Virus record (IMG/VR): IMGVR_UViG_3300025674_000014 | From: a virus | Lineage: Duplodnaviria > Caudoviricetes | Direction: 5' to 3' (one strand) | Length of the DNA: 64,000 nucleotides | In this document: one piece after another, positions 1 through 64,000 of the stretch | Layout: every line of letters begins with the position of its first letter | Numbering within the stretch: position 1 is the stretch's first letter | Translations under genes and position numbers: made by a program | The notes under the pieces: model-generated | Database searches by the model: none | What the model was told of the DNA's origin: nothing | The model's input: only the letters and a program-made list of their open reading frames with translations

Positions 1-134
1 TGAAATCAGATGTTTCATAATTCCCAGGAACAAATCTAACGGGTGTTTGAGGTAAAGCGTAAGAAGATAAAGACTCAACGTCAAAGACGTTATAACTTTT
101 AAAATTCCAATATCCTGTGTTATAATTTGGCATG

Positions 135-1961
135 TTAACCTTGTCTTATTACTTCAATTCTTTCCGATACTAAAGATAAATTTTTAAAATAAGGGAATTG
201 AAAATATTTTAATCTTACATCTTGATCTGTAGTAGTAAAATCAGATGTTAGATAAACTGGATTATATAAAGCTAATTGTAATTGATTATTAATAATAGTG
301 CTTCCTTTATAATTTCTTCTTGTTGAAAATTCAACAACCCCATCGACATCTAAAATTAATTGAGATAAATCTTTTAACGAAATAAGTTGACCTAAATCTA
401 AATTATTGTTGTTAAAATAATCTAAGAATATAGAAGCTATTTCTTTTTGAACTGAACTCAAATCTCTTCTAGAATTTCTATCCACCTCAACATATAAGTA
501 AGATTCATCTCCTGCAGCATCAATAAAGTTATAATCAGTTCCATTACTAGCTCCAAAATTTAATTCCATATAAACTGGATCTGAAACTACTAATTCAGTT
601 GTAGCAGATTTAACATCGTTTAATAATATATTAATTGCATTCTTTTGAGCTATTGATAAGAAATTTGTTCTAATATCTAAACTTGTTTCTAAAATCTTAT
701 TAGGTACTGCAAAAATGTATATATTATTAAAATCACAAGCATCAGAAAAATTAACCTGATTAAACAAAACTCTTGAATCATCATTAGGTCTATCTAATCC
801 TATATCAAAAAAGTATTTCTGATAAATTGCAGTGTAGTCAAAATTGTTAACAACTGATGCTGATTTAACCCAGTTACCAAAATTCTTTAATATATAATTT
901 CTATAATCATCTGTAGTAACTAACCTATATTGTGAGTTAAATAAGTTAGGGGCATTAATTTTTATTTCTTCAACACTCTCTTTAGTTTTAAACAATGTAG
1001 ATGCATTTGCATTAGTAAACGATACATTAGCAGCTTCAGCACTAGTTATAATGTTAGCACCGCTTGATGTGGTGTCGTTTAAGATTGCATTAAATTGTGT
1101 TGTGTTATAAAAGTATAACTGCTGATTATCTATTTGGTTTTTGCTGATCTGACCATTTTGACCATCAGACTTAAGATAATATATAGCAACTAGATCACCT
1201 TCGTTAAGTTTTTTACCATTAACATTATTACCAAACTTAATTTCATATTGTTCATTTTCATTAAAACGAACTGAATATTTTTTAGCTGAACCTGTTTCAA
1301 GGTATAATGATGATGATCTAGACCATTGCTCCCATTTAGGGTTTAAGACTCCACCTGGTAATACGTAAACATATATGTTATTATTATCTATATAAAAATT
1401 ATCTGTTGTATCGGTTGCAGCAAGAAATGCTACTTCATTTTCTTCACCTATTGCAGAAAATATAGGAAACTCAACAAACTGACCATTATATAAAAGATTG
1501 TTGTTTTGTAAGTCAATTAATGCTTCAACTCCATTTAATGTTTTCTGAAATGTAACATCTTGTACAAAACTATATGAAGTACCTGAAAAGGTAAAATAAC
1601 TAAATCTGGGTATTGTATAAGAGTTAATTGGTAAGTTAGCATTAGCTACTGCTTCGAAGTTAATATTTGCAGATTGCGGGCCTGTAGGGTTATAATCAAT
1701 GCTCTTTACTATTTGATTGATATTCTCGTAAAGCTCAGCCTGACTAAAATTACTCTCAGAAGAATTTTTATTCAAATAGTAAATTAAAACGTGATAAGAA
1801 TAAGCAACAATATCAATAATAGCTGATAGGTTACTACCTTCATAGTTTTGATCGGTAAAGACTTTCTGATCATTCATCTTTTCGATGATAAGATCTTTAA
1901 GACTAATAGCATCAAATGCTACATAACCGTCTTGTTTAAATTTATAATCGTTGTCAGGCAT
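135..1961 (-). CDS. Baseplate wedge subunit, T4 gp6-like
   Basis: N-terminal FDAISLKDLIIEKM...NYEGSNLSAIIDIVAY...SQAELYENINQIVKSIDYNP pattern, YEIKFGNNVNGKKL, and ESVEEIKINAP...QYRLVTTDDY; adjacent to gp25. Confidence 0.9.
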   Translation of the reverse strand: MPDNDYKFKQDGYVAFDAISLKDLIIEKMNDQKVFTDQNYEGSNLSAIIDIVAYSYHVLIYYLNKNSSESNFSQAELYENINQIVKSIDYNPTGPQSANINFEAVANANLPINSYTIPRFSYFTFSGTSYSFVQDVTFQKTLNGVEALIDLQNNNLLYNGQFVEFPIFSAIGEENEVAFLAATDTTDNFYIDNNNIYVYVLPGGVLNPKWEQWSRSSSLYLETGSAKKYSVRFNENEQYEIKFGNNVNGKKLNEGDLVAIYYLKSDGQNGQISKNQIDNQQLYFYNTTQFNAILNDTTSSGANIITSAEAANVSFTNANASTLFKTKESVEEIKINAPNLFNSQYRLVTTDDYRNYILKNFGNWVKSASVVNNFDYTAIYQKYFFDIGLDRPNDDSRVLFNQVNFSDACDFNNIYIFAVPNKILETSLDIRTNFLSIAQKNAINILLNDVKSATTELVVSDPVYMELNFGASNGTDYNFIDAAGDESYLYVEVDRNSRRDLSSVQKEIASIFLDYFNNNNLDLGQLISLKDLSQLILDVDGVVEFSTRRNYKGSTIINNQLQLALYNPVYLTSDFTTTDQDVRLKYFQFPYFKNLSLVSERIEVIRQG

Positions 1962-1963
1962 AG

Positions 1964-2452
1964 TTATTGATAAAATGTAACTCCTGTAGAGTTAAGTAAA
2001 GCTTTAAATTTTATAGTTGTATTATTATTTATGAATGGCACACCAAGTGACAGGTTGATTGTATATTGATTTTGTTCTGGTATAGCAGTAACCAACACTT
2101 CCTTTACAGTAATTCTAGGTTCTTGAAGATATAATTGATTTTTAATAGTATTACCTATATTAAGAGCTGTATCCTCTGAACAAGGTAAAAACAAAAATTG
2201 GTTTAAATTAAGACCAAATTGAGGGTTTAATATTTTATCTCCCGGAAAGGAAGTAAAGATATTAACAATACTGTTTTCAATAGCTCCTAAATCATAACTA
2301 CCTACAAGATCTACATCTTTAAGGTTAGAATATAACTCTGCTTGTTGGGTTTGATCCCATTCAAAATCTACTTTAACATCAGCATATGTAAACTGAGGTT
2401 TATCAGTAATATTTTTAGGTTTAGCTAAGTTATCAAGTACTATGTTAGCCAT
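1964..2452 (-). CDS. Baseplate wedge subunit, gp25-like
   Basis: DLGAIENSIVNIFTSFPGDKILNPQFG...EPRITV motif of the GPW/gp25 family. Confidence 0.9.
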   Translation of the reverse strand: MANIVLDNLAKPKNITDKPQFTYADVKVDFEWDQTQQAELYSNLKDVDLVGSYDLGAIENSIVNIFTSFPGDKILNPQFGLNLNQFLFLPCSEDTALNIGNTIKNQLYLQEPRITVKEVLVTAIPEQNQYTINLSLGVPFINNNTTIKFKALLNSTGVTFYQ

Positions 2453-2457
2453 ATTAA

Positions 2458-2465
2458 TATTTATA
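2458..2465 (-). promoter_or_regulatory. T4-type late promoter TATAAATA
   Basis: Exact TATAAATA on the minus strand, 5 nt before the gp25 ATG. Confidence 0.8.
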
Positions 2466-2490
2466 ACTACCTTTTAATTAGCTTCTGCAG

Positions 2491-2498
2491 CATAAATA
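2491..2498 (+). promoter_or_regulatory. Late promoter variant CATAAATA
   Basis: 5 nt before the GTG at 2504; same spacing as other late motifs. Confidence 0.65.
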
Positions 2499-2503
2499 AT
2501 ATT

Positions 2504-3130
2504 GTGGAAAAGAAATTCAATAAGATTTACGAATCTTACGTATCTAGATTTACCAGAGGTGGTTTTCTTACTGGAGATTTAGTTAAAGTAAGAGATAACT
2601 ACAAATCTACTGAAGGTTATAAACAATTAAGCCCAGAGTATCAGGCCAAGTTAGATGATCTTTTAGCTAGTGATCTTAACTTGCGTGTTTCTGGTATTGA
2701 GAACAAATACCCTTCTAACCAACCTGGTAACACAGATAACTCAAGCGGAGAGTTTTCTATCACTGTATCACAAGAAACAGCTCCTGGTAGGTATGATGGT
2801 TTTTATCAATTTCCTGATGACATCTTCGAACCAGTAGATGTATATCCTAACAGAATGCCAGTACCAGACAGTATGGTACGTCCTAACGGCACTAAAATTG
2901 ACCCAGATACATTAGAGTATGAAGATGAAGAATCTTATGTTGGGTCTAATCCTCTTAAGTCTCAGGTTGAAGCAGGTTATTTACCTGATGCTGAAAAACA
3001 ACCTGCTATGGGTGATGATAGAGAATTACATAATGTCAATGCTAAGACAGATCAGTTTGGTGCACCTTCTCATGATGCTCAAGCAATCGGAGGCGGTAAC
3101 ATGCCTGACACTAGCATTTACTTAAAGTAA
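2504..3130 (+). CDS. Hypothetical late protein, possibly virion-internal
   Basis: 208 aa ORF, late motif upstream, N-terminus MEKKFNKIYESY resembles a capsid-targeting leader. Confidence 0.65.
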   Translation: MEKKFNKIYESYVSRFTRGGFLTGDLVKVRDNYKSTEGYKQLSPEYQAKLDDLLASDLNLRVSGIENKYPSNQPGNTDNSSGEFSITVSQETAPGRYDGFYQFPDDIFEPVDVYPNRMPVPDSMVRPNGTKIDPDTLEYEDEESYVGSNPLKSQVEAGYLPDAEKQPAMGDDRELHNVNAKTDQFGAPSHDAQAIGGGNMPDTSIYLK

Positions 3131-4028
3131 TAAAGCATGCATATGCATTGATTTCTTGATCCATACAAAACGCTGATTTATAGATAAAGTCGTGGCAAGT
3201 AGTAAGCTGCGACTTTTTCTTATCTTCTTGAATGCATGGCAAGTCATCGATGTAATTAAACATCTCTTTAATCAATACTGGGTAATCATTATTAAACACA
3301 TGCTCATTCTTTATCGCAAGCTTTCTGCACTTAAGAACATGTCCATGCTCAATAAGCTTATACAAATCAGCGACAAGTTTGGATACGTTAGAGCTATCAT
3401 CAACTTCAATCTTACCATCGTTTGTAAGCTTTTGAATCGTATTGATGGTCTTACGAAGATCTGGAAAGTTATCCCTAACAATTTGTTTCAAGTCATCTTC
3501 ACTACATACGATATTTTCCTCATTCAATATATGAGCCATGCGTCTGGTTACATCCTCCACGTCATGGGTTATGTTAAATACCTGGCACCTGCTCTGTAAT
3601 GCTGGAATGATTCGATGCTTATAATTTGCAGTAAGAACAAATCGAGTAATTGCACTATACTCTTCCATTACATTACGCAATGCTCTCTGACCATCTTGAG
3701 TCAAACCATCACACTCATCTAAGATAATAACTTTGATAGGAAAGAGACTCTTTGTCTTAGCATAGTTCGTAACCTTACTACGGATAGTATCAATACCATT
3801 CTCATCTGATGCATTGATATATAGGTGATCACATTCAATTAGTTCATTAACAATAATCTTTGCAAGAGTAGTCTTACCAATACCTGGACTACCTACAAGA
3901 AGTACATTTGGAATCTCTCCACTCTCTTTAGCTTTATCAATCAATTGCCTAATTGAATTGCCTTCTTTAAGACAATAATCAGCAATCTGCTTCGGGCGAT
4001 ATTTTTCTACTAATAAGTTATCGAACAT
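3111..4028 (-). CDS. Sliding-clamp loader AAA+ subunit (gp44/RFC-small-like), copy A
   Basis: LVEKYRP RFC box II, Walker A GSPGIGKTT, INASDENG, Walker B IILDECD, SRC motif ALQSRC. Confidence 0.93.
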   Translation of the reverse strand: MFDNLLVEKYRPKQIADYCLKEGNSIRQLIDKAKESGEIPNVLLVGSPGIGKTTLAKIIVNELIECDHLYINASDENGIDTIRSKVTNYAKTKSLFPIKVIILDECDGLTQDGQRALRNVMEEYSAITRFVLTANYKHRIIPALQSRCQVFNITHDVEDVTRRMAHILNEENIVCSEDDLKQIVRDNFPDLRKTINTIQKLTNDGKIEVDDSSNVSKLVADLYKLIEHGHVLKCRKLAIKNEHVFNNDYPVLIKEMFNYIDDLPCIQEDKKKSQLTTCHDFIYKSAFCMDQEINAYACFITLSKC

Positions 4029-4034
4029 ACAACG

Positions 4035-4062
4035 ATGATATATACTATCTATCGCTTTTCAA
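4035..4062 (-). promoter_or_regulatory. Sigma70-type promoter TTGAAA-N16-TATCAT
   Basis: -35 at 4062-4057 and -10 at 4040-4035, 6 nt before the ATG at 4028. Confidence 0.6.
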
Positions 4063-4981
4063 ATAATTTTACCAACTCAAGACAGCAACAAAATGCATTT
4101 ATCTCTTTATCCAATACTTGTGTATTTTGATACAAATAATTAGAGATAGTTATTAGTAGATCTCTTTTGAATTTTTCTGGAAGGTCTTTCTCGTGCGTGT
4201 AATTAAAAAGAAGCTTAAGAAGAGAGTGATACTCACCGTTAAACTTCTCGTCATTATCCGTAAGAAATTGTCTAATGTTCTCAGAAACGCCAGATTCAAT
4301 TCGATCATAGAGGTCGTCAATAAACACCTGGTCTGTTTCCTCTTTGTCAATAGTGAGTCTTCCATTGACTGTATACTTTTGAATGTTGTTAACACATTTT
4401 CTAATATCAGGGTAATCCTTTTTTATCAACTTAATGAAGTAGTCCCTGTTCTCTTCAGTAAGTGTAATGTGTTCATAATTAAGAATAGCACTACATCGTT
4501 TAACGACTTCTAAAATAGGAGGAGTTAAGTCAAAGTTCTGACATCTGCTCTGCAATGCTGGAATGATCTTATGAATGTAATTACATGTTAGAATCCATCT
4601 AGTTGTTCTGCTATACTCTTCAATAGCATTACGTAGAGCTTTTTGAGACTCTTGCAAAAGACCATCACACTCATCTAAAATAATAACGTTAATCTTACCT
4701 TTAGATGGTCTTTCTTTTGCATATGATATAGCTTTCTTACGAATGGATTCTATATCGTTTTCATCTGATGCGTTTATATAAATGTAATCACATTTTATAA
4801 GATCTTTTACGATAATCTTTGCTAAAGAGGTTTTACCTATACCTGGGGGACCAGCAAAGAGAAGGTTTGGAATTTCTTCTTTTTCCTTAAATTGGTTAAA
4901 CACTCGATAATTGTCATCGGTTAAGATGATATCATCGAGTGTTTGTGGTCTATACTTTTCAACAAATAGACTATCGAACAT
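4049..4981 (-). CDS. Sliding-clamp loader AAA+ subunit (gp44/RFC-small-like), copy B
   Basis: Start reassigned to ATG 4981 (MFDSLFVEKYRP, parallel to copy A); GPPGIGKTS, IILDECD, ALQSRC. Confidence 0.93.
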   Translation of the reverse strand: MFDSLFVEKYRPQTLDDIILTDDNYRVFNQFKEKEEIPNLLFAGPPGIGKTSLAKIIVKDLIKCDYIYINASDENDIESIRKKAISYAKERPSKGKINVIILDECDGLLQESQKALRNAIEEYSRTTRWILTCNYIHKIIPALQSRCQNFDLTPPILEVVKRCSAILNYEHITLTEENRDYFIKLIKKDYPDIRKCVNNIQKYTVNGRLTIDKEETDQVFIDDLYDRIESGVSENIRQFLTDNDEKFNGEYHSLLKLLFNYTHEKDLPEKFKRDLLITISNYLYQNTQVLDKEINAFCCCLELVKLFEKR

Positions 4982-4985
4982 ATCA

Positions 4986-5489
4986 TTATTTACTATCAGA
5001 CGAGCCAAATCCATCAGCCCCTCTGTTAGTATCAGACACTTCGTCAGCCCATTCAATAATAGGTTGCAATAATCTATAGACAACTATTTGTGCACAACCT
5101 TTACCTTTTTCGATTACAGCGTCAGTATCGGAAAAGTTATACAACTTAACACCTAGATCACCCCTGTATTGATTATCAATAACACCAAGATGAGGTTGTA
5201 AGCCATGTTTGAAACCTAGACCAGATCGAGGTTCAATTCGAAACCAATAACCAGGAGTAATATCTGCAAGAGTAAGACCGACAGGCACAACTGCACTTCC
5301 ACGAGCTGGAATAGTCGTATCTTCTACAGCAAACAAATCATAACCAGAATCACCAGTCATACATTCTTCATTGTTTACTGTAGGTAGTTTTGCATCATCA
5401 TGCGTCTTCTTAAACTTAACAGTCAATGCTTGTTTATCTACATTAACCCAGTTTGTATTTGATTCATATACATCACACATATCGCTCAT
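4986..5489 (-). CDS. dut: Trimeric dUTPase
   Basis: GDSGYDL, PRSGLG, GVIDNQYRG and RGADGFGSS motifs. Confidence 0.95.
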   Translation of the reverse strand: MSDMCDVYESNTNWVNVDKQALTVKFKKTHDDAKLPTVNNEECMTGDSGYDLFAVEDTTIPARGSAVVPVGLTLADITPGYWFRIEPRSGLGFKHGLQPHLGVIDNQYRGDLGVKLYNFSDTDAVIEKGKGCAQIVVYRLLQPIIEWADEVSDTNRGADGFGSSDSK

Positions 5490-5524
5490 ACAATCATAAT
5501 ATATGTTGTACTATAAAAGTAAAC

Positions 5525-5532
5525 TATAAATA
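5525..5532 (+). promoter_or_regulatory. T4-type late promoter TATAAATA
   Basis: Exact motif 7 nt before ATG 5540. Confidence 0.8.
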
Positions 5533-5539
5533 TTTGGCA

Positions 5540-6016
5540 ATGGACGATATACCAAGTCATGATATAGGTGATTTAGTTGATCAGTTAAAGAATGCTGAAA
5601 AGTATCTTAAGAAACCAGAAAAGGCAGAAGAAGAGTTCAACTTAGATCCTGAAGAGCTTGAAAAGTTTATACTTAACAACGCTGGTAAGCTTGTAAAGAA
5701 ATCTATCGATATGGTAGATGAAGTAAAACAATATGTCGAAACTGCTCCAGAGAGTAGAGATGTATCTAGTTTATCTGAACTGATAAATGCTTCTTCTTCA
5801 GCTATAGAAACTCTTTCAAAAATATTAGTACAAAATAAGAAAGACAAAACTCAGAAAGAAGTTAAACAGATGGATATCGACGGCAAGAAGCAATTAATGC
5901 AAGGTGAGTTTAATGCAAAGGTTATGCTATCAAGAGATGATGTTATGAAAGAGTTATTTGCTAAAGTTGAAAGAGAAGAAAAAGATATTACACCGACACA
6001 GTCCCAAGAGTTGTAA
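5540..6016 (+). CDS. Probable terminase small subunit (gp16-like)
   Basis: Start reassigned to 5540; helical segment LVKKSIDMVDEVKQYVETAPESRDVSSLSELINASSSAIETLSKI matches the gp16 two-helix pattern; late promoter. Confidence 0.6.
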   Translation: MDDIPSHDIGDLVDQLKNAEKYLKKPEKAEEEFNLDPEELEKFILNNAGKLVKKSIDMVDEVKQYVETAPESRDVSSLSELINASSSAIETLSKILVQNKKDKTQKEVKQMDIDGKKQLMQGEFNAKVMLSRDDVMKELFAKVEREEKDITPTQSQEL

Positions 6017-6881
6017 GACTGTTGGCTACATTTTTATAAAAACCGACTTCTTTCTTTAAGTAGTCGGTTTTCTTTTCCAACCCTTCTAAAGTAAACTCTA
6101 TTGCTCCTTTTTCCTTTAATTGTAAGTTATCTGTATCGTCTTGAGGGTCATACTGCTCGTAAAAAGTAATTATATCATACAAGCTTCCATAAAACTCAGT
6201 TAAGTCAGCTTCAAGCTCTTCTTTGGCTACATTATATATTCTTTCATAATGATAGTAATCGGCTACTAAGTTACTACCATGGGCTTCTTTACTATCTGAA
6301 AATGGTTCAGATAGTTGATACATATTATGTCTAAACAAACTAGTACAAAATCTTGACATATAACCTGTTAACAATTTAGTATTAGGTTTTAATTTATTCT
6401 CAATAGATGTAGCAAAGTTAACAGGTACTAACTGTTCAACTAAATCATCTGATACTAAATCAAAGTCAACATCATATATAGCTAATAAAGAGTCATCAGG
6501 TAAATATTCTACATTTCTTAATAAGCCAATACTATCAGAAATTTCTTTAAACACCTGAACTTTATCTTTTAGTACTTTGTTGAATCTTCTTTTTACAGGA
6601 GCTATTGAAGTTAAATACCTTTCATACCAAAATACTTTGTATTGTATTTCAGAATATTTTGATAAACCTCCTTTATCTAAATTAACAAATATTTCAGATT
6701 GGCTAGTAATAGGGTCTATACCTACTAATGACTTTCTCCATTCAATAAAATTATCTAATTGGTTAATTCCTTGAGCTAATAGTGCTCCAAAGTTAGTAGC
6801 TTTGTTGTATAAATCTTTTTCATAATAGACGTTTAAGTCATATAACTTTGGATCTATAGTTGTATAATATTTGTAGCTCAT
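5988..6881 (-). CDS. Hypothetical protein in the tail/baseplate block
   Basis: 297 aa ORF overlapping the end of the upstream structural gene; no motif recognised. Confidence 0.6.
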   Translation of the reverse strand: MSYKYYTTIDPKLYDLNVYYEKDLYNKATNFGALLAQGINQLDNFIEWRKSLVGIDPITSQSEIFVNLDKGGLSKYSEIQYKVFWYERYLTSIAPVKRRFNKVLKDKVQVFKEISDSIGLLRNVEYLPDDSLLAIYDVDFDLVSDDLVEQLVPVNFATSIENKLKPNTKLLTGYMSRFCTSLFRHNMYQLSEPFSDSKEAHGSNLVADYYHYERIYNVAKEELEADLTEFYGSLYDIITFYEQYDPQDDTDNLQLKEKGAIEFTLEGLEKKTDYLKKEVGFYKNVANSLTTLGTVSV

Positions 6882-8530
6882 TTAACCTCCTTTACAAATG
6901 GGTTATCAAATAAGTAAGTTTTAACCCCAATCATATTATTAGTGTAAGTGCCTTTTGAAAAAATATGGTCTACCTGTACGGCAAAATAAGTACCAAAAAC
7001 TTTATCATCATACTTACTTTCATTAACACCAGCTTTTCTTTCAAAACTAAAAAACTTACCCGAACTTCTAAATGTTAATCCTTTCAGTTTAAGTTCGATG
7101 GCGTTATTTAAAAATATCATATTCTTTAATATTTCATTTCTACCTAATCCTAAACGCTGATCTGGTTCTGTATCATTAATAGAAAATATATTTTTATAAT
7201 TTAGATTGTTTTTTCTAAATTGATTTAAGAAAGTATTGGTGAATATCTCTTTACCTGAAACAAATAAGGGATACTCATTATCTCCTTTAACAAAAAAGTT
7301 ATAATACATATCCATTGTTGAGCTTATATTGTTATTAGATAAATCTATTTGAAATTGTTTATCATTAGTTTGGTATGAATGAACTGCTGTAGTAATTAAT
7401 TTTGTTTGAGTGTCTATACCACTCATGTTATAAAAATCATAATTATTAACCATCGAATATTCCCCAAATGTTAAATTATTAAATGGCATATTTGGGGCTC
7501 TTTTTTTAACGTTTGTATCACTAGTTATACTTTCTGATCCTAAAAATATTGTTTCATTATGTAATGCTCCTCCAGAAGAGCCTAATTCGTTTTGAAATAT
7601 TGCATTTTGAAAATAATCTTTATAACTAATCAAAGTATATTTTTGACTATATCTGTCTTTTCTAAGTAAACAAGGATCATGCGGAGGAGCAGAAGAAGTG
7701 TGTCTTTTAGATATATAACTAATATCATCTAATACATTATATTCTCCAGGTGAAGAATAAAAAAGAGTAGATGTACCTAAATCAAATAAATCATAATCTA
7801 TTACGCTTCCATTTTGTTCAGTTCTTTCTCCTGAACCTCCTACATCTAGTCCCTGTATTATAATATTTTTTAATATATCACCTGTATATGCTCCTCTACT
7901 ATCATCATCAGAATGCGCAATATCAGTACCCTCATTGGATGAAACTATTTTTGCTGAACTAAAAAATAAATTTTTTTCTCTTAAAATTTCTAAATCTGTG
8001 TCAACTAAAGTTAATTTTTTAAATTTTATATTATCATCATTTTGTGAAACAGTATCTTCATTTTCAATGATAGCAAACGAATATACTAAAGTAGATAAAG
8101 GTTTAATTTTGTCTATTTCTTCATTGTTAACTAAGTCTTTAAGTTCAGGTTGTATATAAACTAATAAGAAATCTCTACAATCATTACGAAAGAAAAATTC
8201 ATCTATATATGTACCGCTTCCATTTTTAGGTTGTCTTGCAAAATAATTTTCTTGCTGATCGTTTTGAAGATTATAGTTACTTCTTTCAATAGCATCATCA
8301 TCATTTCTTATAATACATGTACCGGTAGCTGCTAATTCATGAATATTGTCTCTAATGTTTAAAAGTTCTATAGCTTCATTAGTCAACCCTAACACTTGAC
8401 CGTTACCATTATACAAATAAACATAGTACTTATATTGAACATTATCAAACCTAAAATTTAAACTAGCTTGATTTAATGTTTCATCTATAAGTGGTAACCC
8501 AGTCGTGGGTGTATTCTGAAAATTAGCCAT
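6878..8530 (-). CDS. Probable baseplate hub protein (gp27/late-control-D-like)
   Basis: 550 aa, directly after gp53-like; C-terminal FGTYFAVQVDHIFSKGTYTNNMIGVK resembles hub-protein ends. Confidence 0.5.
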   Translation of the reverse strand: MANFQNTPTTGLPLIDETLNQASLNFRFDNVQYKYYVYLYNGNGQVLGLTNEAIELLNIRDNIHELAATGTCIIRNDDDAIERSNYNLQNDQQENYFARQPKNGSGTYIDEFFFRNDCRDFLLVYIQPELKDLVNNEEIDKIKPLSTLVYSFAIIENEDTVSQNDDNIKFKKLTLVDTDLEILREKNLFFSSAKIVSSNEGTDIAHSDDDSRGAYTGDILKNIIIQGLDVGGSGERTEQNGSVIDYDLFDLGTSTLFYSSPGEYNVLDDISYISKRHTSSAPPHDPCLLRKDRYSQKYTLISYKDYFQNAIFQNELGSSGGALHNETIFLGSESITSDTNVKKRAPNMPFNNLTFGEYSMVNNYDFYNMSGIDTQTKLITTAVHSYQTNDKQFQIDLSNNNISSTMDMYYNFFVKGDNEYPLFVSGKEIFTNTFLNQFRKNNLNYKNIFSINDTEPDQRLGLGRNEILKNMIFLNNAIELKLKGLTFRSSGKFFSFERKAGVNESKYDDKVFGTYFAVQVDHIFSKGTYTNNMIGVKTYLFDNPFVKEVK

Positions 8531-8882
8531 TTTGATTTATTTGCGAAACTATTTGTTTTATATACTGAGGTTTTATATATTTTATAACTGAACCAGATTT
8601 GGGCATAATCACTGGATTAGATATTTTATTAAGTTCAGTAATACACCACCACAAAAATATACTACCGTATATATTGTAACTAATTATAGTCCAAGGTACA
8701 TTTCTATCTAGTGTAAAACTATCAATATAAATATCATCAATATCTGAAGGGAAGGAAATAGAAGTTTTTAAATTATAAAAATATTCATTATTTTCAGTTT
8801 CATATAACTTAAAAATATTTTCATATCTATTATTACCTAATATAGGTAAACCATCTATATTTCTTTGATAATTACCTTCCAT
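8523..8882 (-). CDS. Baseplate wedge subunit, gp53/LysM-like
   Basis: PWTIISYNIYGSIFLWWCITELNKISNP motif. Confidence 0.85.
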   Translation of the reverse strand: MEGNYQRNIDGLPILGNNRYENIFKLYETENNEYFYNLKTSISFPSDIDDIYIDSFTLDRNVPWTIISYNIYGSIFLWWCITELNKISNPVIMPKSGSVIKYIKPQYIKQIVSQINQNG

Positions 8883-10243
8883 TATTCAAACGATTGAGTT
8901 GTTGCTTTTACTACATTATCAGTAACTGTAGCAAATAATAAATTTTTGGTGGTTGCAATCATAGGTTGTAAAGTCATTCTTATTTCATACATATCAGGTA
9001 CTATAGTTTTTAGTTTAGCTGGTATGGAAACATTTTCATTTGTAGATGATATACCACCTAAATCTAAATCCATTAATCTTGTACTACCCCTATAGTTAAC
9101 AACTAAACTCGATACATAACAATAAGGAGCTCTTCTATTACCAGGAATAGTTACATCATATAACACCGGAGGTTCAACTATAATTTTATCTTGTCTTAAA
9201 GGTAAATTTTGATACATTAACAATAATACAAGTTTATAATTGTTTAAAACATCTTCATAAGTTGCAGGTGATGTATTATATAAAGGAAACACCACTTCTA
9301 TTGCTGGTCCTTCTGAAGGATATTGATAGTGTTTAGCTCTTTCAATTTTTGCAGTACCTGCTTGAGAAAGTAACCTACCTGTACCGGCTACCACTTCAGT
9401 AAAACCGGTACCTGAGTTAATTAAATCTATTAAATTACCGGTAATATTTTCAACAGATTCACCAAAACTGTTGTTAATATCTAATACTCTTGAATTAAGG
9501 TAAGGTATTTTATATTGAAACCCTGTTGGGCCTACAAAGTATAATTTTTGATAAGGAAATAAAACAGATTCTAAATCAGGGTTATTATACTTTTTAAATA
9601 TTGCTTGCAAAGTATCAATGTTATTATTAAAAGTAGTTACACCGTTAGCTAATGCTGTACCGGTAGCTGAAAAGAACCCAGATTCATTAGGATTTGGATC
9701 TGCAGAACTAAATTCTCCCCCCGGTACACCTTCAATTCCAGTTGGTGTTACTTTATCTCCTAAAGTTCTTAATCCTTTTTGTACAAAATCAGTAGCAGAA
9801 TTAAAAAAATCAGTTAACGACTTAACTGGTGTACCGTCAAAAATAGATAAAGTGTAAAGAGCTTGAGCAATTAAATTATTAACTAAAAAATATTTTTCTT
9901 TTAAGAAAATATAAGGCGTTTCATCGTTAACATTTCTAAAACCTTCATTTCTATATTCTTCTGCATTTCTACCCATTTTACTAGTTTTAGGAGAAATAGT
10001 CCACATATAGTCATTTAATACATTTACCGTTGTAGTTAAATTATTATTGTTATCTAAATTATCTTTTAAATGATTTCTTATAACACTAAACGGGGTAGGT
10101 AATCCGCTGTTATTGGGGTTAGGTTCTGCTGAAACGGGAGGTTGATACCCTAAACCATATAAGGAATTAGGTATAATTAGAGGTGTATATACCTCACTAT
10201 CTTTAGTTGTATTCGTACCTAAAAATGTATAACTAAGTCCCAT
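8882..10243 (-). CDS. Probable tail-tube initiator/cap (gp48/gp54-like)
   Basis: C-terminal tube fold pattern YQNLP...EPPVLYDVTIPG...CYVSSLVVNY; lies between tape measure and gp53; TTAAATA 6 nt upstream. Confidence 0.55.
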   Translation of the reverse strand: MGLSYTFLGTNTTKDSEVYTPLIIPNSLYGLGYQPPVSAEPNPNNSGLPTPFSVIRNHLKDNLDNNNNLTTTVNVLNDYMWTISPKTSKMGRNAEEYRNEGFRNVNDETPYIFLKEKYFLVNNLIAQALYTLSIFDGTPVKSLTDFFNSATDFVQKGLRTLGDKVTPTGIEGVPGGEFSSADPNPNESGFFSATGTALANGVTTFNNNIDTLQAIFKKYNNPDLESVLFPYQKLYFVGPTGFQYKIPYLNSRVLDINNSFGESVENITGNLIDLINSGTGFTEVVAGTGRLLSQAGTAKIERAKHYQYPSEGPAIEVVFPLYNTSPATYEDVLNNYKLVLLLMYQNLPLRQDKIIVEPPVLYDVTIPGNRRAPYCYVSSLVVNYRGSTRLMDLDLGGISSTNENVSIPAKLKTIVPDMYEIRMTLQPMIATTKNLLFATVTDNVVKATTQSFE

Positions 10244-10252
10244 TATTATTAT

Positions 10253-12163
10253 TTAAGAGTTAACACCACTTCTGTAATCTTTAACATTACTAACTACATT
10301 AAAATAGTTATTGTTAGTGGTTGAAGGAGCTAATACATTATTAGATGTATTCTTTTGCAGCATAGCGGCCATCATTTTAGTTTGTTCGGTTGTTGCTTCT
10401 AATAATTGACTAAAGTCATTTCTTAATTTTAAAAGCGGGTGATCAGGGTTAAATGATTTTTCATCATAAACAGGGTTTACTTGATTTAATAACCCACCGC
10501 GCCCCGTACCTTCAGGTATGTCAGAGGGATAAGGTATATAATTTGAATCTTCAAAAATAGGTGTAATATTTGTATCTTCGGTACCCGGAGTTAATGATTC
10601 TTTTTCAGCTTCTTCTCTTTTTTGATATTCTTCTTCTCTAATTTGTTCTAAATAACTTTGATAAGATTGATAATAATTATCTCTAATTCTTTTACCCATC
10701 TTACCTCCATGATAATATTTACCGGTTTTTAAGGCCCAAGCTTTGTAATCCATTGTTTCGATATCTGGAAATTCATTTTTTATTGTTTCTCTTAATTCAG
10801 CAGATTTTCTTTTATATTTTTCATTTAGTTCTGCATCTGTCTTTCTAGCATCTACTTCGTCTTCAACAGCTGTTATAAATAAACCAAATTCTTCAGCTAA
10901 AAGATCGGAAACTTTACCGAATAAATTTTTAGTTAAATTATAAAAAGGTAACAGTAATGTTTCTTTTAATATAGTCCAACTCATACCTCCCTGAGCTTCG
11001 TCAATAGAAGGAAATACTTCATCACCGTTTAAGAATTTTAACCCCATAACAAATGGGTCATAACTACCAAATAAACTTTCAACAAAAGGAATAAAATTGG
11101 TTAGTGAAGGGTCTTTTTGAAAATCACTATACTGTAAACCTACTTTACCGAAATAACTTTTAACGTTTTGTTGACCTTGTTTTATGTCATACATCCCTTC
11201 TCTGAATATATCGCCAAAAGATTTAAAACCAATAGGTGTGTTTTTTAAATTAGCATAATCAGCTTGAGCATCATCACCCATTGCTTCTGAATTAATTAAC
11301 CAATTTAAAGCATCAATACCTAATCCTATTACAGTACCCACACCCGGAAACATATAAGCAAACCCAGCAGCTATATCTAGAAGACCTTCTATAGTTTTAC
11401 CTTCTTGATTAACTATTTTATCCATTCCTATACCAAGACTAAGTAAGAACCCGATACCTGGCAATTTTCTAAATAACCAACCGCCTACTTTAGCGCCTCC
11501 TTTCAATATAGGATTGAATAACGCTTTAAGAGGTTTTAAAAATGGTTGTAAAAATTTAAACCCTTTTATAGCAGAGAAAAATTTAGTTATTTTTTCCCCT
11601 AATTTTATTTTAGTAAAAAGTTTACCTATACCTTCACTTAACATTGAGGCTATTTTTGGTATAGCACCAGTTAAACCTAACGCAGTTAAAAAAGGTTTTA
11701 AGTTAAAAAATCTTCCTAATGCAGCTCCTATTGCAGGTATACCTATAAATTTTAAAAGTGATGGTAAAATAGGTCCTAATAGACTACCTAACATTCCTAA
11801 CAATCCAGAACCACCACCTTTTCCACCAGATGTTTGATTAGTTATATTATAAGTATTTTCATCTTTAAGCGCTGCAGCAGCTTTTTTAGATATACCAACT
11901 AATGTTACAGGTGTTGGTTTTTCTATTATTTCTCTAGGGGTTTTGCTTGATTGTTCTTTTTTTTCTTTAGTACCTTTAAATTTTTCAGAAATTACATCAG
12001 TATAATTTAAATTTTGTTTTGTAGATTTATCAGCAGTAGAAGTATTATTAGCTATTTTACTTAAAGTTTTTTCTAAATTTTTCTGGAAGTCAAGTTGCTG
12101 TTTAACGAACTTGTTAAACATATCCGCAAATTGAGCAGCAAATATAGTTGACTCACCTGTCAT
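10253..12163 (-). CDS. Tape-measure / gp29-like hub protein
   Basis: Gly/Leu-rich amphipathic helices (LGMLGSLLGPILPSLLKFIG, RKLPGIGFLLSLG), C-terminal TSNNVLAPSTTNNN; position after gp26-like. Confidence 0.65.
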   Translation of the reverse strand: MTGESTIFAAQFADMFNKFVKQQLDFQKNLEKTLSKIANNTSTADKSTKQNLNYTDVISEKFKGTKEKKEQSSKTPREIIEKPTPVTLVGISKKAAAALKDENTYNITNQTSGGKGGGSGLLGMLGSLLGPILPSLLKFIGIPAIGAALGRFFNLKPFLTALGLTGAIPKIASMLSEGIGKLFTKIKLGEKITKFFSAIKGFKFLQPFLKPLKALFNPILKGGAKVGGWLFRKLPGIGFLLSLGIGMDKIVNQEGKTIEGLLDIAAGFAYMFPGVGTVIGLGIDALNWLINSEAMGDDAQADYANLKNTPIGFKSFGDIFREGMYDIKQGQQNVKSYFGKVGLQYSDFQKDPSLTNFIPFVESLFGSYDPFVMGLKFLNGDEVFPSIDEAQGGMSWTILKETLLLPFYNLTKNLFGKVSDLLAEEFGLFITAVEDEVDARKTDAELNEKYKRKSAELRETIKNEFPDIETMDYKAWALKTGKYYHGGKMGKRIRDNYYQSYQSYLEQIREEEYQKREEAEKESLTPGTEDTNITPIFEDSNYIPYPSDIPEGTGRGGLLNQVNPVYDEKSFNPDHPLLKLRNDFSQLLEATTEQTKMMAAMLQKNTSNNVLAPSTTNNNYFNVVSNVKDYRSGVNS

Positions 12164-12169
12164 CTATAT

Positions 12170-12177
12170 TATTTATA
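12170..12177 (-). promoter_or_regulatory. T4-type late promoter TATAAATA
   Basis: Exact motif 6 nt before ATG 12163. Confidence 0.8.
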
Positions 12178-12184
12178 AGGGAAG

Positions 12185-12925
12185 TTAAGAGAACAGATCG
12201 TTTGATACGTCTACTGATACACCGTCAACGGTAGTTAAATCTGATTCTATTTGTTTAACTGATTGAATAAAAGATAATATCTTTTTAACAAAATTACCAG
12301 GTAATTGTTCCACAAGTTCTAATTTATCGTAATAATTCATATTACGTAAATTTACTGTAGTATCTTCTATAGTAACTTCATTAATATATTTTAAAATTTC
12401 ACTAGTATAAAGTTCACTAACAATTTCTTGAGTTGAAGTTTTTTTAGTTAACTTTTTAGAAATTTGATTGTTAATTGTTGAGTCATAATTTAGGTCAGGT
12501 ACTTTAACTTTAACTGATAAATCTTTTAGAGATATTTCTTTTTCTTCAAATAAATCTTTATAATCGTATTCAGCTAATTTTTTAATAACCGTATTTACAT
12601 TTACTTTTCCATCTTCATTTTCATAAACATTACCTACGGTAGAAGATCTAAAACTAAGAATTATGCTAGTTCTATCAAAAGTAGTTAGTGAATTTAAATC
12701 TAATTCTTCTTCTGAATTTTCAACAATTATAGTATTGAAGGTATTGTTAAAATTCATCAAACCACTAGCATCTGAAGGCATGCTAGATAGAATGGTTTTT
12801 TGTTGTTTAAGGGTAAAGGGTAAAAACTTTGACTTTTTACCCAATGAGGGGAGGAAGATAGAAAGACTTTTCTTTTTGTTAAGTTCTTTTAGCTTATTTA
12901 AAATTGCTTTACTATCTTCACTCAT
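12185..12925 (-). CDS. Baseplate hub assembly protein (gp26/gp51-like)
   Basis: IFLPSLGKKSKFLPFTLKQQKTIL motif; start set at 12925 because GTAAATA lies 5 nt upstream. Confidence 0.7.
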   Translation of the reverse strand: MSEDSKAILNKLKELNKKKSLSIFLPSLGKKSKFLPFTLKQQKTILSSMPSDASGLMNFNNTFNTIIVENSEEELDLNSLTTFDRTSIILSFRSSTVGNVYENEDGKVNVNTVIKKLAEYDYKDLFEEKEISLKDLSVKVKVPDLNYDSTINNQISKKLTKKTSTQEIVSELYTSEILKYINEVTIEDTTVNLRNMNYYDKLELVEQLPGNFVKKILSFIQSVKQIESDLTTVDGVSVDVSNDLFS

Positions 12926-12933
12926 AAACATAT

Positions 12934-13626
12934 TTACTTACTATTTTTAGATTTCCATGCTTCTAACATTGCAAGAACCTCTAATTTGAGATAAGGTGTA
13001 TTATGTTTTACCCATGACTTTTCATCTCTATCATAATAGTAGCACGCTAACTCTCCTACCTTTTGACCTGAAAGACAAGATTGCATATATGCATATAAGC
13101 TTAATTGTAGAGCGTAAGTGCTAAATTCACAAGCTGGTAAATGAGATAAAGGGTCCAACATATAATCCCCATATTGATTAGTAAATGTAAACTTTTTATT
13201 AGTCTTAAAATCAAATAGGTTGAAATACTTTCCTTGCGTTTCATATACGTCGGTGGTACCTGCTATTTTGTATTCGTGTAGCCATAGTTTCTTTTCTGGT
13301 TCAATCTTTGATCTATCTGGTTGCCAAATACGTTCAATAGGGTCAGTGTAAAGTTGTTTTTCTTCAGAAGTGATATCTTTTTCATGAAGCCAATTTTCCA
13401 TAACAAGGTGAATAGATGAACCATAATCACATGCTTGTTTGTTTACAGTTTTCCATCTCTCTTTTATTTCATCTTGAGATACCCCTTCGCGGTCAGCTAC
13501 AATTTTAGACATCTTTTCAAGTTCAAAAGGTTTCTTGAACTTACCAATCAATGTAGTGGCACTTAAGTACTTTTCGTTAGTTACGGGGTTTTTATACGTA
13601 TGTGATGCTGGATCAAATTCTAACAT
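12934..13626 (-). CDS. PD-(D/E)XK exonuclease
   Basis: SATTLIG, GSSIH, EKKL, IAGTTD, FDFKT and YALQLSLY motifs. Confidence 0.85.
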   Translation of the reverse strand: MLEFDPASHTYKNPVTNEKYLSATTLIGKFKKPFELEKMSKIVADREGVSQDEIKERWKTVNKQACDYGSSIHLVMENWLHEKDITSEEKQLYTDPIERIWQPDRSKIEPEKKLWLHEYKIAGTTDVYETQGKYFNLFDFKTNKKFTFTNQYGDYMLDPLSHLPACEFSTYALQLSLYAYMQSCLSGQKVGELACYYYDRDEKSWVKHNTPYLKLEVLAMLEAWKSKNSK

Positions 13627-13632
13627 TTAATC

Positions 13633-13641
13633 ATTATAACA
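13633..13641 (-). promoter_or_regulatory. Extended -10 promoter TGTTATAAT
   Basis: TGnTATAAT ending 6 nt before ATG 13626. Confidence 0.6.
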
Positions 13642-13646
13642 TACTT

Positions 13647-13925
13647 CTAAAAAATACCATCTTCATCATCATCTTCATCTTCATCAACAATGATTTCGGT
13701 ATCTATATCATCTATAAGTTGTTGAAGGCAGGTAACAATATACTTGCGTCTCTTCTGTTTAAAGACCTCGATAAATTCGAGTTTAGCTAACCTTGTTACT
13801 ATCGGTGCGTAATACTTTTTGGGTACATACAGTAAAATGGACCCATTTTTAGGGTCCATTATAATAGTATCGCAAAATTCTTCGCACACAGATAGAGCCA
13901 AATCAAGTATTGCCTCGTTATCCAT
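13647..13925 (-). CDS. Hypothetical protein with an acidic C-terminus
   Basis: Start reassigned to ATG 13925 (AATAAATA 5 nt upstream). Confidence 0.55.
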   Translation of the reverse strand: MDNEAILDLALSVCEEFCDTIIMDPKNGSILLYVPKKYYAPIVTRLAKLEFIEVFKQKRRKYIVTCLQQLIDDIDTEIIVDEDEDDDEDGIF

Positions 13926-13933
13926 GTATATAT

Positions 13934-14284
13934 TTATTGTCTCACCTGAGGGGTACCATTGTACCAATGAGCTCTAGCTGTTAGCGTACCAGAAGAGCCA
14001 GCGCAGCTTAATTGCTCAGTATTTGACATGCCCATAACAACAAATTTTTCACCGTTAGGGATAATAAAATCGTTCAATGAAGCAGGGTCTACACTTTCAC
14101 TATTGCCAGATTTTATCTTAAGATCACCTCCAGTTGTATTAAAGATCACAACTTCACTACACTTAACAGCAATATCAGGTTTAACGTAATTTGAAGCACC
14201 AGTTAGTGTAAATACTATGTTATAGCATTTGTTTAAATTTACATAAACAGTATTTGATGGAATATCGGGCATGTAATAGGCCAT
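13934..14284 (-). CDS. Hypothetical small beta-rich late protein
   Basis: 116 aa ORF; TTAAATA 5 nt upstream. Confidence 0.55.
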   Translation of the reverse strand: MAYYMPDIPSNTVYVNLNKCYNIVFTLTGASNYVKPDIAVKCSEVVIFNTTGGDLKIKSGNSESVDPASLNDFIIPNGEKFVVMGMSNTEQLSCAGSSGTLTARAHWYNGTPQVRQ

Positions 14285-14292
14285 AGAAATAT

Positions 14293-14730
14293 TTAATCTG
14301 CGTATGGATTATATTTACCTGATGCATGCAATTTAAGATTTTCATCTATCATTTTTTGAACAATACCTCCTCCTCGTTTGTAATCTCTATTCAAGGTAGG
14401 GTACATAGCCCTATTCAAATCCCACTTCTTGCATGCATGATACTTAGCGCTCTCTAATGATCTAAAGTAAATAGGGTGATCATCTTTAGTATTATGCCAA
14501 CTATAGTTCAAACGCATACCGCAAGTAGTAGGTAAATAGATATCCTCATCGAAAACTTCATTAGTTACAGGATCTGTTTCACCTTTATTATATCTAACAA
14601 TTTCTATTCTACAAGTATGATAATCTCTGATAATATAATATCCTTTTTTATCATCATGATGCCAGGTATGCCAATATTCAGCTTTTGATTTGGCTTTAGA
14701 TATAGATCGTCCCATTAGTTGTAAACCCAA
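14293..14730 (-). CDS. Hypothetical protein
   Basis: 145 aa ORF that tiles with its neighbours. Confidence 0.55.
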   Translation of the reverse strand: MGLQLMGRSISKAKSKAEYWHTWHHDDKKGYYIIRDYHTCRIEIVRYNKGETDPVTNEVFDEDIYLPTTCGMRLNYSWHNTKDDHPIYFRSLESAKYHACKKWDLNRAMYPTLNRDYKRGGGIVQKMIDENLKLHASGKYNPYAD

Positions 14731-14978
14731 ACGTGTACTTTTTTATTGTCTTTTGCTTTTGGTACGAAACCTTCTTCTACAAGATAATCAATTATTCTAT
14801 TGATACATTCTTGGGCTTCATCTTTTTTACTTGCATCGATGTTGGGAGGGGTTTTGAGAAAAACATTTTGATTTTTAGTTAAAGCAATATCACAATTACC
14901 AACTTTAAAATATTTAGACCCTAAAGTCAACAATTTTAAATCCGGAATGGACTGAAAAAAGTTTTGAACTTTTGGCAT
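14715..14978 (-). CDS. Hypothetical protein
   Basis: 87 aa ORF; AATAAATA 5 nt upstream. Confidence 0.55.
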   Translation of the reverse strand: MPKVQNFFQSIPDLKLLTLGSKYFKVGNCDIALTKNQNVFLKTPPNIDASKKDEAQECINRIIDYLVEEGFVPKAKDNKKVHVWVYN

Positions 14979-14989
14979 AATAATATTTA

Positions 14990-15223
14990 TTATTCTGCAA
15001 AACCTGTTTCTAGAGAATAGACTAGCTGACCGTTCTCATCATTCTTATCCTGAACTAGAATTACCTCAGTAATTTCTTGCAAACGCCAATTAATATTATC
15101 TTGAACCTCTTTATGAGCATCCATAGCAGTAAAAGCGTCGACATCAATTACTTGTTCTGTAGTTTTTGTCATAGTATCAATATCTTTGACACACACGATA
15201 ACTTTATATGCGTTCGTTTTCAT
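14990..15223 (-). CDS. Hypothetical protein
   Basis: ATG 15223 preceded by TTGATT-N16-TATAAT. Confidence 0.55.
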   Translation of the reverse strand: MKTNAYKVIVCVKDIDTMTKTTEQVIDVDAFTAMDAHKEVQDNINWRLQEITEVILVQDKNDENGQLVYSLETGFAE

Positions 15224-15271
15224 ATACAAATATTATAGCGTTAATCTGACCTTAATCAACTAAATATTTTT

Positions 15272-15841
15272 ATGGTCGGAATAAGTTCAATCATATCAGG
15301 GTTAGCCGCTCCGATATCAAATGTTATAACGAAATTTGTTACTCGTAAAGAGGATCAAATGCGTGTTCAGGCTGAAATAGAAAAGATTCAAAAAGATTTT
15401 GAAGCTAAAATCATAGAGAATCAAAATAACGTTCTACAAGCGCAAAAAGATATAGTATTAGCTGAAGTCCAAGGTCACTGGTTTCAACGTAATTGGAGAC
15501 CAGCTTTGATGTGGATAATCATATGTGTTATTGCTAACAATTATCTTATTGCTCCCTTAGTTAATCAAATTTCAACAGTATTTGGTGGTGAAAGTATATT
15601 TCCTGCGTTAGACCTACCGGATAAGTTGTTTAATTTAATGACAATTGGTCTAGGAGGCTATGTTGTTGGTAGAAGTGCTGAGAAAATTGTACCTCAATTA
15701 GCAGAAACAAAAGCTTTAGTAACTTCAGGAACGACTCCTGAACAACTAGAAGAAAAGAAAGTAAAGAAAGCTCAATTCAGAGAAGCTGTTGCAACAGCAA
15801 CAAGAAGACCTGAAACACCAAATATTGGCCCTAGATTCTAA
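15272..15841 (+). CDS. 3TM holin family protein
   Basis: LAEVQGHWFQRNWRPALMW motif, hydrophobic segments and LGGYVVGRSAEK; CTAAATA 5 nt upstream. Confidence 0.8.
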   Translation: MVGISSIISGLAAPISNVITKFVTRKEDQMRVQAEIEKIQKDFEAKIIENQNNVLQAQKDIVLAEVQGHWFQRNWRPALMWIIICVIANNYLIAPLVNQISTVFGGESIFPALDLPDKLFNLMTIGLGGYVVGRSAEKIVPQLAETKALVTSGTTPEQLEEKKVKKAQFREAVATATRRPETPNIGPRF

Positions 15842-16232
15842 ATAAAGCAGTAGAAGTACCTCTCTTAAAGATAGCTAGTGAAGCCCACTTATCTAGAGAG
15901 GTATTTTCATATAAAGAGACTTTAGGTCTTGGGTGTAAGAAATGAACCTGACTACCTTCAATTTCATAGTCACCTATAGCCGCACAGTATAGATGCTTAT
16001 AGCCTTCTGAATGACTCAAAGACATTTGCACATCTTTAAAGTTTTCATGAACTAATCTATAAATTGAAGGTAGATTTGAGGTTCCTGACTCACTGTAGAT
16101 CTTAAGTAGATCTGATTGAAAAGTTTGAGGTGATGCAAATTTTACATGTTTGGATGTTTTTGTTACCTTTTCGTAAGGACTATTATGAGTAGAAAAATAT
16201 TTTTCTAATAACATGTGATTATCTGCATCCAT
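15831..16232 (-). CDS. Hypothetical late protein
   Basis: GATAAATA 6 nt upstream; leader MDADNHMLLEKY. Confidence 0.55.
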   Translation of the reverse strand: MDADNHMLLEKYFSTHNSPYEKVTKTSKHVKFASPQTFQSDLLKIYSESGTSNLPSIYRLVHENFKDVQMSLSHSEGYKHLYCAAIGDYEIEGSQVHFLHPRPKVSLYENTSLDKWASLAIFKRGTSTALFRI

Positions 16233-16241
16233 ATTGTATAT

Positions 16242-16439
16242 TTATCCTAATAGTAAATTATCTTTATTACTTTTGTCACTATAAACTTTATCCCAACATT
16301 CACCGCATAGTTGACCACAACCTTCTACATAAAAGTTACGATAATCTATATGAGTATGTTCTGTATAAGGCGTTTCAGCTTCACAAAGTACGCATTTGTC
16401 CATCTTGACACCGTCTGTTTCTGTAATGATATCAGTCAT
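16242..16439 (-). CDS. Small CxxC...CxxC zinc-finger protein
   Basis: CVLC...GCGQLCGECW. Confidence 0.65.
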   Translation of the reverse strand: MTDIITETDGVKMDKCVLCEAETPYTEHTHIDYRNFYVEGCGQLCGECWDKVYSDKSNKDNLLLG

Positions 16440-16468
16440 AATTTATGATAATATATTTCTTTAAAATT

Positions 16469-17734
16469 CTACCCTCTTATAGTAATACCAACTAACCTAA
16501 CCTGTACTGGTGCAGGTATATTTGAACCTACGTGTATAGTTAATTCTTCCGTTCCTGTTACAAAAGAGTTTGGTATAATATGATAACTTGCATCATATCT
16601 ACGTCGCTGAGACCCATCTTTAATGTTAAACGGTAAAGAAGTTAACATCACATTAGAACCAGCAAGAGCATTTCTATAACCAAAAAACCCTGTAGCGTTA
16701 TCTTGATGTGCGCCGGTATACTGAAAGTGAAAATCTTGAATTTGACCCCAAGTTATATTAAAATTTTGAACTGCAGTTCTTACATCATTAATATCTAATG
16801 TTGCTGCTTTATAAGTTATTGGTTCATTTACACCTACCATCGAAACACCGTATCCTAAATAAGTTTGATAATCAGTAAATTTTTCTAAACCGGATGCTAA
16901 AGTAACATTATTACTTGTAATGTTAGGTGTAGGCTTGGCTAACACATTTAATAATGTTACCCCAAGATAGTTGGAACCACCCGGGTTTGAAGCTATAAAA
17001 TTATTACTTAAACCGGTAGGGGAGTTAGTTAAATTGCCATTATTATCAACATAAACAGCTTTTACACCAGCATTATTAAGCCCTGTAATTCTTAAAGATG
17101 ATACAGTTGGGTTAGTTGCATTTGATAAAATTTGATCAAAAGTAACATTATCAACATTACTACTAGCAATTCTACCAAGTACGCTATTTTCATTTACGCT
17201 AATACTATCGGGAGGAAGTTCATTAGTAGATGAATTACCTAATAAACTATTAGCAGATGAACTAGGTAAAACATCATATAATACTTCTCCTACTTTTAAT
17301 TGATTACCATCAATTAAAATAGAAACACCATCAACATCTACATTTAAATTATCGTTATTTAAAACTAAACCATCACCAATGTTTGCAGCTAATCCAATTT
17401 TATCATACCCTGCTTCAACTGATGCATTATCGTTTTCTAAAGATGTTGAACCTTGATAACCGGTTTTTCTTGCATATAAACCTGAACCTAATTTAAAATA
17501 GTCACCAGGCATTGGGTTTAAGGAAGCTACAGTATTAAAATCATTAACAGTACCTAGATATTTTACACCGGTAGCATTACCAATACCGCTTCCATCACCG
17601 ATAAAAAGTCTTTTAGTGTCGGTTGTAAACCCTAACTCACCTTCAGCTAGGGAAATTTGTTTTCGTTCATCATTAGTTCCTTTTCTAACTAATGAACGTA
17701 TAATAGTGTTATCTGTTATTTCTACGCTAGCCAT
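16469..17734 (-). CDS. Tail-fibre-like protein with an Mtd-N/hyaluronidase-N-type domain
   Basis: VRKGTNDER...LAEGELGFTTDTKRLFIGDG N-terminal motif. Confidence 0.7.
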   Translation of the reverse strand: MASVEITDNTIIRSLVRKGTNDERKQISLAEGELGFTTDTKRLFIGDGSGIGNATGVKYLGTVNDFNTVASLNPMPGDYFKLGSGLYARKTGYQGSTSLENDNASVEAGYDKIGLAANIGDGLVLNNDNLNVDVDGVSILIDGNQLKVGEVLYDVLPSSSANSLLGNSSTNELPPDSISVNENSVLGRIASSNVDNVTFDQILSNATNPTVSSLRITGLNNAGVKAVYVDNNGNLTNSPTGLSNNFIASNPGGSNYLGVTLLNVLAKPTPNITSNNVTLASGLEKFTDYQTYLGYGVSMVGVNEPITYKAATLDINDVRTAVQNFNITWGQIQDFHFQYTGAHQDNATGFFGYRNALAGSNVMLTSLPFNIKDGSQRRRYDASYHIIPNSFVTGTEELTIHVGSNIPAPVQVRLVGITIRG

Positions 17735-17735
17735 A

Positions 17736-19763
17736 TTATCTAAATTTTAAAAGTGTTGTACCTAAAACATCATCACCATTTATATCTTTCAACACGTGAT
17801 TAGTGTTAGCACTACCAGGTATGGTAATTAAATTTTGAGGATAATTTTGAGTGTTAGAATTATAAGCATTATAAAATGCACCATTTAATGCTCGTACATC
17901 AGGAGTACCTTCACCTCCATTAGGTGTAAATGTAGCGCCCGAACCAATACCTACCCCTTTTCTGTTAACAATACCATCGTTATACCCAGGAGCAAGTGAT
18001 GTAAATACCATGGTAGAATTACCTGATGAATAACTTACATCATATACAGAACTAAAATAATTATCCGTCTTTAAAGCATTTAACGTGGCATCTGCAACTT
18101 CATCTTCAGTTGAAGCAGATTGAATATCTACTTTTACTAAATTAGTTATATAACCCCTATGCTGTGAGTTTACAGATATATCAGGTTGAGTTGCTGAACC
18201 ATCTAAATCGTAGTAAATACAAGTTCTGTTACCTAAAGAATCATATACTAAAAAGTATTTACTATTTGATAAACTTGCTTTAGCAGGAAAATTAGTAATA
18301 CTATGACTTGCTTGTAATCCCCTACCACTTAAATATGCTGCTTCGGTACTTAATACCAGCCAATCATAAAAACTAGCTGAAACTTTACCGTTACTGCTAT
18401 CACCTGCACTCACACCGGAACCGCTTTTACTTTCGTAGGTATTAGCATTAGCGTAAGTAACAGCTGTATCTCCTATAGCATATGTTAATGTGCCTGGGCC
18501 TTGAGCATAATCTATATCATATGGTTCAGTAAAACCTTTTACTAAACATTGAATGTAAATATCATTACTATCAGTCCACGCATCAAAAATATTTTCTTCA
18601 TATGAATTTTGTATACCATTTATAGCTTCAACTACGTTAGCTTTTAAATCAGAACTTGTTGTTGAAAAATTACAACTTATTACTTCAGTTTCTGGATAAG
18701 ATTCAGAATATGCTAACAATGCAGTATCATCAGTAGGGTCTTGTATAAAAATAGAATAAATTACTCCATTACCCCCAGGTAATATAAAAGCTTTATTTTG
18801 GTACTCTCCTGCTGAAACTGGGTCTGTTGTAGTAAAATTACCTATTTTAAAATTAGCATATGCACCTTGATTGGATATACAACTTAAAGGTAGACCGGTT
18901 GTTAAAACTGTACCTGGAAAATCTTGTTTGTTTAAAAAGTAATAAGGATCAGTTAAAGTATCACCAGATAAGTTATTGACTATAGAAGATTGACCTAAAG
19001 CTCTTACAACAGTATTAGAACTGCTGCTACCTATACTTTGTATATTACCTTGAATTTTTGATGCATTTATTTTAGTGGTAGCATAACTATTAATACCTTC
19101 AGTAAGAAGATTTGCATCTGATGCATTTGATATAGGAAAGGTAGGACTAGCATCTAATTTACTAAACCCCGATGCTGACATAAACCCCGGGTTAGTGGCA
19201 TCTGCATTAGAGTGGTGCTGGGTTAAAGTAGCAGTATCTTGAAATCCTAAACCACCGTGTGAAATATTAGTTAATGTACCAACAGATAATTCATTAGAAC
19301 CATTAAAGGTAAGTAAAGTTGATGATTCGGTATCAGTAGCAATATTAATGTATAAAGTATCTGAAGCATCTAAAGCTAAACCAGCTCCTACTTTATCAGC
19401 AGATAATGTTGCAGCTCCAGGTACTAATTCAAGATGATTATTTGAATTATATCTTATAGTACTACCATCAACTCTTGATGATAAAAGATACCATGAATCA
19501 GTAGATGTATAATCTGATGCAGTTAAAGTATAATATAAATTGTTATCTAAAGTAGTATCACCTATAACTGAGTTAGTAGCTACTCTTGCTGTGCTAAAGG
19601 TTTTATTACCTACAATGTTTCCTCCTGTGGAAGTACCATCACCAGCAAATACACGCTTGGTGTCAATAGTGTAGCCTAATTCACCTTCATCTAGTATAAC
19701 GCGCTTTCTTTCCTGGTCAGTACCTCTACGAATTTTTATTTTTGCTGCATCTACCGTCGGCAT
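17736..19763 (-). CDS. Tail-fibre-like protein with an Mtd-N/hyaluronidase-N-type domain
   Basis: KIKIRRGTDQER...LDEGELGYTIDTKRVFAGDG; Ser/Thr/Gly-rich body; AATAAATA 7 nt upstream. Confidence 0.7.
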   Translation of the reverse strand: MPTVDAAKIKIRRGTDQERKRVILDEGELGYTIDTKRVFAGDGTSTGGNIVGNKTFSTARVATNSVIGDTTLDNNLYYTLTASDYTSTDSWYLLSSRVDGSTIRYNSNNHLELVPGAATLSADKVGAGLALDASDTLYINIATDTESSTLLTFNGSNELSVGTLTNISHGGLGFQDTATLTQHHSNADATNPGFMSASGFSKLDASPTFPISNASDANLLTEGINSYATTKINASKIQGNIQSIGSSSSNTVVRALGQSSIVNNLSGDTLTDPYYFLNKQDFPGTVLTTGLPLSCISNQGAYANFKIGNFTTTDPVSAGEYQNKAFILPGGNGVIYSIFIQDPTDDTALLAYSESYPETEVISCNFSTTSSDLKANVVEAINGIQNSYEENIFDAWTDSNDIYIQCLVKGFTEPYDIDYAQGPGTLTYAIGDTAVTYANANTYESKSGSGVSAGDSSNGKVSASFYDWLVLSTEAAYLSGRGLQASHSITNFPAKASLSNSKYFLVYDSLGNRTCIYYDLDGSATQPDISVNSQHRGYITNLVKVDIQSASTEDEVADATLNALKTDNYFSSVYDVSYSSGNSTMVFTSLAPGYNDGIVNRKGVGIGSGATFTPNGGEGTPDVRALNGAFYNAYNSNTQNYPQNLITIPGSANTNHVLKDINGDDVLGTTLLKFR

Positions 19764-19781
19764 ATATGATTATTTATTAAA

Positions 19782-20009
19782 TTAGTATGAATCTAAAGAC
19801 TTAGTAAAGTCATATTCATCAATATATTTGCTGACAAGATCTTTTGCTATTCTGAAGGTTTTATTTATTTCGTCTTTATTTGAACTGAAAATATGAACCC
19901 CGAACAAAAAAGCCGGGGTTACTTTAGTGACAGCGGAGATATACTCTCCTTCATCTTCACTCTTTCTAATTAAATAAAAAATAATATCTTGATCATTAAT
20001 TTTAGACAT
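19782..20009 (-). CDS. Hypothetical protein
   Basis: 75 aa ORF overlapping the upstream gene end. Confidence 0.45.
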   Translation of the reverse strand: MSKINDQDIIFYLIRKSEDEGEYISAVTKVTPAFLFGVHIFSSNKDEINKTFRIAKDLVSKYIDEYDFTKSLDSY

Positions 20010-20751
20010 CTAACAATTCTTGTACTAAGATTTCCTCTGCATTCCCTTTTCTTTCTGTACCAGTTTCGCTAATTGCTTTTCCTATCATTTTATCATATTT
20101 ACCTTTTCTGTGATGTAACAATACCTTTTGTCCAGGTGTTATGTTAACATCAATACCCATATCAATAAAAGCTTCTACCTTTTCATTATTAACTTCAACA
20201 TTTACACCATAACCATTCATTACAAAAATATAACCTTCTTGAGGTAAAATAGGTTCTGGTGCAGCTGCTTCAACAGTTTGAGGTACACATGATGCACATG
20301 GCTGATAAGTCGGTGTTACTACTGGTGTGCAACAAGTTGGACTAGTCATCTTAACTGTTTCATAAAAATCAATTTGACAAGATTGACTACAAGTTGGTAA
20401 AGGTGTACTATAGCACGTTGTCGGTGATGGAGGTGTACATACCGGGCTTGGATCGCATTGAGCTAAAGGCTGTACGCAATTAGTACAGCAAACGGTGGTT
20501 TGAATAGGACGATAAGCATGATTGTGTTTTTCAGGCTTAGTAAAGTTTTTACTATATGGTGACACCTTATAACCATTACATGTGTTACTACCACAGCAAA
20601 CATTAGCAGTAGAACAGCTAGATTTTAGAACATTTTGAGGTTCTATGCAATAAACAGGAGCAGCAGAAGGAGTAGGTGAAGGAGTACAACATGAAATATA
20701 CCTACTTTTGCTTTTATTTCTTCTGAAAAAACGAGATAGCCATTTAAACAT
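20002..20751 (-). CDS. Cys/Thr/Pro-rich late protein
   Basis: 19 Cys in the N-terminal two-thirds; start MFKWLSRFFRR at 20751 with TTAAATA 8 nt upstream. Confidence 0.65.
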   Translation of the reverse strand: MFKWLSRFFRRNKSKSRYISCCTPSPTPSAAPVYCIEPQNVLKSSCSTANVCCGSNTCNGYKVSPYSKNFTKPEKHNHAYRPIQTTVCCTNCVQPLAQCDPSPVCTPPSPTTCYSTPLPTCSQSCQIDFYETVKMTSPTCCTPVVTPTYQPCASCVPQTVEAAAPEPILPQEGYIFVMNGYGVNVEVNNEKVEAFIDMGIDVNITPGQKVLLHHRKGKYDKMIGKAISETGTERKGNAEEILVQELLDV

Positions 20752-20784
20752 AACGAGCATATTTAAATGGCTGTATTTTAAAAA

Positions 20785-21066
20785 TCAAGATATATTAGTA
20801 ATAATACCATTAGTAATAGTTAATGTAATGGTACTATCATCAGGTGCTTTTACTTCTAATGATTGAGTAGAACCTCTTAAATCATTAATAATAAACTCGT
20901 CAGCACTTAAAGAAATAACACTAAGGTTAGAATAACCAGTACTTAATGTTTCTATACCTGATGTTGAATTGTATGTAGAATCAATAAGGCTACCAAACTG
21001 TTCAGCTGTAGGAACATCCCCAGTTTCGAAGTAACCTTTTAATGTGCTTATACTTTCTCTTGACAT
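20785..21066 (-). CDS. Small fibre-associated-like protein
   Basis: TLKGYFETGDVPTAEQFGSLIDS motif seen at the N-termini of some fibre proteins; AATAAATA 5 nt upstream. Confidence 0.5.
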   Translation of the reverse strand: MSRESISTLKGYFETGDVPTAEQFGSLIDSTYNSTSGIETLSTGYSNLSVISLSADEFIINDLRGSTQSLEVKAPDDSTITLTITNGIITNIS

Positions 21067-21078
21067 ACTAATATTTAT

Positions 21079-21285
21079 TTAGCAGCAACAGCAGCAACTG
21101 TATGTTGCTCTTCCTGCAGTACTAGGGCAAGATGTAGCAGCACTACAAGTAGTGCAAGTCGTACAAGTCGTACCACAACAACAAGCAGCACCGCAGTTGT
21201 TAGGGTAAGTAGTTGATTCTTTTTTAGGTTTTTGGCTACTATATGATTCGCCACCGCAACAAGAGGAGTAATTACAATCGCTCAT
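21079..21285 (-). CDS. Cys-rich micro-protein (16 Cys in 68 aa)
   Basis: CC, CCC, CTTCTTC and terminal CCCCC; own AATAAATA 7 nt upstream; fills the intergenic gap exactly. Confidence 0.7.
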   Translation of the reverse strand: MSDCNYSSCCGGESYSSQKPKKESTTYPNNCGAACCCGTTCTTCTTCSAATSCPSTAGRATYSCCCCC

Positions 21286-21295
21286 ATATATCTAT

Positions 21296-23071
21296 TTATT
21301 GAACCGGGGCTGGTTCTGCGGCAGGAGCGGCACCTCCTTCAGGCGGAACTTCGCCTCCAGTTACATCAGGCCCGCCTCCTTCTGGTGGAGGACCAAAATC
21401 AGGGGGTAGGCCTGAACCGCCACCTGCGGGTATTGCACCTCCACCAGCTTCCATTCCTTCTCCCCCTTCGGCTCCACCAGAGGCAATAGCCTCTCTCCAA
21501 TTAGGACCACTAGCTTCAATCTGAGCTAATTCCCAAGTGAGTTCTTTGTCCTTGCGTAAAAATTCTCTATTAGCTTTAACTTCAATATCAGACCAACCTA
21601 AGTACTTCTTCTGAGCCCAAGTATTAGAAACAAACTCACTATTAGTTAAACTTGACCAGTTATTAACTTTAAGCTCAAGCTTTTGCTGCTCTCGCATTTC
21701 AAAGAAGTTAGAAGGTACATTAAACTCTAAATCTAAATTTAGTTCTTTTAGATTATATTTCTCCCATATCTTCTTAAGTTTAAGATGAGTTATAAAGCCA
21801 TTCTTTAATCCTGCAGCAAACTGCATTTGCATACGAATAATAAAACGAGCAAACTTAAGTTCTTCTCTTAATATATCTGTACCATCCTGAAATGATTGCT
21901 CAGGGTTTAATCTAGTTACAGGTACTTTAAGTGACTTATATAACTTCTTCATGAAGTACATTAAGTCTTCCAACTCACCTAAATTCTGACCACCAGCTAA
22001 AGTTGTAACACTTGTACCTTCACTACCTGCTCTCTTTGCAAACCAAAAAGAGTCTAGCATTGACTGAGGTGAAAATTTCATTACCTGACCACTACTATCA
22101 GTATCATATGTATGTCTACTCCAATATTTTTGCTGAAGGTTTCTTAGATAACCTTCTGCTTTAGGAGGTGACATATTACCTACATCTACATTGAATACTA
22201 ACTTCTCAGGTGCTCTTACTAATCTATATATAACAATTGCATCTTCAATGAGAGATAACTGTCTATAAGCTCTTCTAGCATTCTCTAAGTAAGGTAATCT
22301 AATTGTCTTATTATCATTCCAGATACCAGAGTTAACATATGTAACCTGATTTTTGTCCATTGGAATGAGTTGCATGTCCTCAATCTTAGTAGGATTCTCT
22401 TCATTAAAGACAGGTTTTCTTAAAAGATAACCTTGAACAATACTATTTTGAATATTACCAAAAATTGGATCGATGAGTTCGGTGGGAATTTGTACTGTAC
22501 CTAAAATACCTTCTTTTGGGTGATCTTTATGAATAATATGTTCCCAATAAACTTCACCCTCTACAAGTAATTGTCTAAAATATTCCCAACCTTTATGCTC
22601 TAAATCAAAGTAACTAATGAACTTCTGAAATTCATCTTCTAATTGCTTTTGTTCATTAGGTTTAAACTCTCTATGTAAAAATTTTAATTTTACAATCTCA
22701 CCGTTAGCATCTTTGTTTATAATCTCATCACAAATTTCATCTAATGCATCTCCAACTTCAGCAAATGCTGCCATTACTCTATAATCACGAATTCTTGCTG
22801 CTTTATCTTGCTGAATATTCGCATACATGAACTCCTGAAAGCCCTTGTCCATTGCGATATCACCAACAGCTGAATTATTAATAGGTGTAGATGATGAAAT
22901 AGATTGACGCTGTAATGCGTCTTCACGACGACTACCTTCGCCTTGAAATAGCTTATACTTAGGGTTTACGTCATTTAACGTTTCGATAGTTTGATAAGAC
23001 TGATAAGGAAGTCTGCTTTGTACATACTTCATTAACGAACGTCCAAATGTATTTTTATTTCCTGTACCCAT
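21296..23071 (-). CDS. Portal protein, T4 gp20-like
   Basis: RQLSLIEDAIVIYRLVRAPEKLVFNVDVGNMSPPKAEGY, SMLDSFW, TTLAGGQNLGELEDLMYF, ILREELKFARFI. Confidence 0.97.
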   Translation of the reverse strand: MGTGNKNTFGRSLMKYVQSRLPYQSYQTIETLNDVNPKYKLFQGEGSRREDALQRQSISSSTPINNSAVGDIAMDKGFQEFMYANIQQDKAARIRDYRVMAAFAEVGDALDEICDEIINKDANGEIVKLKFLHREFKPNEQKQLEDEFQKFISYFDLEHKGWEYFRQLLVEGEVYWEHIIHKDHPKEGILGTVQIPTELIDPIFGNIQNSIVQGYLLRKPVFNEENPTKIEDMQLIPMDKNQVTYVNSGIWNDNKTIRLPYLENARRAYRQLSLIEDAIVIYRLVRAPEKLVFNVDVGNMSPPKAEGYLRNLQQKYWSRHTYDTDSSGQVMKFSPQSMLDSFWFAKRAGSEGTSVTTLAGGQNLGELEDLMYFMKKLYKSLKVPVTRLNPEQSFQDGTDILREELKFARFIIRMQMQFAAGLKNGFITHLKLKKIWEKYNLKELNLDLEFNVPSNFFEMREQQKLELKVNNWSSLTNSEFVSNTWAQKKYLGWSDIEVKANREFLRKDKELTWELAQIEASGPNWREAIASGGAEGGEGMEAGGGAIPAGGGSGLPPDFGPPPEGGGPDVTGGEVPPEGGAAPAAEPAPVQ

Positions 23072-23075
23072 TATA

Positions 23076-23792
23076 TTAGCATGATTGTGAACTTGACCTA
23101 GATAATGTTATACTCTTGGTTCTTGTTCTTGTAATTGTACTTGTTCTTGTTTGTGATTTAGTAACTGAAGGGGTAATACAAGATGTAGGTCGAGTACATG
23201 AATTAGTTCTAGTTACTGTATTAGTAGGGGTTTTTGTTCTTGTGCCTGTCGGTGTTGGTGTAGCATAATAGCTAACAGTTGGTGAAATTGATTTTGTTAA
23301 TGTTGGTGTAGGTGTTTGTGTTCTTGTTCTGGTTTGTGTTGGTGTTTGAGATCTTGTTCTAGTAGTTGTAGCTGATTGAGTAATAGTAGCAGTTGGTAAA
23401 GGTGTTGCACTTGGTGTCTCTGTTCTTGTTCTTGTAATAGTAGGTGTTTGAGATCTTGTTGCAGTACTTGTAGCACATTGTGTACCGGTTCTTGTTCTGG
23501 TAGTTGAATTAGTACATGTTATGGTAGGCGTAACTAATGGCGTACCAGTTCTTGTTCTTGTCTGAGTTGGTGTGCTTGTACCGGTTTGTGTAGATGTTCT
23601 TGAAAACGTATATGTAGGGGTATAAGTTTGTGAATTTGTCCTGGTTGTCGTAGGAGAAGGTGTATTACAAACTGTTGGGCTGCAAGTTACAGCTGGTATA
23701 CCATGCACATTGGCCTGAGCCCAATTAGAAGCTCTCTGAGGACCACCGTTAGCTTGTCTTATTAAATCTCTAAATGTAGGTATACCTGCCAC
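23076..23792 (-). CDS. Thr/Arg-rich low-complexity (mucin-like) protein
   Basis: Near-continuous TRTRTQTPT-type repeats after a roughly 35 aa head; CATAAATA 5 nt before the GTG. Confidence 0.7.
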   Translation of the reverse strand: MAGIPTFRDLIRQANGGPQRASNWAQANVHGIPAVTCSPTVCNTPSPTTTRTNSQTYTPTYTFSRTSTQTGTSTPTQTRTRTGTPLVTPTITCTNSTTRTRTGTQCATSTATRSQTPTITRTRTETPSATPLPTATITQSATTTRTRSQTPTQTRTRTQTPTPTLTKSISPTVSYYATPTPTGTRTKTPTNTVTRTNSCTRPTSCITPSVTKSQTRTSTITRTRTKSITLSRSSSQSC

Positions 23793-23797
23793 GATAA

Positions 23798-23805
23798 TAT
23801 TTATG
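23798..23805 (-). promoter_or_regulatory. Late promoter CATAAATA
   Basis: 5 nt before GTG 23792; would also drive the portal gene. Confidence 0.65.
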
Positions 23806-23813
23806 CTTATATG

Positions 23814-25175
23814 TTAAGGGTCAAATGAAGTAGTTGCAGGAAAACCAGTAGAACCTGCTTGCCAATACATTTTACCACCTATCATAGCAGTTAATGCTGA
23901 TTGTCTACTACTAATTACTTGCATATCATAACCTTTATAACCTATATCTATTTCATCTCCTTTATAAGCTGATAAATTAAACATATTAGCTACATTTGTT
24001 ATTTTATTAGCAACCCCTATAGTTCCATTACCTGCAAAATTAAGACCTATAACTTTCCATGCAGATAATGCGGGATTAGTAGAATTAAACAATGCACATA
24101 CAAAAGAACCTGAATCACCTCCTGAAGATGGAGATAAACTAGATGAATTACCTCTAAAAAATATTTGATCTTCAAATCCTAACGTCCCTACATTACCACC
24201 ATAGCTAACATTAGCTCCACCAATACTATAAGCACTTAACCTACAAGTAAAACCATAAGGATCACTACCAGGCCAACCTACAGGACCCTCAGTTCTACCA
24301 GATCTAAATACAGGAGCACCTAACTCGGTGGTTAATAATGAATTTATTTCTGAATCAGTAGCCCAATCCATAGGCTGACTTATATCTAATTGATATTGCT
24401 GCCAGTTAGTAGATGAACCCGATAAATTAAGAGTATGTGTACCAGATAATGCAAATGAACAAACATCAACTCTATTACCAGAAGATTTAAAAGGGTAAGC
24501 TTTTTTAACAGTACCCACAGTTAAAGGTTGCATTAACGATTGTGTAACTGTAAATTTATCATACGTAGATCTTTGATATACCGGGTATCTGTCATCACCA
24601 GGTGAAGAAGTCGTATCGTTAACTGAAAGATATGTCCAAAAAGTTAAACCACTATCGTTAGTAAAAGCTCCTCCTAAATCACCAGCTAAAGTATTTTTAC
24701 TTAAAACGTGATTGTTACTAACTCCTACAATAGTGTAATCTTCTAAATCAACAGCTAACCCACCCAATGTACCGGTATCAACTGAACTTCCTCCCCAGCC
24801 ATCCGGAGGTACAGTACCAACTGATATACCACCTACTAATGGTCTATGTTCTACTCTACTACCACTAACAGGCATTAACCAAGTACTTTGAGGAGTAGAT
24901 GGATCTGGTAAAGTATAACACCCGGTTGCTGATAAAGAAGGTACTTCCACAACATCCGTTGCATAAGTTACACCATCTACTTCAACTGAAGATGGAAATA
25001 AATCCTCTTGAGGTATATCACTTAAAGGTAACTTCTTTTCAACAAATAAAGTTAAACAAGGCTGTTGGGTTTCAACACCTTGAACTTCTTTTTTTGAAAC
25101 AACAACACCATTCCAGTTGACGTTAGAATCAAAAAGTTGATTTGCTTTTATAGTTAAATTATCAATATTACTCAT
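23814..25175 (-). CDS. Trypsin-fold serine protease (Nal1-like architecture)
   Basis: GTLGG...SNNHVL (His), NRVDVC (Asp), FRSGRTEG, GGDSGS (Ser), VIGLNFAG; N-terminal pro-domain LFVEKKLP...TDVVEV. Confidence 0.8.
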   Translation of the reverse strand: MSNIDNLTIKANQLFDSNVNWNGVVVSKKEVQGVETQQPCLTLFVEKKLPLSDIPQEDLFPSSVEVDGVTYATDVVEVPSLSATGCYTLPDPSTPQSTWLMPVSGSRVEHRPLVGGISVGTVPPDGWGGSSVDTGTLGGLAVDLEDYTIVGVSNNHVLSKNTLAGDLGGAFTNDSGLTFWTYLSVNDTTSSPGDDRYPVYQRSTYDKFTVTQSLMQPLTVGTVKKAYPFKSSGNRVDVCSFALSGTHTLNLSGSSTNWQQYQLDISQPMDWATDSEINSLLTTELGAPVFRSGRTEGPVGWPGSDPYGFTCRLSAYSIGGANVSYGGNVGTLGFEDQIFFRGNSSSLSPSSGGDSGSFVCALFNSTNPALSAWKVIGLNFAGNGTIGVANKITNVANMFNLSAYKGDEIDIGYKGYDMQVISSRQSALTAMIGGKMYWQAGSTGFPATTSFDP

Positions 25176-28100
25176 CGTAGTATCTTACATAAATCTGATT
25201 AGCATGTGATGTAGGTGTCTTAGTTTTAGTAGGGGTTTGAGTTGCAGTTCTTGTAGGTGTTACCGTTGGTGTAGGAGTTAGAGTACCTGACTGAGTAGCA
25301 GTCCTGGTTTGAGTAGGGGTAGGTGTAACAGGTACGGTTGGTCTAGAATTTTTATAGGGGTGATTAGAAGGTAAACTAGAAACTAAACCCCACTTCCAAG
25401 CAAGATACCCCTCTGCTTTTTCAATAGTAGAAATATCAGTACCCGATGTACCAGGTAATTGACCAGCAGCAAAAAATTCAGCTAATCTACCATCTAGTTC
25501 CTGTGATGCTCTATTACGGAATAACCTAAGCTGTTGATTAGTTGAAATGCTATTTGTATAATCATTAACCGGGGTAAATGCATTAGAACCATTAACTCTA
25601 ACTGAAATTTGATTACCTGTTTTATTAAAATTAGATGCAATTATAGTATAATTATATCTAGTAACGCTTTGTAAATTCCATGATTGCAAGTTACCTATAG
25701 TATTAGAAATTCTACCAGAACTTAATCCATCTAAGTCTAATTCACCTGGCCAAGTATTAGAACTGCTAGCAGAACTTATTGCATAATCTCGTTTTGGTGA
25801 TTGATTTGTTTCGTAGGACCAGAAAGAATCTTGTGAATTATTAGTTGTATCGTATCTAAATACCCCTATAGCCCAATGGTTACCAGACGAAACCTGGCTA
25901 CTATAACCAGTACTTTGTAGGTACTCATTACTACCATTAAATGTAAATACATTAAGACTATTCTGGTTGTTAGTAGTAGTTGGTGTACCTCCTACCGTCA
26001 TTGTGTAAGTACCGGCTTTATCCGTTACAGACGTTAAAATACCTCCCGAGCTAGACCAACTTGATGTATCACTTGCATCAATCCAAGATACTAAATTACT
26101 TAAATCATCGGGCGCCCAATTAGCTCCAACTGTAGTGGGGGTAGGGGTTTGCGTACCTGTTCTAGTTTGGGTCGGTGTTTGGGTTTTAGTATTGGTTCTA
26201 GTTTGGGTGGGGGTCTGAGATCTAGTTTGAGTGTTTGTTCGTGAAGGTGTTTTAGTTTGAGTAGCTGCTGGTGTACCTGTACTGGTACTAGTGGGGGTAG
26301 GGGTTTGTGTACCTGTTCTAGTTTGAGTTTTAGTTCTGGTAGGTGTTACAGCAGGAGATGTAAAGTATATATTACCATTTCTAAACGTACCGTAATACCA
26401 AGTAGAAGAAGGAGCAAATTGTATTCTAAAAGTATCTCCCGTATAACCGTTATAAGAGTAACTAACAACAGATTTTATACTACTATCTAAGTAAACATAC
26501 ATTGTATCAAACGCAGGCCCACCAGTTAAATCTGTATCAAATTCAAAAACATCACCAGCAGAAGATTGGAAAGTAACCCCATTAGCACTTGGATGTGGAG
26601 CTGAACCGGTACCGGTTAAACTATTATTAAATGTACGTAAAGGTGTTTGGGTATTTGTTACTGTATTAGTTGGTGTGGTGGTTGGTGTTTGGGTTGTCGT
26701 TGGTGTTTGAGTTCTACTTCTGGTATTAGTAGGTGAAGGAGTTCTAGTTGATGTTTTAGTTGAGGTGCTTGTTGGTGATTGTGTAGGGGTAGGTGTGGTA
26801 GTTGGTGTCTGAGATGCGGTCCTTGTATTAGTAGGGGTAGGTGTTAACCCTGGTGTATTAGATGAAGTTTGTGTTGGTGTCTGTGTATTTGTATTTGTAG
26901 GTGTAGGTGATTGACTATTTGTTCTAGTTTGGGTAGGTGTTTGGGTTCTACTTCTAGTATTAGTGGGTGTTCTAGTAGCAGTAACACCTGGTGTATCAGT
27001 CGAACTTGGAGTCCTGGTAACTGTAGGTGTTACTGTAGGACTAACAGATGCTGTTGGTGTGTTGGTAGAAGTTGAAGTATTTGTAGGGGTAATAGTTGGT
27101 GTATTTGTTCTTGTTCTAGATTGTGTTGTAGTTCTTGTATTAGTAGGAGTTGGGGTAATAGGACCTAAACTAAATCTAGGACGTAAAACGTTATAAGTTG
27201 AAACTATACTATCTTGGCTTAAAGCTATACCGGAATATGTTTTAATAATAGCTATATCAGCATCTAAATTAGAGTTATTACCTGAAAACCATTTCATTGG
27301 TGTGCTATTAGTAATAATACCAGAAGGTCTATTAGCTTCTGATATTGCTCTTATAGCACCATCAACATAAATTCTTAGTTTTGTAGAATCAGCTACAAAT
27401 GCAACTTGATGCCAGCTATTATCATTATAAGTTAAACTCGTTCTAGCAAAAATTTCATTACCGTCATTGTCTTTTTCCCAAAAGTCTAATTTACCTGCAT
27501 TAACAGTGTCTCCTGAGCCTCTAACACCCATCATGAAATAACAAACATTAGCTTGATTATTATAATCGGTTACTATAGGCACTGTATATGAAGATGCTGA
27601 AGAACTTATGTTTGATCTAACTCTAATCCAAAATATAAAAGTATAAGGGTATCTATTTTGTATAGGACCAGCTTCGGTTCTAGGAATTGCAGTATTTTTA
27701 GCTAATTGATAACCACAAACCATACAATCTGTAGATCCATTTAAACAAAAATGATTTGACGGTCCAAAGTATGTCACATATTGAGGGGAACCACAAATGT
27801 ATAAATCATTATTTCTTCTTACATCACAAAATATATTACCGGAACCAGGGTAACTGTAAATGTTAGAAGCATCTACTTGCATAGTTAAATGACAGCAAGA
27901 ATAAGAAGCTTGAGTAGAAGTTCTTGTTTTAGTTGGGGTTGCTGTATAGGTGTTAGATGCAGTTCTAGTTGGGGTTGCAGTGGTAGCATTTCTAGTACGA
28001 GTACAAGTAGGTGTAGCTGTTGTAGCCATCCTAGTTGGTGTATAAGAAATTGTCGCAGTCTGTGAAGGTGTAAACGTTGGTGTTCTTGTTTGAGTTCTAG

Positions 28101-30174
28101 TTTCGGTAGGAGTATTACCTGGTGTAACCGATTGGGTAGATGTTCTAGTACTAGTGCGTGTTTGTGTTGGTGTTCTAGTCGGGGTCCTTGATCTGGTTTG
28201 AGTTGTTGTTCTTGTATTAGTTGGTGTTTGGGTTGCTGTTCTGGTATGGGTCCAGTTTCTGGTATTAGTTTGAGTGTTGGTAGGTGTTGTCGTAGGAGTG
28301 CTTGTAGAAGTTTTTGATAAAGTTATAGATTTTGTTTGAGTAGGTGTACCTGTAGGTGATGACCCGAAGGTAGGTGTTTGAGTCTGCGTAGGGGTTTGTG
28401 AAATAGATACTGTAATAGTTGCTGTATTAGTAGGTGTTCTAGTCTGGGTAGGGGTTTGAGTTACTTCAGGTAAATAAAATCTATGTTTTATGTTATTAAA
28501 ACTTTGCAATACTTGAGCAGTACTTAAAGCCTTTTCATAGACTTTAACGATAGCCATTTGTCCGTCAAAATTACCCGTACTATTAACAACGCTACCCAAT
28601 TTAGGGCTAACACTACTACTATAATCATACGTATCTGTAGTAGATAAATTAGTTACACCGTTTATATAAAGTCTAGAAGTTCCTGAAGACCTAACTAAAG
28701 CAAATTGATACCAGTAGCCGGTTTGTAAAGTAAAGCTTGTATCTTGTGTCCAACCTAAAGAAGGATTGTAATAAGAAAAGTAGTTATTATAAAAACCAAA
28801 AGTAAAATCTCCTGCAGTGTTATTGAAGTTAGATAAAAGTACAGATGAACCGTTATTTAAACTGTAAATTTTAGCCCATATAATATAACTAAAATCATTT
28901 GTACTTAAAGATGTTATATTGCTGCTGCTAATATCAATACTACTTCCCTGATCAAAAGTAAAGTTTTTAATAGAAGAGGGTGTTGAACCTGAATTATAAA
29001 AAACATCACCGCTTAGAGAACCGTTATTAGTATTTGAAGTTAAATCTGTCCATTGATTAGCTGTACCGGTGGACGAACTATTGTCGGCATCCAAATACAT
29101 TATTAACCCTTCAGTTAATGAACCTGTACTAGTACGGGTAATAGTATTTGTAGGTGTGGGGCTGTTGCTACTTGTTCTTGTTGATGTATGTGTGTTAGTT
29201 GGTGTCTTACTTGTTGTTGGTGTATTAGTAGATGTTACATCTGGTGTACCGGTTGGTGTGGCAGTATTAGTAGGGGTACGAGTAGCGGTTTCTGATGCAT
29301 TGGTAGTAGGTGTAATAGAGCTAGTTCTAGAAGGTGTTTTAGTATGAGTAACTTCAGGTGTCTGTGTTTGTGATGAAGTTTGTGTAGGTGTATAAGATGG
29401 TGAAGGAGTTTGGGTAGCTGTATTAGTGGTGGTTTGAGTTTGAGTAGAAGTATTAGTTGGGGTTTGAGTTTGAGTGCCTGTTTGTGTTCTTGTTAAAGTT
29501 TGAGAAGGTGTTGGTGTTAATGTTGTGGTATTAGTTGTAGTTGATGTAACCGTTACAGTGGGTGTAGGTGATGAACCTGTAGTAGCAGTAGATGTAACTG
29601 TACTTGTACTTGTTCTTGTAGCTGTATTTGTATTAGTTGGTGTTCTAGTCGGGGTGGGTGTATTGGTTGCAGTACCGGTAGGTGCTGGTGATGACCTTTC
29701 TGGTGTCTTTGTTGTATTAAGAGATTGAATATAAAAAGGGTAATCACTATTAATTGACGGAAATACATTATAGCCACCAGGACTGGTAATAAGAAACTTA
29801 AACTCACCTGTTGCAATACCAGATAAAGCTCCAAGACCCACTTGTACGGTATTTGATGTATAATCAAAAAATACATCACAACCTAAATCTAAAGCATTAT
29901 AAGCACTAAATGCAGGGTAAGTAGAAGATAATGATGGAATATCAGAGTAATAAGTTACACTACTTAAATTAACCGTTGAGAGAGAGTTGGGGATAAATGA
30001 AGATGGGTTAGAGCTGCTCAAATAAACCTGATAAGTCGAAGCTTTCCCTAAGCTGTTACCTGCACCGCCTCTAGTAAAAGGTATTTTAAAAACAAACGAT
30101 TTTTCATACTCACTGTAAATCAGTTTGTTAATTTGATTATTATTAATTAAAAGTTTTTGTCCAAATCTCTTCAT
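25168..30174 (-). CDS. Giant Thr/Pro-repeat protein with LamG/ConA-like domains (fibre/glycoprotein)
   Basis: Long TPT/TRT tracts separating GLIMYLDAD..., LTMQVDASN...YPGSG and WAPDDLSNLVSWIDASD...YLAWKWG domains. Confidence 0.8.
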   Translation of the reverse strand: MKRFGQKLLINNNQINKLIYSEYEKSFVFKIPFTRGGAGNSLGKASTYQVYLSSSNPSSFIPNSLSTVNLSSVTYYSDIPSLSSTYPAFSAYNALDLGCDVFFDYTSNTVQVGLGALSGIATGEFKFLITSPGGYNVFPSINSDYPFYIQSLNTTKTPERSSPAPTGTATNTPTPTRTPTNTNTATRTSTSTVTSTATTGSSPTPTVTVTSTTTNTTTLTPTPSQTLTRTQTGTQTQTPTNTSTQTQTTTNTATQTPSPSYTPTQTSSQTQTPEVTHTKTPSRTSSITPTTNASETATRTPTNTATPTGTPDVTSTNTPTTSKTPTNTHTSTRTSSNSPTPTNTITRTSTGSLTEGLIMYLDADNSSSTGTANQWTDLTSNTNNGSLSGDVFYNSGSTPSSIKNFTFDQGSSIDISSSNITSLSTNDFSYIIWAKIYSLNNGSSVLLSNFNNTAGDFTFGFYNNYFSYYNPSLGWTQDTSFTLQTGYWYQFALVRSSGTSRLYINGVTNLSTTDTYDYSSSVSPKLGSVVNSTGNFDGQMAIVKVYEKALSTAQVLQSFNNIKHRFYLPEVTQTPTQTRTPTNTATITVSISQTPTQTQTPTFGSSPTGTPTQTKSITLSKTSTSTPTTTPTNTQTNTRNWTHTRTATQTPTNTRTTTQTRSRTPTRTPTQTRTSTRTSTQSVTPGNTPTETRTQTRTPTFTPSQTATISYTPTRMATTATPTCTRTRNATTATPTRTASNTYTATPTKTRTSTQASYSCCHLTMQVDASNIYSYPGSGNIFCDVRRNNDLYICGSPQYVTYFGPSNHFCLNGSTDCMVCGYQLAKNTAIPRTEAGPIQNRYPYTFIFWIRVRSNISSSASSYTVPIVTDYNNQANVCYFMMGVRGSGDTVNAGKLDFWEKDNDGNEIFARTSLTYNDNSWHQVAFVADSTKLRIYVDGAIRAISEANRPSGIITNSTPMKWFSGNNSNLDADIAIIKTYSGIALSQDSIVSTYNVLRPRFSLGPITPTPTNTRTTTQSRTRTNTPTITPTNTSTSTNTPTASVSPTVTPTVTRTPSSTDTPGVTATRTPTNTRSRTQTPTQTRTNSQSPTPTNTNTQTPTQTSSNTPGLTPTPTNTRTASQTPTTTPTPTQSPTSTSTKTSTRTPSPTNTRSRTQTPTTTQTPTTTPTNTVTNTQTPLRTFNNSLTGTGSAPHPSANGVTFQSSAGDVFEFDTDLTGGPAFDTMYVYLDSSIKSVVSYSYNGYTGDTFRIQFAPSSTWYYGTFRNGNIYFTSPAVTPTRTKTQTRTGTQTPTPTSTSTGTPAATQTKTPSRTNTQTRSQTPTQTRTNTKTQTPTQTRTGTQTPTPTTVGANWAPDDLSNLVSWIDASDTSSWSSSGGILTSVTDKAGTYTMTVGGTPTTTNNQNSLNVFTFNGSNEYLQSTGYSSQVSSGNHWAIGVFRYDTTNNSQDSFWSYETNQSPKRDYAISSASSSNTWPGELDLDGLSSGRISNTIGNLQSWNLQSVTRYNYTIIASNFNKTGNQISVRVNGSNAFTPVNDYTNSISTNQQLRLFRNRASQELDGRLAEFFAAGQLPGTSGTDISTIEKAEGYLAWKWGLVSSLPSNHPYKNSRPTVPVTPTPTQTRTATQSGTLTPTPTVTPTRTATQTPTKTKTPTSHANQIYVRYYDE

Positions 30175-30971
30175 TATTGTGAAAATATAAATGATTCAAT
30201 TTCTTGCTCTGAAGCAGAAACTGTAACTGTTTCGGTTATTGCTGATAATCCTGACAACTGAGTTCTCAATGTTGGGTAATTATCTAAAGTAAGCACTGTG
30301 CCCGTATTTTCAGTACCACTAACAGCATAGAAATTAGCATCAACTCTATAAATGTTACTAACGTTATTTTGAGCTGCAGGAAATATCCAACCTTTAATAG
30401 TGAATGTTGTATCAGCGGTAACTCGTGCTTTATCTGAAGCTTGCAACTCGGTTGGGTAAGACATGTTAATATTTCCATCCCAAAGTACTTCACTTCTTAT
30501 TTCTTGCATTTCAGATAATGCACCTAAGCCCGATGGAACTGGCCAGCTTATAATAATATAAGGGTTATTATAAGGTATGAAATTAGATAAGATTTGATCC
30601 ATATCTAATTGATATCTTGTTATAACAGAAAAATTAACTGTAATGTTTACTGGGGTAGGAGCATTATATTTGTTTGAATACTGGTCATTACTATAATAGA
30701 AACCGTTAACATCAGGTAACTTGTTAAAAACCCTATCATTATCTCTAGAAATACCTGCTACATTGATAGCAACTACCGGTAAAGTAATTGTTTTTGCTTT
30801 ATTGACTATATCATAAAGAACGCGCTGTTTAGGAGCGTATAGATATCTTACAAAAATCCTATCTTTTTGCTCTCTATTCTTATTATATCTACCAATAACT
30901 ATACTATCAAAAGCATTAGCAAATTGAATAATAAGGTCTTGTATTTCAAAGTATGTCGACTTCCAACGCAT
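30174..30971 (-). CDS. Tail sheath stabiliser/terminator, gp15-like
   Basis: YFEIQDLIIQFANAFDSIVI...YAPKQR, LPVVAI, PVNITVNF, DQILSNFIPYNNP. Confidence 0.85.
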   Translation of the reverse strand: MRWKSTYFEIQDLIIQFANAFDSIVIGRYNKNREQKDRIFVRYLYAPKQRVLYDIVNKAKTITLPVVAINVAGISRDNDRVFNKLPDVNGFYYSNDQYSNKYNAPTPVNITVNFSVITRYQLDMDQILSNFIPYNNPYIIISWPVPSGLGALSEMQEIRSEVLWDGNINMSYPTELQASDKARVTADTTFTIKGWIFPAAQNNVSNIYRVDANFYAVSGTENTGTVLTLDNYPTLRTQLSGLSAITETVTVSASEQEIESFIFSQ

Positions 30972-30977
30972 TCAAAA

Positions 30978-30985
30978 TATTTATT
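30978..30985 (-). promoter_or_regulatory. Late promoter AATAAATA
   Basis: 6 nt before the gp15 ATG; heads the overlapping run gp15, giant fibre, protease. Confidence 0.65.
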
Positions 30986-32613
30986 CATTTCAACCGCTCA
31001 ATAAAATGTTCTGGTAGTTTATCCTTATTCTTTAGCAATAATTTGCGTGCTTTACCATCAATTACATATGTAACCGAGTAATCTGCTTTAGATCTAGTGC
31101 ATCTACCGGTAGTCTGAATGAATGCACTTAATGTCTTTTGTTGATACCAATCAGGATCTAAATCAGCCATTTTCTTAATACGTTTATTACCAAGAGGCGG
31201 GAATGGGGTTTTGACAATAATTTGAAATCTACCTTTATCACCGTTCAAATCTGTACCAAACGTTAATGATGGTGATACTAATACGGTAGGTTTATCGGTA
31301 GAAAAATGTTCTTCTAATATCTTTTCATTATTAGCTGCTTCTTCTCTAAATAGAAACCTATCACCTTTAAGTTTCTTTTGTAGGTATTTACAAATATCTA
31401 ATGAATGGGTATGTATAATACCTTTCTCATCTGGGTGATTATCACATAATGCTTGACAGTATCTTGCTATCTTAGGTAAGTTTTGCTCCAAGTTACTATA
31501 ATTTAACTCAGGTTTAGTCATTAGATAGATAGGAGATTTAGCAGGGTCAAATGCTGATGGGGTCTCTATATATTTGTAACGTTTAATACCCAATGTTTTA
31601 GCATATGAAGCATGATCAGTTATAGTAGCTGACATTAGCAATATATTATCACCGTAATCAAACAAACTACTGGCTAGATTATTAACTTTCAATGGAGTGA
31701 AACTAACACCATTCTTAGCAAAATCGACAATATACTCGCATTTATGCCAAGTTTGTTCTACAGTTGATAGATTACCATGCAGATTACGTAGATACTTAAG
31801 TCTAGCTGCTTCTGGTTGCGATATTGTTATAATCTTATTGTTATTCTTACCCGTAAGGGATTCAATCGTCTCCGTAATATTGAAAATAAGATTAGTAAGC
31901 CATCTATATTGTACATCATACTTATCTGACTTAAGAACTGAATGCTCAACATTATTGAGATTAAGACGTGTATAATCAATATGTGCACTAAATCGTCTCA
32001 CTAGTTCTTCTTCTAATTCAGATGCCTCATCACACACTAGAAAGTTTTTACGTTTAACATGTCCAGGTAAACTCAAAAACATCTTATAGTTAAGAACTGA
32101 AAACTGACTAGTAAGTGCATGATTACGATTTGTATAATAATTACAGCAACCTTTAGCCCAGCATTGGTTTTTAAGATTCTTAGTATATGTACAAGGGGCA
32201 GTATCTACATCAAATGAATCATCTATATCACAAAGATAGTTTTGTTTACCTTTTAGAGTATCAATATCATCAAATAGTTTCTTATACTGATCTTGAAGCT
32301 GTTTAGTAATAGTTAATGCAAATGTACCAAATGATGGTTCAGCTAAACACTCTGCCTCGTTAACAAAATTACCTGCAAAGTCTTGAGCATAAGCATCGTA
32401 TGATTCAACTAACGAACGGAATTCTTTAGTCGGTCTAGCACTGACATTACCTAAAGTTCTAGGTACAAAACTCTTACCAGTACCGGTAGGGGCAGAAGCA
32501 ATAACAAACCTATAGCCATCATTGAAAGCTTTTTCGATTTCTTTGATAAGTTTGACTTGAGCCTCTGATGGATTGTAACCATATGGAAATTTACTCAAAT
32601 ATTTACTAAACAT
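30985..32613 (-). CDS. DinG/XPD-family SF2 helicase
   Basis: APTGTGKS, TKQLQDQ, KGKQNYLC, DEASEL, MSAT, GTDL and QTTGRCTRS motifs. Confidence 0.85.
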   Translation of the reverse strand: MFSKYLSKFPYGYNPSEAQVKLIKEIEKAFNDGYRFVIASAPTGTGKSFVPRTLGNVSARPTKEFRSLVESYDAYAQDFAGNFVNEAECLAEPSFGTFALTITKQLQDQYKKLFDDIDTLKGKQNYLCDIDDSFDVDTAPCTYTKNLKNQCWAKGCCNYYTNRNHALTSQFSVLNYKMFLSLPGHVKRKNFLVCDEASELEEELVRRFSAHIDYTRLNLNNVEHSVLKSDKYDVQYRWLTNLIFNITETIESLTGKNNNKIITISQPEAARLKYLRNLHGNLSTVEQTWHKCEYIVDFAKNGVSFTPLKVNNLASSLFDYGDNILLMSATITDHASYAKTLGIKRYKYIETPSAFDPAKSPIYLMTKPELNYSNLEQNLPKIARYCQALCDNHPDEKGIIHTHSLDICKYLQKKLKGDRFLFREEAANNEKILEEHFSTDKPTVLVSPSLTFGTDLNGDKGRFQIIVKTPFPPLGNKRIKKMADLDPDWYQQKTLSAFIQTTGRCTRSKADYSVTYVIDGKARKLLLKNKDKLPEHFIERLK

Positions 32614-32616
32614 ATA

Positions 32617-32919
32617 TCATGAGTATATGTCATCGACTATAGAATCAAAGTCAGATTTTTTAGTATGAAGAGTAACATCTTCTACTTGATGTTCTGACAT
32701 AATCTTTAACATAGATGGGGTAGCTTCTTTCATTGTACAATTGCACAACGTGTAGTGGTCTGTTTTTATATTTTTATGTGTATGGCCTTTACCATAACAT
32801 TTCTTACAATTACTTTTTGGGTGATTAGTTATCTCAAGTTGACCACAATCTAAGTTGTTAGTAAACTCTTCTTCAAGTTCATAAATCACTCCAGTAAATA
32901 CGCTGAAAAATATTCTCAT
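32617..32919 (-). CDS. Hypothetical zinc-finger protein
   Basis: CKKCYGKG...CNC. Confidence 0.55.
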   Translation of the reverse strand: MRIFFSVFTGVIYELEEEFTNNLDCGQLEITNHPKSNCKKCYGKGHTHKNIKTDHYTLCNCTMKEATPSMLKIMSEHQVEDVTLHTKKSDFDSIVDDIYS

Positions 32920-33263
32920 ACTATTTTCATTATCATTTGAACATCATAAAATTTTGAGTTCTTTTTTGGTTTAAAATTTCTTGCTTTAACAAATTTATAA
33001 GTATCGTTTTGAGTTAACGTACAAAGCCTATAATCAAAATTAACAAACGACTTTTTATTTTCAATTCCAAAGGGGTAGGGTATCTCAAAAGTTTTAATAC
33101 CTCCTTTAGGTATTTCTAATTGAAATATAATAAAAAAATCCTTTACTGATAGATTAATAAGTTTGCCTTTCTTAATAATTTTTTCATTAATTACAAAATT
33201 AACATTATTAAGAAAAAAATCTTTAAAATTATTTTCTATTTCATCTATAACTTTAACAATCAT
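32916..33263 (-). CDS. Hypothetical protein
   Basis: 115 aa ORF with 4-nt overlaps on both sides. Confidence 0.55.
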   Translation of the reverse strand: MIVKVIDEIENNFKDFFLNNVNFVINEKIIKKGKLINLSVKDFFIIFQLEIPKGGIKTFEIPYPFGIENKKSFVNFDYRLCTLTQNDTYKFVKARNFKPKKNSKFYDVQMIMKIV

Positions 33264-33640
33264 GTATTTTGAAAATTTAGTTTTTCTTGTGGTGTTAAAG
33301 TTTGTAGGTTTTCAGTAAAATATTTCCAAAATTCCTCATTAGCAGGAATCGTTCTAATTAATTCTACACCATTAGTACAATTAATTTGTCTATAATTTTG
33401 CATGAATATATCCCATACAATAATTAAATTTTTTATCGTTGGGTCATAATCAGGTAAACGAGTGGTAGGTCTATAGTTTAGAGTTAACCTACCGTTCTCG
33501 CTATTCAAAAGAGTAAAACTATTTGTACACAACATACGACGAGTAGGTGGTGCACCAGTCTTAATAACACGTCTTGCAAATTTTACTTCACAGACATTGT
33601 TTTTAAGAATGTTTATAAGTTGTCCTCTACTAACCTTCAT
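33260..33640 (-). CDS. WYL_2/DUF2693-like SH3-barrel protein
   Basis: LKNNVCEVKF...RRMLCT...VWDIFMQNYRQIN. Confidence 0.6.
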   Translation of the reverse strand: MKVSRGQLINILKNNVCEVKFARRVIKTGAPPTRRMLCTNSFTLLNSENGRLTLNYRPTTRLPDYDPTIKNLIIVWDIFMQNYRQINCTNGVELIRTIPANEEFWKYFTENLQTLTPQEKLNFQNT

Positions 33641-34040
33641 TAGGCTTTACGATGCCGAAAATTCTAGCCTCGTTTAAGAACAATCCTTTCTTTACCTTAC
33701 CGATACCGTCAACGTCGAGATTATTAATAGGAATGCCAAGATTGTTTGGAAACATAACGTGATCACCAACATTGACATATTCACATTTAGTACCCTTAAG
33801 TAATACTTCTCCAATACGCCATGCTTTAGTATCAGCATTAATTGGAACAAGAATACCGTTACGCACGATAGCTGTACCATCTTCATTAGAGTCAACATAA
33901 CGAACAAGGATAACATCTTCCATCAAAGTGGAAAGGGAATACCCCATCAAGGTAGAATCGAATCCTTGAGTGGGGTCTGATAAGTCGATTAGACTCTTTT
34001 TAGGAGCTAATAAGTCAATACTTTTTTCTGCCTGAGACAT
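33630..34040 (-). CDS. GroES/Cpn10-like co-chaperonin
   Basis: EDVILVR...NGILVP...GEVLLKG...VNVGDHVMF pattern. Confidence 0.7.
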   Translation of the reverse strand: MSQAEKSIDLLAPKKSLIDLSDPTQGFDSTLMGYSLSTLMEDVILVRYVDSNEDGTAIVRNGILVPINADTKAWRIGEVLLKGTKCEYVNVGDHVMFPNNLGIPINNLDVDGIGKVKKGLFLNEARIFGIVKPNEG

Positions 34041-34064
34041 GTAAAGACTTATTAACCTTACATG

Positions 34065-34466
34065 TTATTTCAATGCTGATTTAATTTTAGTTACATCTAT
34101 TTTACCTGAATCAAGATATTGTTCTACTTCACGTCTAGATATTTCAAAACGTTTAGCAAGAAACTTTACTATCTCATCAAAGTTATTAATATCTTTTCTT
34201 TTCTCTTTTTTGATATAATGAATACGTCCAGGTGAACCTTTTGGTAATATTTTAATCAGATAATCATACCACTCTCTCTTCGTATCAAATACGTTATAAT
34301 GCTTGTTAGTAGTCTCATTAATAATCTGAGCATACTCAGGAGAGTACATACTCAACCACCTACAAACAATATAAGGAAGAAACTGATCTTCATCCTCAAC
34401 GTTATCCAAAAGGTTACCCTTCTTAGTAACAATTATATCATTTAGAATTTCAAAGATATTGAGCAT
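34065..34466 (-). CDS. Clamp loader A subunit, gp62-like
   Basis: FLPYIVCRWLS...YDYLIKILPK...YIKK...LAKRFEISRREVEQYL. Confidence 0.8.
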   Translation of the reverse strand: MLNIFEILNDIIVTKKGNLLDNVEDEDQFLPYIVCRWLSMYSPEYAQIINETTNKHYNVFDTKREWYDYLIKILPKGSPGRIHYIKKEKRKDINNFDEIVKFLAKRFEISRREVEQYLDSGKIDVTKIKSALK

Positions 34467-34471
34467 TACAA

Positions 34472-35062
34472 TTACTTAATGATAACTTTAGACGTAGCAA
34501 CGAACATATCGTCATTCAACTCATAGAATGCTTTGTTTACTTCACTACAGAAATTATTCACTTGCTCATCAGTAAAATTAGTACTAAATGCAAATGCAGG
34601 AGCTTTCTTACCAGCTACTACATTGATACCAGTATGACCAAGAGCAACACCATCTTTAACATACGTAATACTAACACTTACTTTACCTTCTTGCTGCGTA
34701 ACACCACCTTGAGTAAATTCTTTCTGCACCATAATATCATCTCCATCCATATAGATAGGACAATTCAGGTATTCAGGCTTAGCTAGAATATTAGCAATAC
34801 AAGTATTAAGTAATCTCTGATATGCTACTGCACCAAAAGGATTATCTAGGATAGGAATTTCCCATAGAAAGTTAATTGAGTCATCACTCCAGATGAATTC
34901 TTGCTTATCTACATCTTCCTGATCGATCATTCCATCAGCAAGCACTTCCATAGGAGCTCTAAATGATACTAGATTACCAATTGGTAATACTTTATCTTTG
35001 AAAAACTTATATGCAAATCTGCTATGAAGAAGATTACCGTCATATTTTTCTACATTAAACAT
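34472..35062 (-). CDS. DUF366-family protein (lipoate/biotin ligase-like fold)
   Basis: YDGNLLHSRFAY...SFRAPMEV...MIDQED...GDDI...KVSVSI...HTGINV. Confidence 0.7.
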   Translation of the reverse strand: MFNVEKYDGNLLHSRFAYKFFKDKVLPIGNLVSFRAPMEVLADGMIDQEDVDKQEFIWSDDSINFLWEIPILDNPFGAVAYQRLLNTCIANILAKPEYLNCPIYMDGDDIMVQKEFTQGGVTQQEGKVSVSITYVKDGVALGHTGINVVAGKKAPAFAFSTNFTDEQVNNFCSEVNKAFYELNDDMFVATSKVIIK

Positions 35063-35068
35063 ATAGTC

Positions 35069-35096
35069 ATTATATCACCTCTGCAAAGAAGACCAA
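35069..35096 (-). promoter_or_regulatory. Sigma70-type promoter TTGGTC-N16-TATAAT (extended -10 TGA)
   Basis: -10 ends 6 nt before ATG 35062. Confidence 0.6.
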
Positions 35097-35596
35097 CGTT
35101 TATGAGCGGTATTTATAATTTTTTTTGCTTCAGATTTACCCAACCATCCATTAATTTTTACATCTTTATCTTCAAGGTCTTTATAATGAGAAAAGAAATT
35201 AAATGTAGTTGAAACCCAATGTGGGTCTAGATCTTTTAGAGAACGATAATCCTTTACGTGAGAAACAGGTACCGTAATAATCTTAAAATCTTTATCACCA
35301 TTATCATCCATATCTAAAACAGCTATTGGATAAACTTCTACTAAAGTACCAGTTTTGATAGGTACGTTATTATAAACACAAACATCTAGAGGGTCATTAT
35401 CTAAAGCTAAAGTTTGAGGTACAAATCCATACGAACAGGTGTATCTCATACTACTGTAAAGACATCTGCTAAGTTTAAAGATACCTAATTGTTCATCGTA
35501 CTCATACTTGGCATTGGTATCTTTTTCAACTTCAATTATAGCATTTATCCTTAAAGGAGCATCTATACCTATTGGAATATCATTTACTAAATTCAT
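35075..35596 (-). CDS. ppa: Family I inorganic pyrophosphatase
   Basis: KYEYD, YGFVPQTLALDNDPLD, GDKDFKII, FFSHYKDLE. Confidence 0.95.
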   Translation of the reverse strand: MNLVNDIPIGIDAPLRINAIIEVEKDTNAKYEYDEQLGIFKLSRCLYSSMRYTCSYGFVPQTLALDNDPLDVCVYNNVPIKTGTLVEVYPIAVLDMDDNGDKDFKIITVPVSHVKDYRSLKDLDPHWVSTTFNFFSHYKDLEDKDVKINGWLGKSEAKKIINTAHKRWSSLQR

Positions 35597-36521
35597 TAAA
35601 ATAAATGTCTAAGAATTTTTTAGTTTCATCTGGTATTAAATCACTATTTAGAGTACAGCAATTTAACACCCACGATAAAGTATTTCTATAACCTATAATT
35701 TCTTTTTCTAAATTAGTAATTAAATCTTGCTCGTTTCTATTTTGATAAACCGATGCTTTATCAAATATAACTTGATTAGGTTTTATTTTGGTTTGAAGAT
35801 AATAACCACCCCAAATATCATCCATTCTACCTACATGAGGCCAAACAGCATAATGAGGTATAACATCTCTGGATAAAAATGTATTTTGAGAATTAAAAGG
35901 GTGAATATTTTCGCTAGTAAAGGGGAACAATCCTTTTTCAGAATTAAAATCACAATAAGGCTTTACTGTTAGTCTTGCCATTGCGTCAATATCAGGATCT
36001 CCATTCCAAAAATCAGCTTGCACTTTAACCTCTACTTCCTTATCTTGAAGTAAAATAGCTTTCTTTCTTTCAGGTACATAATCTAAAGGAAAACCTCTAT
36101 GCCAAATTTTATCATGATAAGACGTAGGTGAAATAGGATCAAAAACATAAGTGTTACCTCTATAATGGTTAATATTCACTTTTGTATTAACTTTAATATC
36201 AGACCCCCAATCATCATAAGGTATATTATCGTCATCAATTGTAGCAATAACTTTATTATTGCTTTCTTTATATGCTTCAACAAACCCAATGTTTCTTCTT
36301 TGAATAGATCTCCATCCTATACTATCACTAAGTTCTTTATATTTCTTTTCCTGATAGTCTGGGTGAAGGTAAGTAACACCAGCCATATCTTCGTAAAGCT
36401 TATGAGGTGTTTTAGTATCTCCTACTACATAAAAAGTCCAATCATTATTGAGAGCTAATTTAGCATACCTTTTAGTTGCTTCAGTAGGCTCGTTAATAGT
36501 TGTTGTTACAATGCTTAACAT
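35580..36521 (-). CDS. STELLO/DUF288-like glycosyltransferase
   Basis: IVTTTINEPT, VVGDTKTP, RRNIGF, IDDDN, DPDIDA, PFNSQNT, GRMDDIW. Confidence 0.8.
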   Translation of the reverse strand: MLSIVTTTINEPTEATKRYAKLALNNDWTFYVVGDTKTPHKLYEDMAGVTYLHPDYQEKKYKELSDSIGWRSIQRRNIGFVEAYKESNNKVIATIDDDNIPYDDWGSDIKVNTKVNINHYRGNTYVFDPISPTSYHDKIWHRGFPLDYVPERKKAILLQDKEVEVKVQADFWNGDPDIDAMARLTVKPYCDFNSEKGLFPFTSENIHPFNSQNTFLSRDVIPHYAVWPHVGRMDDIWGGYYLQTKIKPNQVIFDKASVYQNRNEQDLITNLEKEIIGYRNTLSWVLNCCTLNSDLIPDETKKFLDIYFNEFSK

Positions 36522-37318
36522 ATAAAATCTAGAATAAAGTTTTTAACTGTGTAATTATTAATCGCTAAATCATAAGTCTTTTCCACCATATCATGATAAG
36601 ACTCATAGTTGTTTAAAATTTCGTCTAAACGTTCTTTTAATTTACCTTCCTCAAAAGTAACAAAATGTTCATCCTTTACAAACCAAGGGTCCATATAATT
36701 ACTAAATTTTTCGCAACATAATATTAAACTCTTATTAAACGCTGCTTCAAATGATCTGCTCTTTAACTGAGCATAAGCTCGGGTGGAGTTATGAGTTACA
36801 GTTACCTTGGACTCGCTTATCAACTGCAATTTTTGTTTATATGTAACATTTGTATGTGTACCTCTAGAAAAAGAAGCTAGCACATACTTACCGTAACTCA
36901 TACCTCCTAAAGTGTTAAAGATTTCCGGTACCGGTGGTGTATTATTGTGATTACCAGTATAACAGGCATCATAAATTTTTTCTGATGGAGCTAAAATCTT
37001 TTCTGGTAAATATTTTTCGTTCAAAGGAAAGTAAACATATTTTCTATTAGGCTTCTTTTCAGCAGCAGTTTTACTAATAGTAAGCATCTCATTACAATAA
37101 GGTGCAATAAGAGTTTCCGTACCATCTAAATCATCATATACCTCTTCAAAATGACAGCAAATTTTTTTACCAGTAACATTTGAATTTTTCATTGCGTCCC
37201 AATCACACCCAATGTAAACGTGAATATCATCAGAAACCAAATCCTTATATTGTTCAAAATCCCAATATCTTAAAGGGTCTTCCCAATAATTTTTATTTAA
37301 ATTGTTATGTACTATCAT
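36515..37318 (-). CDS. GT-B glycosyltransferase (Glyco_trans_1_2/CgeB-like)
   Basis: C-terminal SKVTVTHN...KSRSFEAAF...WFVKDEHFVTF pattern. Confidence 0.65.
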   Translation of the reverse strand: MIVHNNLNKNYWEDPLRYWDFEQYKDLVSDDIHVYIGCDWDAMKNSNVTGKKICCHFEEVYDDLDGTETLIAPYCNEMLTISKTAAEKKPNRKYVYFPLNEKYLPEKILAPSEKIYDACYTGNHNNTPPVPEIFNTLGGMSYGKYVLASFSRGTHTNVTYKQKLQLISESKVTVTHNSTRAYAQLKSRSFEAAFNKSLILCCEKFSNYMDPWFVKDEHFVTFEEGKLKERLDEILNNYESYHDMVEKTYDLAINNYTVKNFILDFIC

Positions 37319-37950
37319 AATGGGTACACTATTACATATCCTTGATCTCTATAAACCTTTTTAAAGTCATGTGTCTTACCAAAAGTTTCATATAACATTG
37401 AAAGATCTCTTCCATCAGGGTTAATATCATTTAAAGTTATGTTATGTCCGTGAGCTTTACAATGCTCATCAAAAGAAGGTCTCTTTTTGTCCTCCCCGGC
37501 CTTTATTGATTCGTAAACCCATAAATCATCACAAATCAAAACATCTTTATACTTACCTAACCTTTTTGATATTAGATTTATTTCATCTTCTAAAGGTAAA
37601 TTTAAATTAAAATCTAATTTTTTAATTTCATCATATGATTTTAATTTAGCATCTGCACCAGGAAAATGAGCATCTAACCAAAATAAAATATTACTATCAA
37701 TAGTAGGTAAAATTTCTTCTAATACAGAGGTTGAATGACCTGTAATTATTTCTACTCTCGATTCATTTCTGAATCTATGTCTAGCTTTTTCTGCTACCGT
37801 TGGTTCTATTTCTATAGATATGATTCTATCAAAGTCATATCTTAATGCTTGAACAATTCCATCTCCATATAAAGTACCGGTTTCAATAAACACAGATGCT
37901 TTATTAAGTTGTATTAGTTCATTTAAATTAAAAATTGTTAAATTACCCAT
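37315..37950 (-). CDS. SAM-dependent methyltransferase
   Basis: FIETGTLYGDG, ISIEI, GHST, LFWLDAHF, LICDD. Confidence 0.75.
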   Translation of the reverse strand: MGNLTIFNLNELIQLNKASVFIETGTLYGDGIVQALRYDFDRIISIEIEPTVAEKARHRFRNESRVEIITGHSTSVLEEILPTIDSNILFWLDAHFPGADAKLKSYDEIKKLDFNLNLPLEDEINLISKRLGKYKDVLICDDLWVYESIKAGEDKKRPSFDEHCKAHGHNITLNDINPDGRDLSMLYETFGKTHDFKKVYRDQGYVIVYPL

Positions 37951-37951
37951 T

Positions 37952-38644
37952 TTACCATTCAGTTAATTCCCATTTTACATTTTTAGGAATATGTTTTATT
38001 ACATTAAAATTAGCAGGATTAAACCTACTATATAATTTAAATTTAGATGCTTTAAGGTCAAGTTTTTCCATCAAATACATAAAAGATGTATCGACCATAT
38101 AAATTTCAGATGCATTTTCTAATACTTTACACCAATCAAATAAGTTGTAGTTAGGTAATACTTTTACATCGATAATTTTTTTATTAGTTTCAACATTAAT
38201 TTGTCTTGCTGAATATTGAGGAGGAGAACCCACATTACAACTTCTTAAAATATATTCTTCATTATTAGGATTTAACTCATTATATAATTTTTCTTCTCTT
38301 TCATAATTTCTGAAAAAATCAAAATAATCTAATGCATCACTAGAATCAATGTTAGCTAAATCATATTTAGCTTGCATAGTATTATTATCATATTGAGGTT
38401 TGCCTACATCGGCATCTCTTAAATTTAAAATTTGTTTTTTATCATCTTGATCAACAAAATCATTAAATGAAGTAAATTTAAGTTTTGGAATTTTTATATA
38501 ATCTTTTATATAAGAGAACTCGTCTATCACCGGCCATTCAATTGTTTTAACATTTTTATCAAAGAAAGATATATAGTAAGCTATTTTTAAGCAATAAAAA
38601 ATATCACCTATACCAGCTGGTTGAAATATAATTACAGTTTCCAT
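37952..38644 (-). CDS. GT9-like glycosyltransferase-related protein
   Basis: QPAGIGDIFY N-terminus and ENASEIYMVDTSFMYL. Confidence 0.5.
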   Translation of the reverse strand: METVIIFQPAGIGDIFYCLKIAYYISFFDKNVKTIEWPVIDEFSYIKDYIKIPKLKFTSFNDFVDQDDKKQILNLRDADVGKPQYDNNTMQAKYDLANIDSSDALDYFDFFRNYEREEKLYNELNPNNEEYILRSCNVGSPPQYSARQINVETNKKIIDVKVLPNYNLFDWCKVLENASEIYMVDTSFMYLMEKLDLKASKFKLYSRFNPANFNVIKHIPKNVKWELTEW

Positions 38645-39459
38645 GAAAAACTATATTCCTTTACTTGTTCATAAGACATAGCTCTCATTTCTTCTAACAC
38701 TTGTCTATTTGTTTCCATGTACTTACACATTGCAGTACCTCTTTTTGCTCCTTCATGTACCATATGAAAGATAGGATCACCGTCATCTATAAATTTTACC
38801 GGGTTACCAAACTTAGCAAATCTTTCACGAGTTTCATCATCCTCAAAACCCCAGCCTTTAAATTTAGGATTAAATCCATTCATTGAAATAAAAGTATTTT
38901 TATTACCAGCTAACCCACCACCAGGACCACCCATATTATTACGTCTGAAAAGATTATTTTCATAAACATGGAAATTTTGATACTCATTCAAATATGTATT
39001 ATAGTCTAAAGTTTCTTTAAACTTTTCTATTAACGGTACTTTTACATCAATAAAATTAGGACCGGAAGGAATAAGAATCTTATTTTCGTTATTAATAAGA
39101 TCATAAGCTTTAACTATATCTTGTGGGTTAAAAATAGTATCAACATCATTAAAGAAAATAGTATCATATGAAGCATATTTTAACCCAAAGTTATATGCTG
39201 TCATTTTATTCCAATACTCTGTATCTTCTAATAATCTATGATGAAATATATTTTCATTACGGAAGATAGGTAAAGGTTTAAGATTATCTCTTTGCTCTTT
39301 ATCTATATATTGCTGAAGTACTAAGATTTCTAAATCAGTATAATTTTTTAAAAGATAATGAAGTAGAATATTTAAATTACGTTCTCTATCGTCATGATCT
39401 TTTTGATAAAAAATACAGAATGTAGATTTGATAGGAATCATGCCTTTATAATAGTCCAA
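38632..39459 (-). CDS. GT-A glycosyltransferase with a Glyco_transf_7C-like region
   Basis: RERNL, WNKMTAYNFG, FNDVD, GFNPKFKGWGFEDDE, FHMVH. Confidence 0.8.
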   Translation of the reverse strand: MDYYKGMIPIKSTFCIFYQKDHDDRERNLNILLHYLLKNYTDLEILVLQQYIDKEQRDNLKPLPIFRNENIFHHRLLEDTEYWNKMTAYNFGLKYASYDTIFFNDVDTIFNPQDIVKAYDLINNENKILIPSGPNFIDVKVPLIEKFKETLDYNTYLNEYQNFHVYENNLFRRNNMGGPGGGLAGNKNTFISMNGFNPKFKGWGFEDDETRERFAKFGNPVKFIDDGDPIFHMVHEGAKRGTAMCKYMETNRQVLEEMRAMSYEQVKEYSFSWKL

Positions 39460-40223
39460 TTATCATCAAGTAAATCTTTATACTCTGGACCTTTTGGTCC
39501 AAACCAAGGTACCGGGGCTATTACTTTTTCTTTCTTTTTACCAAGATAACTTGACCATGCAGCAAAAGTACTATTACCCATAATAATAGAATCGCAACAA
39601 CTTAATGTATAAAAATCTTCTAACTCACTCTCACCATTCACGTAAATGTTATTATCATCAAATTTAAACTCTTTTGATACGGTTGCAAAGTCATCAGTTG
39701 CATATATGAAAACGTGATCTTTAAACATGTTTTTAGCTTTATCGTAAAAGCTTTTAGGAATGGAAGGGTGGATGTCAGGGTTATGAGTATAATCACCTCT
39801 TCTAACATGCACACCTACAACCTTTTTACCCGTTTTTTCTCTTAACTGATTAATTTTGTTTTCTATAGGAGAATATTTTTCTTCATCAAAACAAAACCAA
39901 TCATTAAGCTCATCTCTATACTTTGCAAAGTATTTGGGAGACTGATAATAACCTTCGTAAACAATGTTTTCATCTGTTTTTTCTATTTCGTTATATGTAA
40001 ATTGTGGTTCTTGTAAAAGTTTAAAGTCATCAGTTATTTTGCCGGTTTTAAAATTCTTATAAAAGTTATCTTTATACATTACCGGGTGTTTACCTTGACC
40101 ACAACCAAATCTTGCACTATAATCAATAAAGAACTCCTCATCATTATCTTTACAGTAAGCATTAATTGCAGCTATTTGATAAAGCTGATTACCTAAACCT
40201 CCTTTTAATAAAATAGTTTTCAT
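39438..40223 (-). CDS. GT11 alpha-1,2-fucosyltransferase-like
   Basis: GGLGNQLYQ, EGYYQS, GVHVRRGDY, NSTFAAW, APVPWF. Confidence 0.88.
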   Translation of the reverse strand: MKTILLKGGLGNQLYQIAAINAYCKDNDEEFFIDYSARFGCGQGKHPVMYKDNFYKNFKTGKITDDFKLLQEPQFTYNEIEKTDENIVYEGYYQSPKYFAKYRDELNDWFCFDEEKYSPIENKINQLREKTGKKVVGVHVRRGDYTHNPDIHPSIPKSFYDKAKNMFKDHVFIYATDDFATVSKEFKFDDNNIYVNGESELEDFYTLSCCDSIIMGNSTFAAWSSYLGKKKEKVIAPVPWFGPKGPEYKDLLDDNWTIIKA

Positions 40224-41044
40224 TCAAATAAAAATTTATAATTTTCGAATATCCAATCTTCTGGTACCCTAAACTGTTCCACCTTGCTATAATTTTCTTC
40301 AACAGCAGAAAGACGCATATTGTAATCATCTTCTGACATATTACTTAAAACAAGATCAATATCATTTAATGAGTTAAAATAAATGATACCATTTTTGTTG
40401 AAAAATTTATTTACTGAATCTTTATCACCATAATAGATAGGAATAGTTTTTGTTGCAAAACAATCTAATAATTTTTCAGTCCAATAACCAGGTAAGATAG
40501 CATTTTCAATTGTAACTGAATACCTGTAATCATTAAGACCGTCTTCTTTATTTTCAAGCCTGTTAAGAACATATTCACCAAAACAATCCATTTGCTCACC
40601 ATTATAATCTATTACTTGGTGACGTAAACGATGACCTTCAGTCATTGCTTTTTCTGAAGCAAAGATACTGCACATTTTTGTTTTAGGTTTATCTACATAA
40701 TTTTTAATCCAACATCTACCATGAGGGTAATAAAGATAATTTTCACCTCTATCTATAAGATTTTGATCAAAGGTTAATACAAAGTCAAACAGTTTGTTAT
40801 TTTTTTCAATCCATGCATATGAATGAGGATGAATGCTTCTTGGTTCTAATATCCAAGCTACCTTTCTTTTTACACCTGAAGCCTTCTTTACGTCTTCAAG
40901 ACACATGTCAGTAATAAAACATACATCACTAACAGGTACGTTGTCTCTAACCCACTCAATGTATTTGCTTGGGGTATTAGCGCAAGATGATATATCGTGA
41001 CCAAAATTTCTATCTCTAATATTAACCTTCATTACATTTTCCAA
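40220..41044 (-). CDS. GT10 alpha-1,3/4-fucosyltransferase-like
   Basis: YRYSVTIEN...GYWTEKLLDCF...PIYYG motif. Confidence 0.8.
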   Translation of the reverse strand: MENVMKVNIRDRNFGHDISSCANTPSKYIEWVRDNVPVSDVCFITDMCLEDVKKASGVKRKVAWILEPRSIHPHSYAWIEKNNKLFDFVLTFDQNLIDRGENYLYYPHGRCWIKNYVDKPKTKMCSIFASEKAMTEGHRLRHQVIDYNGEQMDCFGEYVLNRLENKEDGLNDYRYSVTIENAILPGYWTEKLLDCFATKTIPIYYGDKDSVNKFFNKNGIIYFNSLNDIDLVLSNMSEDDYNMRLSAVEENYSKVEQFRVPEDWIFENYKFLFE

Positions 41045-41835
41045 GTGTTGCTGTATAGGTAGAGAAGTTTACTATCTATCTTTTCTACAAAGTTACATAA
41101 ATTGTTATTCTGTTTATAATATGGGTTAGTTTCTCTTTCAGCACTCTCATGATTAATATGAAACAGAGGCTTAAAGTCTCCCGTAAGTCTACATACCGTA
41201 TAACCCATTTTATTAAAACGAGCTAAAGTTTCGTTATCCTCATATCCCCAACCTAAGAAGTTAGGGTTAAAACCATTACAGTTAAAAATATTTCTTTTCT
41301 TAGTGACAAACCCACCACCAGGTGTACTTGTATGTCCTATATGAATTTTATCGTTTTGAAAATTAATTTGATTGTAATGATTAGGGTCTATTTGATCGCA
41401 AAGATAACCGTAATCTAAATTATCGATAAATTTATCTCTTACCCCTTCTTTTACACAAACAAAATGACCGTCGTTAGGTAAAATAATTTTCTTATTATCT
41501 TTAGTTAAAATATCTAAAGTTTCATTTATATGTTCAGGTCCAAAAATTACATCTACGTCATTAAAGATAAGATTTTCATAAAATGAATCTTTAACCCCTT
41601 CATTATAACCTTTCATTTTATTCCATGTATCTTGTAGATCAGGAAGTACTATATGTTTAAGGTTTTCATAAGAAGAGAAGTCTATATTACTTTCTAAATG
41701 TTTTTGTTCAGAAACTATAAACTCGAAATTTTCGTAATGTTTGTAGTAAAAGTTTAAAAGAGTTTTTAAATTTAACTCCCTATCTTCACTATCTTTACGA
41801 TAGAATACAATTACAGATGCATTTAAGTTAGTCAT
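41032..41835 (-). CDS. GT-A glycosyltransferase with a Glyco_transf_7C-like region (paralogue)
   Basis: DRELNL, WNKMKGYNEG, FNDVD, GFNPNFLGWGYEDNE, FHINH. Confidence 0.8.
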   Translation of the reverse strand: MTNLNASVIVFYRKDSEDRELNLKTLLNFYYKHYENFEFIVSEQKHLESNIDFSSYENLKHIVLPDLQDTWNKMKGYNEGVKDSFYENLIFNDVDVIFGPEHINETLDILTKDNKKIILPNDGHFVCVKEGVRDKFIDNLDYGYLCDQIDPNHYNQINFQNDKIHIGHTSTPGGGFVTKKRNIFNCNGFNPNFLGWGYEDNETLARFNKMGYTVCRLTGDFKPLFHINHESAERETNPYYKQNNNLCNFVEKIDSKLLYLYSNTWKM

Positions 41836-42053
41836 CAGTCAAACAAATCAGTAAAGAAACCTTTTCTTGGAATATCTTCTTTGTTCTTATCTGCTCTATC
41901 TTTTGCAACTTTTAGTTCTCTTTCAGTAAACAAAAGACAAAATTCATCATTAGATTGATTTTCAACCCAAATAGCAAGATATTCAGGATTAGCACCGAAT
42001 TTTCTTTCCTTGTTATCTACTCTGATAATTTTACCTGCTTTAACTTTGGTCAT
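41835..42053 (-). CDS. Hypothetical protein
   Basis: 72 aa ORF; TGGACA-N16-TAAAAT ends 6 nt upstream. Confidence 0.55.
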   Translation of the reverse strand: MTKVKAGKIIRVDNKERKFGANPEYLAIWVENQSNDEFCLLFTERELKVAKDRADKNKEDIPRKGFFTDLFD

Positions 42054-42080
42054 TATTGTATTTTAGATTAAATACTTAAA

Positions 42081-42986
42081 ATGTCCACAGGAAACGACAA
42101 TTTCATTACGTTAGATAACATAGCGGAAATACAAGATATAGTCAATGGTGATTATATGTTTACTATTTCAAATGGAGTTATCTATAAATTAGATTTTCAA
42201 AATTTTATTATTAGTAAAGAAAATACCGATTTCTTTACGACAATAGATACATTATCTGCCCAGGTTGTAACTAATACCCAATCATTATGTTCTATAAATG
42301 CATATATTAACGATACAGTTAAACCTAATTTTGGTAAATTAGATTCAATTTATAATACTATAAACTCATTAAGTGGTAATTGGGAATCAACATACACTAC
42401 AATTAACTCTTTAAGTGCTCAAGCATTCTTACCTATAAGTACCGATTCTAATAATATACAAGCAGGTAGTATGGTATATTATGATGGTAGTAATTCAAGT
42501 TTTGTTACATTAGCGCCTGGTGGGATAGGAGAAATTTTAAATATACAAAGTAATGGTTTACCAGGGTTCTTAGATGTAGCAGAATCAAATATAGGGGCTA
42601 CTGTATTAACTACAGGTAGACATGAAATAACTCCAAATTTTAACGCCGGTGGAGAATATAATGTTACAGAAACATTTACCGTATTTTCATCTGATTCGAA
42701 ATCATATAAAAATGTAAGAATAGCAACTAACGTAAATACAGTAGAAGATGTATTTAGAAGTCAAATAGCAGGTAGAAGTGAAAAAAGAATAAGAACACAA
42801 GAAGTTACTTTAAGTGTTAATGGGACAAATATACCAACAACGAATGGTGTTGGGGTAATAGAATTATTAAACCCAAGTGAATCTATATTTATTACTTTTA
42901 AAAGTAGAGGTATAAGATCTAACTACAAATCTCTTCAATTTAATTTAAATTACAGTATTACTGGATTTGAACAAGTAAATAGTTAA
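42081..42986 (+). CDS. Probable fibre/structural protein
   Basis: TTAAATA 6 nt upstream; coiled-coil repeats TLSAQ / NSLSGNWESTYTTINSLSAQ; LAPGGIGEILNIQSNGLP fibre-like motif. Confidence 0.55.
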   Translation: MSTGNDNFITLDNIAEIQDIVNGDYMFTISNGVIYKLDFQNFIISKENTDFFTTIDTLSAQVVTNTQSLCSINAYINDTVKPNFGKLDSIYNTINSLSGNWESTYTTINSLSAQAFLPISTDSNNIQAGSMVYYDGSNSSFVTLAPGGIGEILNIQSNGLPGFLDVAESNIGATVLTTGRHEITPNFNAGGEYNVTETFTVFSSDSKSYKNVRIATNVNTVEDVFRSQIAGRSEKRIRTQEVTLSVNGTNIPTTNGVGVIELLNPSESIFITFKSRGIRSNYKSLQFNLNYSITGFEQVNS

Positions 42987-43735
42987 CGTCTATTCTTAGT
43001 GTTTTGAATTTGGCGCATCAGTTCTTCTGCTTGCGCCTTTTCTTTGTTCATTTCACGTTGTTGATCGCGAAGAATTTGTTCCATATCAAGAACTTCTTCA
43101 CCTAAAATAGAGCTGCTATTTTCACCTAACAGGTCGCCTTCAGCATCAATGTATTGTCTCATCATATGTAAACGCTGTTCACGGTTACCGAATACTTCTA
43201 CAATAGCAGGACACTCTTCATTAGGTAGAAAAGGTGAAGCTTTTTGTCCTTCTAAATATTGTCGTTCAATACCTTTGAAAATATTATCAATTTCAGTGAT
43301 AAACTCTTCATCAGTATCTCTTAAATCATCTTCAACAATTTTTATTGGAGCAGCTTTAGTAATAGGTATGAAAAATATTACATCTAAAAATCTTAAACTC
43401 TCTCTTACTACAGGTATGCATTTCTTTATAAAATCTCTATCAAGGTCGCTATTATCTTTTTCATGAGCCCAAAGAGAATATACCATGTTATCAAGAGGGC
43501 AGCGATCAAAAATAACTTTATCACCCTTTGAATATTGTTGAAGCGTATCGACCATAAAATTAAGGATGTCCCACTGCGTATCCTTCGTTGTCTCTTTGCT
43601 GTGTGGTAAGTTGTTTTCTGTAAGGTAGTCACGGTATGTTTTTTCAGGAGTGGTATACATATCCCACTCTTTTAAAAAGTCTTTTATCAATGTCGATTTT
43701 CCTTGACAAGCTGTTCCTGAAATTGCTATACGCAT
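42983..43735 (-). CDS. P-loop nucleotide kinase/ATPase (AAA_28/NadR-like)
   Basis: RIAISGTACQGKSTL and IFDRCPLD. Confidence 0.75.
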   Translation of the reverse strand: MRIAISGTACQGKSTLIKDFLKEWDMYTTPEKTYRDYLTENNLPHSKETTKDTQWDILNFMVDTLQQYSKGDKVIFDRCPLDNMVYSLWAHEKDNSDLDRDFIKKCIPVVRESLRFLDVIFFIPITKAAPIKIVEDDLRDTDEEFITEIDNIFKGIERQYLEGQKASPFLPNEECPAIVEVFGNREQRLHMMRQYIDAEGDLLGENSSSILGEEVLDMEQILRDQQREMNKEKAQAEELMRQIQNTKNRR

Positions 43736-43750
43736 AATAACATTTATGAA

Positions 43751-44086
43751 TTATCTAGGAAACTCAATCCGGTCATCTAAATCTTCTCTCTTACCTTCAA
43801 ACTGCATCATTGACATAATATTCCAAGCTGCAGCTGCAAGATGGTCTTCACTAGTATCGCCAGCCCAGAACTGCATCATATGTCTTTGAGCACTATCATA
43901 CAATACTGAGAAAGGTTGACCCTTTAGCCAATTATTCTCTCCATAAGTTTCAGCACCGTCTAGATATCTTTTCATGACTCTATTCATTGCTGTGTGAGGC
44001 ATTAAGCTCATTCGAAGTTTACCCTTACGATCATCACGTTGGGCTCCTGTTGAAAACTGCGTATTGTTATCTGATTGTTTGTTCAT
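43751..44086 (-). CDS. dATP/dGTP diphosphohydrolase (DUF5664-type N-terminal domain)
   Basis: TGAQRD...KLRMSLMP...GAETYGENNWLKG...DSAQRH...DHLAAAAWN; ATG overlaps the thyX stop (ATGA). Confidence 0.8.
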   Translation of the reverse strand: MNKQSDNNTQFSTGAQRDDRKGKLRMSLMPHTAMNRVMKRYLDGAETYGENNWLKGQPFSVLYDSAQRHMMQFWAGDTSEDHLAAAAWNIMSMMQFEGKREDLDDRIEFPR

Positions 44087-44760
44087 TTCCATTCAAGGGC
44101 TTCTGCTACAGTTGGAAACTGCTCATTGAATATATTTTTAATACTCTCCGCAATAAGTCGATGTTCTTTTTGAGTATCTTCTTTTGTTCTTAGATCAATA
44201 TAATGAACCCAAGATCTTACTGAACCTTTCATATAAAGACATGATTGAGTTGCAAGAGGTAGAACTAAACGAGCCTGCTCTCTTGCAACTCCTTCTTTTA
44301 TCAACTTCTCATACGTTTGTACAGCGTGATCAATTGCATATTGAACGACATTATTGATTACTGGTTCGTCAATTACTTGCTCACTACTTTGTCTGTTGGT
44401 CTCCGCTTGTTTCCTCAGTTCGATAGGTTCAATTTCAGTAACTGAGCTATAACGTTGAGAGAACTCTTGGAAGGAAAAACTACGATGTCTAAGAATTTGA
44501 GCTGCTATTGCTCTACTTGTCTTAATCTCAACACACATATCTACCATTTCAAATGGACTCCAATGTTTATGCTTGATAAGATATTTTAACAAACGAGGAG
44601 CAGTCTCCATATTCATTTGATTAGATGGATTGGAAACTCTAGCACAATAAGCAATTAGCTCTTCTGAATTTAAAGATCTCCTACTCCAACGTTCAGATTT
44701 GTTTTGGTTATCTTCAGTAAAAATTTTAGGATCAGTAACAGAAATAAGATTAACTTCCAT
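44083..44760 (-). CDS. thyX: Flavin-dependent thymidylate synthase
   Basis: ARVSNP, HWSPFE, RHRSFSFQEFSQRY signature, ARLVLP, QKEHR. Confidence 0.96.
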   Translation of the reverse strand: MEVNLISVTDPKIFTEDNQNKSERWSRRSLNSEELIAYCARVSNPSNQMNMETAPRLLKYLIKHKHWSPFEMVDMCVEIKTSRAIAAQILRHRSFSFQEFSQRYSSVTEIEPIELRKQAETNRQSSEQVIDEPVINNVVQYAIDHAVQTYEKLIKEGVAREQARLVLPLATQSCLYMKGSVRSWVHYIDLRTKEDTQKEHRLIAESIKNIFNEQFPTVAEALEWK

Positions 44761-44767
44761 ATTTTCT

Positions 44768-44795
44768 ATTATATGGAAGTATCTTTTAAATTCAA
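44768..44795 (-). promoter_or_regulatory. Sigma70-type promoter TTGAAT-N16-TATAAT
   Basis: -10 ends 7 nt before the thyX ATG. Confidence 0.65.
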
Positions 44796-45905
44796 TTATT
44801 GTTTTGGAAGTAATTTATTTTTTAGTAAATAGTCGATAATTAATGGATTACCTACGCTGTTAAAAGCATCATTATATGCTTTATCGGGTGGTACCCCTTG
44901 TCTAAATTTATCAACAAAAATATCTAATATAATATTTGCCAGGTGAGCAGCAGTTGTAATAGGTTTTCTTCTTTTTAGAATATCACTATATTTTGGTATA
45001 CCGGCTGCTTCTTGCTCTCTTGTACTTGAAAGCCCTGTAAAATGACCAGTTTTAGGGTCAATAGATACAGATTGACCGAAAAGATTAGCAACTTGCTGAT
45101 TTAAATTAGTATCTTTATCTCTTGGATATATATAAGTGTTTCTATAGTTTTGTATAGCTCTTTGTTGTTCAATACCAGTTTTTTTATCATATATATCAAG
45201 TTTACCACCAGTACCTTTTATAAACTTACTAGCTGCAGCATAAGGGTTACCTGCTCCTGATCTAGCCCAGTTTTCTGCATTTCTAGCTGCAGTAGCAGCT
45301 TTTCCTAATAAACCTTGTTTACTAAATGGGTCTACAGCTTTAGCGCCATATTCTAATGCTTTACCTAAACCTTTAAAACCTTTTTTGACGAAATTTTTAA
45401 AAGTTGATGGTTGATTAACATTAGGTGTAGGTTGTTGCTGTTGTTGAACAGGTTGAACAGGTTGAGGAGCGGGTGCTGGTTGTGGTGCTGGTTGAGGTTG
45501 TGATGCTGGTGCTGGTGCTGGTGCTGGTAATTGGTTAGGATCTACTACTTCACCTTGTGTTAATTTTTTTCTTTCCGGATTTTCACCTGTACTTCTACCT
45601 GCGGGTTTTGCTCCATATAATGGATCTCCTGAATCAGGATCGGAATATGTAAACTTTACGCTTGGGTCCTGAGGTAAATCATCTTGTATATCGTCGCTTG
45701 AAAAAGATCTAGAATAAGTTTTAGAATCATTATCTTTATCTTCTATCTTTTGAAGTCTATTCCTAGGTTCAATTTCATTATTTTTTTTAAGTGAATTTTT
45801 ATCCTTATCCTTAAATTCGTCATCATCTTCTTTAGTAGGGCCAATATACTTTATTTCACTTAAAGTAACATATTTCTCAAATAAATTGTGAGAGTCTTTA
45901 TCCAC
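44796..45905 (-). CDS. Hypothetical late protein with a Pro/Gln/Ala-rich linker
   Basis: Start reassigned to GTG 45905 (TTAAATA 5 nt upstream), leader MDKDSHNLFEKYVTLSE; PAPAPA tract. Confidence 0.6.
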   Translation of the reverse strand: MDKDSHNLFEKYVTLSEIKYIGPTKEDDDEFKDKDKNSLKKNNEIEPRNRLQKIEDKDNDSKTYSRSFSSDDIQDDLPQDPSVKFTYSDPDSGDPLYGAKPAGRSTGENPERKKLTQGEVVDPNQLPAPAPAPASQPQPAPQPAPAPQPVQPVQQQQQPTPNVNQPSTFKNFVKKGFKGLGKALEYGAKAVDPFSKQGLLGKAATAARNAENWARSGAGNPYAAASKFIKGTGGKLDIYDKKTGIEQQRAIQNYRNTYIYPRDKDTNLNQQVANLFGQSVSIDPKTGHFTGLSSTREQEAAGIPKYSDILKRRKPITTAAHLANIILDIFVDKFRQGVPPDKAYNDAFNSVGNPLIIDYLLKNKLLPKQ

Positions 45906-45919
45906 GTAAATATTTAATC

Positions 45920-46555
45920 TCAATCACTGATAAAAATAGTATTACAATGATTCCAGTGAACAATCTTAAAGAAGTTATTAATCCATTCTCCTCTTTCTGG
46001 ACCGTTCATAAGATAATAAGCATGTTCCCATACATCGCAACCTAGTATAGGTTTACCAGCATTACTCATAAGGGGATTATCTTGATTAGGAGTATGTACT
46101 ACTTCCAACCTATTATCTTTTTTAACCAACCATACCCACCCTGATCCAAACTGGGACTTGCCAGATTCAACGAACTCGTTCCTAAAGTTATTGAAGGAAC
46201 CGAAAGTGCTTTTAATTGCTTTACCGAGCTCGGATTTACCTTCAAATGGAGTCCCTCCTGGATGCATGTATTTCCAGAAGAGTGAGTGATTGTAGTAACC
46301 ACCAGCATTGTCTCTAACTTTATCATCGTATTTCTTAATATTCTTAATTAACTCAACAATAGGTGGTTTTGGTTTATTACCTAAAGCTTCATTTAATTTT
46401 TTGATGTAACCCTTATAATGAACATTATAATGAAAGTTCATCGTTTGTCTATTAATTACTGGTGCTAAGTCCTTTAATCCATAGGAAAGTTTTTCAGCAT
46501 AGTATTTTGCTGTATTAGCTTCTAATAATTGATATACTTTAGACTCGTAACTCAT
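45920..46555 (-). CDS. sod: Fe/Mn superoxide dismutase, Mn-type signature
   Basis: HYNVH, NAGGYYNHSLFW, FGSGWVWL, PNQDNP, DVWEHAYY. Confidence 0.95.
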   Translation of the reverse strand: MSYESKVYQLLEANTAKYYAEKLSYGLKDLAPVINRQTMNFHYNVHYKGYIKKLNEALGNKPKPPIVELIKNIKKYDDKVRDNAGGYYNHSLFWKYMHPGGTPFEGKSELGKAIKSTFGSFNNFRNEFVESGKSQFGSGWVWLVKKDNRLEVVHTPNQDNPLMSNAGKPILGCDVWEHAYYLMNGPERGEWINNFFKIVHWNHCNTIFISD

Positions 46556-47172
46556 TTCTTCTTACCACCCTTCATATTAGCACACCAATGGTACATCTTT
46601 CCTTTTTCACCACCGGCTTTTTTAGCTTTTGCTCTTAATGAAGTAACAGAGCCTTTACAACTAGCTCCTGATCTTTTTACTCTACCGGGTCTGCTTTTAC
46701 CTTTAACTTTACCATCGGCGTAATTTTCATGAACACTACCTTCTACTTTTTTAAGCTTAGAGTAATATTTTGGATCTTCAGCTAGGTGTTGTAAAGCAAT
46801 AGTTTTAGCTGCTTTATCACTTGTAGTGTGTTCCTTTTCAACTTTTATACCCATGGCTAATTCTTTAGGATCAGCTTTAATATGTGGTCTTGGTTTAAGT
46901 TGTTCGTTTATTTTTTTAAGCTGAATTTCAGTCTTATCTAAAACATCACCCTTTTTATATGTAGGACCATCATTTAAGACTTTATAACGTATAAATTTAC
47001 CAATTGTGTTATTAGGTTCTTTTAATTTAAAGACTTTTAATACTTTACCTTTACTACCGTAATGATCACATTCTTTGTTTGTGTTTAAACAAAGATCACC
47101 AGGACGAAGTTCATTAGCGTCTAAATCAGTCTTTTCTAAGATTTTATTAATCTTATCATTAAAGAGGCTCAT
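46552..47172 (-). CDS. Basic late protein with a DUF5661-like motif
   Basis: ELAMGIKVEKEHT...IALQHLAEDPKYYSKL; Lys/Gly-rich C-terminus. Confidence 0.65.
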   Translation of the reverse strand: MSLFNDKINKILEKTDLDANELRPGDLCLNTNKECDHYGSKGKVLKVFKLKEPNNTIGKFIRYKVLNDGPTYKKGDVLDKTEIQLKKINEQLKPRPHIKADPKELAMGIKVEKEHTTSDKAAKTIALQHLAEDPKYYSKLKKVEGSVHENYADGKVKGKSRPGRVKRSGASCKGSVTSLRAKAKKAGGEKGKMYHWCANMKGGKKK

Positions 47173-47177
47173 GCATA

Positions 47178-47185
47178 TATTTATG
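47178..47185 (-). promoter_or_regulatory. Late promoter CATAAATA
   Basis: 5 nt before ATG 47172; the downstream sod is coupled by an ATGA overlap. Confidence 0.65.
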
Positions 47186-48158
47186 CAATTTTGTTAACCC
47201 AATACTGAAGTAAGTCTTCCATAGTTTGGTCTAAATTATATTTCGGAGCCCAGCCAGTAAGTTCTGTAATTGATTCACTATCACCATGCTGGTAATCAAT
47301 ATCGATAGGACGATAGAACTTATCGTAGATTTTCTTTTCAACGTTATCAAGACCAGAATGTTTAATTAGAAGATCTGTATAATAACCCATCTTATGAGGT
47401 TCTTCACCACATACATTATATACCTGACCATCTGAACCGTCAGCTAACATAAGGAGATAATATGCATTTACACAATCTCTTACATCAATTACAACTCTAA
47501 TTGTTTCTAAGTTACCAACAAGTAAAGTTTTATCCTGATAACCTTTCATCATACGAGCTATTTGAAATGCATCGGATGATATGGAGAACGTTTTACCTCT
47601 TCTAGGTCCAGTATGTGAAAAGGCCCTAGTAATAAAACCTCGGATAGCTTTATTCTCAAATCTCTCTTGTAAGTAAAGATCAGTTGCTACTTTGCTAGCA
47701 CCATACGGGTTAGCTGGAAGGAGCTGATCTGTTGTTTGAATCTTTCTACCATCTCTTCCAACATTACCGTATACTTCAGATGTACTGCAAAACATTAGCT
47801 TAGCTTCAGGGTTGTGAAGTTCAATTGTTTGAATAAGATTTGCTGAACCCATAACATTCTCTTCCATAGTACCAATAGGGTTAACAAAACTTGTAGGAGG
47901 ATGAGATTGAGCAGCTAAATGAAATACACCATCAAATTTATTTGCTTCGAAAACTTTTGAGATGGAAAGATAGTTACGAAGATCACCGTATACAAATTTA
48001 ATTTGCCTAAAGTGTTCGTCTGGTACCACATCAAGGATATCAGTCTCGCGTCCATTAGAGTGTCTAACTAAACCAAAAACTTCATGACCATTTTCAATAA
48101 GAAGGTTAGCTAAGTGAGGTCCAGCAAAACCTGTAATACCAGTAATAAGAAATTTCAT
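47181..48158 (-). CDS. gmd: GDP-mannose 4,6-dehydratase
   Basis: ITGITGFAG, FHLAAQSHPPTSF, STSEVYG, NPYGASK, FSHTGPRRG, VGNLETIRVVIDVRD. Confidence 0.85.
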   Translation of the reverse strand: MKFLITGITGFAGPHLANLLIENGHEVFGLVRHSNGRETDILDVVPDEHFRQIKFVYGDLRNYLSISKVFEANKFDGVFHLAAQSHPPTSFVNPIGTMEENVMGSANLIQTIELHNPEAKLMFCSTSEVYGNVGRDGRKIQTTDQLLPANPYGASKVATDLYLQERFENKAIRGFITRAFSHTGPRRGKTFSISSDAFQIARMMKGYQDKTLLVGNLETIRVVIDVRDCVNAYYLLMLADGSDGQVYNVCGEEPHKMGYYTDLLIKHSGLDNVEKKIYDKFYRPIDIDYQHGDSESITELTGWAPKYNLDQTMEDLLQYWVNKIA

Positions 48159-48231
48159 TAATATATTTTAATGAAAAACTATAATAATCAATTATCTTAA
48201 TCAATTAGAAAATAGGTTAATATATTTGTTG

Positions 48232-49137
48232 TTACGGTTTCCATAATTCTTTATTTATTACTATATTATTCCATATATTATAAAAATATACTCCAAAAAA
48301 TTTAAAAATTTCTCTATCTCTTTCTGTTATTTTAATATTTTGTTTTTTTAAATCATTAATTTCAATACAATGTTTATTTATTTGTGTAATATGAGCGATA
48401 ATACCCCCGAAGAGGCCATAATTTAAAATTTTACAACGCCAAAGTATATAAATTTCTTTCATTAATGAATCAACATTATCTTTTTCTGTAAGACCTTTTG
48501 TTCTTATATTATCAGAGATATGTGTGAATAAATGAAGAGGTAAAAAATTGGTACTTCTTACAGTATCTAATGTTCTTACATTAGGAAATTTTTCTTTTAA
48601 AATATTTAAAGAATAATAATTATCTGAACACAAGAAAATAATTTTATCTTTGTATTCCCTCATATGTTCTTCATAAAATAAAGTAGGTAAAGGACAATTA
48701 TAATCATCAAATTTGTCTGTTTCTCTAATTTGATAAGCTATTTCAGGTCTATCTAAATCATCATAAATTTTTTCACACTGATTACTGAAAGATTTATTAA
48801 ACATATAATTTTTTTTCATTAATGAAAACACTTCATCATCATACCAATCATAATTATATTTTTCATATTTAAACTGATCAGGTAATGAATAAACAAGATC
48901 ATAATCATCTAAATTTATTTCTGGTCTATTAAAATATTTACCATAAACATCCTCAAAAACCCCGTCACCGCAATCAACAGTAAACATAGGATAAAATTTA
49001 CAACCACTTTTTTCAATTTTTTCTTTAAAATAGTTTTGAATAGCAAATTGACCAGTAGTACCTATACCTTTAAACTGTTCAAAATCAGTGGTTCTTTTAG
49101 TTTCTCCAATATCATATATATAAAGTTTTTCCTTCAT
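48232..49137 (-). CDS. NodZ/GT23/O-FucT-like glycosyltransferase
   Basis: YQIRETDK, IFLCSDN and MKEIYILWRC match the HxRxTDK / FxATD / DxxLLSxC pattern. Confidence 0.5.
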   Translation of the reverse strand: MKEKLYIYDIGETKRTTDFEQFKGIGTTGQFAIQNYFKEKIEKSGCKFYPMFTVDCGDGVFEDVYGKYFNRPEINLDDYDLVYSLPDQFKYEKYNYDWYDDEVFSLMKKNYMFNKSFSNQCEKIYDDLDRPEIAYQIRETDKFDDYNCPLPTLFYEEHMREYKDKIIFLCSDNYYSLNILKEKFPNVRTLDTVRSTNFLPLHLFTHISDNIRTKGLTEKDNVDSLMKEIYILWRCKILNYGLFGGIIAHITQINKHCIEINDLKKQNIKITERDREIFKFFGVYFYNIWNNIVINKELWKP

Positions 49138-49142
49138 TTACA

Positions 49143-50819
49143 TTATTCTACAACAGGTAATTGAAAATTAAAATTTTCTTTAAAAGGAAACCATGATACA
49201 TCTAATGTATCATAATCACATGCACTACAACGGAAGGATTCCCAACAAAGAACGGGTCTTTCATTTAATTTAAAATTATCGTCAAATATATTACCTATAG
49301 GTTGATAATGAGGCATAGCTGAATAATCAAATAATTTTGATCTATCTATTGCACTCATACATGTAAAAACATTACCATCTGAATCTATATTAATACGTCT
49401 CATTCCTGCTGCACAATATGTAGGTTTTCTTCCTTTTATATCAGTTAAGTTTTCTAATTTATAAGAGTTAGATATACTTTCTATCTTTACTTCTTTTTGA
49501 TCTAATACTTCATCACCATCCATAGAAGGAACATTACTATATACAAAATTATCTAAATGTGGATCCACTAAACCATGTTTGTTAGAAAAATCAATAATTC
49601 GTTGAGGGTCAACTAATTTTAGGTTATCGGGATGTAAAACCATTTCAATACCTATTCTATTTTTATGTACATTTTTTAATGTGAAAAATTCTTCTAATTT
49701 ATTGAAAAAATCATCTGGGTGATCCCATTGTGTGGGGTGAATACTAAAAGCACAATAATCCCATCTAGAAAAATCGACATCTTTCCATTCATCTAAAATA
49801 AATGTTTTACCAAAATTTGAAGTCATATCAAATCTTGTATAATTATCAATAAGGTTAGTTAATGTAGGTAAACCTTTAAACAAAGAAGGTTCCCCTCCTG
49901 TAAAATAAATTTTTCTAGGTCTAATTTCATTAATTTTTTCAGCCCATTGTTCAACAGGTATGTCAAATCTAGATTTAAGTTTTCTATAAATGGATTTAGC
50001 TGACTCTTGCCAACAATAACCGCATTTCATATTACATTTCCAAGTAACAAACCATTGAATAGCTAATGGTATTGTATTAGCTACTTGAATGCTTTTCTTT
50101 AGGTTATTTTCACTTTCTTCATCTTTTAACTGCTCTAAACCTAAAAAGTCAAAATAATTCTCTCTATTAATAATACTTTTTACATCAACATTACCGGGAG
50201 ATGAAAGTTGTAGTTCAAAGTCTTCATTAAAATCTTCGTCATGTATCTCATAAGATACTGATCTTTCTCCACCTGAATAAATTTCAACTGACTCTTTTCT
50301 ATTTTGAGTTTCAATTGTCAATCTTGTTCGTTTTTCTTGATGTAATATATAAATTATGTCAATAAATTTTGACTTTAATTTTTCAGGTTTATATACGTTA
50401 AATTTTATATCATCGTCAATAAAAAAATCTGAAGCTTGAAAAGCTAACTCTTTAATAAAATCTCTATCTTCAGATATATAATCTATACATTCAAATCTTA
50501 TATTATTAAAATATATATTTTCTACAAATTCTTTATCTTGTTCTTGTATTAAATCGTGTAAGTTAATAGGTATTTTATAATAATGCCAACCAGGGTTAAT
50601 ATTTAATTCTTTAGCAATAATATCATATTTTTCTACATGCGGATAATATATTATAATTTTTTTACTTTTAGCAGTACCGATATTGAAATATAAAAATCTT
50701 TTATTGTCTGAATTTTCAAAAAATAAACTACAATTTTTACTTGCCCATCTAAAATTACGGCCTGTATCATCCTGTTCAATTATATCCCAACCAGCTGTGA
50801 AATTTTTATCGTTCATCAT
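49143..50819 (-). CDS. Radical SAM protein with a SPASM/twitch-like C-terminus
   Basis: CNMKCGYC, YFTGGEPS, CAAG...IDSDGNVFTC...C...CSAC; extra N-terminal GW..E...FRW domain. Confidence 0.85.
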   Translation of the reverse strand: MMNDKNFTAGWDIIEQDDTGRNFRWASKNCSLFFENSDNKRFLYFNIGTAKSKKIIIYYPHVEKYDIIAKELNINPGWHYYKIPINLHDLIQEQDKEFVENIYFNNIRFECIDYISEDRDFIKELAFQASDFFIDDDIKFNVYKPEKLKSKFIDIIYILHQEKRTRLTIETQNRKESVEIYSGGERSVSYEIHDEDFNEDFELQLSSPGNVDVKSIINRENYFDFLGLEQLKDEESENNLKKSIQVANTIPLAIQWFVTWKCNMKCGYCWQESAKSIYRKLKSRFDIPVEQWAEKINEIRPRKIYFTGGEPSLFKGLPTLTNLIDNYTRFDMTSNFGKTFILDEWKDVDFSRWDYCAFSIHPTQWDHPDDFFNKLEEFFTLKNVHKNRIGIEMVLHPDNLKLVDPQRIIDFSNKHGLVDPHLDNFVYSNVPSMDGDEVLDQKEVKIESISNSYKLENLTDIKGRKPTYCAAGMRRINIDSDGNVFTCMSAIDRSKLFDYSAMPHYQPIGNIFDDNFKLNERPVLCWESFRCSACDYDTLDVSWFPFKENFNFQLPVVE

Positions 50820-52728
50820 ATACCTTTCTTATAATTTGTTCTGCATGGTCTTTTTTAGGTACACCCCAAAGATGTAAGCTATCATACCATTTATTAAATT
50901 CACCCATATTTTTAACGTTTTTAATATTATAATTTATTAAGTATGGGTAATCTTTACCTAAAAAATCTTCCTGACCTCCATATGCATTAGTTGCAATTTT
51001 TTTACCATAATTATAAGCTTCATGTAGAACTAATCCAAAAGCTTCACCTCTATGCATACTAAAATAGCAATCACCAACGCTATGAAAAGATTGCAATTCT
51101 TTTTGAGATAATTTTTCTACTATTATAAAAATATTTGGTTTTATTATATATTCATTTAATTTATCTAAAACATATTTTTTATTTTCTTCTGTATAATCTT
51201 TATAGTGAGTTTTTATTAAAAATTGTACATCTTTGTTGTTATTAAAAACTTTATCAAAAACTTCTAAAGAATCTATTATACCTTTTCTTTCATTAAATTC
51301 ACTTATATTATAAAATGTAAATTTGTTATTATCTAATTTTTTACCATCTATAGAAACGATATTAACATCATCTATATTAGGTAATTCTTCTTTAAAAAAT
51401 AAATGAGGTTTTATTTCAATTGGTACGGTAATGCCGCTTTCAATATAAACTCTTTTATTATATTCGGAAGGTACCTGAAGCAAATCTACATTTTCGTTAA
51501 TTAAAGGTACCCATGAATGATGTAATGTTTCAGTTTCCCAAACCGAATAACCAATTACCTTTGTATCTTTAAATGTTTCTCCATATACTTCTCTATATGA
51601 AGGCCAAAGATCTGGTGTACAATGTAAATAAATTTCATCATATTTCAAATCAGTATGCTCTATTTGTAACCCCTTACAAATTAAATCTAATTCTGTTCTA
51701 CATTCAACACTTTGATCAAATTTTAAAGGTAACCAATCAACATGATGACCTTGTTTGTAAAAATCGTATATATAACCTTTTGCTGCTTTAGCATAACCAC
51801 TAGTACCGGATTGACCGATATAAAATATTTTCTTTTTATTGGATTTTATAGTAACTGTATTAGGTTCATTTAATTTTTTAAAACCATTTTTTCTTAAAAA
51901 GAAATCAACATCAGAAAAGTTACAATTTTCACCATTTTTAAAAATTAAACTATTATCTCTAAAGTATTGACAGTTTGATACCCATGTATCGGTTTCCTGA
52001 ATACAATTCTTTTTTAAACCTTCAGCTAGTGAATAACAAAAAGATTGGTTACCTATAAAAACCGCACATTCGGAAATAATATTAAAAACATCAATTAATT
52101 TAGGTGTTTCTATATAATTTACTTCACCAAATCTGTTACAAAAATCTTCATATTCTTCTTTATGACCAACAAATCGTATATTTTTATTAAAGTTAGAAAC
52201 TATTTCAGTCCATGGAAATTTATCATTATGGTATTTTAATGATCTGTTTACTACAATAAATTCAGATTGAGATATTTTATTTGTTAGCCATTTGTTACGA
52301 CAGACAGTAGTTGGTACTTTTAGTAAATTTGAAAAAAGAGTCGAAATATTTGTATGTCTTAATTTATCAACTTCATTATCATTTAATTTATTATTATTCC
52401 AATCAATAAATCTATTTTTAAATTGATTTAAGTCAATAGCATTTTCAGGTAATGTTTCAGAAAAATAAACATTTTTTATATAAGACTGTTGAAGTAAAAT
52501 TTCAGATAATTGATTTACTAAATTTTCATCTAAAACTTTATAATTAGGGAATTTATTAAATTGACCCCCTATATATAAATTACCACCACCTAAATATTTT
52601 ATAGAAGGTAGGCTGTATATAATATCCCCTAGTTCGCCACAAATATAAAAATCATTTTGATTTTTATTATTTTTAGCCTCCGCGGTTAATTTTTTTTTTA
52701 TTCTTTTTACTAAGATACCAGGCATCAC
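50806..52728 (-). CDS. Fused glycosyltransferase: GT9-like N-half plus GT4-like C-half
   Basis: GELGDIIYSLP...FIGNQSFCYSLAEGL; GTSGYAKAA, YSVWET, ERKG, HRGEAFGLVLHEA. Confidence 0.75.
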   Translation of the reverse strand: MMPGILVKRIKKKLTAEAKNNKNQNDFYICGELGDIIYSLPSIKYLGGGNLYIGGQFNKFPNYKVLDENLVNQLSEILLQQSYIKNVYFSETLPENAIDLNQFKNRFIDWNNNKLNDNEVDKLRHTNISTLFSNLLKVPTTVCRNKWLTNKISQSEFIVVNRSLKYHNDKFPWTEIVSNFNKNIRFVGHKEEYEDFCNRFGEVNYIETPKLIDVFNIISECAVFIGNQSFCYSLAEGLKKNCIQETDTWVSNCQYFRDNSLIFKNGENCNFSDVDFFLRKNGFKKLNEPNTVTIKSNKKKIFYIGQSGTSGYAKAAKGYIYDFYKQGHHVDWLPLKFDQSVECRTELDLICKGLQIEHTDLKYDEIYLHCTPDLWPSYREVYGETFKDTKVIGYSVWETETLHHSWVPLINENVDLLQVPSEYNKRVYIESGITVPIEIKPHLFFKEELPNIDDVNIVSIDGKKLDNNKFTFYNISEFNERKGIIDSLEVFDKVFNNNKDVQFLIKTHYKDYTEENKKYVLDKLNEYIIKPNIFIIVEKLSQKELQSFHSVGDCYFSMHRGEAFGLVLHEAYNYGKKIATNAYGGQEDFLGKDYPYLINYNIKNVKNMGEFNKWYDSLHLWGVPKKDHAEQIIRKVYDER

Positions 52729-53561
52729 TCGATGTCAATGTTTCTGCTCAAAACTTTTTTCTCAAAACCATAAGGTAATTCAAAGTCCTGAACATCTTCT
52801 GTTAAGTTAATAAAATTGTTAATACAACTACACATTGCATTACCTTCAACTCTTACATTATTAGGTTTAACAACAACAGGTGTAATGTGTTTATCCTTAA
52901 AACCTAACTGTTCAATATATGTAAAATCTTTAGCTTGTTCAATCTGAGTTTGACCGTCTGGTAATTTAAAAGATTCTTGATCAATATTTCCTTTTTCATC
53001 CCAGTCAAAATCCTTTAACTGACTCATATCCTGATAAACGTAAAGAATATGGAATTTGTCGTTACCATATTGATTGGTTAAAATATCAGATACTTGAGAT
53101 AATTGATCTAAATCATAACTTACAGGGTTAGCATCATATTGAGCAGCATGATCTGGCCACTTAGACCAGTACCATACATATTTGTGTCTAACAAAAAGTA
53201 AACGACGTTTATTCTCTTTAATTAGTTTAACTAAACGCTTACTTCTTCTAGTATATATCTCAGTTGTAGCTTCTACATTGATCTTATCGGTTTCCTGATC
53301 ATTTTCATCATTGTAATAAATTACATGAGCAAAATCGACACCACTGTCAGGGTAAAAATCTTTAAACTCATTTTTGAATATTTTAGGAAGTACGTCAATT
53401 TTAGTAACTTGCCAATCGAAAGGGAAAGATGATTTCCTCATGTAGTTTAGTGATTGCCCAACACAACAACGGTGTCCTAAACTTACGAAATAATCGAATT
53501 CTTTGTCGAATAAAGAATCTTCAGGGGCTTTATGAAAATTAGGAACTATCCAATCTGACAT
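52725..53561 (-). CDS. DUF1796 papain-like peptidase family protein
   Basis: FVSLGHRCC...SFPFDW...DFAH...RRSKRL; TTGAAA-N16-TAAATT ends 5 nt upstream. Confidence 0.75.
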   Translation of the reverse strand: MSDWIVPNFHKAPEDSLFDKEFDYFVSLGHRCCVGQSLNYMRKSSFPFDWQVTKIDVLPKIFKNEFKDFYPDSGVDFAHVIYYNDENDQETDKINVEATTEIYTRRSKRLVKLIKENKRRLLFVRHKYVWYWSKWPDHAAQYDANPVSYDLDQLSQVSDILTNQYGNDKFHILYVYQDMSQLKDFDWDEKGNIDQESFKLPDGQTQIEQAKDFTYIEQLGFKDKHITPVVVKPNNVRVEGNAMCSCINNFINLTEDVQDFELPYGFEKKVLSRNIDIE

Positions 53562-53582
53562 ATATTAATTTAAGTTACTAAA

Positions 53583-54332
53583 TTAAACTTTCAATGCTTT
53601 ATCCCAAAGTAGCAAATGTAACCTAGGACTAAAGTTAAAGTGATACTCTTTAGCAAGCTCAGCAACATCTGCTGCAACTCTAATATGTTCTTCACGACTA
53701 CCAGCACAAGGCATCAACCAAACACGACCAGTTGGTATATCAAACTTATCAACATACTCAGTCATAATTTCTTCCATATCACGGTGACTTTGTACTACAA
53801 ACTTAAACCCTGAATTATGCATTGTATGCCAATCGAGCACCTCTTCAATATAACGCTTGCCTTTAGGATCGCCATTTGACTTTAGTTTAGGTGAAGTAGT
53901 AAATGTAGCTTGGAACTCATCTATCCATCGATCTGAAGGATATATAGTTGCATTAGTTTCAAAATCGATACGAGGTACAAAACCCCACTCTTGTTTCAAG
54001 TAATCGATGAACTTAAGAAGTTTAGCTTGCTGGATAAGAGGTTCGCCACCAGTTAGTTTAAGAATAGCACCATTAAATAAATGATCTTTATAACCATTAT
54101 CTTCTAGCATACACCTAATATGGTAAAATGACATCTTATTCTTAATACTCCATGAAATATAACTATCACAACCATATGGTGCATCTTCAGACTTAAACCC
54201 AATACACGTTAGGTTACACATCGACATTCTCATAAACACCGATGGCATGCCTACATACTCACCTTCACCTTCTATAGTATAGAAAATTTTATCATCACTA
54301 AGAAATATAGTCTCATCCTTAAGTTCAATCAT
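53583..54332 (-). CDS. queE: 7-carboxy-7-deazaguanine synthase
   Basis: YTIEGEG...PSVFMRMSMCNLTC-x11-CDS, LTGGEPL, ETNAT, SPRLHLLLW. Confidence 0.9.
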   Translation of the reverse strand: MIELKDETIFLSDDKIFYTIEGEGEYVGMPSVFMRMSMCNLTCIGFKSEDAPYGCDSYISWSIKNKMSFYHIRCMLEDNGYKDHLFNGAILKLTGGEPLIQQAKLLKFIDYLKQEWGFVPRIDFETNATIYPSDRWIDEFQATFTTSPKLKSNGDPKGKRYIEEVLDWHTMHNSGFKFVVQSHRDMEEIMTEYVDKFDIPTGRVWLMPCAGSREEHIRVAADVAELAKEYHFNFSPRLHLLLWDKALKV

Positions 54333-54338
54333 ATTATT

Positions 54339-54366
54339 ATTATAGTATAGACAACTAACTCTTCAA
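54339..54366 (-). promoter_or_regulatory. Sigma70-type promoter TTGAAG-N16-TATAAT
   Basis: -10 ends 6 nt before the queE ATG; overlaps the divergent phoH late promoter region. Confidence 0.65.
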
Positions 54367-54382
54367 GCATAAATACTTGTAT

Positions 54383-55123
54383 ATGGGAAGAAAAAACTCG
54401 CGGTTAGCCGCAATTTTCGAACCGGAATCATTTAATACAAATGATTATGAACAACAAAATTGGGAACTAAACTTTAACATTAAGTCGAAGTTTAAATTTT
54501 CTGAAAAGCATCAAAGGTTTATACAAACCTTAATAGATGAAAAGACGAAAATGGTATTTGCAGATGGGTTTGCAGGTACAGCTAAAACATATTTGTCAGT
54601 TTATGGAGCATTGACATTATTAGAAGCGAGAAAGGTAGAGCAAATTATTTACCTGCGAAGTGTAGTTGAATCAGCTACGCAAAAGATTGGCCATTTGCCA
54701 GGTGAATTAGATCAAAAATTCCAACCTTATTCCTTACCATTAATAGACAAACTTGATGAGTTAGTTTCTAAGACCACTTCAGATAAATTAGTTAAACAAG
54801 AGTATATCAAATGTCTCCCTGTTAATTTCACAAGAGGTTTAACATTTCATAACTCCGTTGTTATAATTGATGAAGCACAAAATCTCACAAGGCAAGAGCT
54901 TGTTACTTTATTAACAAGATGCGGTGAAGAAACAAAGTATGTTATTATTGGTGATACTAACCAAAGTGACATTAACGGTAAATCAGGGTTTAAACCTATC
55001 TTACAGGCATTTGATACCGATAATAGTGTAGTTAACGGTATTCATACATTTAAGTTTGAAAAATCTGAAATTGTAAGAAGCAAGTTACTTAAACACATTG
55101 TTCAGGTATTGGAATCTGTTTGA
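54383..55123 (+). CDS. phoH: PhoH-family ATPase
   Basis: GFAGTAKTYL, IGHLPG, RGLTF, IIDEAQNL, LTRCG, GDTNQSD, IVRS; CATAAATA 7 nt before ATG 54383. Confidence 0.93.
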   Translation: MGRKNSRLAAIFEPESFNTNDYEQQNWELNFNIKSKFKFSEKHQRFIQTLIDEKTKMVFADGFAGTAKTYLSVYGALTLLEARKVEQIIYLRSVVESATQKIGHLPGELDQKFQPYSLPLIDKLDELVSKTTSDKLVKQEYIKCLPVNFTRGLTFHNSVVIIDEAQNLTRQELVTLLTRCGEETKYVIIGDTNQSDINGKSGFKPILQAFDTDNSVVNGIHTFKFEKSEIVRSKLLKHIVQVLESV

Positions 55124-55287
55124 TTCTTTTCCATCTCAAGTAACTCTTTAAGAGCCTCTTCAGGCGATATTGTTTTTATATCAGCCTGAAGAGGTATTTT
55201 TTCGTCTGGAGAAGGCTTTGATATCTCTGCCATTTTAGCAAAAACATCTTGCTGTAATTTATTAATTGTTGGATCTCTTTCTATCAT
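55102..55287 (-). CDS. Hypothetical protein
   Basis: 61 aa ORF overlapping the queD stop. Confidence 0.45.
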   Translation of the reverse strand: MIERDPTINKLQQDVFAKMAEISKPSPDEKIPLQADIKTISPEEALKELLEMEKNQTDSNT

Positions 55288-55967
55288 CTCATACTATCAC
55301 CACTCTTGGTAGACCAAGAAGTACCACCAAACATATCACCTAAACCTTGTGATACTTTATTTCCAACAGCTGCTGGAATAGAACCATCTGGGTTAATTTT
55401 CAACCCTTCTTTAGTATACTTAGTTTCATCTTTGATTGCTGGTGTATTTTCAGGTGTAATAGGTTGGAATTCATCTTTTTTAATTTCTTCTTTACTTTCT
55501 TCTTCCTTAAAGGTCATTTTCTGTACATGCTTATTAGTATATGTAGCACTATTGCTCTCATGTTCCCAAACTTCAACCTTTTCTACATCACACCTACCTT
55601 CAGTCATTGCTGATACATAGATACTTGCAATATCAAAACACTTCTTAGCAAACATTTCAATACCAACTCCATCATCAATACGAAGATCAATAACACCTTT
55701 ACGATTTAAATCATTAAAGTCATCAAGGAAAGGATCGTGCTTAGAAATAATAGTAGTATGATCGAAGTGTTGTTGTAGTTTTTCTTTTAGCCCTTTAAGG
55801 CCACCAAAATCTACAACCCAGTTATTTTCATCTAGTTCATTACAACTAAACCAAAATTTAGCAGTTAACCTATAACCGTGAAGAAATCTACAATGTGACT
55901 TAGCTTGAGGTTGACGAAACGCACAGCTACCAAGTTCAATTACTTTAGTACTTTCAAAATTAGCCAT
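55284..55967 (-). CDS. queD: 6-carboxy-tetrahydropterin synthase with a C-terminal extension
   Basis: HCRFLHGY, VVDFGGLK, FDHT, VEVWEHESNSA; TTGAAA-N16-TAGTAT ends 5 nt upstream. Confidence 0.88.
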   Translation of the reverse strand: MANFESTKVIELGSCAFRQPQAKSHCRFLHGYRLTAKFWFSCNELDENNWVVDFGGLKGLKEKLQQHFDHTTIISKHDPFLDDFNDLNRKGVIDLRIDDGVGIEMFAKKCFDIASIYVSAMTEGRCDVEKVEVWEHESNSATYTNKHVQKMTFKEEESKEEIKKDEFQPITPENTPAIKDETKYTKEGLKINPDGSIPAAVGNKVSQGLGDMFGGTSWSTKSGDSMR

Positions 55968-55996
55968 ACCTTATACTAAGATATGTTCCGTTTCTT

Positions 55997-56302
55997 TCAA
56001 CTCTTTTTCTTTTTAAACGGTCTAGGACACTTAGTTCCTTTAACATGGGTATGACCACATCTACCGCAATAAGTAGCTTTTTTAGCCTCTAATAAAGCAT
56101 CTTTACTAATATATTGTGAGGCTATTTCATCCATTTTAGATTTACCAGCTTGGTTAAGAGCTATAGCTACTGCTTGTTTCTGAGCTTTATTTTTAGAAGA
56201 AGGTTTACTAGTACCTATTTTACCTTTTTTCTTATAGGATCCCATAAGCTCACTAATGTTATCACCTATAATCTTGTCTGTTTTACCTTTCTTAAGCGGC
56301 AT
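55997..56302 (-). CDS. Small Lys-rich protein
   Basis: MPLKKGK...NISEL...QKQAVAIAL; C-terminal CGRCGH...C. Confidence 0.65.
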
Positions 56303-56741
56303 TTTTTAATACTTTCTTATATAATGTAGTTAAATCTTTATCCGATAGACCACTTTGTTTTAGATATACTTCAATATCTTCAATATCGTTAGTATTCTTT
56401 ATTTGTTCCATAACTTTATTATCTAATTGTTTAGATAATTTTTTAGCAATAAACTTCTTAAACATTTTTACAGCTCCTGGTTTATTAGGTGTTATTACTG
56501 GTTTCTTTACACTAAAAATACCTGGCATTGAACCACCTGGCATTAAAACTTTTAGCAAAGGAGGTATACCACCGACCATTGGTCCACCACAAGCCTCGTT
56601 TGTAAGTTCATGTAAAACAAACCCTTCATAACTTTCACTCTCTTCAAAGCCCTGATTAAGAGTTGGATCTACTTTGAACCTAATATACCTTAACCCTTTG
56701 CTCTTTAAGCACTCGGTTAATATACTGTCAAAGTCTTTCAT
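56292..56741 (-). CDS. Hypothetical late protein
   Basis: TTAAATA 7 nt upstream; leader [10 protein letters not shown]. Confidence 0.6.
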
Positions 56742-56751
56742 ACATTAGTAT

Positions 56752-57819
56752 TTAATCAGATTTGTAATTGATTACGTCAAGTAGGGTTGTATAAAATGGT
56801 TTCTTACTGTTACCATGATAACAAGGTTCACCTTCATGACCGTGATTCCAGTTATCGAACCAAAATAGATTATAACCATGAATTTGAGATATAATACTAT
56901 AATAAGGTTCCTCAGTAAACGGAACTAAATCATGTTCATCAGTAAACCTGTTAAATATTTTCATATATAAAGGTAGTATAACATTATCTAGTTCTTCAAA
57001 TTTACCTCCAAAGAAAGTACCTACTGTCCAGGCAGGGTATTCCTGATTAACATCAGGTGCATTTACACAAGTTTTTATATTGAAAATCTTTTTGTTTGGA
57101 TTATCATTACCCCACCTTCTATTACCTACTTCCCAATCAAATAGTTCTTTAAATATTAAACTTGTTTTTACACCGAAATCTTCCCAATCAGCTTCTGATA
57201 ATCTATCGTTTTGTTGATCTTGGGTGATAAAAAACCAATCTTTATCTTCAAATATACGTTTTATACCGTCAGTAATTTTTTCGTTAAAAATATTATTTTT
57301 ATTTTCAGGCCAAAAATGTGAATCAGGGTATTGTTCGTCAAGTTGGTGTGGGTATACATATTCTGCACCACCTAATGATAAAGGAATTTTACACCATTCA
57401 GATACACCAGCATCAATCCAAAAAACCCTATCACAACCCCATGGGTTATCTTTTGCCATACTACACCATTTTAACTTCCAATGGCAAAGTAATTCATTTC
57501 TTGGTGCATAAATCATTTTACGTTTATTACCTTCATGATCTACATCGTGCCAAATAAATTTGTTTTTAGTTTCTAAAATTTCATATGATCTTGGCCATTC
57601 AAATAAATCTAAACCAATAACTTGAAAATCTTTCCAAAAAGGTTTTAACCATTCGGTTATTTGATCAACCATATGAGGCCAGCAATATAATTGCATTGGC
57701 ATATTAAGCTTAGATAAATTTTTTAAGGAACCTACATATAAAGCCTCGTCATTATCCTTACCACCCATTACCCAATCGGATCTACCATTGTAAACACATG
57801 TAACTAAAACCGGTTTCAT
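56752..57819 (-). CDS. HtrL/WlaTC-like glycan-modifying protein
   Basis: LVTCVY, K...C.MAK.NP, VFWIDAG, GTFFGG, TEE motifs. Confidence 0.65.
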   Translation of the reverse strand: MKPVLVTCVYNGRSDWVMGGKDNDEALYVGSLKNLSKLNMPMQLYCWPHMVDQITEWLKPFWKDFQVIGLDLFEWPRSYEILETKNKFIWHDVDHEGNKRKMIYAPRNELLCHWKLKWCSMAKDNPWGCDRVFWIDAGVSEWCKIPLSLGGAEYVYPHQLDEQYPDSHFWPENKNNIFNEKITDGIKRIFEDKDWFFITQDQQNDRLSEADWEDFGVKTSLIFKELFDWEVGNRRWGNDNPNKKIFNIKTCVNAPDVNQEYPAWTVGTFFGGKFEELDNVILPLYMKIFNRFTDEHDLVPFTEEPYYSIISQIHGYNLFWFDNWNHGHEGEPCYHGNSKKPFYTTLLDVINYKSD

Positions 57820-58400
57820 ATCATTTCGTATTTTAAAAACTCAAAATCCTCTTTATAATAATTGTTTAAAAGATCTAATGTTTCTCTTTTTATCTCACTA
57901 ACTAACTCAGATGTATTTATACTACTCTTATTCTCATGAGGTAAACTTGGAGAGAAATTGTTTGAAGTTGCTAGTAACTCAAAATCTTCCTTTAAATTTT
58001 CAAATCTTAATATCTGACTATAAACTATATTGTTATTAAAATATCTCTTTTGTGGTAAATTATGGTCTGTTATAGCTAAAGGAATTCTGGTAACAAAATT
58101 ATGAAATTTATCTGGTGTAAATTCACCCTCTCTATATATAAACTCAGATATCATTTTTGTATAAGGGTTTCTTACTATGGTAAATTTTTTACTGTTTTTG
58201 TACAATTCTGGGTAATGTTGTTCAATTAAATCTGGAGTAAAATGCTGAGGAGCAAATATTATATTGTTATAACGTTCTTCAGTATAGGTAAAACATTCAT
58301 CTCTATTTTGTTTATCTATTCCAAACTTCTTTTCAATTGAAGAACCACCGGTTTTAGGTATATGTACAAATAGTAAGTTGTAATCTAAAAGGAATGGCAT
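57816..58400 (-). CDS. Sulfotransferase family 2 protein
   Basis: FVHIPKTGGSSIE (5'-PSB), FTIVRNPY (3'-PB), RFENL, YYKEDFEFLKY; TTAAATA 6 nt upstream. Confidence 0.88.
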   Translation of the reverse strand: MPFLLDYNLLFVHIPKTGGSSIEKKFGIDKQNRDECFTYTEERYNNIIFAPQHFTPDLIEQHYPELYKNSKKFTIVRNPYTKMISEFIYREGEFTPDKFHNFVTRIPLAITDHNLPQKRYFNNNIVYSQILRFENLKEDFELLATSNNFSPSLPHENKSSINTSELVSEIKRETLDLLNNYYKEDFEFLKYEMI

Positions 58401-58417
58401 TAAGTTTATTTAAACAG

Positions 58418-58445
58418 TTGAACCTAAAAGTAAATATCCTATTAT
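58418..58445 (+). promoter_or_regulatory. Sigma70-type promoter TTGAAC-N16-TATTAT
   Basis: -10 ends 6 nt before the folE ATG 58452. Confidence 0.65.
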
Positions 58446-58451
58446 TTTAGT

Positions 58452-59108
58452 ATGACTGACGAACAGAGAGTAAAAGAATTTGTACTACCGACGGCTAATA
58501 GTTCGGTAGCATTGACAGATGAACAGCAAAGCATTGTTATTGAAAATGCTGCTAAAGCTTATGAAGCATTCCTAGATGCACTTGGTTTTGATTGGCGTAA
58601 AGACCCTAATAGTGATAATACACCGCATCGTGTAGCTAAGTCTTTCGTTAAAGATCTTATTGCAGGTTGTTATAATGCACCTCCAAAAGTTACTTCGTTT
58701 CCATCTGATGGTTACGATGGTATAGTTGCTCAGACTAATATTCCCGTTAAAAGTCTCTGCAGTCATCATCATCTTGCGTTCACCGGTCGAGCGCATGTTG
58801 CATACATACCTTCACTAGAAGGGCGTGTTATTGGTCTGAGTAAACTAAACCGTATTGTCGAATATTATGCTCGTCGTCCTCAAATTCAGGAAGGTATGAC
58901 AATGCAAATTCATAAAGCTATTGATAAGGTTTGTGAATTGAATAAAGGTGTTGCTGTAGTTATTAAAGCTACCCATACTTGTGCATGTCTTAGGGGTGTT
59001 AAGCATGATGGTTGTTCGATGGTTACTTCTAAACTATCAAAAGACTTTATGGATGATGTTAAGACTCGTAAAGAGTTTTATGACTTTATCCGTATGGCTG
59101 AGTCTTGA
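58452..59108 (+). CDS. folE: GTP cyclohydrolase I
   Basis: TPHRVAK, SLCSHHHLAF, GLSKLNRIV, ARRPQIQE, HTCACLRGV. Confidence 0.96.
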   Translation: MTDEQRVKEFVLPTANSSVALTDEQQSIVIENAAKAYEAFLDALGFDWRKDPNSDNTPHRVAKSFVKDLIAGCYNAPPKVTSFPSDGYDGIVAQTNIPVKSLCSHHHLAFTGRAHVAYIPSLEGRVIGLSKLNRIVEYYARRPQIQEGMTMQIHKAIDKVCELNKGVAVVIKATHTCACLRGVKHDGCSMVTSKLSKDFMDDVKTRKEFYDFIRMAES

Positions 59109-59137
59109 TTCAAAAATTTAGTTGAATAAATAATTCC

Positions 59138-59695
59138 GTGGCTAAGAAAAGTACAGATGATTTAGGTTTTGAAAAGGCTATACTTAAAGTATGTAGTTTA
59201 AGAGAAAAAAATCTTTATGGTCCTGCTTCTAAAGCCGCGGACGATCCTGAAACCGGTATTGTTATTAAACAAAAACCGGCCTTCTTTGTTATTAAGGACT
59301 GTGCTACTATTGCTAAACGATATATGTTTATCATGTGTTACGGTTCCTTAACTGATCCAATTGGGCAACTAAAAGGTAAAGTAAGTGTTGAGGATATTGA
59401 GAATTTTGTATCTAGAAGTCGTAATAAAGCTAATTATGAAACTCGTCAATTACTCAACCTTATTTTTTCTGATATTAATAGTTATATACCTGGTTTAAGA
59501 GAAACTGGTGCTGATGAGTTAGATATTAACTTTGATACTATTGATGAAGAAAATGTATACGGTGATTACGAAGATTTAGGTAATGAACGTATTAAAGAAA
59601 TGGAAAAACAACAGGAGATTCAAAAATCCAAAATCGATTTGAATAATGATCAAGCTGTTGTTGATAAATTAGTTGAAGTATTTGTACTAGACTAA
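59138..59695 (+). CDS. Hypothetical late protein
   Basis: 185 aa; AATAAATA 5 nt before the GTG. Confidence 0.55.
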   Translation: MAKKSTDDLGFEKAILKVCSLREKNLYGPASKAADDPETGIVIKQKPAFFVIKDCATIAKRYMFIMCYGSLTDPIGQLKGKVSVEDIENFVSRSRNKANYETRQLLNLIFSDINSYIPGLRETGADELDINFDTIDEENVYGDYEDLGNERIKEMEKQQEIQKSKIDLNNDQAVVDKLVEVFVLD

Positions 59696-60129
59696 ACTTC
59701 TTCCTTATCTACATCGATAAGTTTATCAATTTTTGATACAAAATCTTTTCCAACAAGTACTGGGTACTCATTTTCTGATCTATCAGCTATAGAAAAAGGA
59801 ACGTCTTTATATTTTTTACCGTCAAATACAATATCGAATAAAACCACAGGTCTTTCTTCTTTATTACCTGAACCAATATGTATAACAACGGTATCTACTA
59901 CTTGCTTTTTAAGTTTTTTGTTGTTAACGGTACCTATAATAATATTATCACCGCGTTTACTTAATATATCACCGTGTAATACGTTATAAGCTCCATTACC
60001 TGAATCTACTTTAGCTTCAACATCACCTACTGAATCAATAGTAATAGGTTCAACTAAGCCGATAACATCATTATCGGCTATTTCGTTTAAAAAGTAGTTT
60101 CTATATATTGTATTAAACCCTTTATTCAT
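59692..60129 (-). CDS. Retropepsin-like protease (RimK-associated/'Zn protease' PF05618-like)
   Basis: EAKVDSGN, ERPVV, FSIADRS, YPVLVGKDF; probable start MNKGF at 60129. Confidence 0.75.
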   Translation of the reverse strand: MNKGFNTIYRNYFLNEIADNDVIGLVEPITIDSVGDVEAKVDSGNGAYNVLHGDILSKRGDNIIIGTVNNKKLKKQVVDTVVIHIGSGNKEERPVVLFDIVFDGKKYKDVPFSIADRSENEYPVLVGKDFVSKIDKLIDVDKEEV

Positions 60130-60307
60130 CGTTTTTTCGTGACTCAAGAATATTTTTTCTTTCGTCTCTTGCTAGTTTAACTAAATCTGCTAAAGCTTTA
60201 CGTGCTCTAGTAGAAGCAGACTTATTATTCTTTTCAGTAAATAAGTCAATATTTTTAACATAAGATGCTACTAAGTCCAAAATTTCTTGTTTTTTAGATT
60301 CTGACAT
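60122..60307 (-). CDS. Hc1-type histone H1-like small basic protein
   Basis: FTEKNNKSASTRARKALADLVKLARDERK matches the Hc1 family core. Confidence 0.7.
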   Translation of the reverse strand: MSESKKQEILDLVASYVKNIDLFTEKNNKSASTRARKALADLVKLARDERKNILESRKNDE

Positions 60308-60380
60308 AATAATAATTATGGTTATGTTAATATTTATCTACGCAAGTTGATTAATATGGTATTTATTAAATAATATGTAC

Positions 60381-61136
60381 ATGAAGAAACTTATTTTTTC
60401 TGTATTATTGGCTGCCGTTACTACTGCTGGTAACGCGCAGGTTAGTGTTGATGCAGGCTATACCTCTGATTTTACAATCGCTGGTACAGCAAGAGCAAAG
60501 GACACAGCTGTCATTGGAATCACGGGGGCAAAGGCTTTAGGAAAAGGATTTACTCTTTACGGGTTTAATTACTTCTTGCCAACAAATGACGGACGTTCTA
60601 AATCTTATACTGATCATCCAGGTTCGGGTCATCAGCATGTAGATGGTATTAAGAATGCTCTTGAAACTAGTAGTCAAAACCATTTTGGTGTTGGACTTGC
60701 TTATGACGTTAATTCACTCGGTGATTTTTCTTTCACCGCTGACGTTCAAGCTGTTTATCACTTGGTAAACGGTCCTCTTCAGGATTCTTTCCAGTATGGA
60801 ATTGGTGCAACATTTGATAGCCTTCCTTTAATTAGTAAGGTTGCAAGTGTTTCTGTTTACTACATGGAAGATATTGATCTTGAAATGGATGGTTTTCAGA
60901 TTGGTTTGAGTAGAGTCTTTGAAAACGTGTTAGTTGATAACGTTAATTTGACTCCTAAGGCCGGTGTCTATTTGTTTGATAGTTTTGATGCTTATTATGC
61001 TTCATTGAGAGCTGATTATACTAAGTATGCTATCAGACCTTATGTTCAGGTAAGTTATTTTGATAACGACTTGACTGGAGATCTTGCACTTGACAATGAT
61101 GTTCAGTATACGGTCGGTCTTAACTATTCCTTCTAA
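60381..61136 (+). CDS. Outer-membrane beta-barrel (TorF/Gcw_chp-like porin)
   Basis: Signal peptide MKKLIFSVLLAAVTTAGNA, alternating beta-strands, C-terminal YTVGLNYSF BAM signal; TTAAATA 8 nt upstream. Confidence 0.75.
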   Translation: MKKLIFSVLLAAVTTAGNAQVSVDAGYTSDFTIAGTARAKDTAVIGITGAKALGKGFTLYGFNYFLPTNDGRSKSYTDHPGSGHQHVDGIKNALETSSQNHFGVGLAYDVNSLGDFSFTADVQAVYHLVNGPLQDSFQYGIGATFDSLPLISKVASVSVYYMEDIDLEMDGFQIGLSRVFENVLVDNVNLTPKAGVYLFDSFDAYYASLRADYTKYAIRPYVQVSYFDNDLTGDLALDNDVQYTVGLNYSF

Positions 61137-61156
61137 ATTATTATCAATAAAAGCAC

Positions 61157-61182
61157 AAAGCCCGCTTCGGCGGGCTTTTTTT
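61157..61182 (+). terminator. Rho-independent terminator with a UUCG tetraloop
   Basis: AAAGCCCGC-TTCG-GCGGGCTTT then TTTT; the upstream A-run suggests bidirectional use. Confidence 0.92.
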
Positions 61183-62590
61183 ATGCATCTTCAAGCCAGT
61201 TAGCAGAAGCAAAGTATAACCCTGATCCTGAACCGCTCTTAAGAGGTGTAACAAAAATATGATATTCATCGGAATTACCTTGAATATCATGACCAAACGT
61301 AACAAAACTTTCTTTTAATGTAGCTAAATCAGCAGCGTTATCTTTAGATACAAAATACGTTGCAAGAACTTGACCACCACTTATGTAAGTAAATCCACTA
61401 CCACCTACACCGTAAGCTACAGCAGAATCTTGAATAGATTTTAATGTAAATGTACCGGTATATGAAGGGTTTCTAATTATTCTAATTCTAGTGTCAATAT
61501 TAGAATCAGTATTAAGAACACTAAAATCAGAAGGCGTAACAACAGCGTTTAATCTTGTAGATGATAAAGCTAACATCATGATAGAACATTCTGTTTTAAC
61601 TGGAATAGAAATTTCTACATTACTTGTTTCTAATGCAGTATCAATTGAACGTAGTGAACCTTGTTTACTAACACCGCCTTCAGAATTAACATTAGCACAA
61701 ATTTGTAATAATTGACCAGGTGTCGAACCGTTTTGTCTTATTTCAGCTCTAATAGGTAAGTTAGGATTTTGAATGAAAACAGAACTAATAGCATTAGCAT
61801 TAGTAACTTGATGACAATAGTAAGTTAACCCATCAACAACAAAACCATATCTAATTCTACCTACACCTAACCATTCAAAATCGATAGTAAATATCTGAGA
61901 TTTAGTAAAATCTAATGTTATACCGCTCGCTCCATTACCATCCATTGTATCGATGTTCCAACTACTTTGAGGTACGGTAATATCAGCAGCGTTACCATTA
62001 TAATTAGATACATTTACAGAAACAACATTATTACTATTTTTAAAATAAACACCATTATACTGATCGTAATCACCAGACGTGTTAGATTTGTATGCACCAT
62101 AAAGCATATCTATATCATTACCACCACTTAATATCCCTGTAAAAAGAAACTGTTGTGATTTGCCTGGTTGATACCCAAAACTTTGAAATGTTTGTCTTAT
62201 AGCATAATCACCGCTGTTTACGGTATACATTTTAGTACCGGAATCTCCAGAACTAAATTCACAAGCTCCTCCACCATTACCAAAATCATCGTATACAAAA
62301 TCTCTCTTACTGTATAACTGTTTTGCTGAAAATATTGCAGTAGGGTTACTAACTCTTAAACGACCAAAAGCATCTATAGCACCACCATCACCAAATGGTA
62401 CGGGGTTGGTTTGTGATTGACCTATATCGTATGTTAAAACTGCTGTTTTAGGAAAAACCTGCGTTTTACTACTTAAATCATTTTCCCAATAAGCAGTAAC
62501 TGGAGGAAAATTAGTATCATTAATTATTTCAACAAACTTTTGATATTCATAGGTTTGAAACCCACCGTTTAATACTGTTTTGAGTGACAT
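61181..62590 (-). CDS. Probable virion structural beta-sandwich protein
   Basis: DAFGRLRVSNP, YQPGKSQ and FEWLGVG motifs recurrent in large myovirus structural proteins. Confidence 0.6.
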   Translation of the reverse strand: MSLKTVLNGGFQTYEYQKFVEIINDTNFPPVTAYWENDLSSKTQVFPKTAVLTYDIGQSQTNPVPFGDGGAIDAFGRLRVSNPTAIFSAKQLYSKRDFVYDDFGNGGGACEFSSGDSGTKMYTVNSGDYAIRQTFQSFGYQPGKSQQFLFTGILSGGNDIDMLYGAYKSNTSGDYDQYNGVYFKNSNNVVSVNVSNYNGNAADITVPQSSWNIDTMDGNGASGITLDFTKSQIFTIDFEWLGVGRIRYGFVVDGLTYYCHQVTNANAISSVFIQNPNLPIRAEIRQNGSTPGQLLQICANVNSEGGVSKQGSLRSIDTALETSNVEISIPVKTECSIMMLALSSTRLNAVVTPSDFSVLNTDSNIDTRIRIIRNPSYTGTFTLKSIQDSAVAYGVGGSGFTYISGGQVLATYFVSKDNAADLATLKESFVTFGHDIQGNSDEYHIFVTPLKSGSGSGLYFASANWLEDA

Positions 62591-62593
62591 ATA

Positions 62594-62851
62594 CTATTTC
62601 TTTTTCTTCCAATTAACTCTTTTAGAGCTTTTCTTTTGATACATTTTACCCTTTATACTTTTACATGCACTTTTAGTAGGTCTGCATGCAGGGTAGCTAC
62701 CACCTGACTTTTTAGATTTACGTCCACAAGGACCACCAGTTTTACAATTTACCCATCCAGAGAATTTCTTACCGGTTTTAGGGTCCTTACCACCTCTTTT
62801 AAACCATTGATGTAAATTATCTGAAGCTTCGTAAAACTGTTTAAAAGTCAT
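62594..62851 (-). CDS. Small Lys/Gly/Cys-rich basic protein
   Basis: LHQWFK...WVNCKTGGPCGRK...YPACRP; leader MTFKQFYEA. Confidence 0.65.
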   Translation of the reverse strand: MTFKQFYEASDNLHQWFKRGGKDPKTGKKFSGWVNCKTGGPCGRKSKKSGGSYPACRPTKSACKSIKGKMYQKKSSKRVNWKKKK

Positions 62852-62949
62852 TTTCTCTTCTTACCTACACGCTTTTTGGTAACGGTTACTGTCTTGCGTG
62901 TACGAATTCCGTTTTTTGTACTCTCTTTTACTATTTGTCTTTTTCCCAT
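62848..62949 (-). CDS. 33 aa Lys/Arg-rich micro-protein (not in the ORF track)
   Basis: Hand translation MGKRQIVKESTKNGIRTRKTVTVTKKRVGKKRK; GTAAATA 5 nt upstream; TGA overlaps the next ATG. Confidence 0.6.
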   Translation of the reverse strand: MGKRQIVKESTKNGIRTRKTVTVTKKRVGKKRK

Positions 62950-62960
62950 ATTATTATTTA

Positions 62961-63125
62961 CTATTTTTTATTTTTCTTCCAAATTTTACCTTTACGGCAT
63001 CTAACTATAGCGCCTGATTTATATGCAGATGTTTTCTTACCATATACTTTATCAGCACGTGATTTACAACGATCTTCTGATAGTAAGTTAAGTATATCTT
63101 CTATTTTTTTGTTAAAGTTATTCAT
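62961..63125 (-). CDS. 54 aa basic micro-protein (not in the ORF track)
   Basis: Hand translation MNNFNKKIEDILNLLSEDRCKSRADKVYGKKTSAYKSGAIVRCRKGKIWKKNKK; TAATG overlap with the upstream gene. Confidence 0.65.
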   Translation of the reverse strand: MNNFNKKIEDILNLLSEDRCKSRADKVYGKKTSAYKSGAIVRCRKGKIWKKNKK

Positions 63126-63427
63126 TACCAATTTTGACATGAAAGTTTCTTAGCTGTACCGGGTTTTGCAGAAGAACATTTGTGTCTTGCTCTAAAGCTT
63201 TTACGTCTTTTAGGATTACTCTTCTTAATGCGACTATTAGGGTCTCCGTAATGGACCCTTTTGTATCCCTTACCGGAAGGGTTCTTTACACACTTCATAT
63301 ACTTCTTACTTTTAAGGTAAGAGCTAGCTTGTTTAGTAGCTTTAGTGCAACGGCTACCTTTTTTCTCCATAATCTTAACCAATTCAAAGTCTTCGGTAAG
63401 AAAATCACACAATGCATCAAAATCCAT
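63125..63427 (-). CDS. Small basic Cys-containing protein
   Basis: HYGDPNSRIKKSNPKRRKSFRARHKC...SCQNW; leader MDFDALCDFLTE. Confidence 0.7.
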   Translation of the reverse strand: MDFDALCDFLTEDFELVKIMEKKGSRCTKATKQASSYLKSKKYMKCVKNPSGKGYKRVHYGDPNSRIKKSNPKRRKSFRARHKCSSAKPGTAKKLSCQNW

Positions 63428-63432
63428 ACAAT

Positions 63433-63444
63433 TATTTATAAATA
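63433..63444. promoter_or_regulatory. Palindromic bidirectional late promoter TATTTATAAATA
   Basis: Two overlapping TATAAATA boxes, each 5 nt from a divergent ATG (63427 and 63450). Confidence 0.8.
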
Positions 63445-63449
63445 TTAGT

Positions 63450-63977
63450 ATGAATAAAGACGAAAAGAGTTTACAAGAACTCTATGAAGCTACACTTTCA
63501 CCTCTTAACGGTGTAGGGTTAGGTCCTCAAGCTGAAGATTCAGCAGGTGGATTAGGAAGCCCTACTATGACCAAAATAGATGTTCAAGATGTTGAAACAC
63601 CTGAAGATGAAGAAAGGGAACAGATTGACGATCACGAGGTTGATATGGCTAAATCAGAGCTTTATAAATTAGCTGAATACGCCCCTAAGTTACTTGATCT
63701 AATTAAAAATTATGATGAATTAGAAGGATGGGTTCAAGCTAAACTTACCAAAGCAAGTGATTATGTTTCTGATATCTACCACTACCTTAAGTATGAAGAA
63801 GAAGCTAATGTACATAGTCATGAAGTTGATGAAGTGCCTCCTGCCCCTATGGGTGGTTGTGGTGGTCCTGCAGCAGTTGAAGTCGATATTGATGAACAAC
63901 CACCAGGTGAAATGGGTGATGAAGAGAAAAAGGGTGTAAACGACGAAGTTATTAAAATGTTAATGAGTCGTTTCTAA
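63450..63977 (+). CDS. Acidic hypothetical late protein
   Basis: Start 63450 (MNKDEKSLQELYEA); helical core DMAKSELYK...LEGWVQAKLTKASDYV. Confidence 0.65.
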   Translation: MNKDEKSLQELYEATLSPLNGVGLGPQAEDSAGGLGSPTMTKIDVQDVETPEDEEREQIDDHEVDMAKSELYKLAEYAPKLLDLIKNYDELEGWVQAKLTKASDYVSDIYHYLKYEEEANVHSHEVDEVPPAPMGGCGGPAAVEVDIDEQPPGEMGDEEKKGVNDEVIKMLMSRF

Positions 63978-64000
63978 TCAGAAGGTAAGTTACTTAATTT

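Follow-up and report, generated by a model that had tools for sequence, protein, structure and literature searches.

Promoter boxes adjoining start codons suggest leaderless messages in a clade of distantly T4-like phages

In this phage and its whole clade, nearly all genes either have a promoter box 5-8 bases before the start codon or overlap the preceding gene. Because such boxes lie at the start codons and ribosome-binding sites are absent, it is very probable that the messages have no leader, an unusual trait for a phage of the T4 type. The DNA analyzed is a 64-kb stretch (hereafter the window; G+C content 31%) from an uncultured myovirus that lives in aquatic habitats and is distantly T4-like; its genome is 97% coding. 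The original prediction described the pattern as genome-wide. This holds in the window and in a complete relative of 209 kb (G002), which together define the scope of the term here; for the rest of the phage's own genome, it stays a prediction. Taken as a whole, two promoter classes, leaderless first cistrons, and coupled downstream cistrons are the likely explanation of the sequence patterns described below.

Two classes of promoter boxes

The hexamer TAAATA is rare in the window (103 copies, compared to 182 ± 14 expected from dinucleotide shuffles), and for 25 of these copies an ORF of at least 60 aa starts 4-8 nt downstream, with spacers of 5 nt (15 copies, the mode), 6 nt (six), 7 nt (three), or 8 nt (one). 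This share of 24% compares with 0-5% for non-overlapping hexamers of matched composition, including TAATAA. The box was found at 26 of 152 candidate starts and at 10 of 3130 other ATG/GTG (Fisher p = 4e-28). When only the first start per ORF was counted, 18 genes had the box, compared to 1.2 in 2000 shuffles of the upstream regions (maximum 6), which bears out the predicted positional enrichment over an AT-rich background. Approximately 30 starts in the window have TAAATA ending 5 (mode) to 8 nt before them (Table 1). No −35 conservation was found upstream of these late boxes, and the bases that follow are T/A-rich; both features are also found in T4 late promoters (PMC2988020).

The second class consists of sigma70-type sites (TTGAnn-N16-TAnnnT) 5-8 nt before starts, with a mode of 6 nt (7 of 12 sites). 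Sites with a 16-bp spacer show no overall excess (21, compared to ~23 simulated), while eight of these 21 are located 5-8 nt before a start, compared to 3 of 88 with spacers of 15, 17, 18, or 19 bp (p = 6e-5). The proposed 16-bp spacer is real in the window, and the complete relative uses 15-16 bp. All 26 TAAATA-adjacent starts and all nine sigma70-type starts listed previously are present in the sequence, and the pattern proved stronger than first described. To these we added four late sites (4981, 20751, 60381, and the TAAATG variant at 43735) and three early-type or −10-only sites (13626, 32613, and 48158).

Box type tracks gene function (Fisher p = 0.003). TAAATA precedes structural genes, with the baseplate wedge and hub, a gp15-like protein, and a holin-family protein in this class. 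Genes for replication and nucleotide metabolism (clamp loader, dUTPase, ThyX, QueE, QueD, GTP cyclohydrolase, exonuclease, and helicase) have the sigma70-type promoter. The boxes behave as expected from the two temporal classes that had been proposed.

Table 1. Promoter boxes adjoining start codons in the window. Late boxes are TAAATA, given by position, unless stated otherwise; early boxes are sigma70-type.
Class	Span	Strand	Box	Spacer (nt)	Start	Gene or remark
Late	2450..2463	-	2458-2463	5	ATG 2452	Baseplate wedge, gp25-like
Late	2493..2506	+	2493-2498	5	GTG 2504	Divergent from 2452; 51-bp intergenic region
Late	4979..4992	-	4987-4992	5	ATG 4981	Second clamp-loader gene; corrected start
Late	5527..5542	+	5527-5532	7	ATG 5540	
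Late	10241..10255	-	10250-10255	6	ATG 10243	Box TAA is upstream gene's stop
Late	12161..12175	-	12170-12175	6	ATG 12163	
Late	12923..12936	-	12931-12936	5	ATG 12925	Baseplate hub
Late	13923..13936	-	13931-13936	5	ATG 13925	
Late	14282..14295	-	14290-14295	5	ATG 14284	
Late	14976..14989	-	14984-14989	5	ATG 14978	
Late	15261..15274	+	15261-15266	5	ATG 15272	Holin-family match
Late	16230..16244	-	16239-16244	6	ATG 16232	Box and spacing kept in relatives
Late	19761..19776	-	19771-19776	7	ATG 19763	675-aa protein; kept in relatives
Late	20749..20765	-	20760-20765	8	ATG 20751	Added site
Late	21064..21081	-	21072-21077, 21076-21081 (overlapping)	5, 9	ATG 21066	
Late	21283..21298	-	21293-21298	7	ATG 21285	68-aa Cys-rich protein
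Late	23790..23803	-	23798-23803	5	GTG 23792	
Late	30969..30983	-	30978-30983	6	ATG 30971	Tail sheath stabiliser, gp15-like
Late	42069..42083	+	42069-42074	6	ATG 42081	Within 27-bp divergent intergenic region
Late	43733..43746	-	TAAATG, 43741-43746	5	ATG 43735	Added site; weaker variant
Late	45903..45916	-	45911-45916	5	GTG 45905	Corrected start
Late	47170..47183	-	47178-47183	5	ATG 47172	
Late	54370..54385	+	54370-54375	7	ATG 54383	PhoH-like
Late	56739..56754	-	56749-56754	7	ATG 56741	
Late	58398..58412	-	58407-58412	6	ATG 58400	Sulfotransferase-like
Late	59127..59140	+	59127-59132	5	GTG 59138	
Late	60367..60383	+	60367-60372	8	ATG 60381	Added site
Late	62947..62960	-	62955-62960	5	ATG 62949	33-aa basic ORF
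Late	63425..63452	both	63433-63438 (-), 63439-63444 (+)	5, 5	ATG 63427 (-), ATG 63450 (+)	Back-to-back boxes
Early	4026..4063	-	TTGAAA-N16-TATCAT	6	ATG 4028	Clamp loader
Early	5487..5523	-	TTTACT-N16-TATTAT	6	ATG 5489	dUTPase
Early	13624..13641	-	TGtTATAAT	6	ATG 13626	Exonuclease; extended −10 type, no −35; added site
Early	15221..15259	-	TTGATT-N16-TATAAT	8	ATG 15223	
Early	32611..32649	-	TTGATT-N15-TATACT	8	ATG 32613	UvsW-like helicase; added site
Early	35060..35096	-	TTGGTC-N16-TATAAT	6	ATG 35062	
Early	44758..44795	-	TTGAAT-N16-TATAAT	7	ATG 44760	Thymidylate synthase, ThyX-type
Early	48156..48191	-	TTGATT-N15-TAAAAT	6	ATG 48158	Nucleotide-sugar epimerase; added site
Early	53559..53594	-	TTGAAA-N16-TAAATT	5	ATG 53561	
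Early	54330..54366	-	TTGAAG-N16-TATAAT	6	ATG 54332	QueE-like
Early	55965..56000	-	TTGAAA-N16-TAGTAT	5	ATG 55967	QueD-like
Early	58418..58454	+	TTGAAC-N16-TATTAT	6	ATG 58452	GTP cyclohydrolase

Predicted transcript starts and a proposed mechanism

Transcripts had been proposed to begin at or next to the start codon, and the box distances are consistent with this, placing the canonical +1 on the start codon or 1-3 nt from it. The −10 hexamer of sigma70 promoters occupies −12 to −7, so at the 6-nt mode of the early sites +1 would coincide with the start codon. In T4, the late box covers −13 to −6 (PMC2988020); with a 5-nt spacer, transcription from the late sites would likewise begin at the first base of the start codon. 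The 1-nt difference between the two modes is exactly that predicted by such a placement. Two features count against a strictly leaderless reading. About one-third of the late sites have spacers of 6-9 nt, which would give leaders of 1-4 nt instead of none. In addition, the start codon is GTG in four or five of the genes next to a box; leaderless initiation at GTG is poor in E. coli, although it is functional in mycobacteria.

The positional rule also corrects start codons, as had been suggested. For example, the start at 4981 in place of 5083 removes an overlap of ~100 nt with the dUTPase gene, and in the long form the family-profile match begins only at residue 33.

Based on these patterns, we propose that the late genes may be transcribed from a T4-type box, (A/T)TAAATA without a −35 element, that is read by the host RNA polymerase with a phage gp55-type late sigma factor, while the early genes would use a host sigma70-type promoter. 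Both would set the canonical transcription start on the A/G of the start codon or 1-3 nt before it, such that the first cistron of each unit would be translated as a leaderless mRNA. The ribosomes of the host, whatever its identity, are assumed to be able to initiate on a 5′-terminal AUG or GUG. Downstream cistrons with neither promoter nor Shine-Dalgarno (SD) site overlap or abut the preceding stop (ATGA, TAATG, or gaps of at most 3 nt) and may be translated through termination-reinitiation coupling.

Conservation among relatives and gp55

The geometry is kept in 53 related IMG/VR loci and in the complete relative. Across 27 related loci (84 sites), the spacing mode is 5 nt, and orthologous upstream regions have diverged in sequence while retaining box and spacing. 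For GTG 23792, the box, the 5-nt spacer, and the GTG are kept in all 10 distinct orthologous upstream regions (46-97% protein identity). In G002 (209,282 bp), 76 of 318 genes have the box, 49 of these with a 5-nt spacer, and the sigma70-type spacing mode is also 6 nt.

A search for the late sigma factor gp55 found none within the 64-kb window; homologues are present in the clade relatives G002, G005 (portal 80% identical), and G006. In G002, an early-type promoter lies 6 nt upstream of the gp55 ATG.

Gene architecture and alternative explanations

The predicted lack of SD sites was confirmed. A GGAG/GAGG/AGGA core 4-10 nt before the start was found in only one of ~80 genes (AAGGAGG before 6881), and the positional profile in the window is flat, compared with sharp SD peaks in T4 and the Pelagibacter phage HTVC008M. 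Genes are either coupled or preceded by a promoter box. Among the 32 genes that overlap the upstream stop or lie within 3 nt of it, 30 have no box, whereas a box lies 4-9 nt ahead of the start in 44 of the remaining 48 (p = 2e-15). As an example of coupling, the stop of the 33-aa basic ORF from 62949 (−) overlaps (ATGA) the ATG of the gene starting at 62851. Seven divergent intergenic regions (22, 27, 48, 50, 50, 51, and 51 bp) consist of two boxes and their spacers only; the shortest (63428-63449) is two late boxes with two 5-nt spacers. The leaderless reading, which we infer from sequence, agrees with every test of this kind that was run.

The same arrangement could be a product of genome compaction, with real promoters pushed against start codons and most protein made from longer read-through transcripts in which these cistrons are internal. 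Initiation would then be independent of SD sites, by AU-rich/S1-dependent binding or by reinitiation over gaps of 8-30 nt, and 5′-terminal copies would be minor. The high coding fraction fits this, as do the many late boxes that sit between same-strand genes 4-21 nt apart and the eight whose own TAA terminates the upstream gene. Moreover, short assembled metatranscriptome contigs cross two boxes (20994-21320 and 19654-19876), so read-through RNA, or DNA carried into the libraries, exists, and internal cistron copies may also be translated. We nevertheless consider compaction an unlikely explanation. Sixteen genes face a divergent neighbour and have no same-strand gene upstream, and in 15 of them a box lies 4-9 nt before the start. 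In addition, with TAAATA avoided inside genes, nothing points to additional promoters upstream, the offset between late and early modes matches transcription start placement rather than mere packing, and relatives hold the 5-6-nt spacing despite diverged flanks.

Since TAAATA lies at an RBS-like distance from the start codon and SD sites are absent, it might instead be an AT-rich signal for translation initiation on mRNAs with leaders, comparable to the A-rich motif in Bacteroidetes, which lies ~9 nt before starts in GeneMarkS-2 group B genomes (PMC6028130). This appears very improbable. Group B motifs also precede internal operon genes (PMC6028130), whereas here only two of the 32 coupled genes have any box. 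Within coding sequences, TAAATA is depleted in the sense (29, compared to 68 in codon shuffles; z = −5.1) and equally in the antisense orientation (39, compared to 84; z = −5.3); control hexamers not overlapping the box were near expectation (z −0.5 to +2.1). Depletion in both orientations fits a DNA signal and not an mRNA signal. Furthermore, the motif goes with late functions and early genes have a −35/−10 pair with fixed spacer instead, and it matches the late consensus of the T4 family in a clade that has gp55.

Chance in AT-rich DNA, where TAA stops are followed by AT-rich spacers, would suit the low G+C content and the eight boxes containing a stop codon, but it is refuted by the enrichment statistics and control hexamers above, by ten late boxes in divergent regions without an upstream stop, and by conservation across relatives, such that it is hardly credible.

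Comparison with known systems

Promoters adjoining start codons, as we propose here, share several features with the late promoters of T4, which are read by gp55 with gp33 and the gp45 clamp (box TATAAATA at −13 to −6), and of T4-like cyanophages (NATAAATA), namely, the core box, the lack of a −35, AT-rich bases after the box, and a position upstream of structural genes. As in T4, clamp-loader genes are found in the window, and relatives in the clade encode a gp55 homologue. However, the box is located ~27-28 nt before the start codon in T4, with an SD site in between, and 21-25 nt before it in P-SSM2, compared to 5-8 nt with no SD site here. The boxes are also denser, with ~30 in 64 kb compared to 50 listed (PMC2988020) for the T4 genome of 168,903 bp.

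The cultured T4-like phage HTVC008M, whose portal is ~33% identical to that of the window, has the same geometry in a few genes, with TAAATA and a 5-nt spacer (L004:4760, 30559, and 30830) and TTGACA-N17-TAGGAT 7 nt before a start (L004:48048). Unlike in the window, a clear AAGGAG SD site precedes most of its genes, and the late box is at least 18 nt upstream. In the poxvirus late promoter/initiator TAAATG, TAAAT is fused to the start codon, and late transcripts begin at the ATG; this likeness is an analogy only, as poxviruses are eukaryotic viruses with their own polymerase and poly(A) heads.

The sigma70-type class has the same geometry as leaderless transcription in GeneMarkS-2 group C (Actinobacteria and Deinococcus-Thermus). 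In that group, leaderless transcripts make up 25-50% of the total and SD sites serve the internal genes, whereas the window has no SD class and its internal genes are coupled by overlap. Also unlike group C, one of the two promoter types here probably depends on a phage sigma factor, and the G+C content is low. The packing of elements resembles that of RB49 and S-PM2, in which early and late promoters overlap ("middle" expression without MotA), although both promoters serve one gene in those phages and mostly two divergent genes here. In the divergent modules of 48-51 bp, the late box adjoins the −35 of the opposite early promoter, as seen for the −35 of ATG 54332 and the opposite-strand late box of 54383.

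Two classes of boxes before start codons

Two types of boxes precede genes in this window, namely, a late box with the core TAAATA and an early-type (sigma70-type) box with the pattern TTGAnn-N16-TAnnnT. Their placement indicates that T4-type late promoters and sigma70 early promoters are probably arranged for leaderless expression throughout this phage clade, with coupling of overlapping genes and without Shine-Dalgarno (SD) sites. The motif given in the original prediction was verified at every start listed there. TAAATA is under-represented in the window (103 copies; 182 ± 14 expected), and for 25 of the 103 copies, an ORF of ≥60 aa starts 4-8 nt downstream (spacer of 5 nt in 15, 6 nt in six, 7 nt in three, and 8 nt in one). 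Among hexamers of matched composition and without overlap with the motif, 0-5% are placed in this way. Positional enrichment over the AT-rich background, as had been predicted, is thus present: TAAATA is enriched before candidate starts relative to all other ATG/GTG in the window (p = 4e-28), and when only the first start per ORF is considered, 18 genes have the box versus 1.2 in shuffled upstream regions.

The logo of the late box is (A/T)TAAATA(T/A)T, with no conservation further upstream. The (A/T)TAAATA consensus at ~30 sites fits a TATAAATA-like box of 8 bp in the -10 position. The core is the same as that of the late promoters of T4, which lack a -35 element and are AT-rich just past the box (PMC2988020). 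In the window, column counts gave zero conserved positions 5' of the late box, and the bases 3' of it are AT-rich (T/A in 25 of 29 sites for the first and 27 of 29 for the second). T4-like cyanophages have NATAAATA as their accepted late promoter, and the position equivalent to -13 is free in both this motif and the window box.

The early-type box was found at eight starts and has the layout of a sigma70 promoter (TTGACA-like and TATAAT-like hexamers ~17 bp apart). The overall frequency of sigma70-like sites is not above chance. Sites located 5-8 nt before a start represent 8/21 of those with a promoter spacer of 16 bp and 3/88 of those with spacers of 15, 17, 18, or 19 bp, and this enrichment (p = 6e-5) bears out the predicted sigma70-type class with a 16-bp spacer. 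The promoter spacer is 15-16 bp in G002, a complete relative in the same clade. Divergent modules of 48-51 bp recur in the window (see the table below), and in these modules the late box lies 1-5 nt from the -35 hexamer of the early-type promoter on the opposite strand. Such close packing implies that one polymerase form could exclude the other.

TAAATA as a probable promoter rather than a translation signal

Four lines of evidence, namely, depletion within coding regions, T4-like features, gp55, and the split in gene function, favor the interpretation of TAAATA as a promoter. Compared with codon shuffles, TAAATA is depleted within coding regions on both the sense (29 vs. 68, z = -5.1) and the antisense (39 vs. 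84, z = -5.3) strands, and control hexamers without overlap with the box are near expectation in the same test. A signal acting at the mRNA level predicts selection on the sense strand only, whereas a promoter that could fire in both directions predicts selection on both; the equal antisense depletion therefore favors a promoter. The alternative is that TAAATA is a non-SD ribosome-binding site (RBS) of the Bacteroidetes type (GeneMarkS-2 group B). This is opposed by the equal avoidance on the antisense strand. Furthermore, such motifs are expected to also precede internal genes of operons (PMC6028130), and a box of either class was found in only 2 of 32 coupled genes (i.e., those that overlap or lie within 3 nt of the upstream stop) but in 44 of the 48 that are uncoupled (p = 2e-15).

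For the function of genes, all of the annotated genes with sigma70-type boxes (8/8) are involved in replication or nucleotide metabolism, and those of the TAAATA class encode baseplate wedge and hub proteins, a gp15-like sheath stabilizer, and a holin-family protein. The predicted sorting of genes into early and late classes by box type indeed follows gene function (p = 0.003).

For the late sigma factor gp55, no significant tblastn match was found inside the 64-kb window. However, homologs with 46-50% identity to gp55 of HTVC008M, a cultured T4-like Pelagibacter phage, were found in three relatives (G002, G005, and G006), and one gp55-encoding relative has a portal 80% identical to that of the window. 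The gp55 gene of G002, which ends at 122822 on the minus strand, has an early-type box (TTGAAA-N15-TATAAT) located 6 nt upstream of the ATG. A tblastn search with HTVC008M gp45 found no match in the window or in G002, and the miss in G002 is probably due to sequence divergence.

Proposed leaderless geometry and start codons

The T4 late box occupies -13 to -6 (PMC2988020), such that the modal spacer of 5 nt would place the +1 position of these late promoters on the first nucleotide of the start codon. For T4-type late promoters, transcription is expected to start ~6 nt past the box. The early-type boxes have a modal spacer of 6 nt (7/12 sites in the window and 8/14 in G002). The -10 hexamer of sigma70 promoters spans -12 to -7, such that the +1 position would again be at the start codon. 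Both modal spacers fall within the distance of 5-8 nt that is expected between the -10 element and the start codon of the first cistron in leaderless transcripts. Packing alone does not readily account for both promoter classes being offset by exactly the required amount. Spacers of 6-9 nt would give leaders of 1-4 nt, which are too short for an RBS. Among the sites with spacers longer than 5 nt, the predicted +1 is a purine in 10 of 13, a suggestive excess but a weak one given the background of ~50%.

An SD core at RBS distance was found at only one of ~80 starts, with a flat positional profile. The predicted absence of SD sites was thus confirmed save for AAGGAGG, the sole canonical SD in the window, which lies 4 nt before the ATG of gene 6881. 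This gene also overlaps its upstream neighbor through ATGA. The single site suggests that the host ribosome may retain an anti-SD sequence. The divergent intergenic regions are short (22, 27, 48, 50, 50, 51, and 51 bp) and contain only two boxes and their spacers. Where a box is lacking, the gene overlaps or directly follows the stop codon of its predecessor (ATGA, TAATG, or gaps of up to 3 nt), which fits translational coupling as a second mode of initiation. Such a system would require a host ribosome that initiates efficiently on a 5'-terminal AUG, and also on GUG. The leaderless expression that we infer was supported in every sequence-level test performed.

The expectation that true starts sit just past a box and that existing start codons can be corrected accordingly was also upheld. 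For the clamp loader, the shortened form no longer has the ~100-nt overlap with the dUTPase gene, and in the long form the match to the family profile begins only at residue 33. The profile matches of genes 4028, 30971, 54332, and 55967 start within a few positions of the beginning of both the protein and the profile, indicating that these box-adjacent starts are right. A small ORF with its own late box is below the usual length cut-off of ORF lists; its stop overlaps the ATG of an 85-aa gene at 62851, such that the two are coupled.

Positions of corrected starts, box-containing regions, and other features in the window
Feature	Position (nt)	Strand	Details
Start correction by box rule	5083 to 4981		clamp loader
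Start correction by box rule	5453 to 5540		
Start correction by box rule	12931 to 12925		
Start correction by box rule	13967 to 13925		
Start correction by box rule	15229 to 15223		
Start correction by box rule	20760 to 20751		
Start correction by box rule	45923 to 45905		
Start correction by box rule	54377 to 54383		
Start correction by box rule	60375 to 60381		
Start correction by box rule	63345 to 63450		
Small ORF	62848-62949	-	33 aa, basic, Lys/Arg-rich; late box 62955-62960
Divergent region	63428-63449		22 bp; 5-nt spacer, TATTTA/TAAATA palindrome, 5-nt spacer
Divergent module	5490-5539		
Divergent module	15224-15271		
Divergent module	54333-54382		
Divergent module	58401-58451		
SD site	6886-6892	-	AAGGAGG
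Clamp-loader paralogs	3111-4981	-	tandem, gp44-like; 305 and 310 aa
QueE-like, QueD-like, and GTP cyclohydrolase genes	53583-59108		
Pile-up of RNA-library contigs	22675-23341		summed depth 29-157

Conservation within the clade and comparison with other T4-like phages

An annotation-free scan was run identically on 50-kb late regions of T4, P-SSM2, and HTVC008M. In T4, the late box is ~27-28 nt upstream of the start, and SD sites peak at 5-7 nt. In P-SSM2, the late box is 21-25 nt upstream. In HTVC008M, SD sites peak at 6-9 nt and most boxes are at least 18 nt upstream, with a few genes having the 5-nt geometry. These differences indicate that the arrangement is a property of the clade that contains the window, rather than of marine T4-like phages generally. 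In HTVC008M, which mostly uses AAGGAG as SD, TAAATA followed by 5 nt or TTGACA-N17-TAGGAT followed by 7 nt precedes the ATG at L004:4760, 30559, 30830, and 48048. The few genes with the same geometry make the idea testable in a cultured pelagiphage.

Within IMG/VR, 53 loci have portals 58-100% identical to that of the window. The spacing histogram based on 27 of these 53 loci peaks at 5 nt (84 sites), followed by 6 nt (36) and 7 nt (21). Among orthologs with 35-97% protein identity, the upstream sequences have diverged but the box and its spacing are kept, and this includes the GTG start of the 23792 orthologs, which is present in all 10 of the distinct upstream regions. In G002, the box lies 4-9 nt before the start in 76 of 318 ORFs (49 of them at 5 nt), and an SD core was found in only 13 ORFs, without a positional peak. 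The pattern of either a promoter or coupling was reproduced only noisily with the automatic starts of G002, since the class with neither is enlarged by starts that were not curated and by small ORFs that were missed. The portal gene of the window has no box and starts 4 nt after the previous stop. In loci L021-L059 (portal identity up to 68%), the portal gene is preceded at 4-9 nt by a separate TAAATA box, and TTGA is often present ~15 nt farther up.

Late promoters of the T4 type are well known, as are leaderless mRNAs. In the literature open to full-text search (i.e., outside subscription journals), we found no description of a T4-like lineage that lacks SD sites and has leaderless transcripts from essentially all of its transcription units. 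If the leaderless reading is right, it would provide a simple annotation rule for starts, small ORFs, and temporal classes in widespread ~200-kb aquatic phages, of which the starts would be misplaced by standard gene callers that expect an RBS. It would also offer a natural system for studying why and how bacteria translate leaderless mRNAs, and a hint at the translation biology of the host. A more far-reaching view, which we regard as rather unlikely, is that the clade lacks any SD-led initiation, such that the promoter doubles as a translation-initiation unit (with 5'-terminal AUG/GUG) and all other genes depend on stop-start coupling, or, alternatively, that an abundant aquatic host lineage has an unrecognized capacity for efficient leaderless translation. 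If the clade indeed lacked SD-led initiation, a sigma-factor switch would directly control translation, and the phage could disable the 30S/SD-dependent initiation of its host unharmed as a strategy of translational takeover.

Phage identity, RNA-library contigs, and gene content

The window has 31% G+C and is 97% coding. It contains a T4-type portal with ~31-33% identity to gp20 of cyanophages, HTVC008M, and Aeh1, and structural genes for baseplate wedge and hub proteins and a gp15-like sheath stabilizer. Further genes encode two clamp-loader paralogs, a UvsW-like helicase, dUTPase, ThyX, QueE, QueD, GTP cyclohydrolase, and PhoH. A megablast search of 20 kb of the window against phage records found zero matches at the DNA level. 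The closest IMG/VR fragment (41.8 kb, rated 20% complete) has 94% identity, and the more distant G002 is a complete genome of 209,282 bp with terminal repeats. DNA runs that contain the stretch are labeled aquatic, freshwater, and lagoon (based on shares of sampled words). The portal similarity, gene content, complete relative, and sample labels together point to an uncultured, distantly T4-like phage of ~200 kb. For the host, a Bacteroidetes type appears unlikely because the promoter type TAnnTTTG does not match the early promoters, and a simple assignment to SAR11 is opposed by the strong SD use in the SAR11 phage HTVC008M.

Four metatranscriptome runs were compared with positions 6000-25999 as assembled contigs of 151-327 nt with low depth, from libraries that contain relatives of this phage. 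Since assembled contigs show neither 5' starts nor strand, these provide no information on transcription start sites. Two RNA-library contigs span boxes, indicating that read-through RNA exists or that DNA was carried into those libraries. The contigs pile up in one region, with many joints and loose ends, compared with a summed depth of <10 elsewhere. Rather than expression, this pile-up probably reflects coding repeats of other organisms, Thr-rich and of low complexity, that cross-map to the region.

Of the tandem clamp-loader paralogs, the upstream gene has a late box and the downstream gene has an early-type promoter; no gp62-like small subunit was recognized. The QueE-like, QueD-like, and GTP cyclohydrolase genes each have a separate early-type promoter, and their combination suggests a 7-deazaguanine pathway that may serve to modify DNA.

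Follow-up and report, generated by a model that had tools for sequence, protein, structure and literature searches.

Putative T4-style head-loading leaders on late proteins of a distant T4 relative, a superoxide dismutase and an aspartic protease among them

About a dozen late proteins of an uncultured phage, among them a superoxide dismutase (SOD) and an aspartic protease, appear to bear a removable, T4-style head-loading leader. The DNA analysed, hereafter the window, is a stretch of 64,000 nucleotides from the IMG/VR record IMGVR_UViG_3300025674_000014 (Caudoviricetes). The leaders end in a hydrophobic-x-Glu motif at a set position near the N-terminus, are linked to late genes, have the character of add-ons, and are conserved. 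We consider it probable that this phage, a distant freshwater member of the T4 superfamily, makes most of the flagged proteins as precursors, each with a cleavable amphipathic leader of 8-17 residues, as cargo for the head. From the T4 analogy we infer core binding, cleavage, virion residence, and injection: the leader would tether the protein to the scaffolding core during prohead building, a gp21-type prohead protease would cleave after the Glu, and the mature protein would remain in the head with the DNA and exit with it at infection. Such a phage probably packages a kit of ready-made proteins alongside its DNA. The likely cargo includes small, very basic proteins that are probably DNA-binding, a modular polyprotein-like basic protein, the Fe/Mn SOD, and a retropepsin-like protease, as well as a HIGH-motif nucleotidyltransferase and two further proteins encoded just past the window's end.

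Table 1. Candidate leader proteins of the window, with one structural gene as context.
Coordinates	Strand	Protein	Length (aa)	Putative leader	Comparative support
2504..3130	+	acidic protein adjoining gp25	208	codons 1-10 (2504-2533), ends I-Y-E	fair
15831..16232	-	basic protein	133	codons 1-10 (16203-16232), ends L-L-E; own late box	fair
44796..45905	-	basic protein, predicted disordered	369	45855-45905, L-F-E at residue 10 and L-S-E at residue 17	fair to good
45920..46555	-	Fe/Mn superoxide dismutase	211	codons 1-12 (46520-46555), ends L-L-E, then Ala	strong
46552..47172	-	modular basic protein	206	ends I-L-E at residue 13 (47134-47172)	strong
56292..56741	-	basic protein	149	N-terminal helix ends L-T-E at residue 10 (56712-56741); late box	weak
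59692..60129	-	retropepsin-like aspartic protease (PF05618, RimB-like)	145	codons 1-16 (60082-60129), ends L-N-E	strong
61181..62590	-	virion structural protein (phrog_1645, E = 7e-70); context, not a leader protein	469		
62594..62851	-	very basic Cys-containing protein, pI 10.5	85	codons 1-8 (62828-62851), ends F-Y-E, then Ala	strong
62961..63125	-	very basic DUF5872-like protein	54	codons 1-17 (63075-63125), ends L-S-E	good
63125..63427	-	very basic protein	100	codons 1-12 (63392-63427), ends L-T-E; late box	good
63450..63977	+	acidic protein	175	codons 1-13 (63450-63488), ends L-Y-E, then Ala	fair

Re-translation of the window returned all eleven N-termini as the preliminary description had written them and at the positions it gave, and every one has Glu at P1 and L, I, or F at P3. 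The same description took the proteins to be late, and the promoters agree: a TAAATA late box, recognized as a sequence match rather than from transcripts, lies 5-6 nt before the start of seven of the eleven genes, and the other four (46555, 60129, 62851, and 63125, named like all genes here by the first base of the start codon) sit further down operons whose first gene has a late box. Two genes, 2504 (+) and 45905 (-), start with GTG, each with the box 5-6 nt upstream. The mature parts of eight leader proteins are basic (pI 9.2-10.5), and three flagged proteins are acidic, unlike classic internal proteins. The targeting residues of the T4 leader are aromatic or hydrophobic and lie at positions 4 and 7 (PMC9026906). 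Hydrophobic residues at P7, P4, and P3, the T4 spacing back from the Glu, are found in the leaders of 56741 and 63427, and in the former these are residues 4, 7, and 8, exactly the T4 register; most remaining leaders have an aromatic residue at position 3-5 and a register shifted relative to T4. Taken leader by leader, the comparative evidence is strong for five of the eleven (the Fe/Mn SOD, the retropepsin-like protease, the modular DUF5661 protein, and two small basic proteins), fair for another five, and weak for one (56292-56741).

In the SOD, protease, and small basic families, the leader is an add-on that always ends in hydrophobic-x-Glu immediately ahead of the conserved body; cellular or other-lineage homologs do not have it. 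The SOD matches PF00081 (3e-18) and PF02777 (4e-34), beginning at residue 18, and its metal-binding residues H42, H90, D174, and H178 show no change across 35 sequences. A 12-15-residue leader ending [LIV][LIV]E is present on every one of the roughly 45 closest homologs; in bacterial SODs the chain begins at the fold itself or with a signal peptide, and the phage leader is absent. An AF2 model places the leader in a separate helix (residues 3-12, pLDDT 56), with the rest of the protein above 90. Both SOD homologs whose contigs we read lie in phage contexts, and leader-bearing SODs occur in dozens of metagenomic protein clusters; the literature searched yielded no account of a phage SOD targeted to the head.

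The protease leader begins at an ATG inside a longer TTG-started frame. Its PF05618 match (E = 4e-8) scores 33.6 bits against a cut-off of 27, and the active-site motif D-S-G(-N) is present and kept in homologs. Among the 120 family matches listed, nearly all have the leader, in one of two forms: 15-16 residues ending [LIV]-x-E, or 9 residues that nearly reproduce the T4 capsid-targeting sequence. The family of 62851 shows 48 different leaders, all ending in hydrophobic-x-E immediately before the conserved core; 69 of the 120 homologs listed do not match the leader pattern, and in the leaderless ones whose N-termini we read, a basic stretch or a fused DUF5872 takes the leader's place. In the ATG-started 63125 protein, the DUF5872 match begins at residue 18, the orthologs in the complete relative G002 and in L068 keep a Glu-ended leader, and the leader resembles that of 47172. 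Homologs of the 63427 protein (60-65% identity), encoded directly after gp23 in other clade members, have a quite different leader that also ends L-x-E. The operon holding these three small leader proteins has the structural gene of Table 1 as its last gene.

Modular architecture is evident in the 47172 protein, which consists of the leader, a first module (ending I-N-E at residue 90), DUF5661 (match at residues 104-144, ending V-H-E at 149), and a basic C-terminal module, with the module borders coinciding exactly with hydrophobic-x-Glu sites. One relative lacks DUF5661 and has module 1 joined to the basic module exactly at V-N-E, and in a distant phage the basic module stands alone behind its own leader, ending F-F-E. 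The disordered 45905 protein (Atlas model pLDDT 0.40), whose GTG start lies 6 nt after its late box, has three orthologs that keep both Glu sites with bodies only 31-48% identical. Among the remaining candidates, 2504 has its GTG start and TAAATA box (5 nt upstream) kept in 8 relatives, and its ortholog at the same place in G002 keeps L-I-E at residue 10 behind a differing leader sequence; its own leader resembles that of the 60129 protease. Orthologs of 16232 (70-73% identity) keep L-L-E or I-V-E, and its leader resembles that of 45905 (score 38). The late box of 63450 belongs to a two-way late promoter common to 63427, and relatives at 76-99% identity keep L-Y-E followed by Ala. The family of 56741 (59 homologs) has Glu at or beside the site in about two thirds of its members, Asn or Asp replaces it in the closest relatives (70-79% identity), and the helix continues straight into the conserved core.

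Another account would accept the leaders as true prohead-protease propeptides but make many of these proteins accessories of the core or scaffold, comparable to T4 gp67 and gp68, broken down and expelled in maturation or active only inside the prohead or head, with no delivery to the host. In T4, gp22, gp67, and gp68 likewise bear such sites at their N-termini and undergo degradation (PMC9958956), several sites lie inside the 46552-47172 protein, and the three acidic candidates recall gp67 and gp68; degradation instead of injection could be the fate of some leader proteins, as parts of the core or scaffold. For the set as a whole we nonetheless regard this account as unlikely. In the SOD, the protease, and the small basic proteins, one conserved site precedes an intact conserved body, a pattern shared with T4 IPI-III and Alt, proteins that are kept and injected.

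Chance, combined with a general habit of amphipathic N-terminal helices, would leave at most one or two leaders processed, the rest being ordinary N-termini encoded by an AT-rich genome in which Lys, Asn, Phe, Ile, and Glu abound. The bare motif is indeed a poor predictor, correct about one time in four in T4, where 34 of 255 ORFs match its loose form, including clamp loader gp44, ligase, and thymidylate synthase, only 7-10 are known head proteins or gp21 substrates, and about half of the N-terminal excess is left unexplained by known substrates. Calls on single leaders therefore need added comparative evidence. In the window, QueD and two clamp-loader paralogues also match, the latter by chance, the internal background rate of the motif is 6-8%, and ungapped similarity to the T4 leader is not significant genome-wide. 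Against this stand several properties of the set. Across the 400 ORFs of the window and G002, and with a second hydrophobic residue required beside the site, we observe 57 hydrophobic-x-Glu sites at residues 8-13 versus about 24 expected from the rate at residues 19-40. The early-versus-late comparison that the preliminary description had called for separates the genes, with the motif in 28 of 104 late-box genes versus 30 of 296 others (odds ratio 3.3, p = 7.6e-5), and translation-start bias does not explain the pattern because codons 2-9 are alike in composition in the two classes. Six pairs of N-terminal 14-mers score at least 25, versus 0.7 in shuffles; the two clamp-loader paralogues aside, the top-scoring pairs are flagged proteins, and the mature parts of proteins with alike leaders are unrelated to one another. 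In G002, leader genes occur in runs, one of them of 7 consecutive genes (P = 0.0005). Chance fails on these runs, on the late-gene link, on leaders common to unrelated bodies, on module borders placed at sites, and on add-on leaders whose Glu is invariant across whole families, and we judge it decidedly improbable.

The window covers only part of the phage's genome, and the evidence for a gp21-type protease comes from G002 (209 kb, portal 61% identical), which encodes Peptidase_S77 (gp21), gp22, and gp23, and from clade relatives. We compared the gp21, gp22, and gp23 sites of 56-76 clade members each with the T4 sequences, for which the processing sites are known (PMC9958956, PMC9026906). The first 8 residues of the clade gp21 form a peptide ending L-[IL]-V-E, matching the 9 residues ending L-I-E that T4 removes; an [IL]-x-E lies near residue 61 of the clade gp23, the T4 cut being at 65; and the clade gp22 has I-L-x-E at residues 9-10. 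A different purpose for the leaders, such as recognition by another phage protease or routing elsewhere, for example to the membrane, is very improbable even though the window holds two more protease-like genes (the trypsin-like 23814-25175 and the retropepsin-like enzyme), as the leaders have neither the length nor the low charge of signal peptides, their site fits the specificity at these clade substrates, and the retropepsin-like protease itself bears a leader. The T4 analogy drawn in the preliminary description appears to hold better than could then have been known, with a gp21-type protease in the lineage and its specificity kept at canonical substrates; it falters at 56292-56741, where the nearest relatives lose the Glu, and in the poor predictive value of the bare motif.

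[quoted passage not shown] What appears to be new here is the cargo, and the type of mechanism would be the known one. As in T4, a short N-terminal leader (10-19 residues there) stands on late, mostly small basic proteins and ends in hydrophobic-x-Glu, the gp21 cut site in T4 and the putative one here. Alike leaders stand on unrelated bodies, the genes are clustered, and one leader form of the protease family is nearly the T4 leader. Unlike IPI-III, the predicted leaders described here are of several sequence types and 8 to 17 residues long, there are far more leader genes per genome, and the candidate cargo includes folded metabolic enzymes. A precedent for enzymes is T4 Alt, an ADP-ribosyltransferase with a 10-residue leader ending F-D-E that remains in the head until its delivery along with the DNA (PMC9958956); here SOD, aspartic protease, and nucleotidyltransferase would take its place. 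In the giant phages phiKZ, 201phi2-1, and SPN3US, a related prohead protease cuts ejection proteins after Glu and N-terminal propeptides load inner-head proteins, with the motif Ala/Ser/Gly-x-Glu and most propeptides longer than 100 residues (PMC5694885, PMC7411985). The leaders of our phage have Leu, Ile, Val, or Phe at P3 and are short like those of T4. SOD is also found in the particles of giant eukaryotic viruses, as Megavirus Cu,Zn-SOD and poxvirus SOD-like proteins. The likeness is an SOD carried inside the virus particle, which for our phage is predicted from genes; those SODs are of the Cu,Zn rather than the Fe/Mn family, belong to other viruses, and are without a cleavable T4-type leader.

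More tentatively, and as a possibility we hold with some doubt, an abundant freshwater T4-like lineage may use interchangeable leaders to load an enzyme kit (SOD, aspartic protease, HIGH-motif nucleotidyltransferase, and a further large protein) that is delivered ready-made with the DNA and acts before phage genes are read. The SOD could blunt the host's oxidative defence at entry or protect the packaged DNA from superoxide in sunlit water, and the prohead protease may also cut polyproteins into several small basic peptides, with modules shuffled between genes at cleavage sites. The T4 protein-packaging toolbox could be broadened by the variety of natural leaders and cargos, and injected proteins are prime counter-defence candidates. 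If the leaders work as in T4, a hydrophobic-x-Glu leader together with late expression and add-on character would provide a sequence rule for the injected proteins of uncultured phages. Head loading by a short tag would then be an old, general trait of the T4 superfamily, reaching beyond T-even coliphages to lineages with a portal about 30% identical to those of T4-like phages.

The preliminary description had proposed that 11 proteins of the window, named here by their start positions, carry a short hydrophobic/aromatic N-terminal leader that ends in Glu, like the T4 capsid-targeting sequence. All 11 leaders were found in place; they are 8-17 residues long and end hydrophobic-x-Glu. Genes 2504 and 45905 begin with GTG, each start being supported by a TAAATA box 5-6 nt upstream and that of 2504 also by its relatives. 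In the window and in G002, a complete 209-kb relative with terminal repeats, genes preceded by this box were treated as late; in these two sequences the box stops precisely 5 nt upstream of the start codon in 64 genes, GTG starts included. If transcription starts as in T4, the late mRNAs would be nearly without a 5' leader, with no space for a Shine-Dalgarno site. A box of its own precedes seven of the 11 flagged genes; the remaining four are internal to operons whose first gene has one. The 22-nt gap between the divergent genes 63427 (-) and 63450 (+) is a near-palindromic pair of late boxes that looks like a two-way late promoter.

Features discussed in the text (positions in the window unless another record is named)
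Feature	Position	Strand	Description
TAAATA box, examples	2490-2503; 16238-16243; 47178-47183		resembles the T4 late-promoter core
Gene 2504	2504-3130
Clamp-loader paralogues	3111-4028; 4049-4981	-	gp44-like, tandem
Gene 45905	44796-45905
SOD (46555)	45920-46555		Pfam domains start at residue 18
Gene 47172	46552-47172		three modules
7-deazaguanine path genes	53583-59108		QueE-like radical SAM, PTPS/QueD, GTP cyclohydrolase I; PhoH and sulfotransferase genes also within
Gene 56741	56292-56741
Protease (60129)	59692-60129		retropepsin-like
Hc1-like protein	60122-60307	-	61 aa
Beta-barrel-like protein	60375-61136	+	253 aa
Gene 62851	62594-62851		small basic protein
Lys/Arg-rich ORF	62848-62949	-	33 codons
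Gene 63125	62961-63125		54 aa; leader and DUF5872-like body from residue 18
Late-box pair	63428-63449
Extra leader protein 1	past window end		HIGH-motif nucleotidyltransferase
Extra leader protein 2	past window end		438 aa, two sites
Extra leader protein 3	past window end		167 aa
T4 gp61.1	T4 record L114, 18966-19130	-	54 aa, annotated hypothetical
Second-group SOD	phage contig L198, 6001-6717		38-residue N-terminal extension

The window has a G+C content of ~31% and carries nearly all its genes on the minus strand. Searches with PHROG profiles recognised components of the T4 type (baseplate wedge gp6 and gp25, two clamp-loader paralogues, hub protein, portal gp20, sheath stabiliser gp3, UvsW helicase and a GroES-like co-chaperonin) and gave almost no matches to the flagged leader proteins. 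No close cultured phage was found: the portal shares ~30% identity with its counterparts in Aeh1, cyanophages and pelagiphage HTVC008M, and in our search of a phage collection the portal, at ~30% identity, was the only tie to T4-like phages, a megablast of 20 kb and a tblastn of one fibre-like protein giving no match there. Relatives in IMG/VR are many, among them G002, whose portal is 61% identical to that of the window, and contig L211 is 100% identical to the window and adds 6.1 kb beyond its end. The window's tandem clamp-loader paralogues occupy the place of T4 gp44 and the unrelated gp62. A single copy is present in G002, and both of those in the window fit the leader motif by chance, through a conserved E-K-Y-R-P box. 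Leader genes 56741 and 60129 are intermingled with the 7-deazaguanine-path, PhoH and sulfotransferase genes.

The T4 sequence, from which the genuine leaders of IPI, IPII, IPIII, gp24, Alt, gp21, gp22, gp67 and gp68 were taken, shows how far the motif can be trusted. A loose form of it, hydrophobic-x-Glu with a second hydrophobic neighbour, occurs in 34 of 255 T4 ORFs, only 7-10 of which code for established head proteins or substrates of gp21; the clamp loader, ligase and thymidylate synthase are false matches, and about half of the T4 N-terminal motif excess is unaccounted for by known substrates. The motif is thus too unspecific for calling single proteins by itself, and each needs comparative support. 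Ungapped BLOSUM likeness of the leaders to the T4 leader was ~2x that expected, which is unconvincing genome-wide, so we do not claim that they are homologous in sequence to those of T4, the 9-aa protease leaders excepted. T4 gp61.1 has an N-terminal peptide near-identical to the IPII/III capsid-targeting sequence, with Glu at residue 10, and is not listed as a head protein in the reviews consulted.

Taken over the window and G002, the loose motif is more frequent than chance predicts at residues 8-13, with 57 occurrences where the frequency over residues 19-40 would give ~24. Had it been equally common in early genes, the proposed role would have been undermined; it occurs in 27% of the genes with a late box and 10% of those without (odds ratio 3.3, p = 7.6e-5). 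Translation-start composition bias can be rejected as its cause, since the AT content of codons 2-9 is equal in late-box and other genes. Pairs of alike N-terminal 14-mers on unrelated proteins numbered 6, against 0.7 in shuffles, the top pairs being flagged proteins, and no similarity was seen when the mature parts of proteins sharing alike leaders were compared. G002 has 7 consecutive genes with the motif (P = 0.0005). A PSSM derived from the 11 leaders gave 9 matches in G002 against 2.5 expected at a score of at least 4, only a modest enrichment; a matrix with 11 training peptides is too noisy.

The genes for the prohead protease gp21 (Peptidase_S77), the scaffold gp22 and gp23 adjoin one another in G002, and their sites are kept across the clade (56-76 members per gene). 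The gp21 N-terminus is an 8-residue peptide ending L-[IL]-V-E, followed by Thr or Ala; gp22 has I-L-x-E at residues 9-10, then Ala; and gp23 has [IL]-x-E near residue 61, then Ala or Gly. T4 gp21 loses nine residues ending L-I-E, and T4 gp23 is cleaved after Glu65 (PMC9958956, PMC9026906). At the level of sequence, the sites kept in these relatives of the window indicate that a gp21-type protease and its preference for hydrophobic-x-Glu are conserved in the lineage.

In a search of 5.8 billion proteins, all of the ~45 closest homologs of the SOD bear a leader of 12-15 aa that ends [LIV][LIV]E about nine residues ahead of the fold; bacterial SODs begin straight at the fold or bear signal peptides. 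Both homologs whose contigs were read lie in phage contexts. One of the two belongs to a second group of phage SODs, whose N-terminal extension has three hydrophobic-x-Glu sites; its gene, from a different T4-like lineage, has a helicase on one side and T4 gp13 on the other. In an AlphaFold model of the window's SOD the fold is confident, and the leader forms a helix (residues 3-12, pLDDT 56) detached from it. The literature searched contained no description of a head-targeted phage SOD. Nearly all listed homologs of the protease also have a leader, either of 15-16 aa, as in the window, or of 9 aa, the latter nearly matching the T4 leader of IPII/III and gp61.1. Directly upstream of the protease gene, and overlapping its start, is a gene whose product matches the chlamydial histone H1-like Hc1 (PF07432, E = 1.9e-13, above the cut-off) and may be a phage DNA-condensing protein. 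Amid the leader genes, on the opposite strand, lies a gene for a protein with a typical signal peptide that looks like an outer-membrane beta-barrel and is kept in the related contigs L067 and L068.

Protein 47172 has a hydrophobic-x-Glu site bounding each module. In a close relative that lacks the DUF5661 module, the flanking modules are joined exactly at such a site, and in a distant phage the last module is encoded alone behind its own leader, with the junction again at Glu. We take these module borders as the best indirect evidence that these sites are probably real processing points. Homologs of 62851 have 48 different leaders, every one ending hydrophobic-x-E immediately before the conserved core; our pattern found no such leader in 69 of the 120 homologs listed, and those among them whose N-termini were inspected have a basic stretch or a fused DUF5872 domain at that end. 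Between two small leader proteins lies an ORF, also called by the source record's gene caller, with a TAAATA box 5 nt before its ATG; its peptide is ~40% Lys or Arg, has no leader and looks protamine-like. Orthologs of 45905, 16232, 63427, 63450 and 2504 keep the Glu site though leader or body changes; the ESM Atlas gave no usable match for 45905 and 2504. The peptide proposed for 56741 is present, but its helix continues directly into the conserved core and its closest relatives have Asn or Asp in place of Glu, leaving it a weak candidate. Three more leader proteins are encoded in the same genome just outside the window, within the 6 kb that follow its end.

Foreign proteins can be loaded into the T4 prohead core by the first ten residues of IPIII alone; of these, positions 4 and 7 matter for targeting and 8 and 10 for cleavage, and gp21 then removes the leader (PMC9026906, PMC3012670, PMC5694885). 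A review suggests that the leader is perhaps a general means for T4-like phages to load varied proteins. Judging by anatomy, by conservation and by the protease being present, we read the leaders as a capsid-targeting device that this lineage probably uses widely: the leader would bind the core and be cleaved, and the cargo would reside in the head and be injected. This mechanism is already known from T4, where Alt sets a precedent for the packaging of an enzyme. New elements are the lineage, the leaders' number and variety, the shuffling of modules at the sites, and the cargo, above all a widespread leader-bearing SOD.

Follow-up and report, generated by a model that had tools for sequence, protein, structure and literature searches.

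Mucin-like Thr/Pro tracts are, on comparison of sequences, strongly linked to the gene for a GT60 polypeptide alpha-GlcNAc-transferase, both among relatives of the phage described here and across about 130 loci. Sugar-coating of the Thr-tract proteins by the phage is plausible, if unproven. The tracts are probably glycosylated; the involvement of the transferases encoded in the window (the whole stretch of 64,000 nucleotides analysed) is possible rather than probable. The preferred reading, which we hold at slightly less than an even chance, is that the tracts are both stalks and acceptors for phage-directed O-glycosylation, and that at least some enzymes of the window extend or cap the glycan.

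Threonine-rich proteins in the structural module

The DNA derives from an uncultured T4-like aquatic phage, in which about 15 sugar-building genes stand alongside threonine-rich, mucin-like tail or neck proteins. The structural module contains the following genes.

20002-20760, minus strand: 252-aa Cys/Pro/Thr-rich protein downstream of the portal (7.5% Cys, 9.9% Pro, 9.1% Thr)
21296-23071, minus strand: T4-type portal, gp20 (PF07230, 357 bits)
23076-23792, minus strand: 238-aa stand-alone Thr-tract (TxT) protein (33% Thr; TAAATA 5 nt before the start)
23814-25175, minus strand: 453-aa trypsin-like (Nal1-like) serine protease between two Thr-tract genes (phrog_20754 'protease', E 5e-18)
25168-30174, minus strand: 1668-aa 'beads-on-a-string' protein with five Thr tracts (Laminin_G_3, 84 bits)
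30174-30971, minus strand: gp15-like tail sheath stabiliser (PF16724, 74 bits; TAAATA 6 nt before the start)

The sequence-only reading had two Thr-dominated mucin-like proteins and a Cys/Thr/Pro-rich protein flanking the portal, and both composition and the PF07230 match agree. The portal is ~30-33% identical to those of cyanophages, Pelagibacter phage HTVC008M and Aeh1. The 252-aa protein has no family match in Pfam or PHROG; homologues occupy the same position in relatives G010 and G011. The 238-aa protein has a conserved leader of ~35-45 aa and 27 K+R versus 2 D+E residues; every relative with a portal identity of at least 80% has kept it, with a length of 235-284 aa. The protease has a GDSGS motif and a weak NAL1_N match (E 0.011). 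In the distant lineage G008, too, Thr/Pro-repeat genes stand on both sides of it, and in G012 it is part of a larger Thr-tract protein.

The 1668-aa protein, 23% Thr overall, starts with a conserved domain (aa 1-146) and also has two LamG_3 domains, one further small domain and, towards the C-terminus, a ConA-like jelly-roll (aa 1364-1603); its tracts lie at aa 147-361, 563-767, 992-1200, 1258-1363 and 1604-1667. The five tracts are 31-41% Thr and 10-16% Pro, in a TxT register where x is P, Q, R, N or S. Since the Thr codons are mixed (ACA 129, ACT 106, ACC 63, ACG 8), the tracts are not simple slippage products; they are maintained by selection. The C-terminal module is predicted to adopt a ConA-like fold (pLDDT 90), its best match on both lengths being the cyanopodophage Pan3 tailspike (TM 0.65/0.59); the N-terminal 'anchor' domain gave no reliable model (pLDDT 50).

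A late unit headed by gp15 runs in the order gp15, 1668-aa gene, protease, with the gp15 stop overlapped by the start of the 1668-aa gene. Of 72 start codons, 19 are preceded at 4-8 nt by the late-type motif TAAATA, where 0.3 would be expected; those of the 238-aa gene and gp15 are among the 19. No membrane-spanning or signal segment is found in any enzyme or Thr-tract protein of the window, and all are therefore predicted to be cytoplasmic, where virions assemble. The gene context suggests that the Thr-rich proteins are located on the virion.

The eight-gene sugar operon

None of the genes in this operon carries the TAAATA late motif. In order of transcription they are:

41032-41835, minus strand: GT7C-b, a beta4GalT-like GT-A enzyme, first large gene of the operon (Glyco_transf_7C, 46 bits; Glyco_tranf_2_2)
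40220-41044, minus strand: GT10-family enzyme, alpha1,3/4-fucosyltransferase-type (PF00852, 30.5 bits, cut-off 23.9)
39438-40223, minus strand: GT11-family enzyme, alpha1,2-fucosyltransferase-type (PF01531, 83 bits; phrog_2644, E 1e-41)
38632-39459, minus strand: GT7C-a, a beta4GalT-like GT-A enzyme (Glyco_transf_7C, 39 bits; Glycos_transf_2, 30 bits)
37952-38644, minus strand: 230-aa putative 'GT9-like' protein, labelled so by the sequence-only reading
37315-37950, minus strand: 211-aa putative sugar O-methyltransferase, weak (RMNT_CmcI, E 0.015, below cut-off)
36515-37318, minus strand: 267-aa GT-B-type protein (Glyco_trans_1_2, PF13524, 29 bits, cut-off 25)
35580-36521, minus strand: 313-aa STELLO/RGP-like (GT75-like) protein, last gene of the operon (atlas look-alike)

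The two GT7C proteins are paralogues. The best solved relatives of GT7C-b are beta-1,4-galactosyltransferases 1 and 7 (E 1e-5), and those of GT7C-a are beta4GalT7 and beta4GalT1 (E 4e-3). GT11 homologues of ~30% identity occur in 100 phage records, nearly all of cyanophages. The 'GT9-like' protein has no match in Pfam, NCBIfam or PHROG; its homologues are found in G010, G011, G018 and, in two copies, in the isolate cyanophage S-T4, while those of the methyltransferase-like protein are in G011, G018 and S-T4. Identity to S-T4 genes is 35% for the GT10-family protein, 30% for the GT-B-type protein and 56% (to a 'putative membrane protein') for the STELLO/RGP-like protein, for which the Pfam search is empty and the atlas feature score is 0.98-0.99 to clusters with PF03385/PF03214.

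The second sugar island and the sulfotransferase pair

47181-48158, minus strand: extended-SDR GDP-sugar 4,6-dehydratase, substrate uncertain (PF16363, 217 bits)
48232-49137, minus strand: 301-aa NodZ/FUT8/O-FucT-like GT-B protein (atlas features 0.95-0.96)
50806-52728, minus strand: 640-aa protein with a C-terminal GT4 domain (PF00534, Glycos_transf_1, 36 bits; phrog_2170, E 6e-15)
56752-57819, minus strand: 355-aa HtrL-like protein, coupled to the sulfotransferase (atlas features 0.97-0.98 to PF09612 clusters)
57816-58400, minus strand: 194-aa sulfotransferase (PF03567, Sulfotransfer_2, 45 bits; TAAATA 6 nt before the start)

The sulfotransferase matches phrog_3347 'galactose-3-O-sulfotransferase' (E 3e-20). 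The 301-aa protein gives a structural TM of 0.60-0.66 to NodZ/FUT8_N_cat clusters; neither it nor the HtrL-like protein has a match in Pfam.

Most of the earlier enzyme assignments hold, since GT11, GT10, both GT7C, Glyco_trans_1_2, GT4 and the sulfotransferase pass Pfam cut-offs, but family searches gave nothing significant for the 'GT9-like' protein or the methyltransferase. The STELLO-, NodZ- and HtrL-like names are tentative, Pfam being empty for all three, and stand as language-model or structure look-alikes (0.95-0.99). The naming of the dehydratase as Gmd is not secure: it scores 132 bits against the gmd equivalog (cut-off 415), 142 bits against Rmd and ~100-114 bits against true Gmd, and its best PDB match is 7US5, a GDP-D-glycero-D-manno-heptose 4,6-dehydratase (203 bits). 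Because no GDP-fucose synthase (Fcl) is seen in the window, the 'fucosyl' label is not secured either. As for the proposal that only the sulfotransferase-HtrL pair has a late motif, the sulfotransferase is indeed the sole sugar gene with TAAATA, the HtrL-like gene being coupled to it.

Linkage of the tracts to GT60 across phages

GT60 was found neither in the window nor in the contigs of its closest relatives, which are 20-32% complete, and no other known type of protein-O-glycosyltransferase was recognised in either. True GT60 (PF11397) is present in the same-clade relatives G014 (250 bits) and G020 (243 bits), and in G014 a Thr-tract gene starts ~1.5 kb upstream of it. At their N-termini the phage GT60 homologues lack a hydrophobic anchor. 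At least 60 mucin-like residues lie within 10 kb of 74 of 130 GT60 loci, compared with 7 of 80 control loci (p = 4e-13, ignoring relatedness among loci). The GT60 start often coincides with the end of a tract gene, and GT60 is often inside a baseplate/tail-fibre module. Among complete genomes, all five with GT60 have 616-2177 mucin-like residues, while four of the five without it have 0-130.

In the complete genome G020, an operon of the form GT60-FkbM-...-FkbM-HtrL, with a true HtrL_YibB domain, follows immediately on Thr-tract proteins within the baseplate/tail-fibre module. Its sister genome G012, also complete, retains the structural genes on either side and lacks both the tract proteins and the GT60 operon. 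Judged by their sequences, the two differ by a single indel cassette carrying tracts and GT60. Families found in the window also adjoin GT60 in other phages: GT10-like (13 loci) and HtrL-like (9 loci), both directly after GT60, as well as GT9-like (5), GT7C-like (4) and STELLO-like (2).

Comparison with known systems

In mycobacteriophages Che8, Corndog and Myrna, phage-encoded glycosyltransferases place shielding O-linked glycans on the phages' own virion proteins, as described in PMC12619734, citing Freeman et al. 2023. Phage-encoded cytoplasmic enzymes and virion proteins as (here candidate) acceptors are common to both cases. In that account, sugars are carried on short tails at the C-termini of capsid and tail-tube subunits, in phages of actinobacteria, and experiments demonstrated the glycans, whereas the candidates here, known from sequence alone, are hundreds of Thr-tract residues on fibre-like proteins with a linked initiator, GT60.

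Protist GT60 enzymes (T. cruzi TcOGNT2, Dictyostelium Gnt2) add alpha-GlcNAc to Thr of Thr-rich mucins, followed by beta-Gal at O-4 (PMC3769586, PMC8724618). The phage relatives share the PF11397 domain (243-250 bits) and Thr-rich, Pro-containing candidate acceptors, and the beta-Gal step would match the beta4GalT-like enzymes of the window. Unlike the Golgi membrane enzymes of protists, the anchorless phage homologues would work in the bacterial cytoplasm, and GT60 is absent from the window.

Serine-rich-repeat adhesins of Gram-positive bacteria (GtfA/GtfB) have long Ser/Thr-rich stalks, cytoplasmic O-GlcNAc, dedicated extending transferases and a lectin-like binding region. Stalks, lectin-like region and the proposed order of O-GlcNAc followed by extension are similar here; the adhesins differ in their GT4-pair initiator, their accessory Sec export and in being bacterial, not viral. 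Giant viruses coat virion surface structures (the chlorovirus capsid, mimivirus fibrils) by means of virus-encoded sugar-nucleotide enzymes and transferases, and many look-alike clusters of the HtrL-like and NodZ-like proteins come from Nucleocytoviricota, but hosts there are eukaryotic and linkages and carriers differ.

Alternative explanations

The tracts might be bare, extended, protease-resistant spacers and recombination joints for shuffling lectin modules, with the transferases acting on host glycans. Strain G001 (96% identical) has lost residues ~1334-1650 in-frame, and with them the C-terminal lectin module and its flanking tract; the product of the 1668-aa gene ranges from 279 to 2075 aa across close relatives; and in other phages the module mostly occurs by itself, as a protein of ~280 aa. 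Abundant PSITAT-type tracts occur in G008 with no detectable GT60, and unglycosylated Pro/Thr linkers function in many bacterial enzymes. However, if the tracts never served as substrates, their tight linkage to GT60, including gain or loss of both in one cassette, would be difficult to account for, and characterised GT60 enzymes use exactly such Thr-rich sequences, which makes bare spacers rather unlikely. DNA hypermodification resembling T4 glucosylation of hydroxymethylcytosine is far less credible. Glycosylated DNA is described for T4-like and other phages in work cited in PMC12619734 and PMC12801897, and the 7-deazaguanine pathway genes queD, queE and folE are interspersed with the second island; against this, no function on DNA is known for GT10/GT11/GT7C-type enzymes or a sulfotransferase, the window shows no hydroxymethylase, and it is Thr-tract proteins and structural genes to which linkage is seen, rather than replication genes.

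A division of labour is also conceivable, in which a GT60-led late operon outside the window glycosylates the tracts, and the early operon and second island form a mobile cassette making a heptose or 6-deoxy-sugar glycan for some other acceptor, of which a host envelope glycan is the likeliest. Sugar clusters of cyanophages are usually viewed in this way, as putative host-surface modification (PMC12801897). Clusters of this carbohydrate or 'LPS-type' are known from S-T4, ACG-2014f (Gmd, epimerase, GT11, GT6, GT25), S-SCSM2R and P-SSM2, all T4-like marine phages. S-T4 has homologues of seven of the eight operon genes (23-56% identity), with genes for GmhA, heptose kinase and nucleotidyltransferase in between and psbA-type auxiliary genes next to them; the ACG-2014f cluster likewise stands among photosynthesis-type genes. 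Unlike the window phage, neither has mucin-like tracts, and both lack GT60. The portals of S-T4 and the window phage are ~32% identical, and the GC contents of the two differ (32% in one, 39% in the other). Co-occurrence of tract genes and the GT set holds for relatives with a portal identity of at least 80%, which have the tract genes and, where the contig extends that far, the same GT operon, but not for S-T4, in part a case of the GT set without Thr-rich proteins that the sequence-only reading had named as contrary evidence. The affinity of the SDR to GDP-heptose 4,6-dehydratase and the missing late motif of the operon also favour two separate systems, as do G020 and G014, whose GT60 operons have their own FkbM and HtrL genes and which show no detectable homologue of the window's operon. 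Nevertheless, two systems seem unlikely: the window's sugar genes include no lipid-carrier priming transferase, flippase, ligase or membrane protein; a cassette common to distant phages would fit a phage-supplied acceptor better than host-specific LPS; GT10-, GT9- and GT7C-like genes adjoin GT60 elsewhere; and a host-surface role is putative even in cyanophages.

Proposed pathway and its meaning

In the preferred reading, Thr tracts would be extended stalks doubling as acceptors, O-glycosylated in the host cytoplasm. A soluble GT60-type polypeptide alpha-GlcNAc-transferase, encoded outside the window, would add GlcNAc to Thr, and phage enzymes, at least some from the window, would lengthen and cap the glycan. 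The most plausible contributors from the window would be the late HtrL-like/sulfotransferase pair; the beta4GalT-like, GT10, GT11 and NodZ-like enzymes may also contribute, and the SDR dehydratase may supply a GDP-6-deoxy sugar donor (fucose or 6-deoxy-heptose). The carriers would be late structural-module proteins, namely the 1668-aa fibre, with three ConA/LamG lectin-like domains strung on Thr stalks and co-transcribed with gp15, and the 238-aa protein, all stalk, just before the portal.

This pathway is weakened by the lack of GT60 in the window, of tracts in S-T4 and of a late motif in the operon, by G020 and G014 lacking the window's operon, and by tracts without detectable GT60 in G008. 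The virion glycocalyx proposed earlier gains from the linkage of tracts to GT60 and from window families adjoining GT60, but has neither an initiating O-glycosyltransferase in the window nor a shown GDP-fucose supply. The pathway is supported by the tracts belonging to late units that also hold gp15 and the portal, and by known GT60 chemistry, which fits the Thr tracts and beta4GalT-like enzymes. If it is correct, the virion would carry a glycan-coated fibre set that may be adhesive or shielding.

Thr-rich proteins and their modular architecture

The window comes from a T4-like, uncultured myovirus with a GC content of ~32%. Baseplate, clamp-loader, gp15 and portal genes can be identified in it; those for the capsid and tail tube are located outside the stretch under study. 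The portal protein is 30-33% identical to those of cyanophages, Pelagibacter phage HTVC008M and Aeh1. The region has no megablast match among isolate phages, and a fragment from IMG/VR, G001, is 96-97% identical to it across positions 20000-46300. The features of the tract region are as follows:

21079-21285 (-), small Cys-rich ORF right after the portal gene, with its own late-type motif
23076-23792, 238-aa protein with a Thr tract
23814-25175, Nal1-like trypsin-type protease, with Thr/Pro-repeat genes on both sides
25168-30174, 1668-aa protein with Thr tracts

The sequence-only reading had described two of the proteins around the portal as Thr-dominated and mucin-like and a third as rich in Cys, Thr and Pro. 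Composition bears this out for all three. Thr makes up 33% of the 238-aa protein, and the third protein, of 252 aa, is indeed rich in Cys, Pro and Thr. The 1668-aa protein contains five tracts, 64-215 aa long; each is 31-41% Thr and 10-16% Pro and holds 1-5 acidic residues. These tracts are thus mucin-like in the usual sense of long stretches dominated by Thr, Ser and Pro with few hydrophobic or acidic residues. Their register is TxT, where x is P, Q, R, N or S, and they are net basic, acidic residues being nearly absent. Since the Thr codons are mixed and the only periodicities are short and degenerate, the composition is maintained and no recent product of slippage.

The 1668-aa protein starts with a domain of ~146 aa, kept in all close relatives, and two LamG_3 domains lie C-terminal to it. 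The AlphaFold model of this N-terminal 'anchor' is poor (pLDDT 50, from 7 sequences); the C-terminal 240-aa module is predicted to be a ConA-like jelly-roll (pLDDT 90), whose best fold match across both lengths is a cyanopodophage tailspike. Clostridial neurotoxin binding domains topped the fold search, but a toxin reading was rejected, as only the jelly-roll is shared, at 8-15% identity. The module is found in >259 IMG/VR contigs, chiefly as a stand-alone protein of ~280 aa, and tblastn gave no match to it in isolate phages. G001 (L127:3891-7904), a strain with 96% identity, lacks the module together with its flanking tract, the gap being clean and in frame; the stretch corresponds to window 25171-26270, or aa ~1334-1650. 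Close relatives have versions of this gene that code for as few as 279 and as many as 2075 aa. The in-frame loss, the range of lengths and the stand-alone form of the module together suggest that the tracts act as module-swapping joints.

A Nal1-like protease also lies between Thr/Pro-repeat genes in G008 (G008:C1:76235-82606), a distant T4-like phage whose portal is ~30% identical, and in another relative it is included in a larger protein, of 1039 aa, that bears a poly-Thr run (G012:C1:67499-70618). This suggests that the protease and the tract proteins are functionally tied.

Timing of expression

The hexamer TAAATA is located 4-8 nt upstream of the start codon in 19 of 72 genes, where 0.3 would be expected (for example, at starts 23792, 30971, 21066, 21285, 19763, 12163 and 58400). 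Most of the genes that bear it can be recognised as structural or are likely to be so, and the hexamer resembles a late motif of the T4 type whose leader is nearly absent. As in T4-like late units, a TATAAATA-type motif immediately precedes the start of both the 238-aa gene and the gp15 unit, which runs through overlapping stops into the 1668-aa gene and then the protease. Late motifs and position in the structural module point to a location of the Thr-tract proteins in the virion. The earlier caution that only the sulfotransferase-HtrL pair among these enzymes has a late motif was correct: the motif is without a match at 14 of 15 sugar genes, and the sole exception is the sulfotransferase, which heads the sulfotransferase/HtrL pair.

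Sugar enzymes of the window

The sugar genes and further genes in that part of the window are listed below:

~35580-41835, eight-gene sugar operon
47181-58400, genes of the second sugar-gene island, among them an SDR gene and the sulfotransferase
49143-50819, 558-aa radical-SAM protein, with weak viperin/MoaA-like matches at aa ~250-330 and a large N-terminal part without a family
52725-53561, DUF1796 putative papain-like peptidase; this gene and the radical-SAM gene flank the GT4 gene within the island
53583-54332, 55284-55967 and 58452-59108, queE-like, queD (PTPS) and folE (GTP cyclohydrolase I) genes of the 7-deazaguanine pathway, interspersed with the second island and kept in G011, G012, G018 and G020
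60375-61136 (+), 253-aa protein with a distinct N-terminal hydrophobic signal-like segment and a beta-barrel-like, outer-membrane-protein-like composition, matching no Pfam family

Many of the enzyme assignments made from sequence alone were upheld. The GT11, GT10, Glyco_trans_1_2, GT4, Sulfotransfer_2 and both Glyco_transf_7C proteins pass Pfam cut-offs and have matching PHROGs. The STELLO/RGP-, NodZ/FUT8- and HtrL-like proteins have no Pfam match and resemble those families more weakly, as feature or structure look-alikes in the Atlas; profile searches gave no family confirmation for the 'GT9-like' protein and the putative methyltransferase. By Pfam score, GT11 and GT10 are members of the alpha1,2- and alpha1,3/4-fucosyltransferase families, respectively. 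GT11 reaches 83 bits with PF01531 (gathering score 23.9; profile positions 34-280 of 298). GT10 scores 30.5 bits with PF00852 (gathering score 23.9; 113 of 182 positions), and its homologue in the cyanophage S-T4, 35% identical, is marginal but consistent. The two GT7C proteins (PF02709, 39 and 46 bits) have a GT2-like N-terminal half and a C-terminal part like metazoan beta4GalT1 and beta4GalT7, their best PDB matches, which span just ~40-90 residues (E 1e-5 to 4e-3); a DVD motif was also read, and the beta4GalT assignment is tentative. The sulfotransferase scores 45 bits with PF03567 (gathering score 22) and matches phrog_3347 (E 3e-20). The HtrL-like protein has no Pfam match even at E 10 and a feature score of 0.97-0.98 to clusters of PF09612 (HtrL_YibB), a family that gives 57 bits in a 554-aa protein of the related phage G020. 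No membrane or signal segment was seen in any sugar enzyme or tract protein of the window.

The proposed Gmd, on the other hand, is not secure: it scores 132 bits with the gmd equivalog TIGR01472, where the cut-off is 415. Among solved structures, this SDR is closest to GDP-D-glycero-D-manno-heptose 4,6-dehydratase (7US5, 203 bits), followed by Rmd (142) and true Gmd (~100-114). It is the single extended SDR in the 20 proteins scanned from the two stretches of sugar genes, and no GDP-fucose synthase (Fcl/WcaG) was seen there. The donor may therefore be 6-deoxy-heptose or another GDP-6-deoxy sugar, not fucose, and the 'fucosyl' label is better softened to 'GDP-6-deoxy-sugar (fucose or deoxy-heptose)'. 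Public contigs that extend past the right end of the window (L023:7182-7793 and L024:774-1304) carry genes for a CTP_transf_like nucleotidyltransferase and for a HAD phosphatase, both by weak Pfam matches, which could form parts of a heptose-nucleotide pathway together with the GDP-heptose-dehydratase-like SDR.

Association of mucin-like tracts with GT60

Characterised GT60 enzymes (PF11397) transfer alpha-GlcNAc onto Thr in Thr-rich mucins, and beta-Gal is then attached at O-4 (PMC3769586, PMC8724618); this matches a beta4GalT-like next step. Literature searches found no earlier description of GT60 in phages or of mucin-like phage fibres. An earlier measure of Thr tracts wrongly flagged beta-rich fibre proteins in the T4-like cyanophages S-T4 and ACG-2014f, and a criterion based on Thr, Pro and Ser was used in its place (30-aa windows with Thr >=10, Pro >=2 and Thr+Ser+Pro >=17).

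IMG/VR contains 354-375 relatives of the GT60 protein. Tracts and GT60 tend to occur together: at least 60 mucin-like residues are present within 10 kb either side at 74 of 130 distinct GT60 loci, but at only 7 of 80 control loci, which were centred on the ConA-like module and so biased upwards. Fisher's test gives p = 4e-13, a value that overstates independence because the loci are interrelated. In many loci the end of the tract gene coincides exactly with the start of GT60. All five complete GT60-positive genomes have 616-2177 mucin-like residues; GT60-negative genomes have 0 (G007, S-T4 and ACG-2014f), 130 (G012) or, as an exception, 1638 (G008). In other phages, genes for homologues of the window enzymes directly adjoin GT60: GT10-like at 13 loci, HtrL-like at nine, GT9-like at five, GT7C-like at four and STELLO-like at two.

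G008, an unrelated T4-like phage of 270 kb, has >1600 residues of near-perfect (TPSITA)n, PSITAT-type repeats in several large proteins (G008:C1:9528-17372, 71873-82606 and 268867-270381). It encodes two GT11 homologues, and no GT60 was detected, which hints at a different initiating enzyme.

Tracts and transferases in related phages

Where contigs with portal identity of at least 80% cover the stretch upstream of the portal, all encode the all-tract protein of ~237 aa (592 aa in L130), and all but L130 have the variable tract protein before the portal. Two contigs that are long enough, G011 and G018, have the same transferase operon, HtrL-like gene and sulfotransferase. In G010 (92% portal identity), the region to the left of where the window starts (G010:C1:12946-17591) encodes two further Thr-tract proteins downstream of the gene for the baseplate wedge. 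They have 709 and 839 aa, and the latter has a chitin-binding CBM_14 domain. Thus, tract proteins in the subclade of the window also belong to the baseplate module.

Relatives at 58-62% portal identity are of two kinds. The complete G012 and three fragments, G013, G015 and G016, are essentially devoid of tracts and lack the transferase operon, HtrL-like gene and sulfotransferase, whereas G014 and the complete G020 have tracts and a true GT60 (PF11397, 250 and 243 bits), with tract genes at most ~1.5 kb upstream of it. The DSH and FHGEE motifs are present in a verified phage GT60 protein (P0002). The gene order in G020 is:

Gene order around GT60 in G020
First part: wedge; two large structural proteins; Thr-tract proteins of 156 and 480 aa; another 480-aa protein
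Next: GT60; FkbM; three unknowns; FkbM; HtrL_YibB fusion; one unknown
Last: more large structural genes; Mtd_N-type fibre genes

Compared with G020, G012 keeps the flanking structural genes and lacks the tract proteins and the entire operon. Tract proteins and the GT60 operon travel as a single cassette inside the tail module.

Alternative acceptors

The Thr tracts of the window phage are probably O-glycosylated by phage enzymes. That they are bare spacers is rather unlikely, given how closely tracts follow GT60 elsewhere. PF11397 has no match among the candidate ORFs scanned in the window. Nor has it any in G001-G011, G013 and G015-G019, but these are mostly fragments (G001 spans only window 20000-46300), so that its absence there carries little weight. 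A further GT60 scan, started from lineage L282, which is linked through the portal, yielded no contig assignable to the subclade of the window.

Whether the window's own toolkit modifies the tracts is a separate matter. The idea that the transferase set is tied to Thr-rich proteins holds in G011 and G018, which have both, but not in S-T4, a Synechococcus phage isolate that has homologues of seven of the eight operon genes, no GT60 and 0 mucin-like residues.

Identity of S-T4 homologues to the operon proteins
STELLO-like, 56%
GT10, 35%
Glyco_trans_1_2, 30%
GT9-like, 29%
GT11, 29%
Methyltransferase-like, 28%
GT7C, 23%

In S-T4 these genes are interleaved with those for phosphoheptose isomerase, heptose kinase/ADP-heptose synthase and a cytidylyltransferase, and the cluster adjoins psbA-type genes. 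The operon is thus a mobile cassette and, in S-T4 at least, it works with no mucin-like substrate present. The eight-gene cassette is missing from G020 and G014, both of which have tracts and GT60. It is unlikely that the cassette acts on another acceptor and the tracts are glycosylated by different enzymes. For carbohydrate gene clusters of the cyanophage kind, the published reading is a putative role in host cell-surface or DNA modification (PMC12801897); DNA modification by the window transferases is highly improbable. The prospect that at least part of the toolkit participates in tract glycosylation is slightly short of even, and the late HtrL/sulfotransferase pair is the likeliest contributor.

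According to PMC12619734, which cites Freeman 2023, virion glycosylation is established only for mycobacteriophages. There the glycan sits on the C-terminal tail of the tail-tube or major capsid protein and the transferases are encoded close by, whereas the candidates in the window are other proteins.

Implications for aquatic T4-like phages

It is tempting to speculate that large aquatic T4-like phages build their own mucin-type glycocalyx on neck and baseplate fibres through a GT60/Gal/cap pathway, with tract DNA serving for recombination, but this combined reading is a long way from probable. A cytoplasmic GT60 would place alpha-GlcNAc on Thr, beta4-Gal would be added, and a GDP-6-deoxy-sugar (fucose or 6-deoxy-heptose) and sulfate or methyl caps would follow, so that a bacterial virus would display Lewis-like epitopes. 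The DNA of the tracts would double as a recombination joint, exchanging lectin modules among strains.

If this is true, the 'eukaryote-type' mucin initiator GT60 would be placed in bacterial viruses, and soluble enzymes for the synthesis of mucin-like glycopeptides would be at hand. The cultured S-T4, with the same cassette, is a direct handle on the long-open target of the 'LPS-like' gene clusters of marine cyanophages. A glycocalyx might change the stickiness of particles to marine gels or host capsules, protect them from proteases and grazers, and alter their antigenicity. With the GT60 gene on >350 IMG/VR contigs, glycosylation of virion proteins would then be no oddity of mycobacteriophages and giant viruses, but a trait that many of the abundant, uncultured phages of aquatic habitats have in common.
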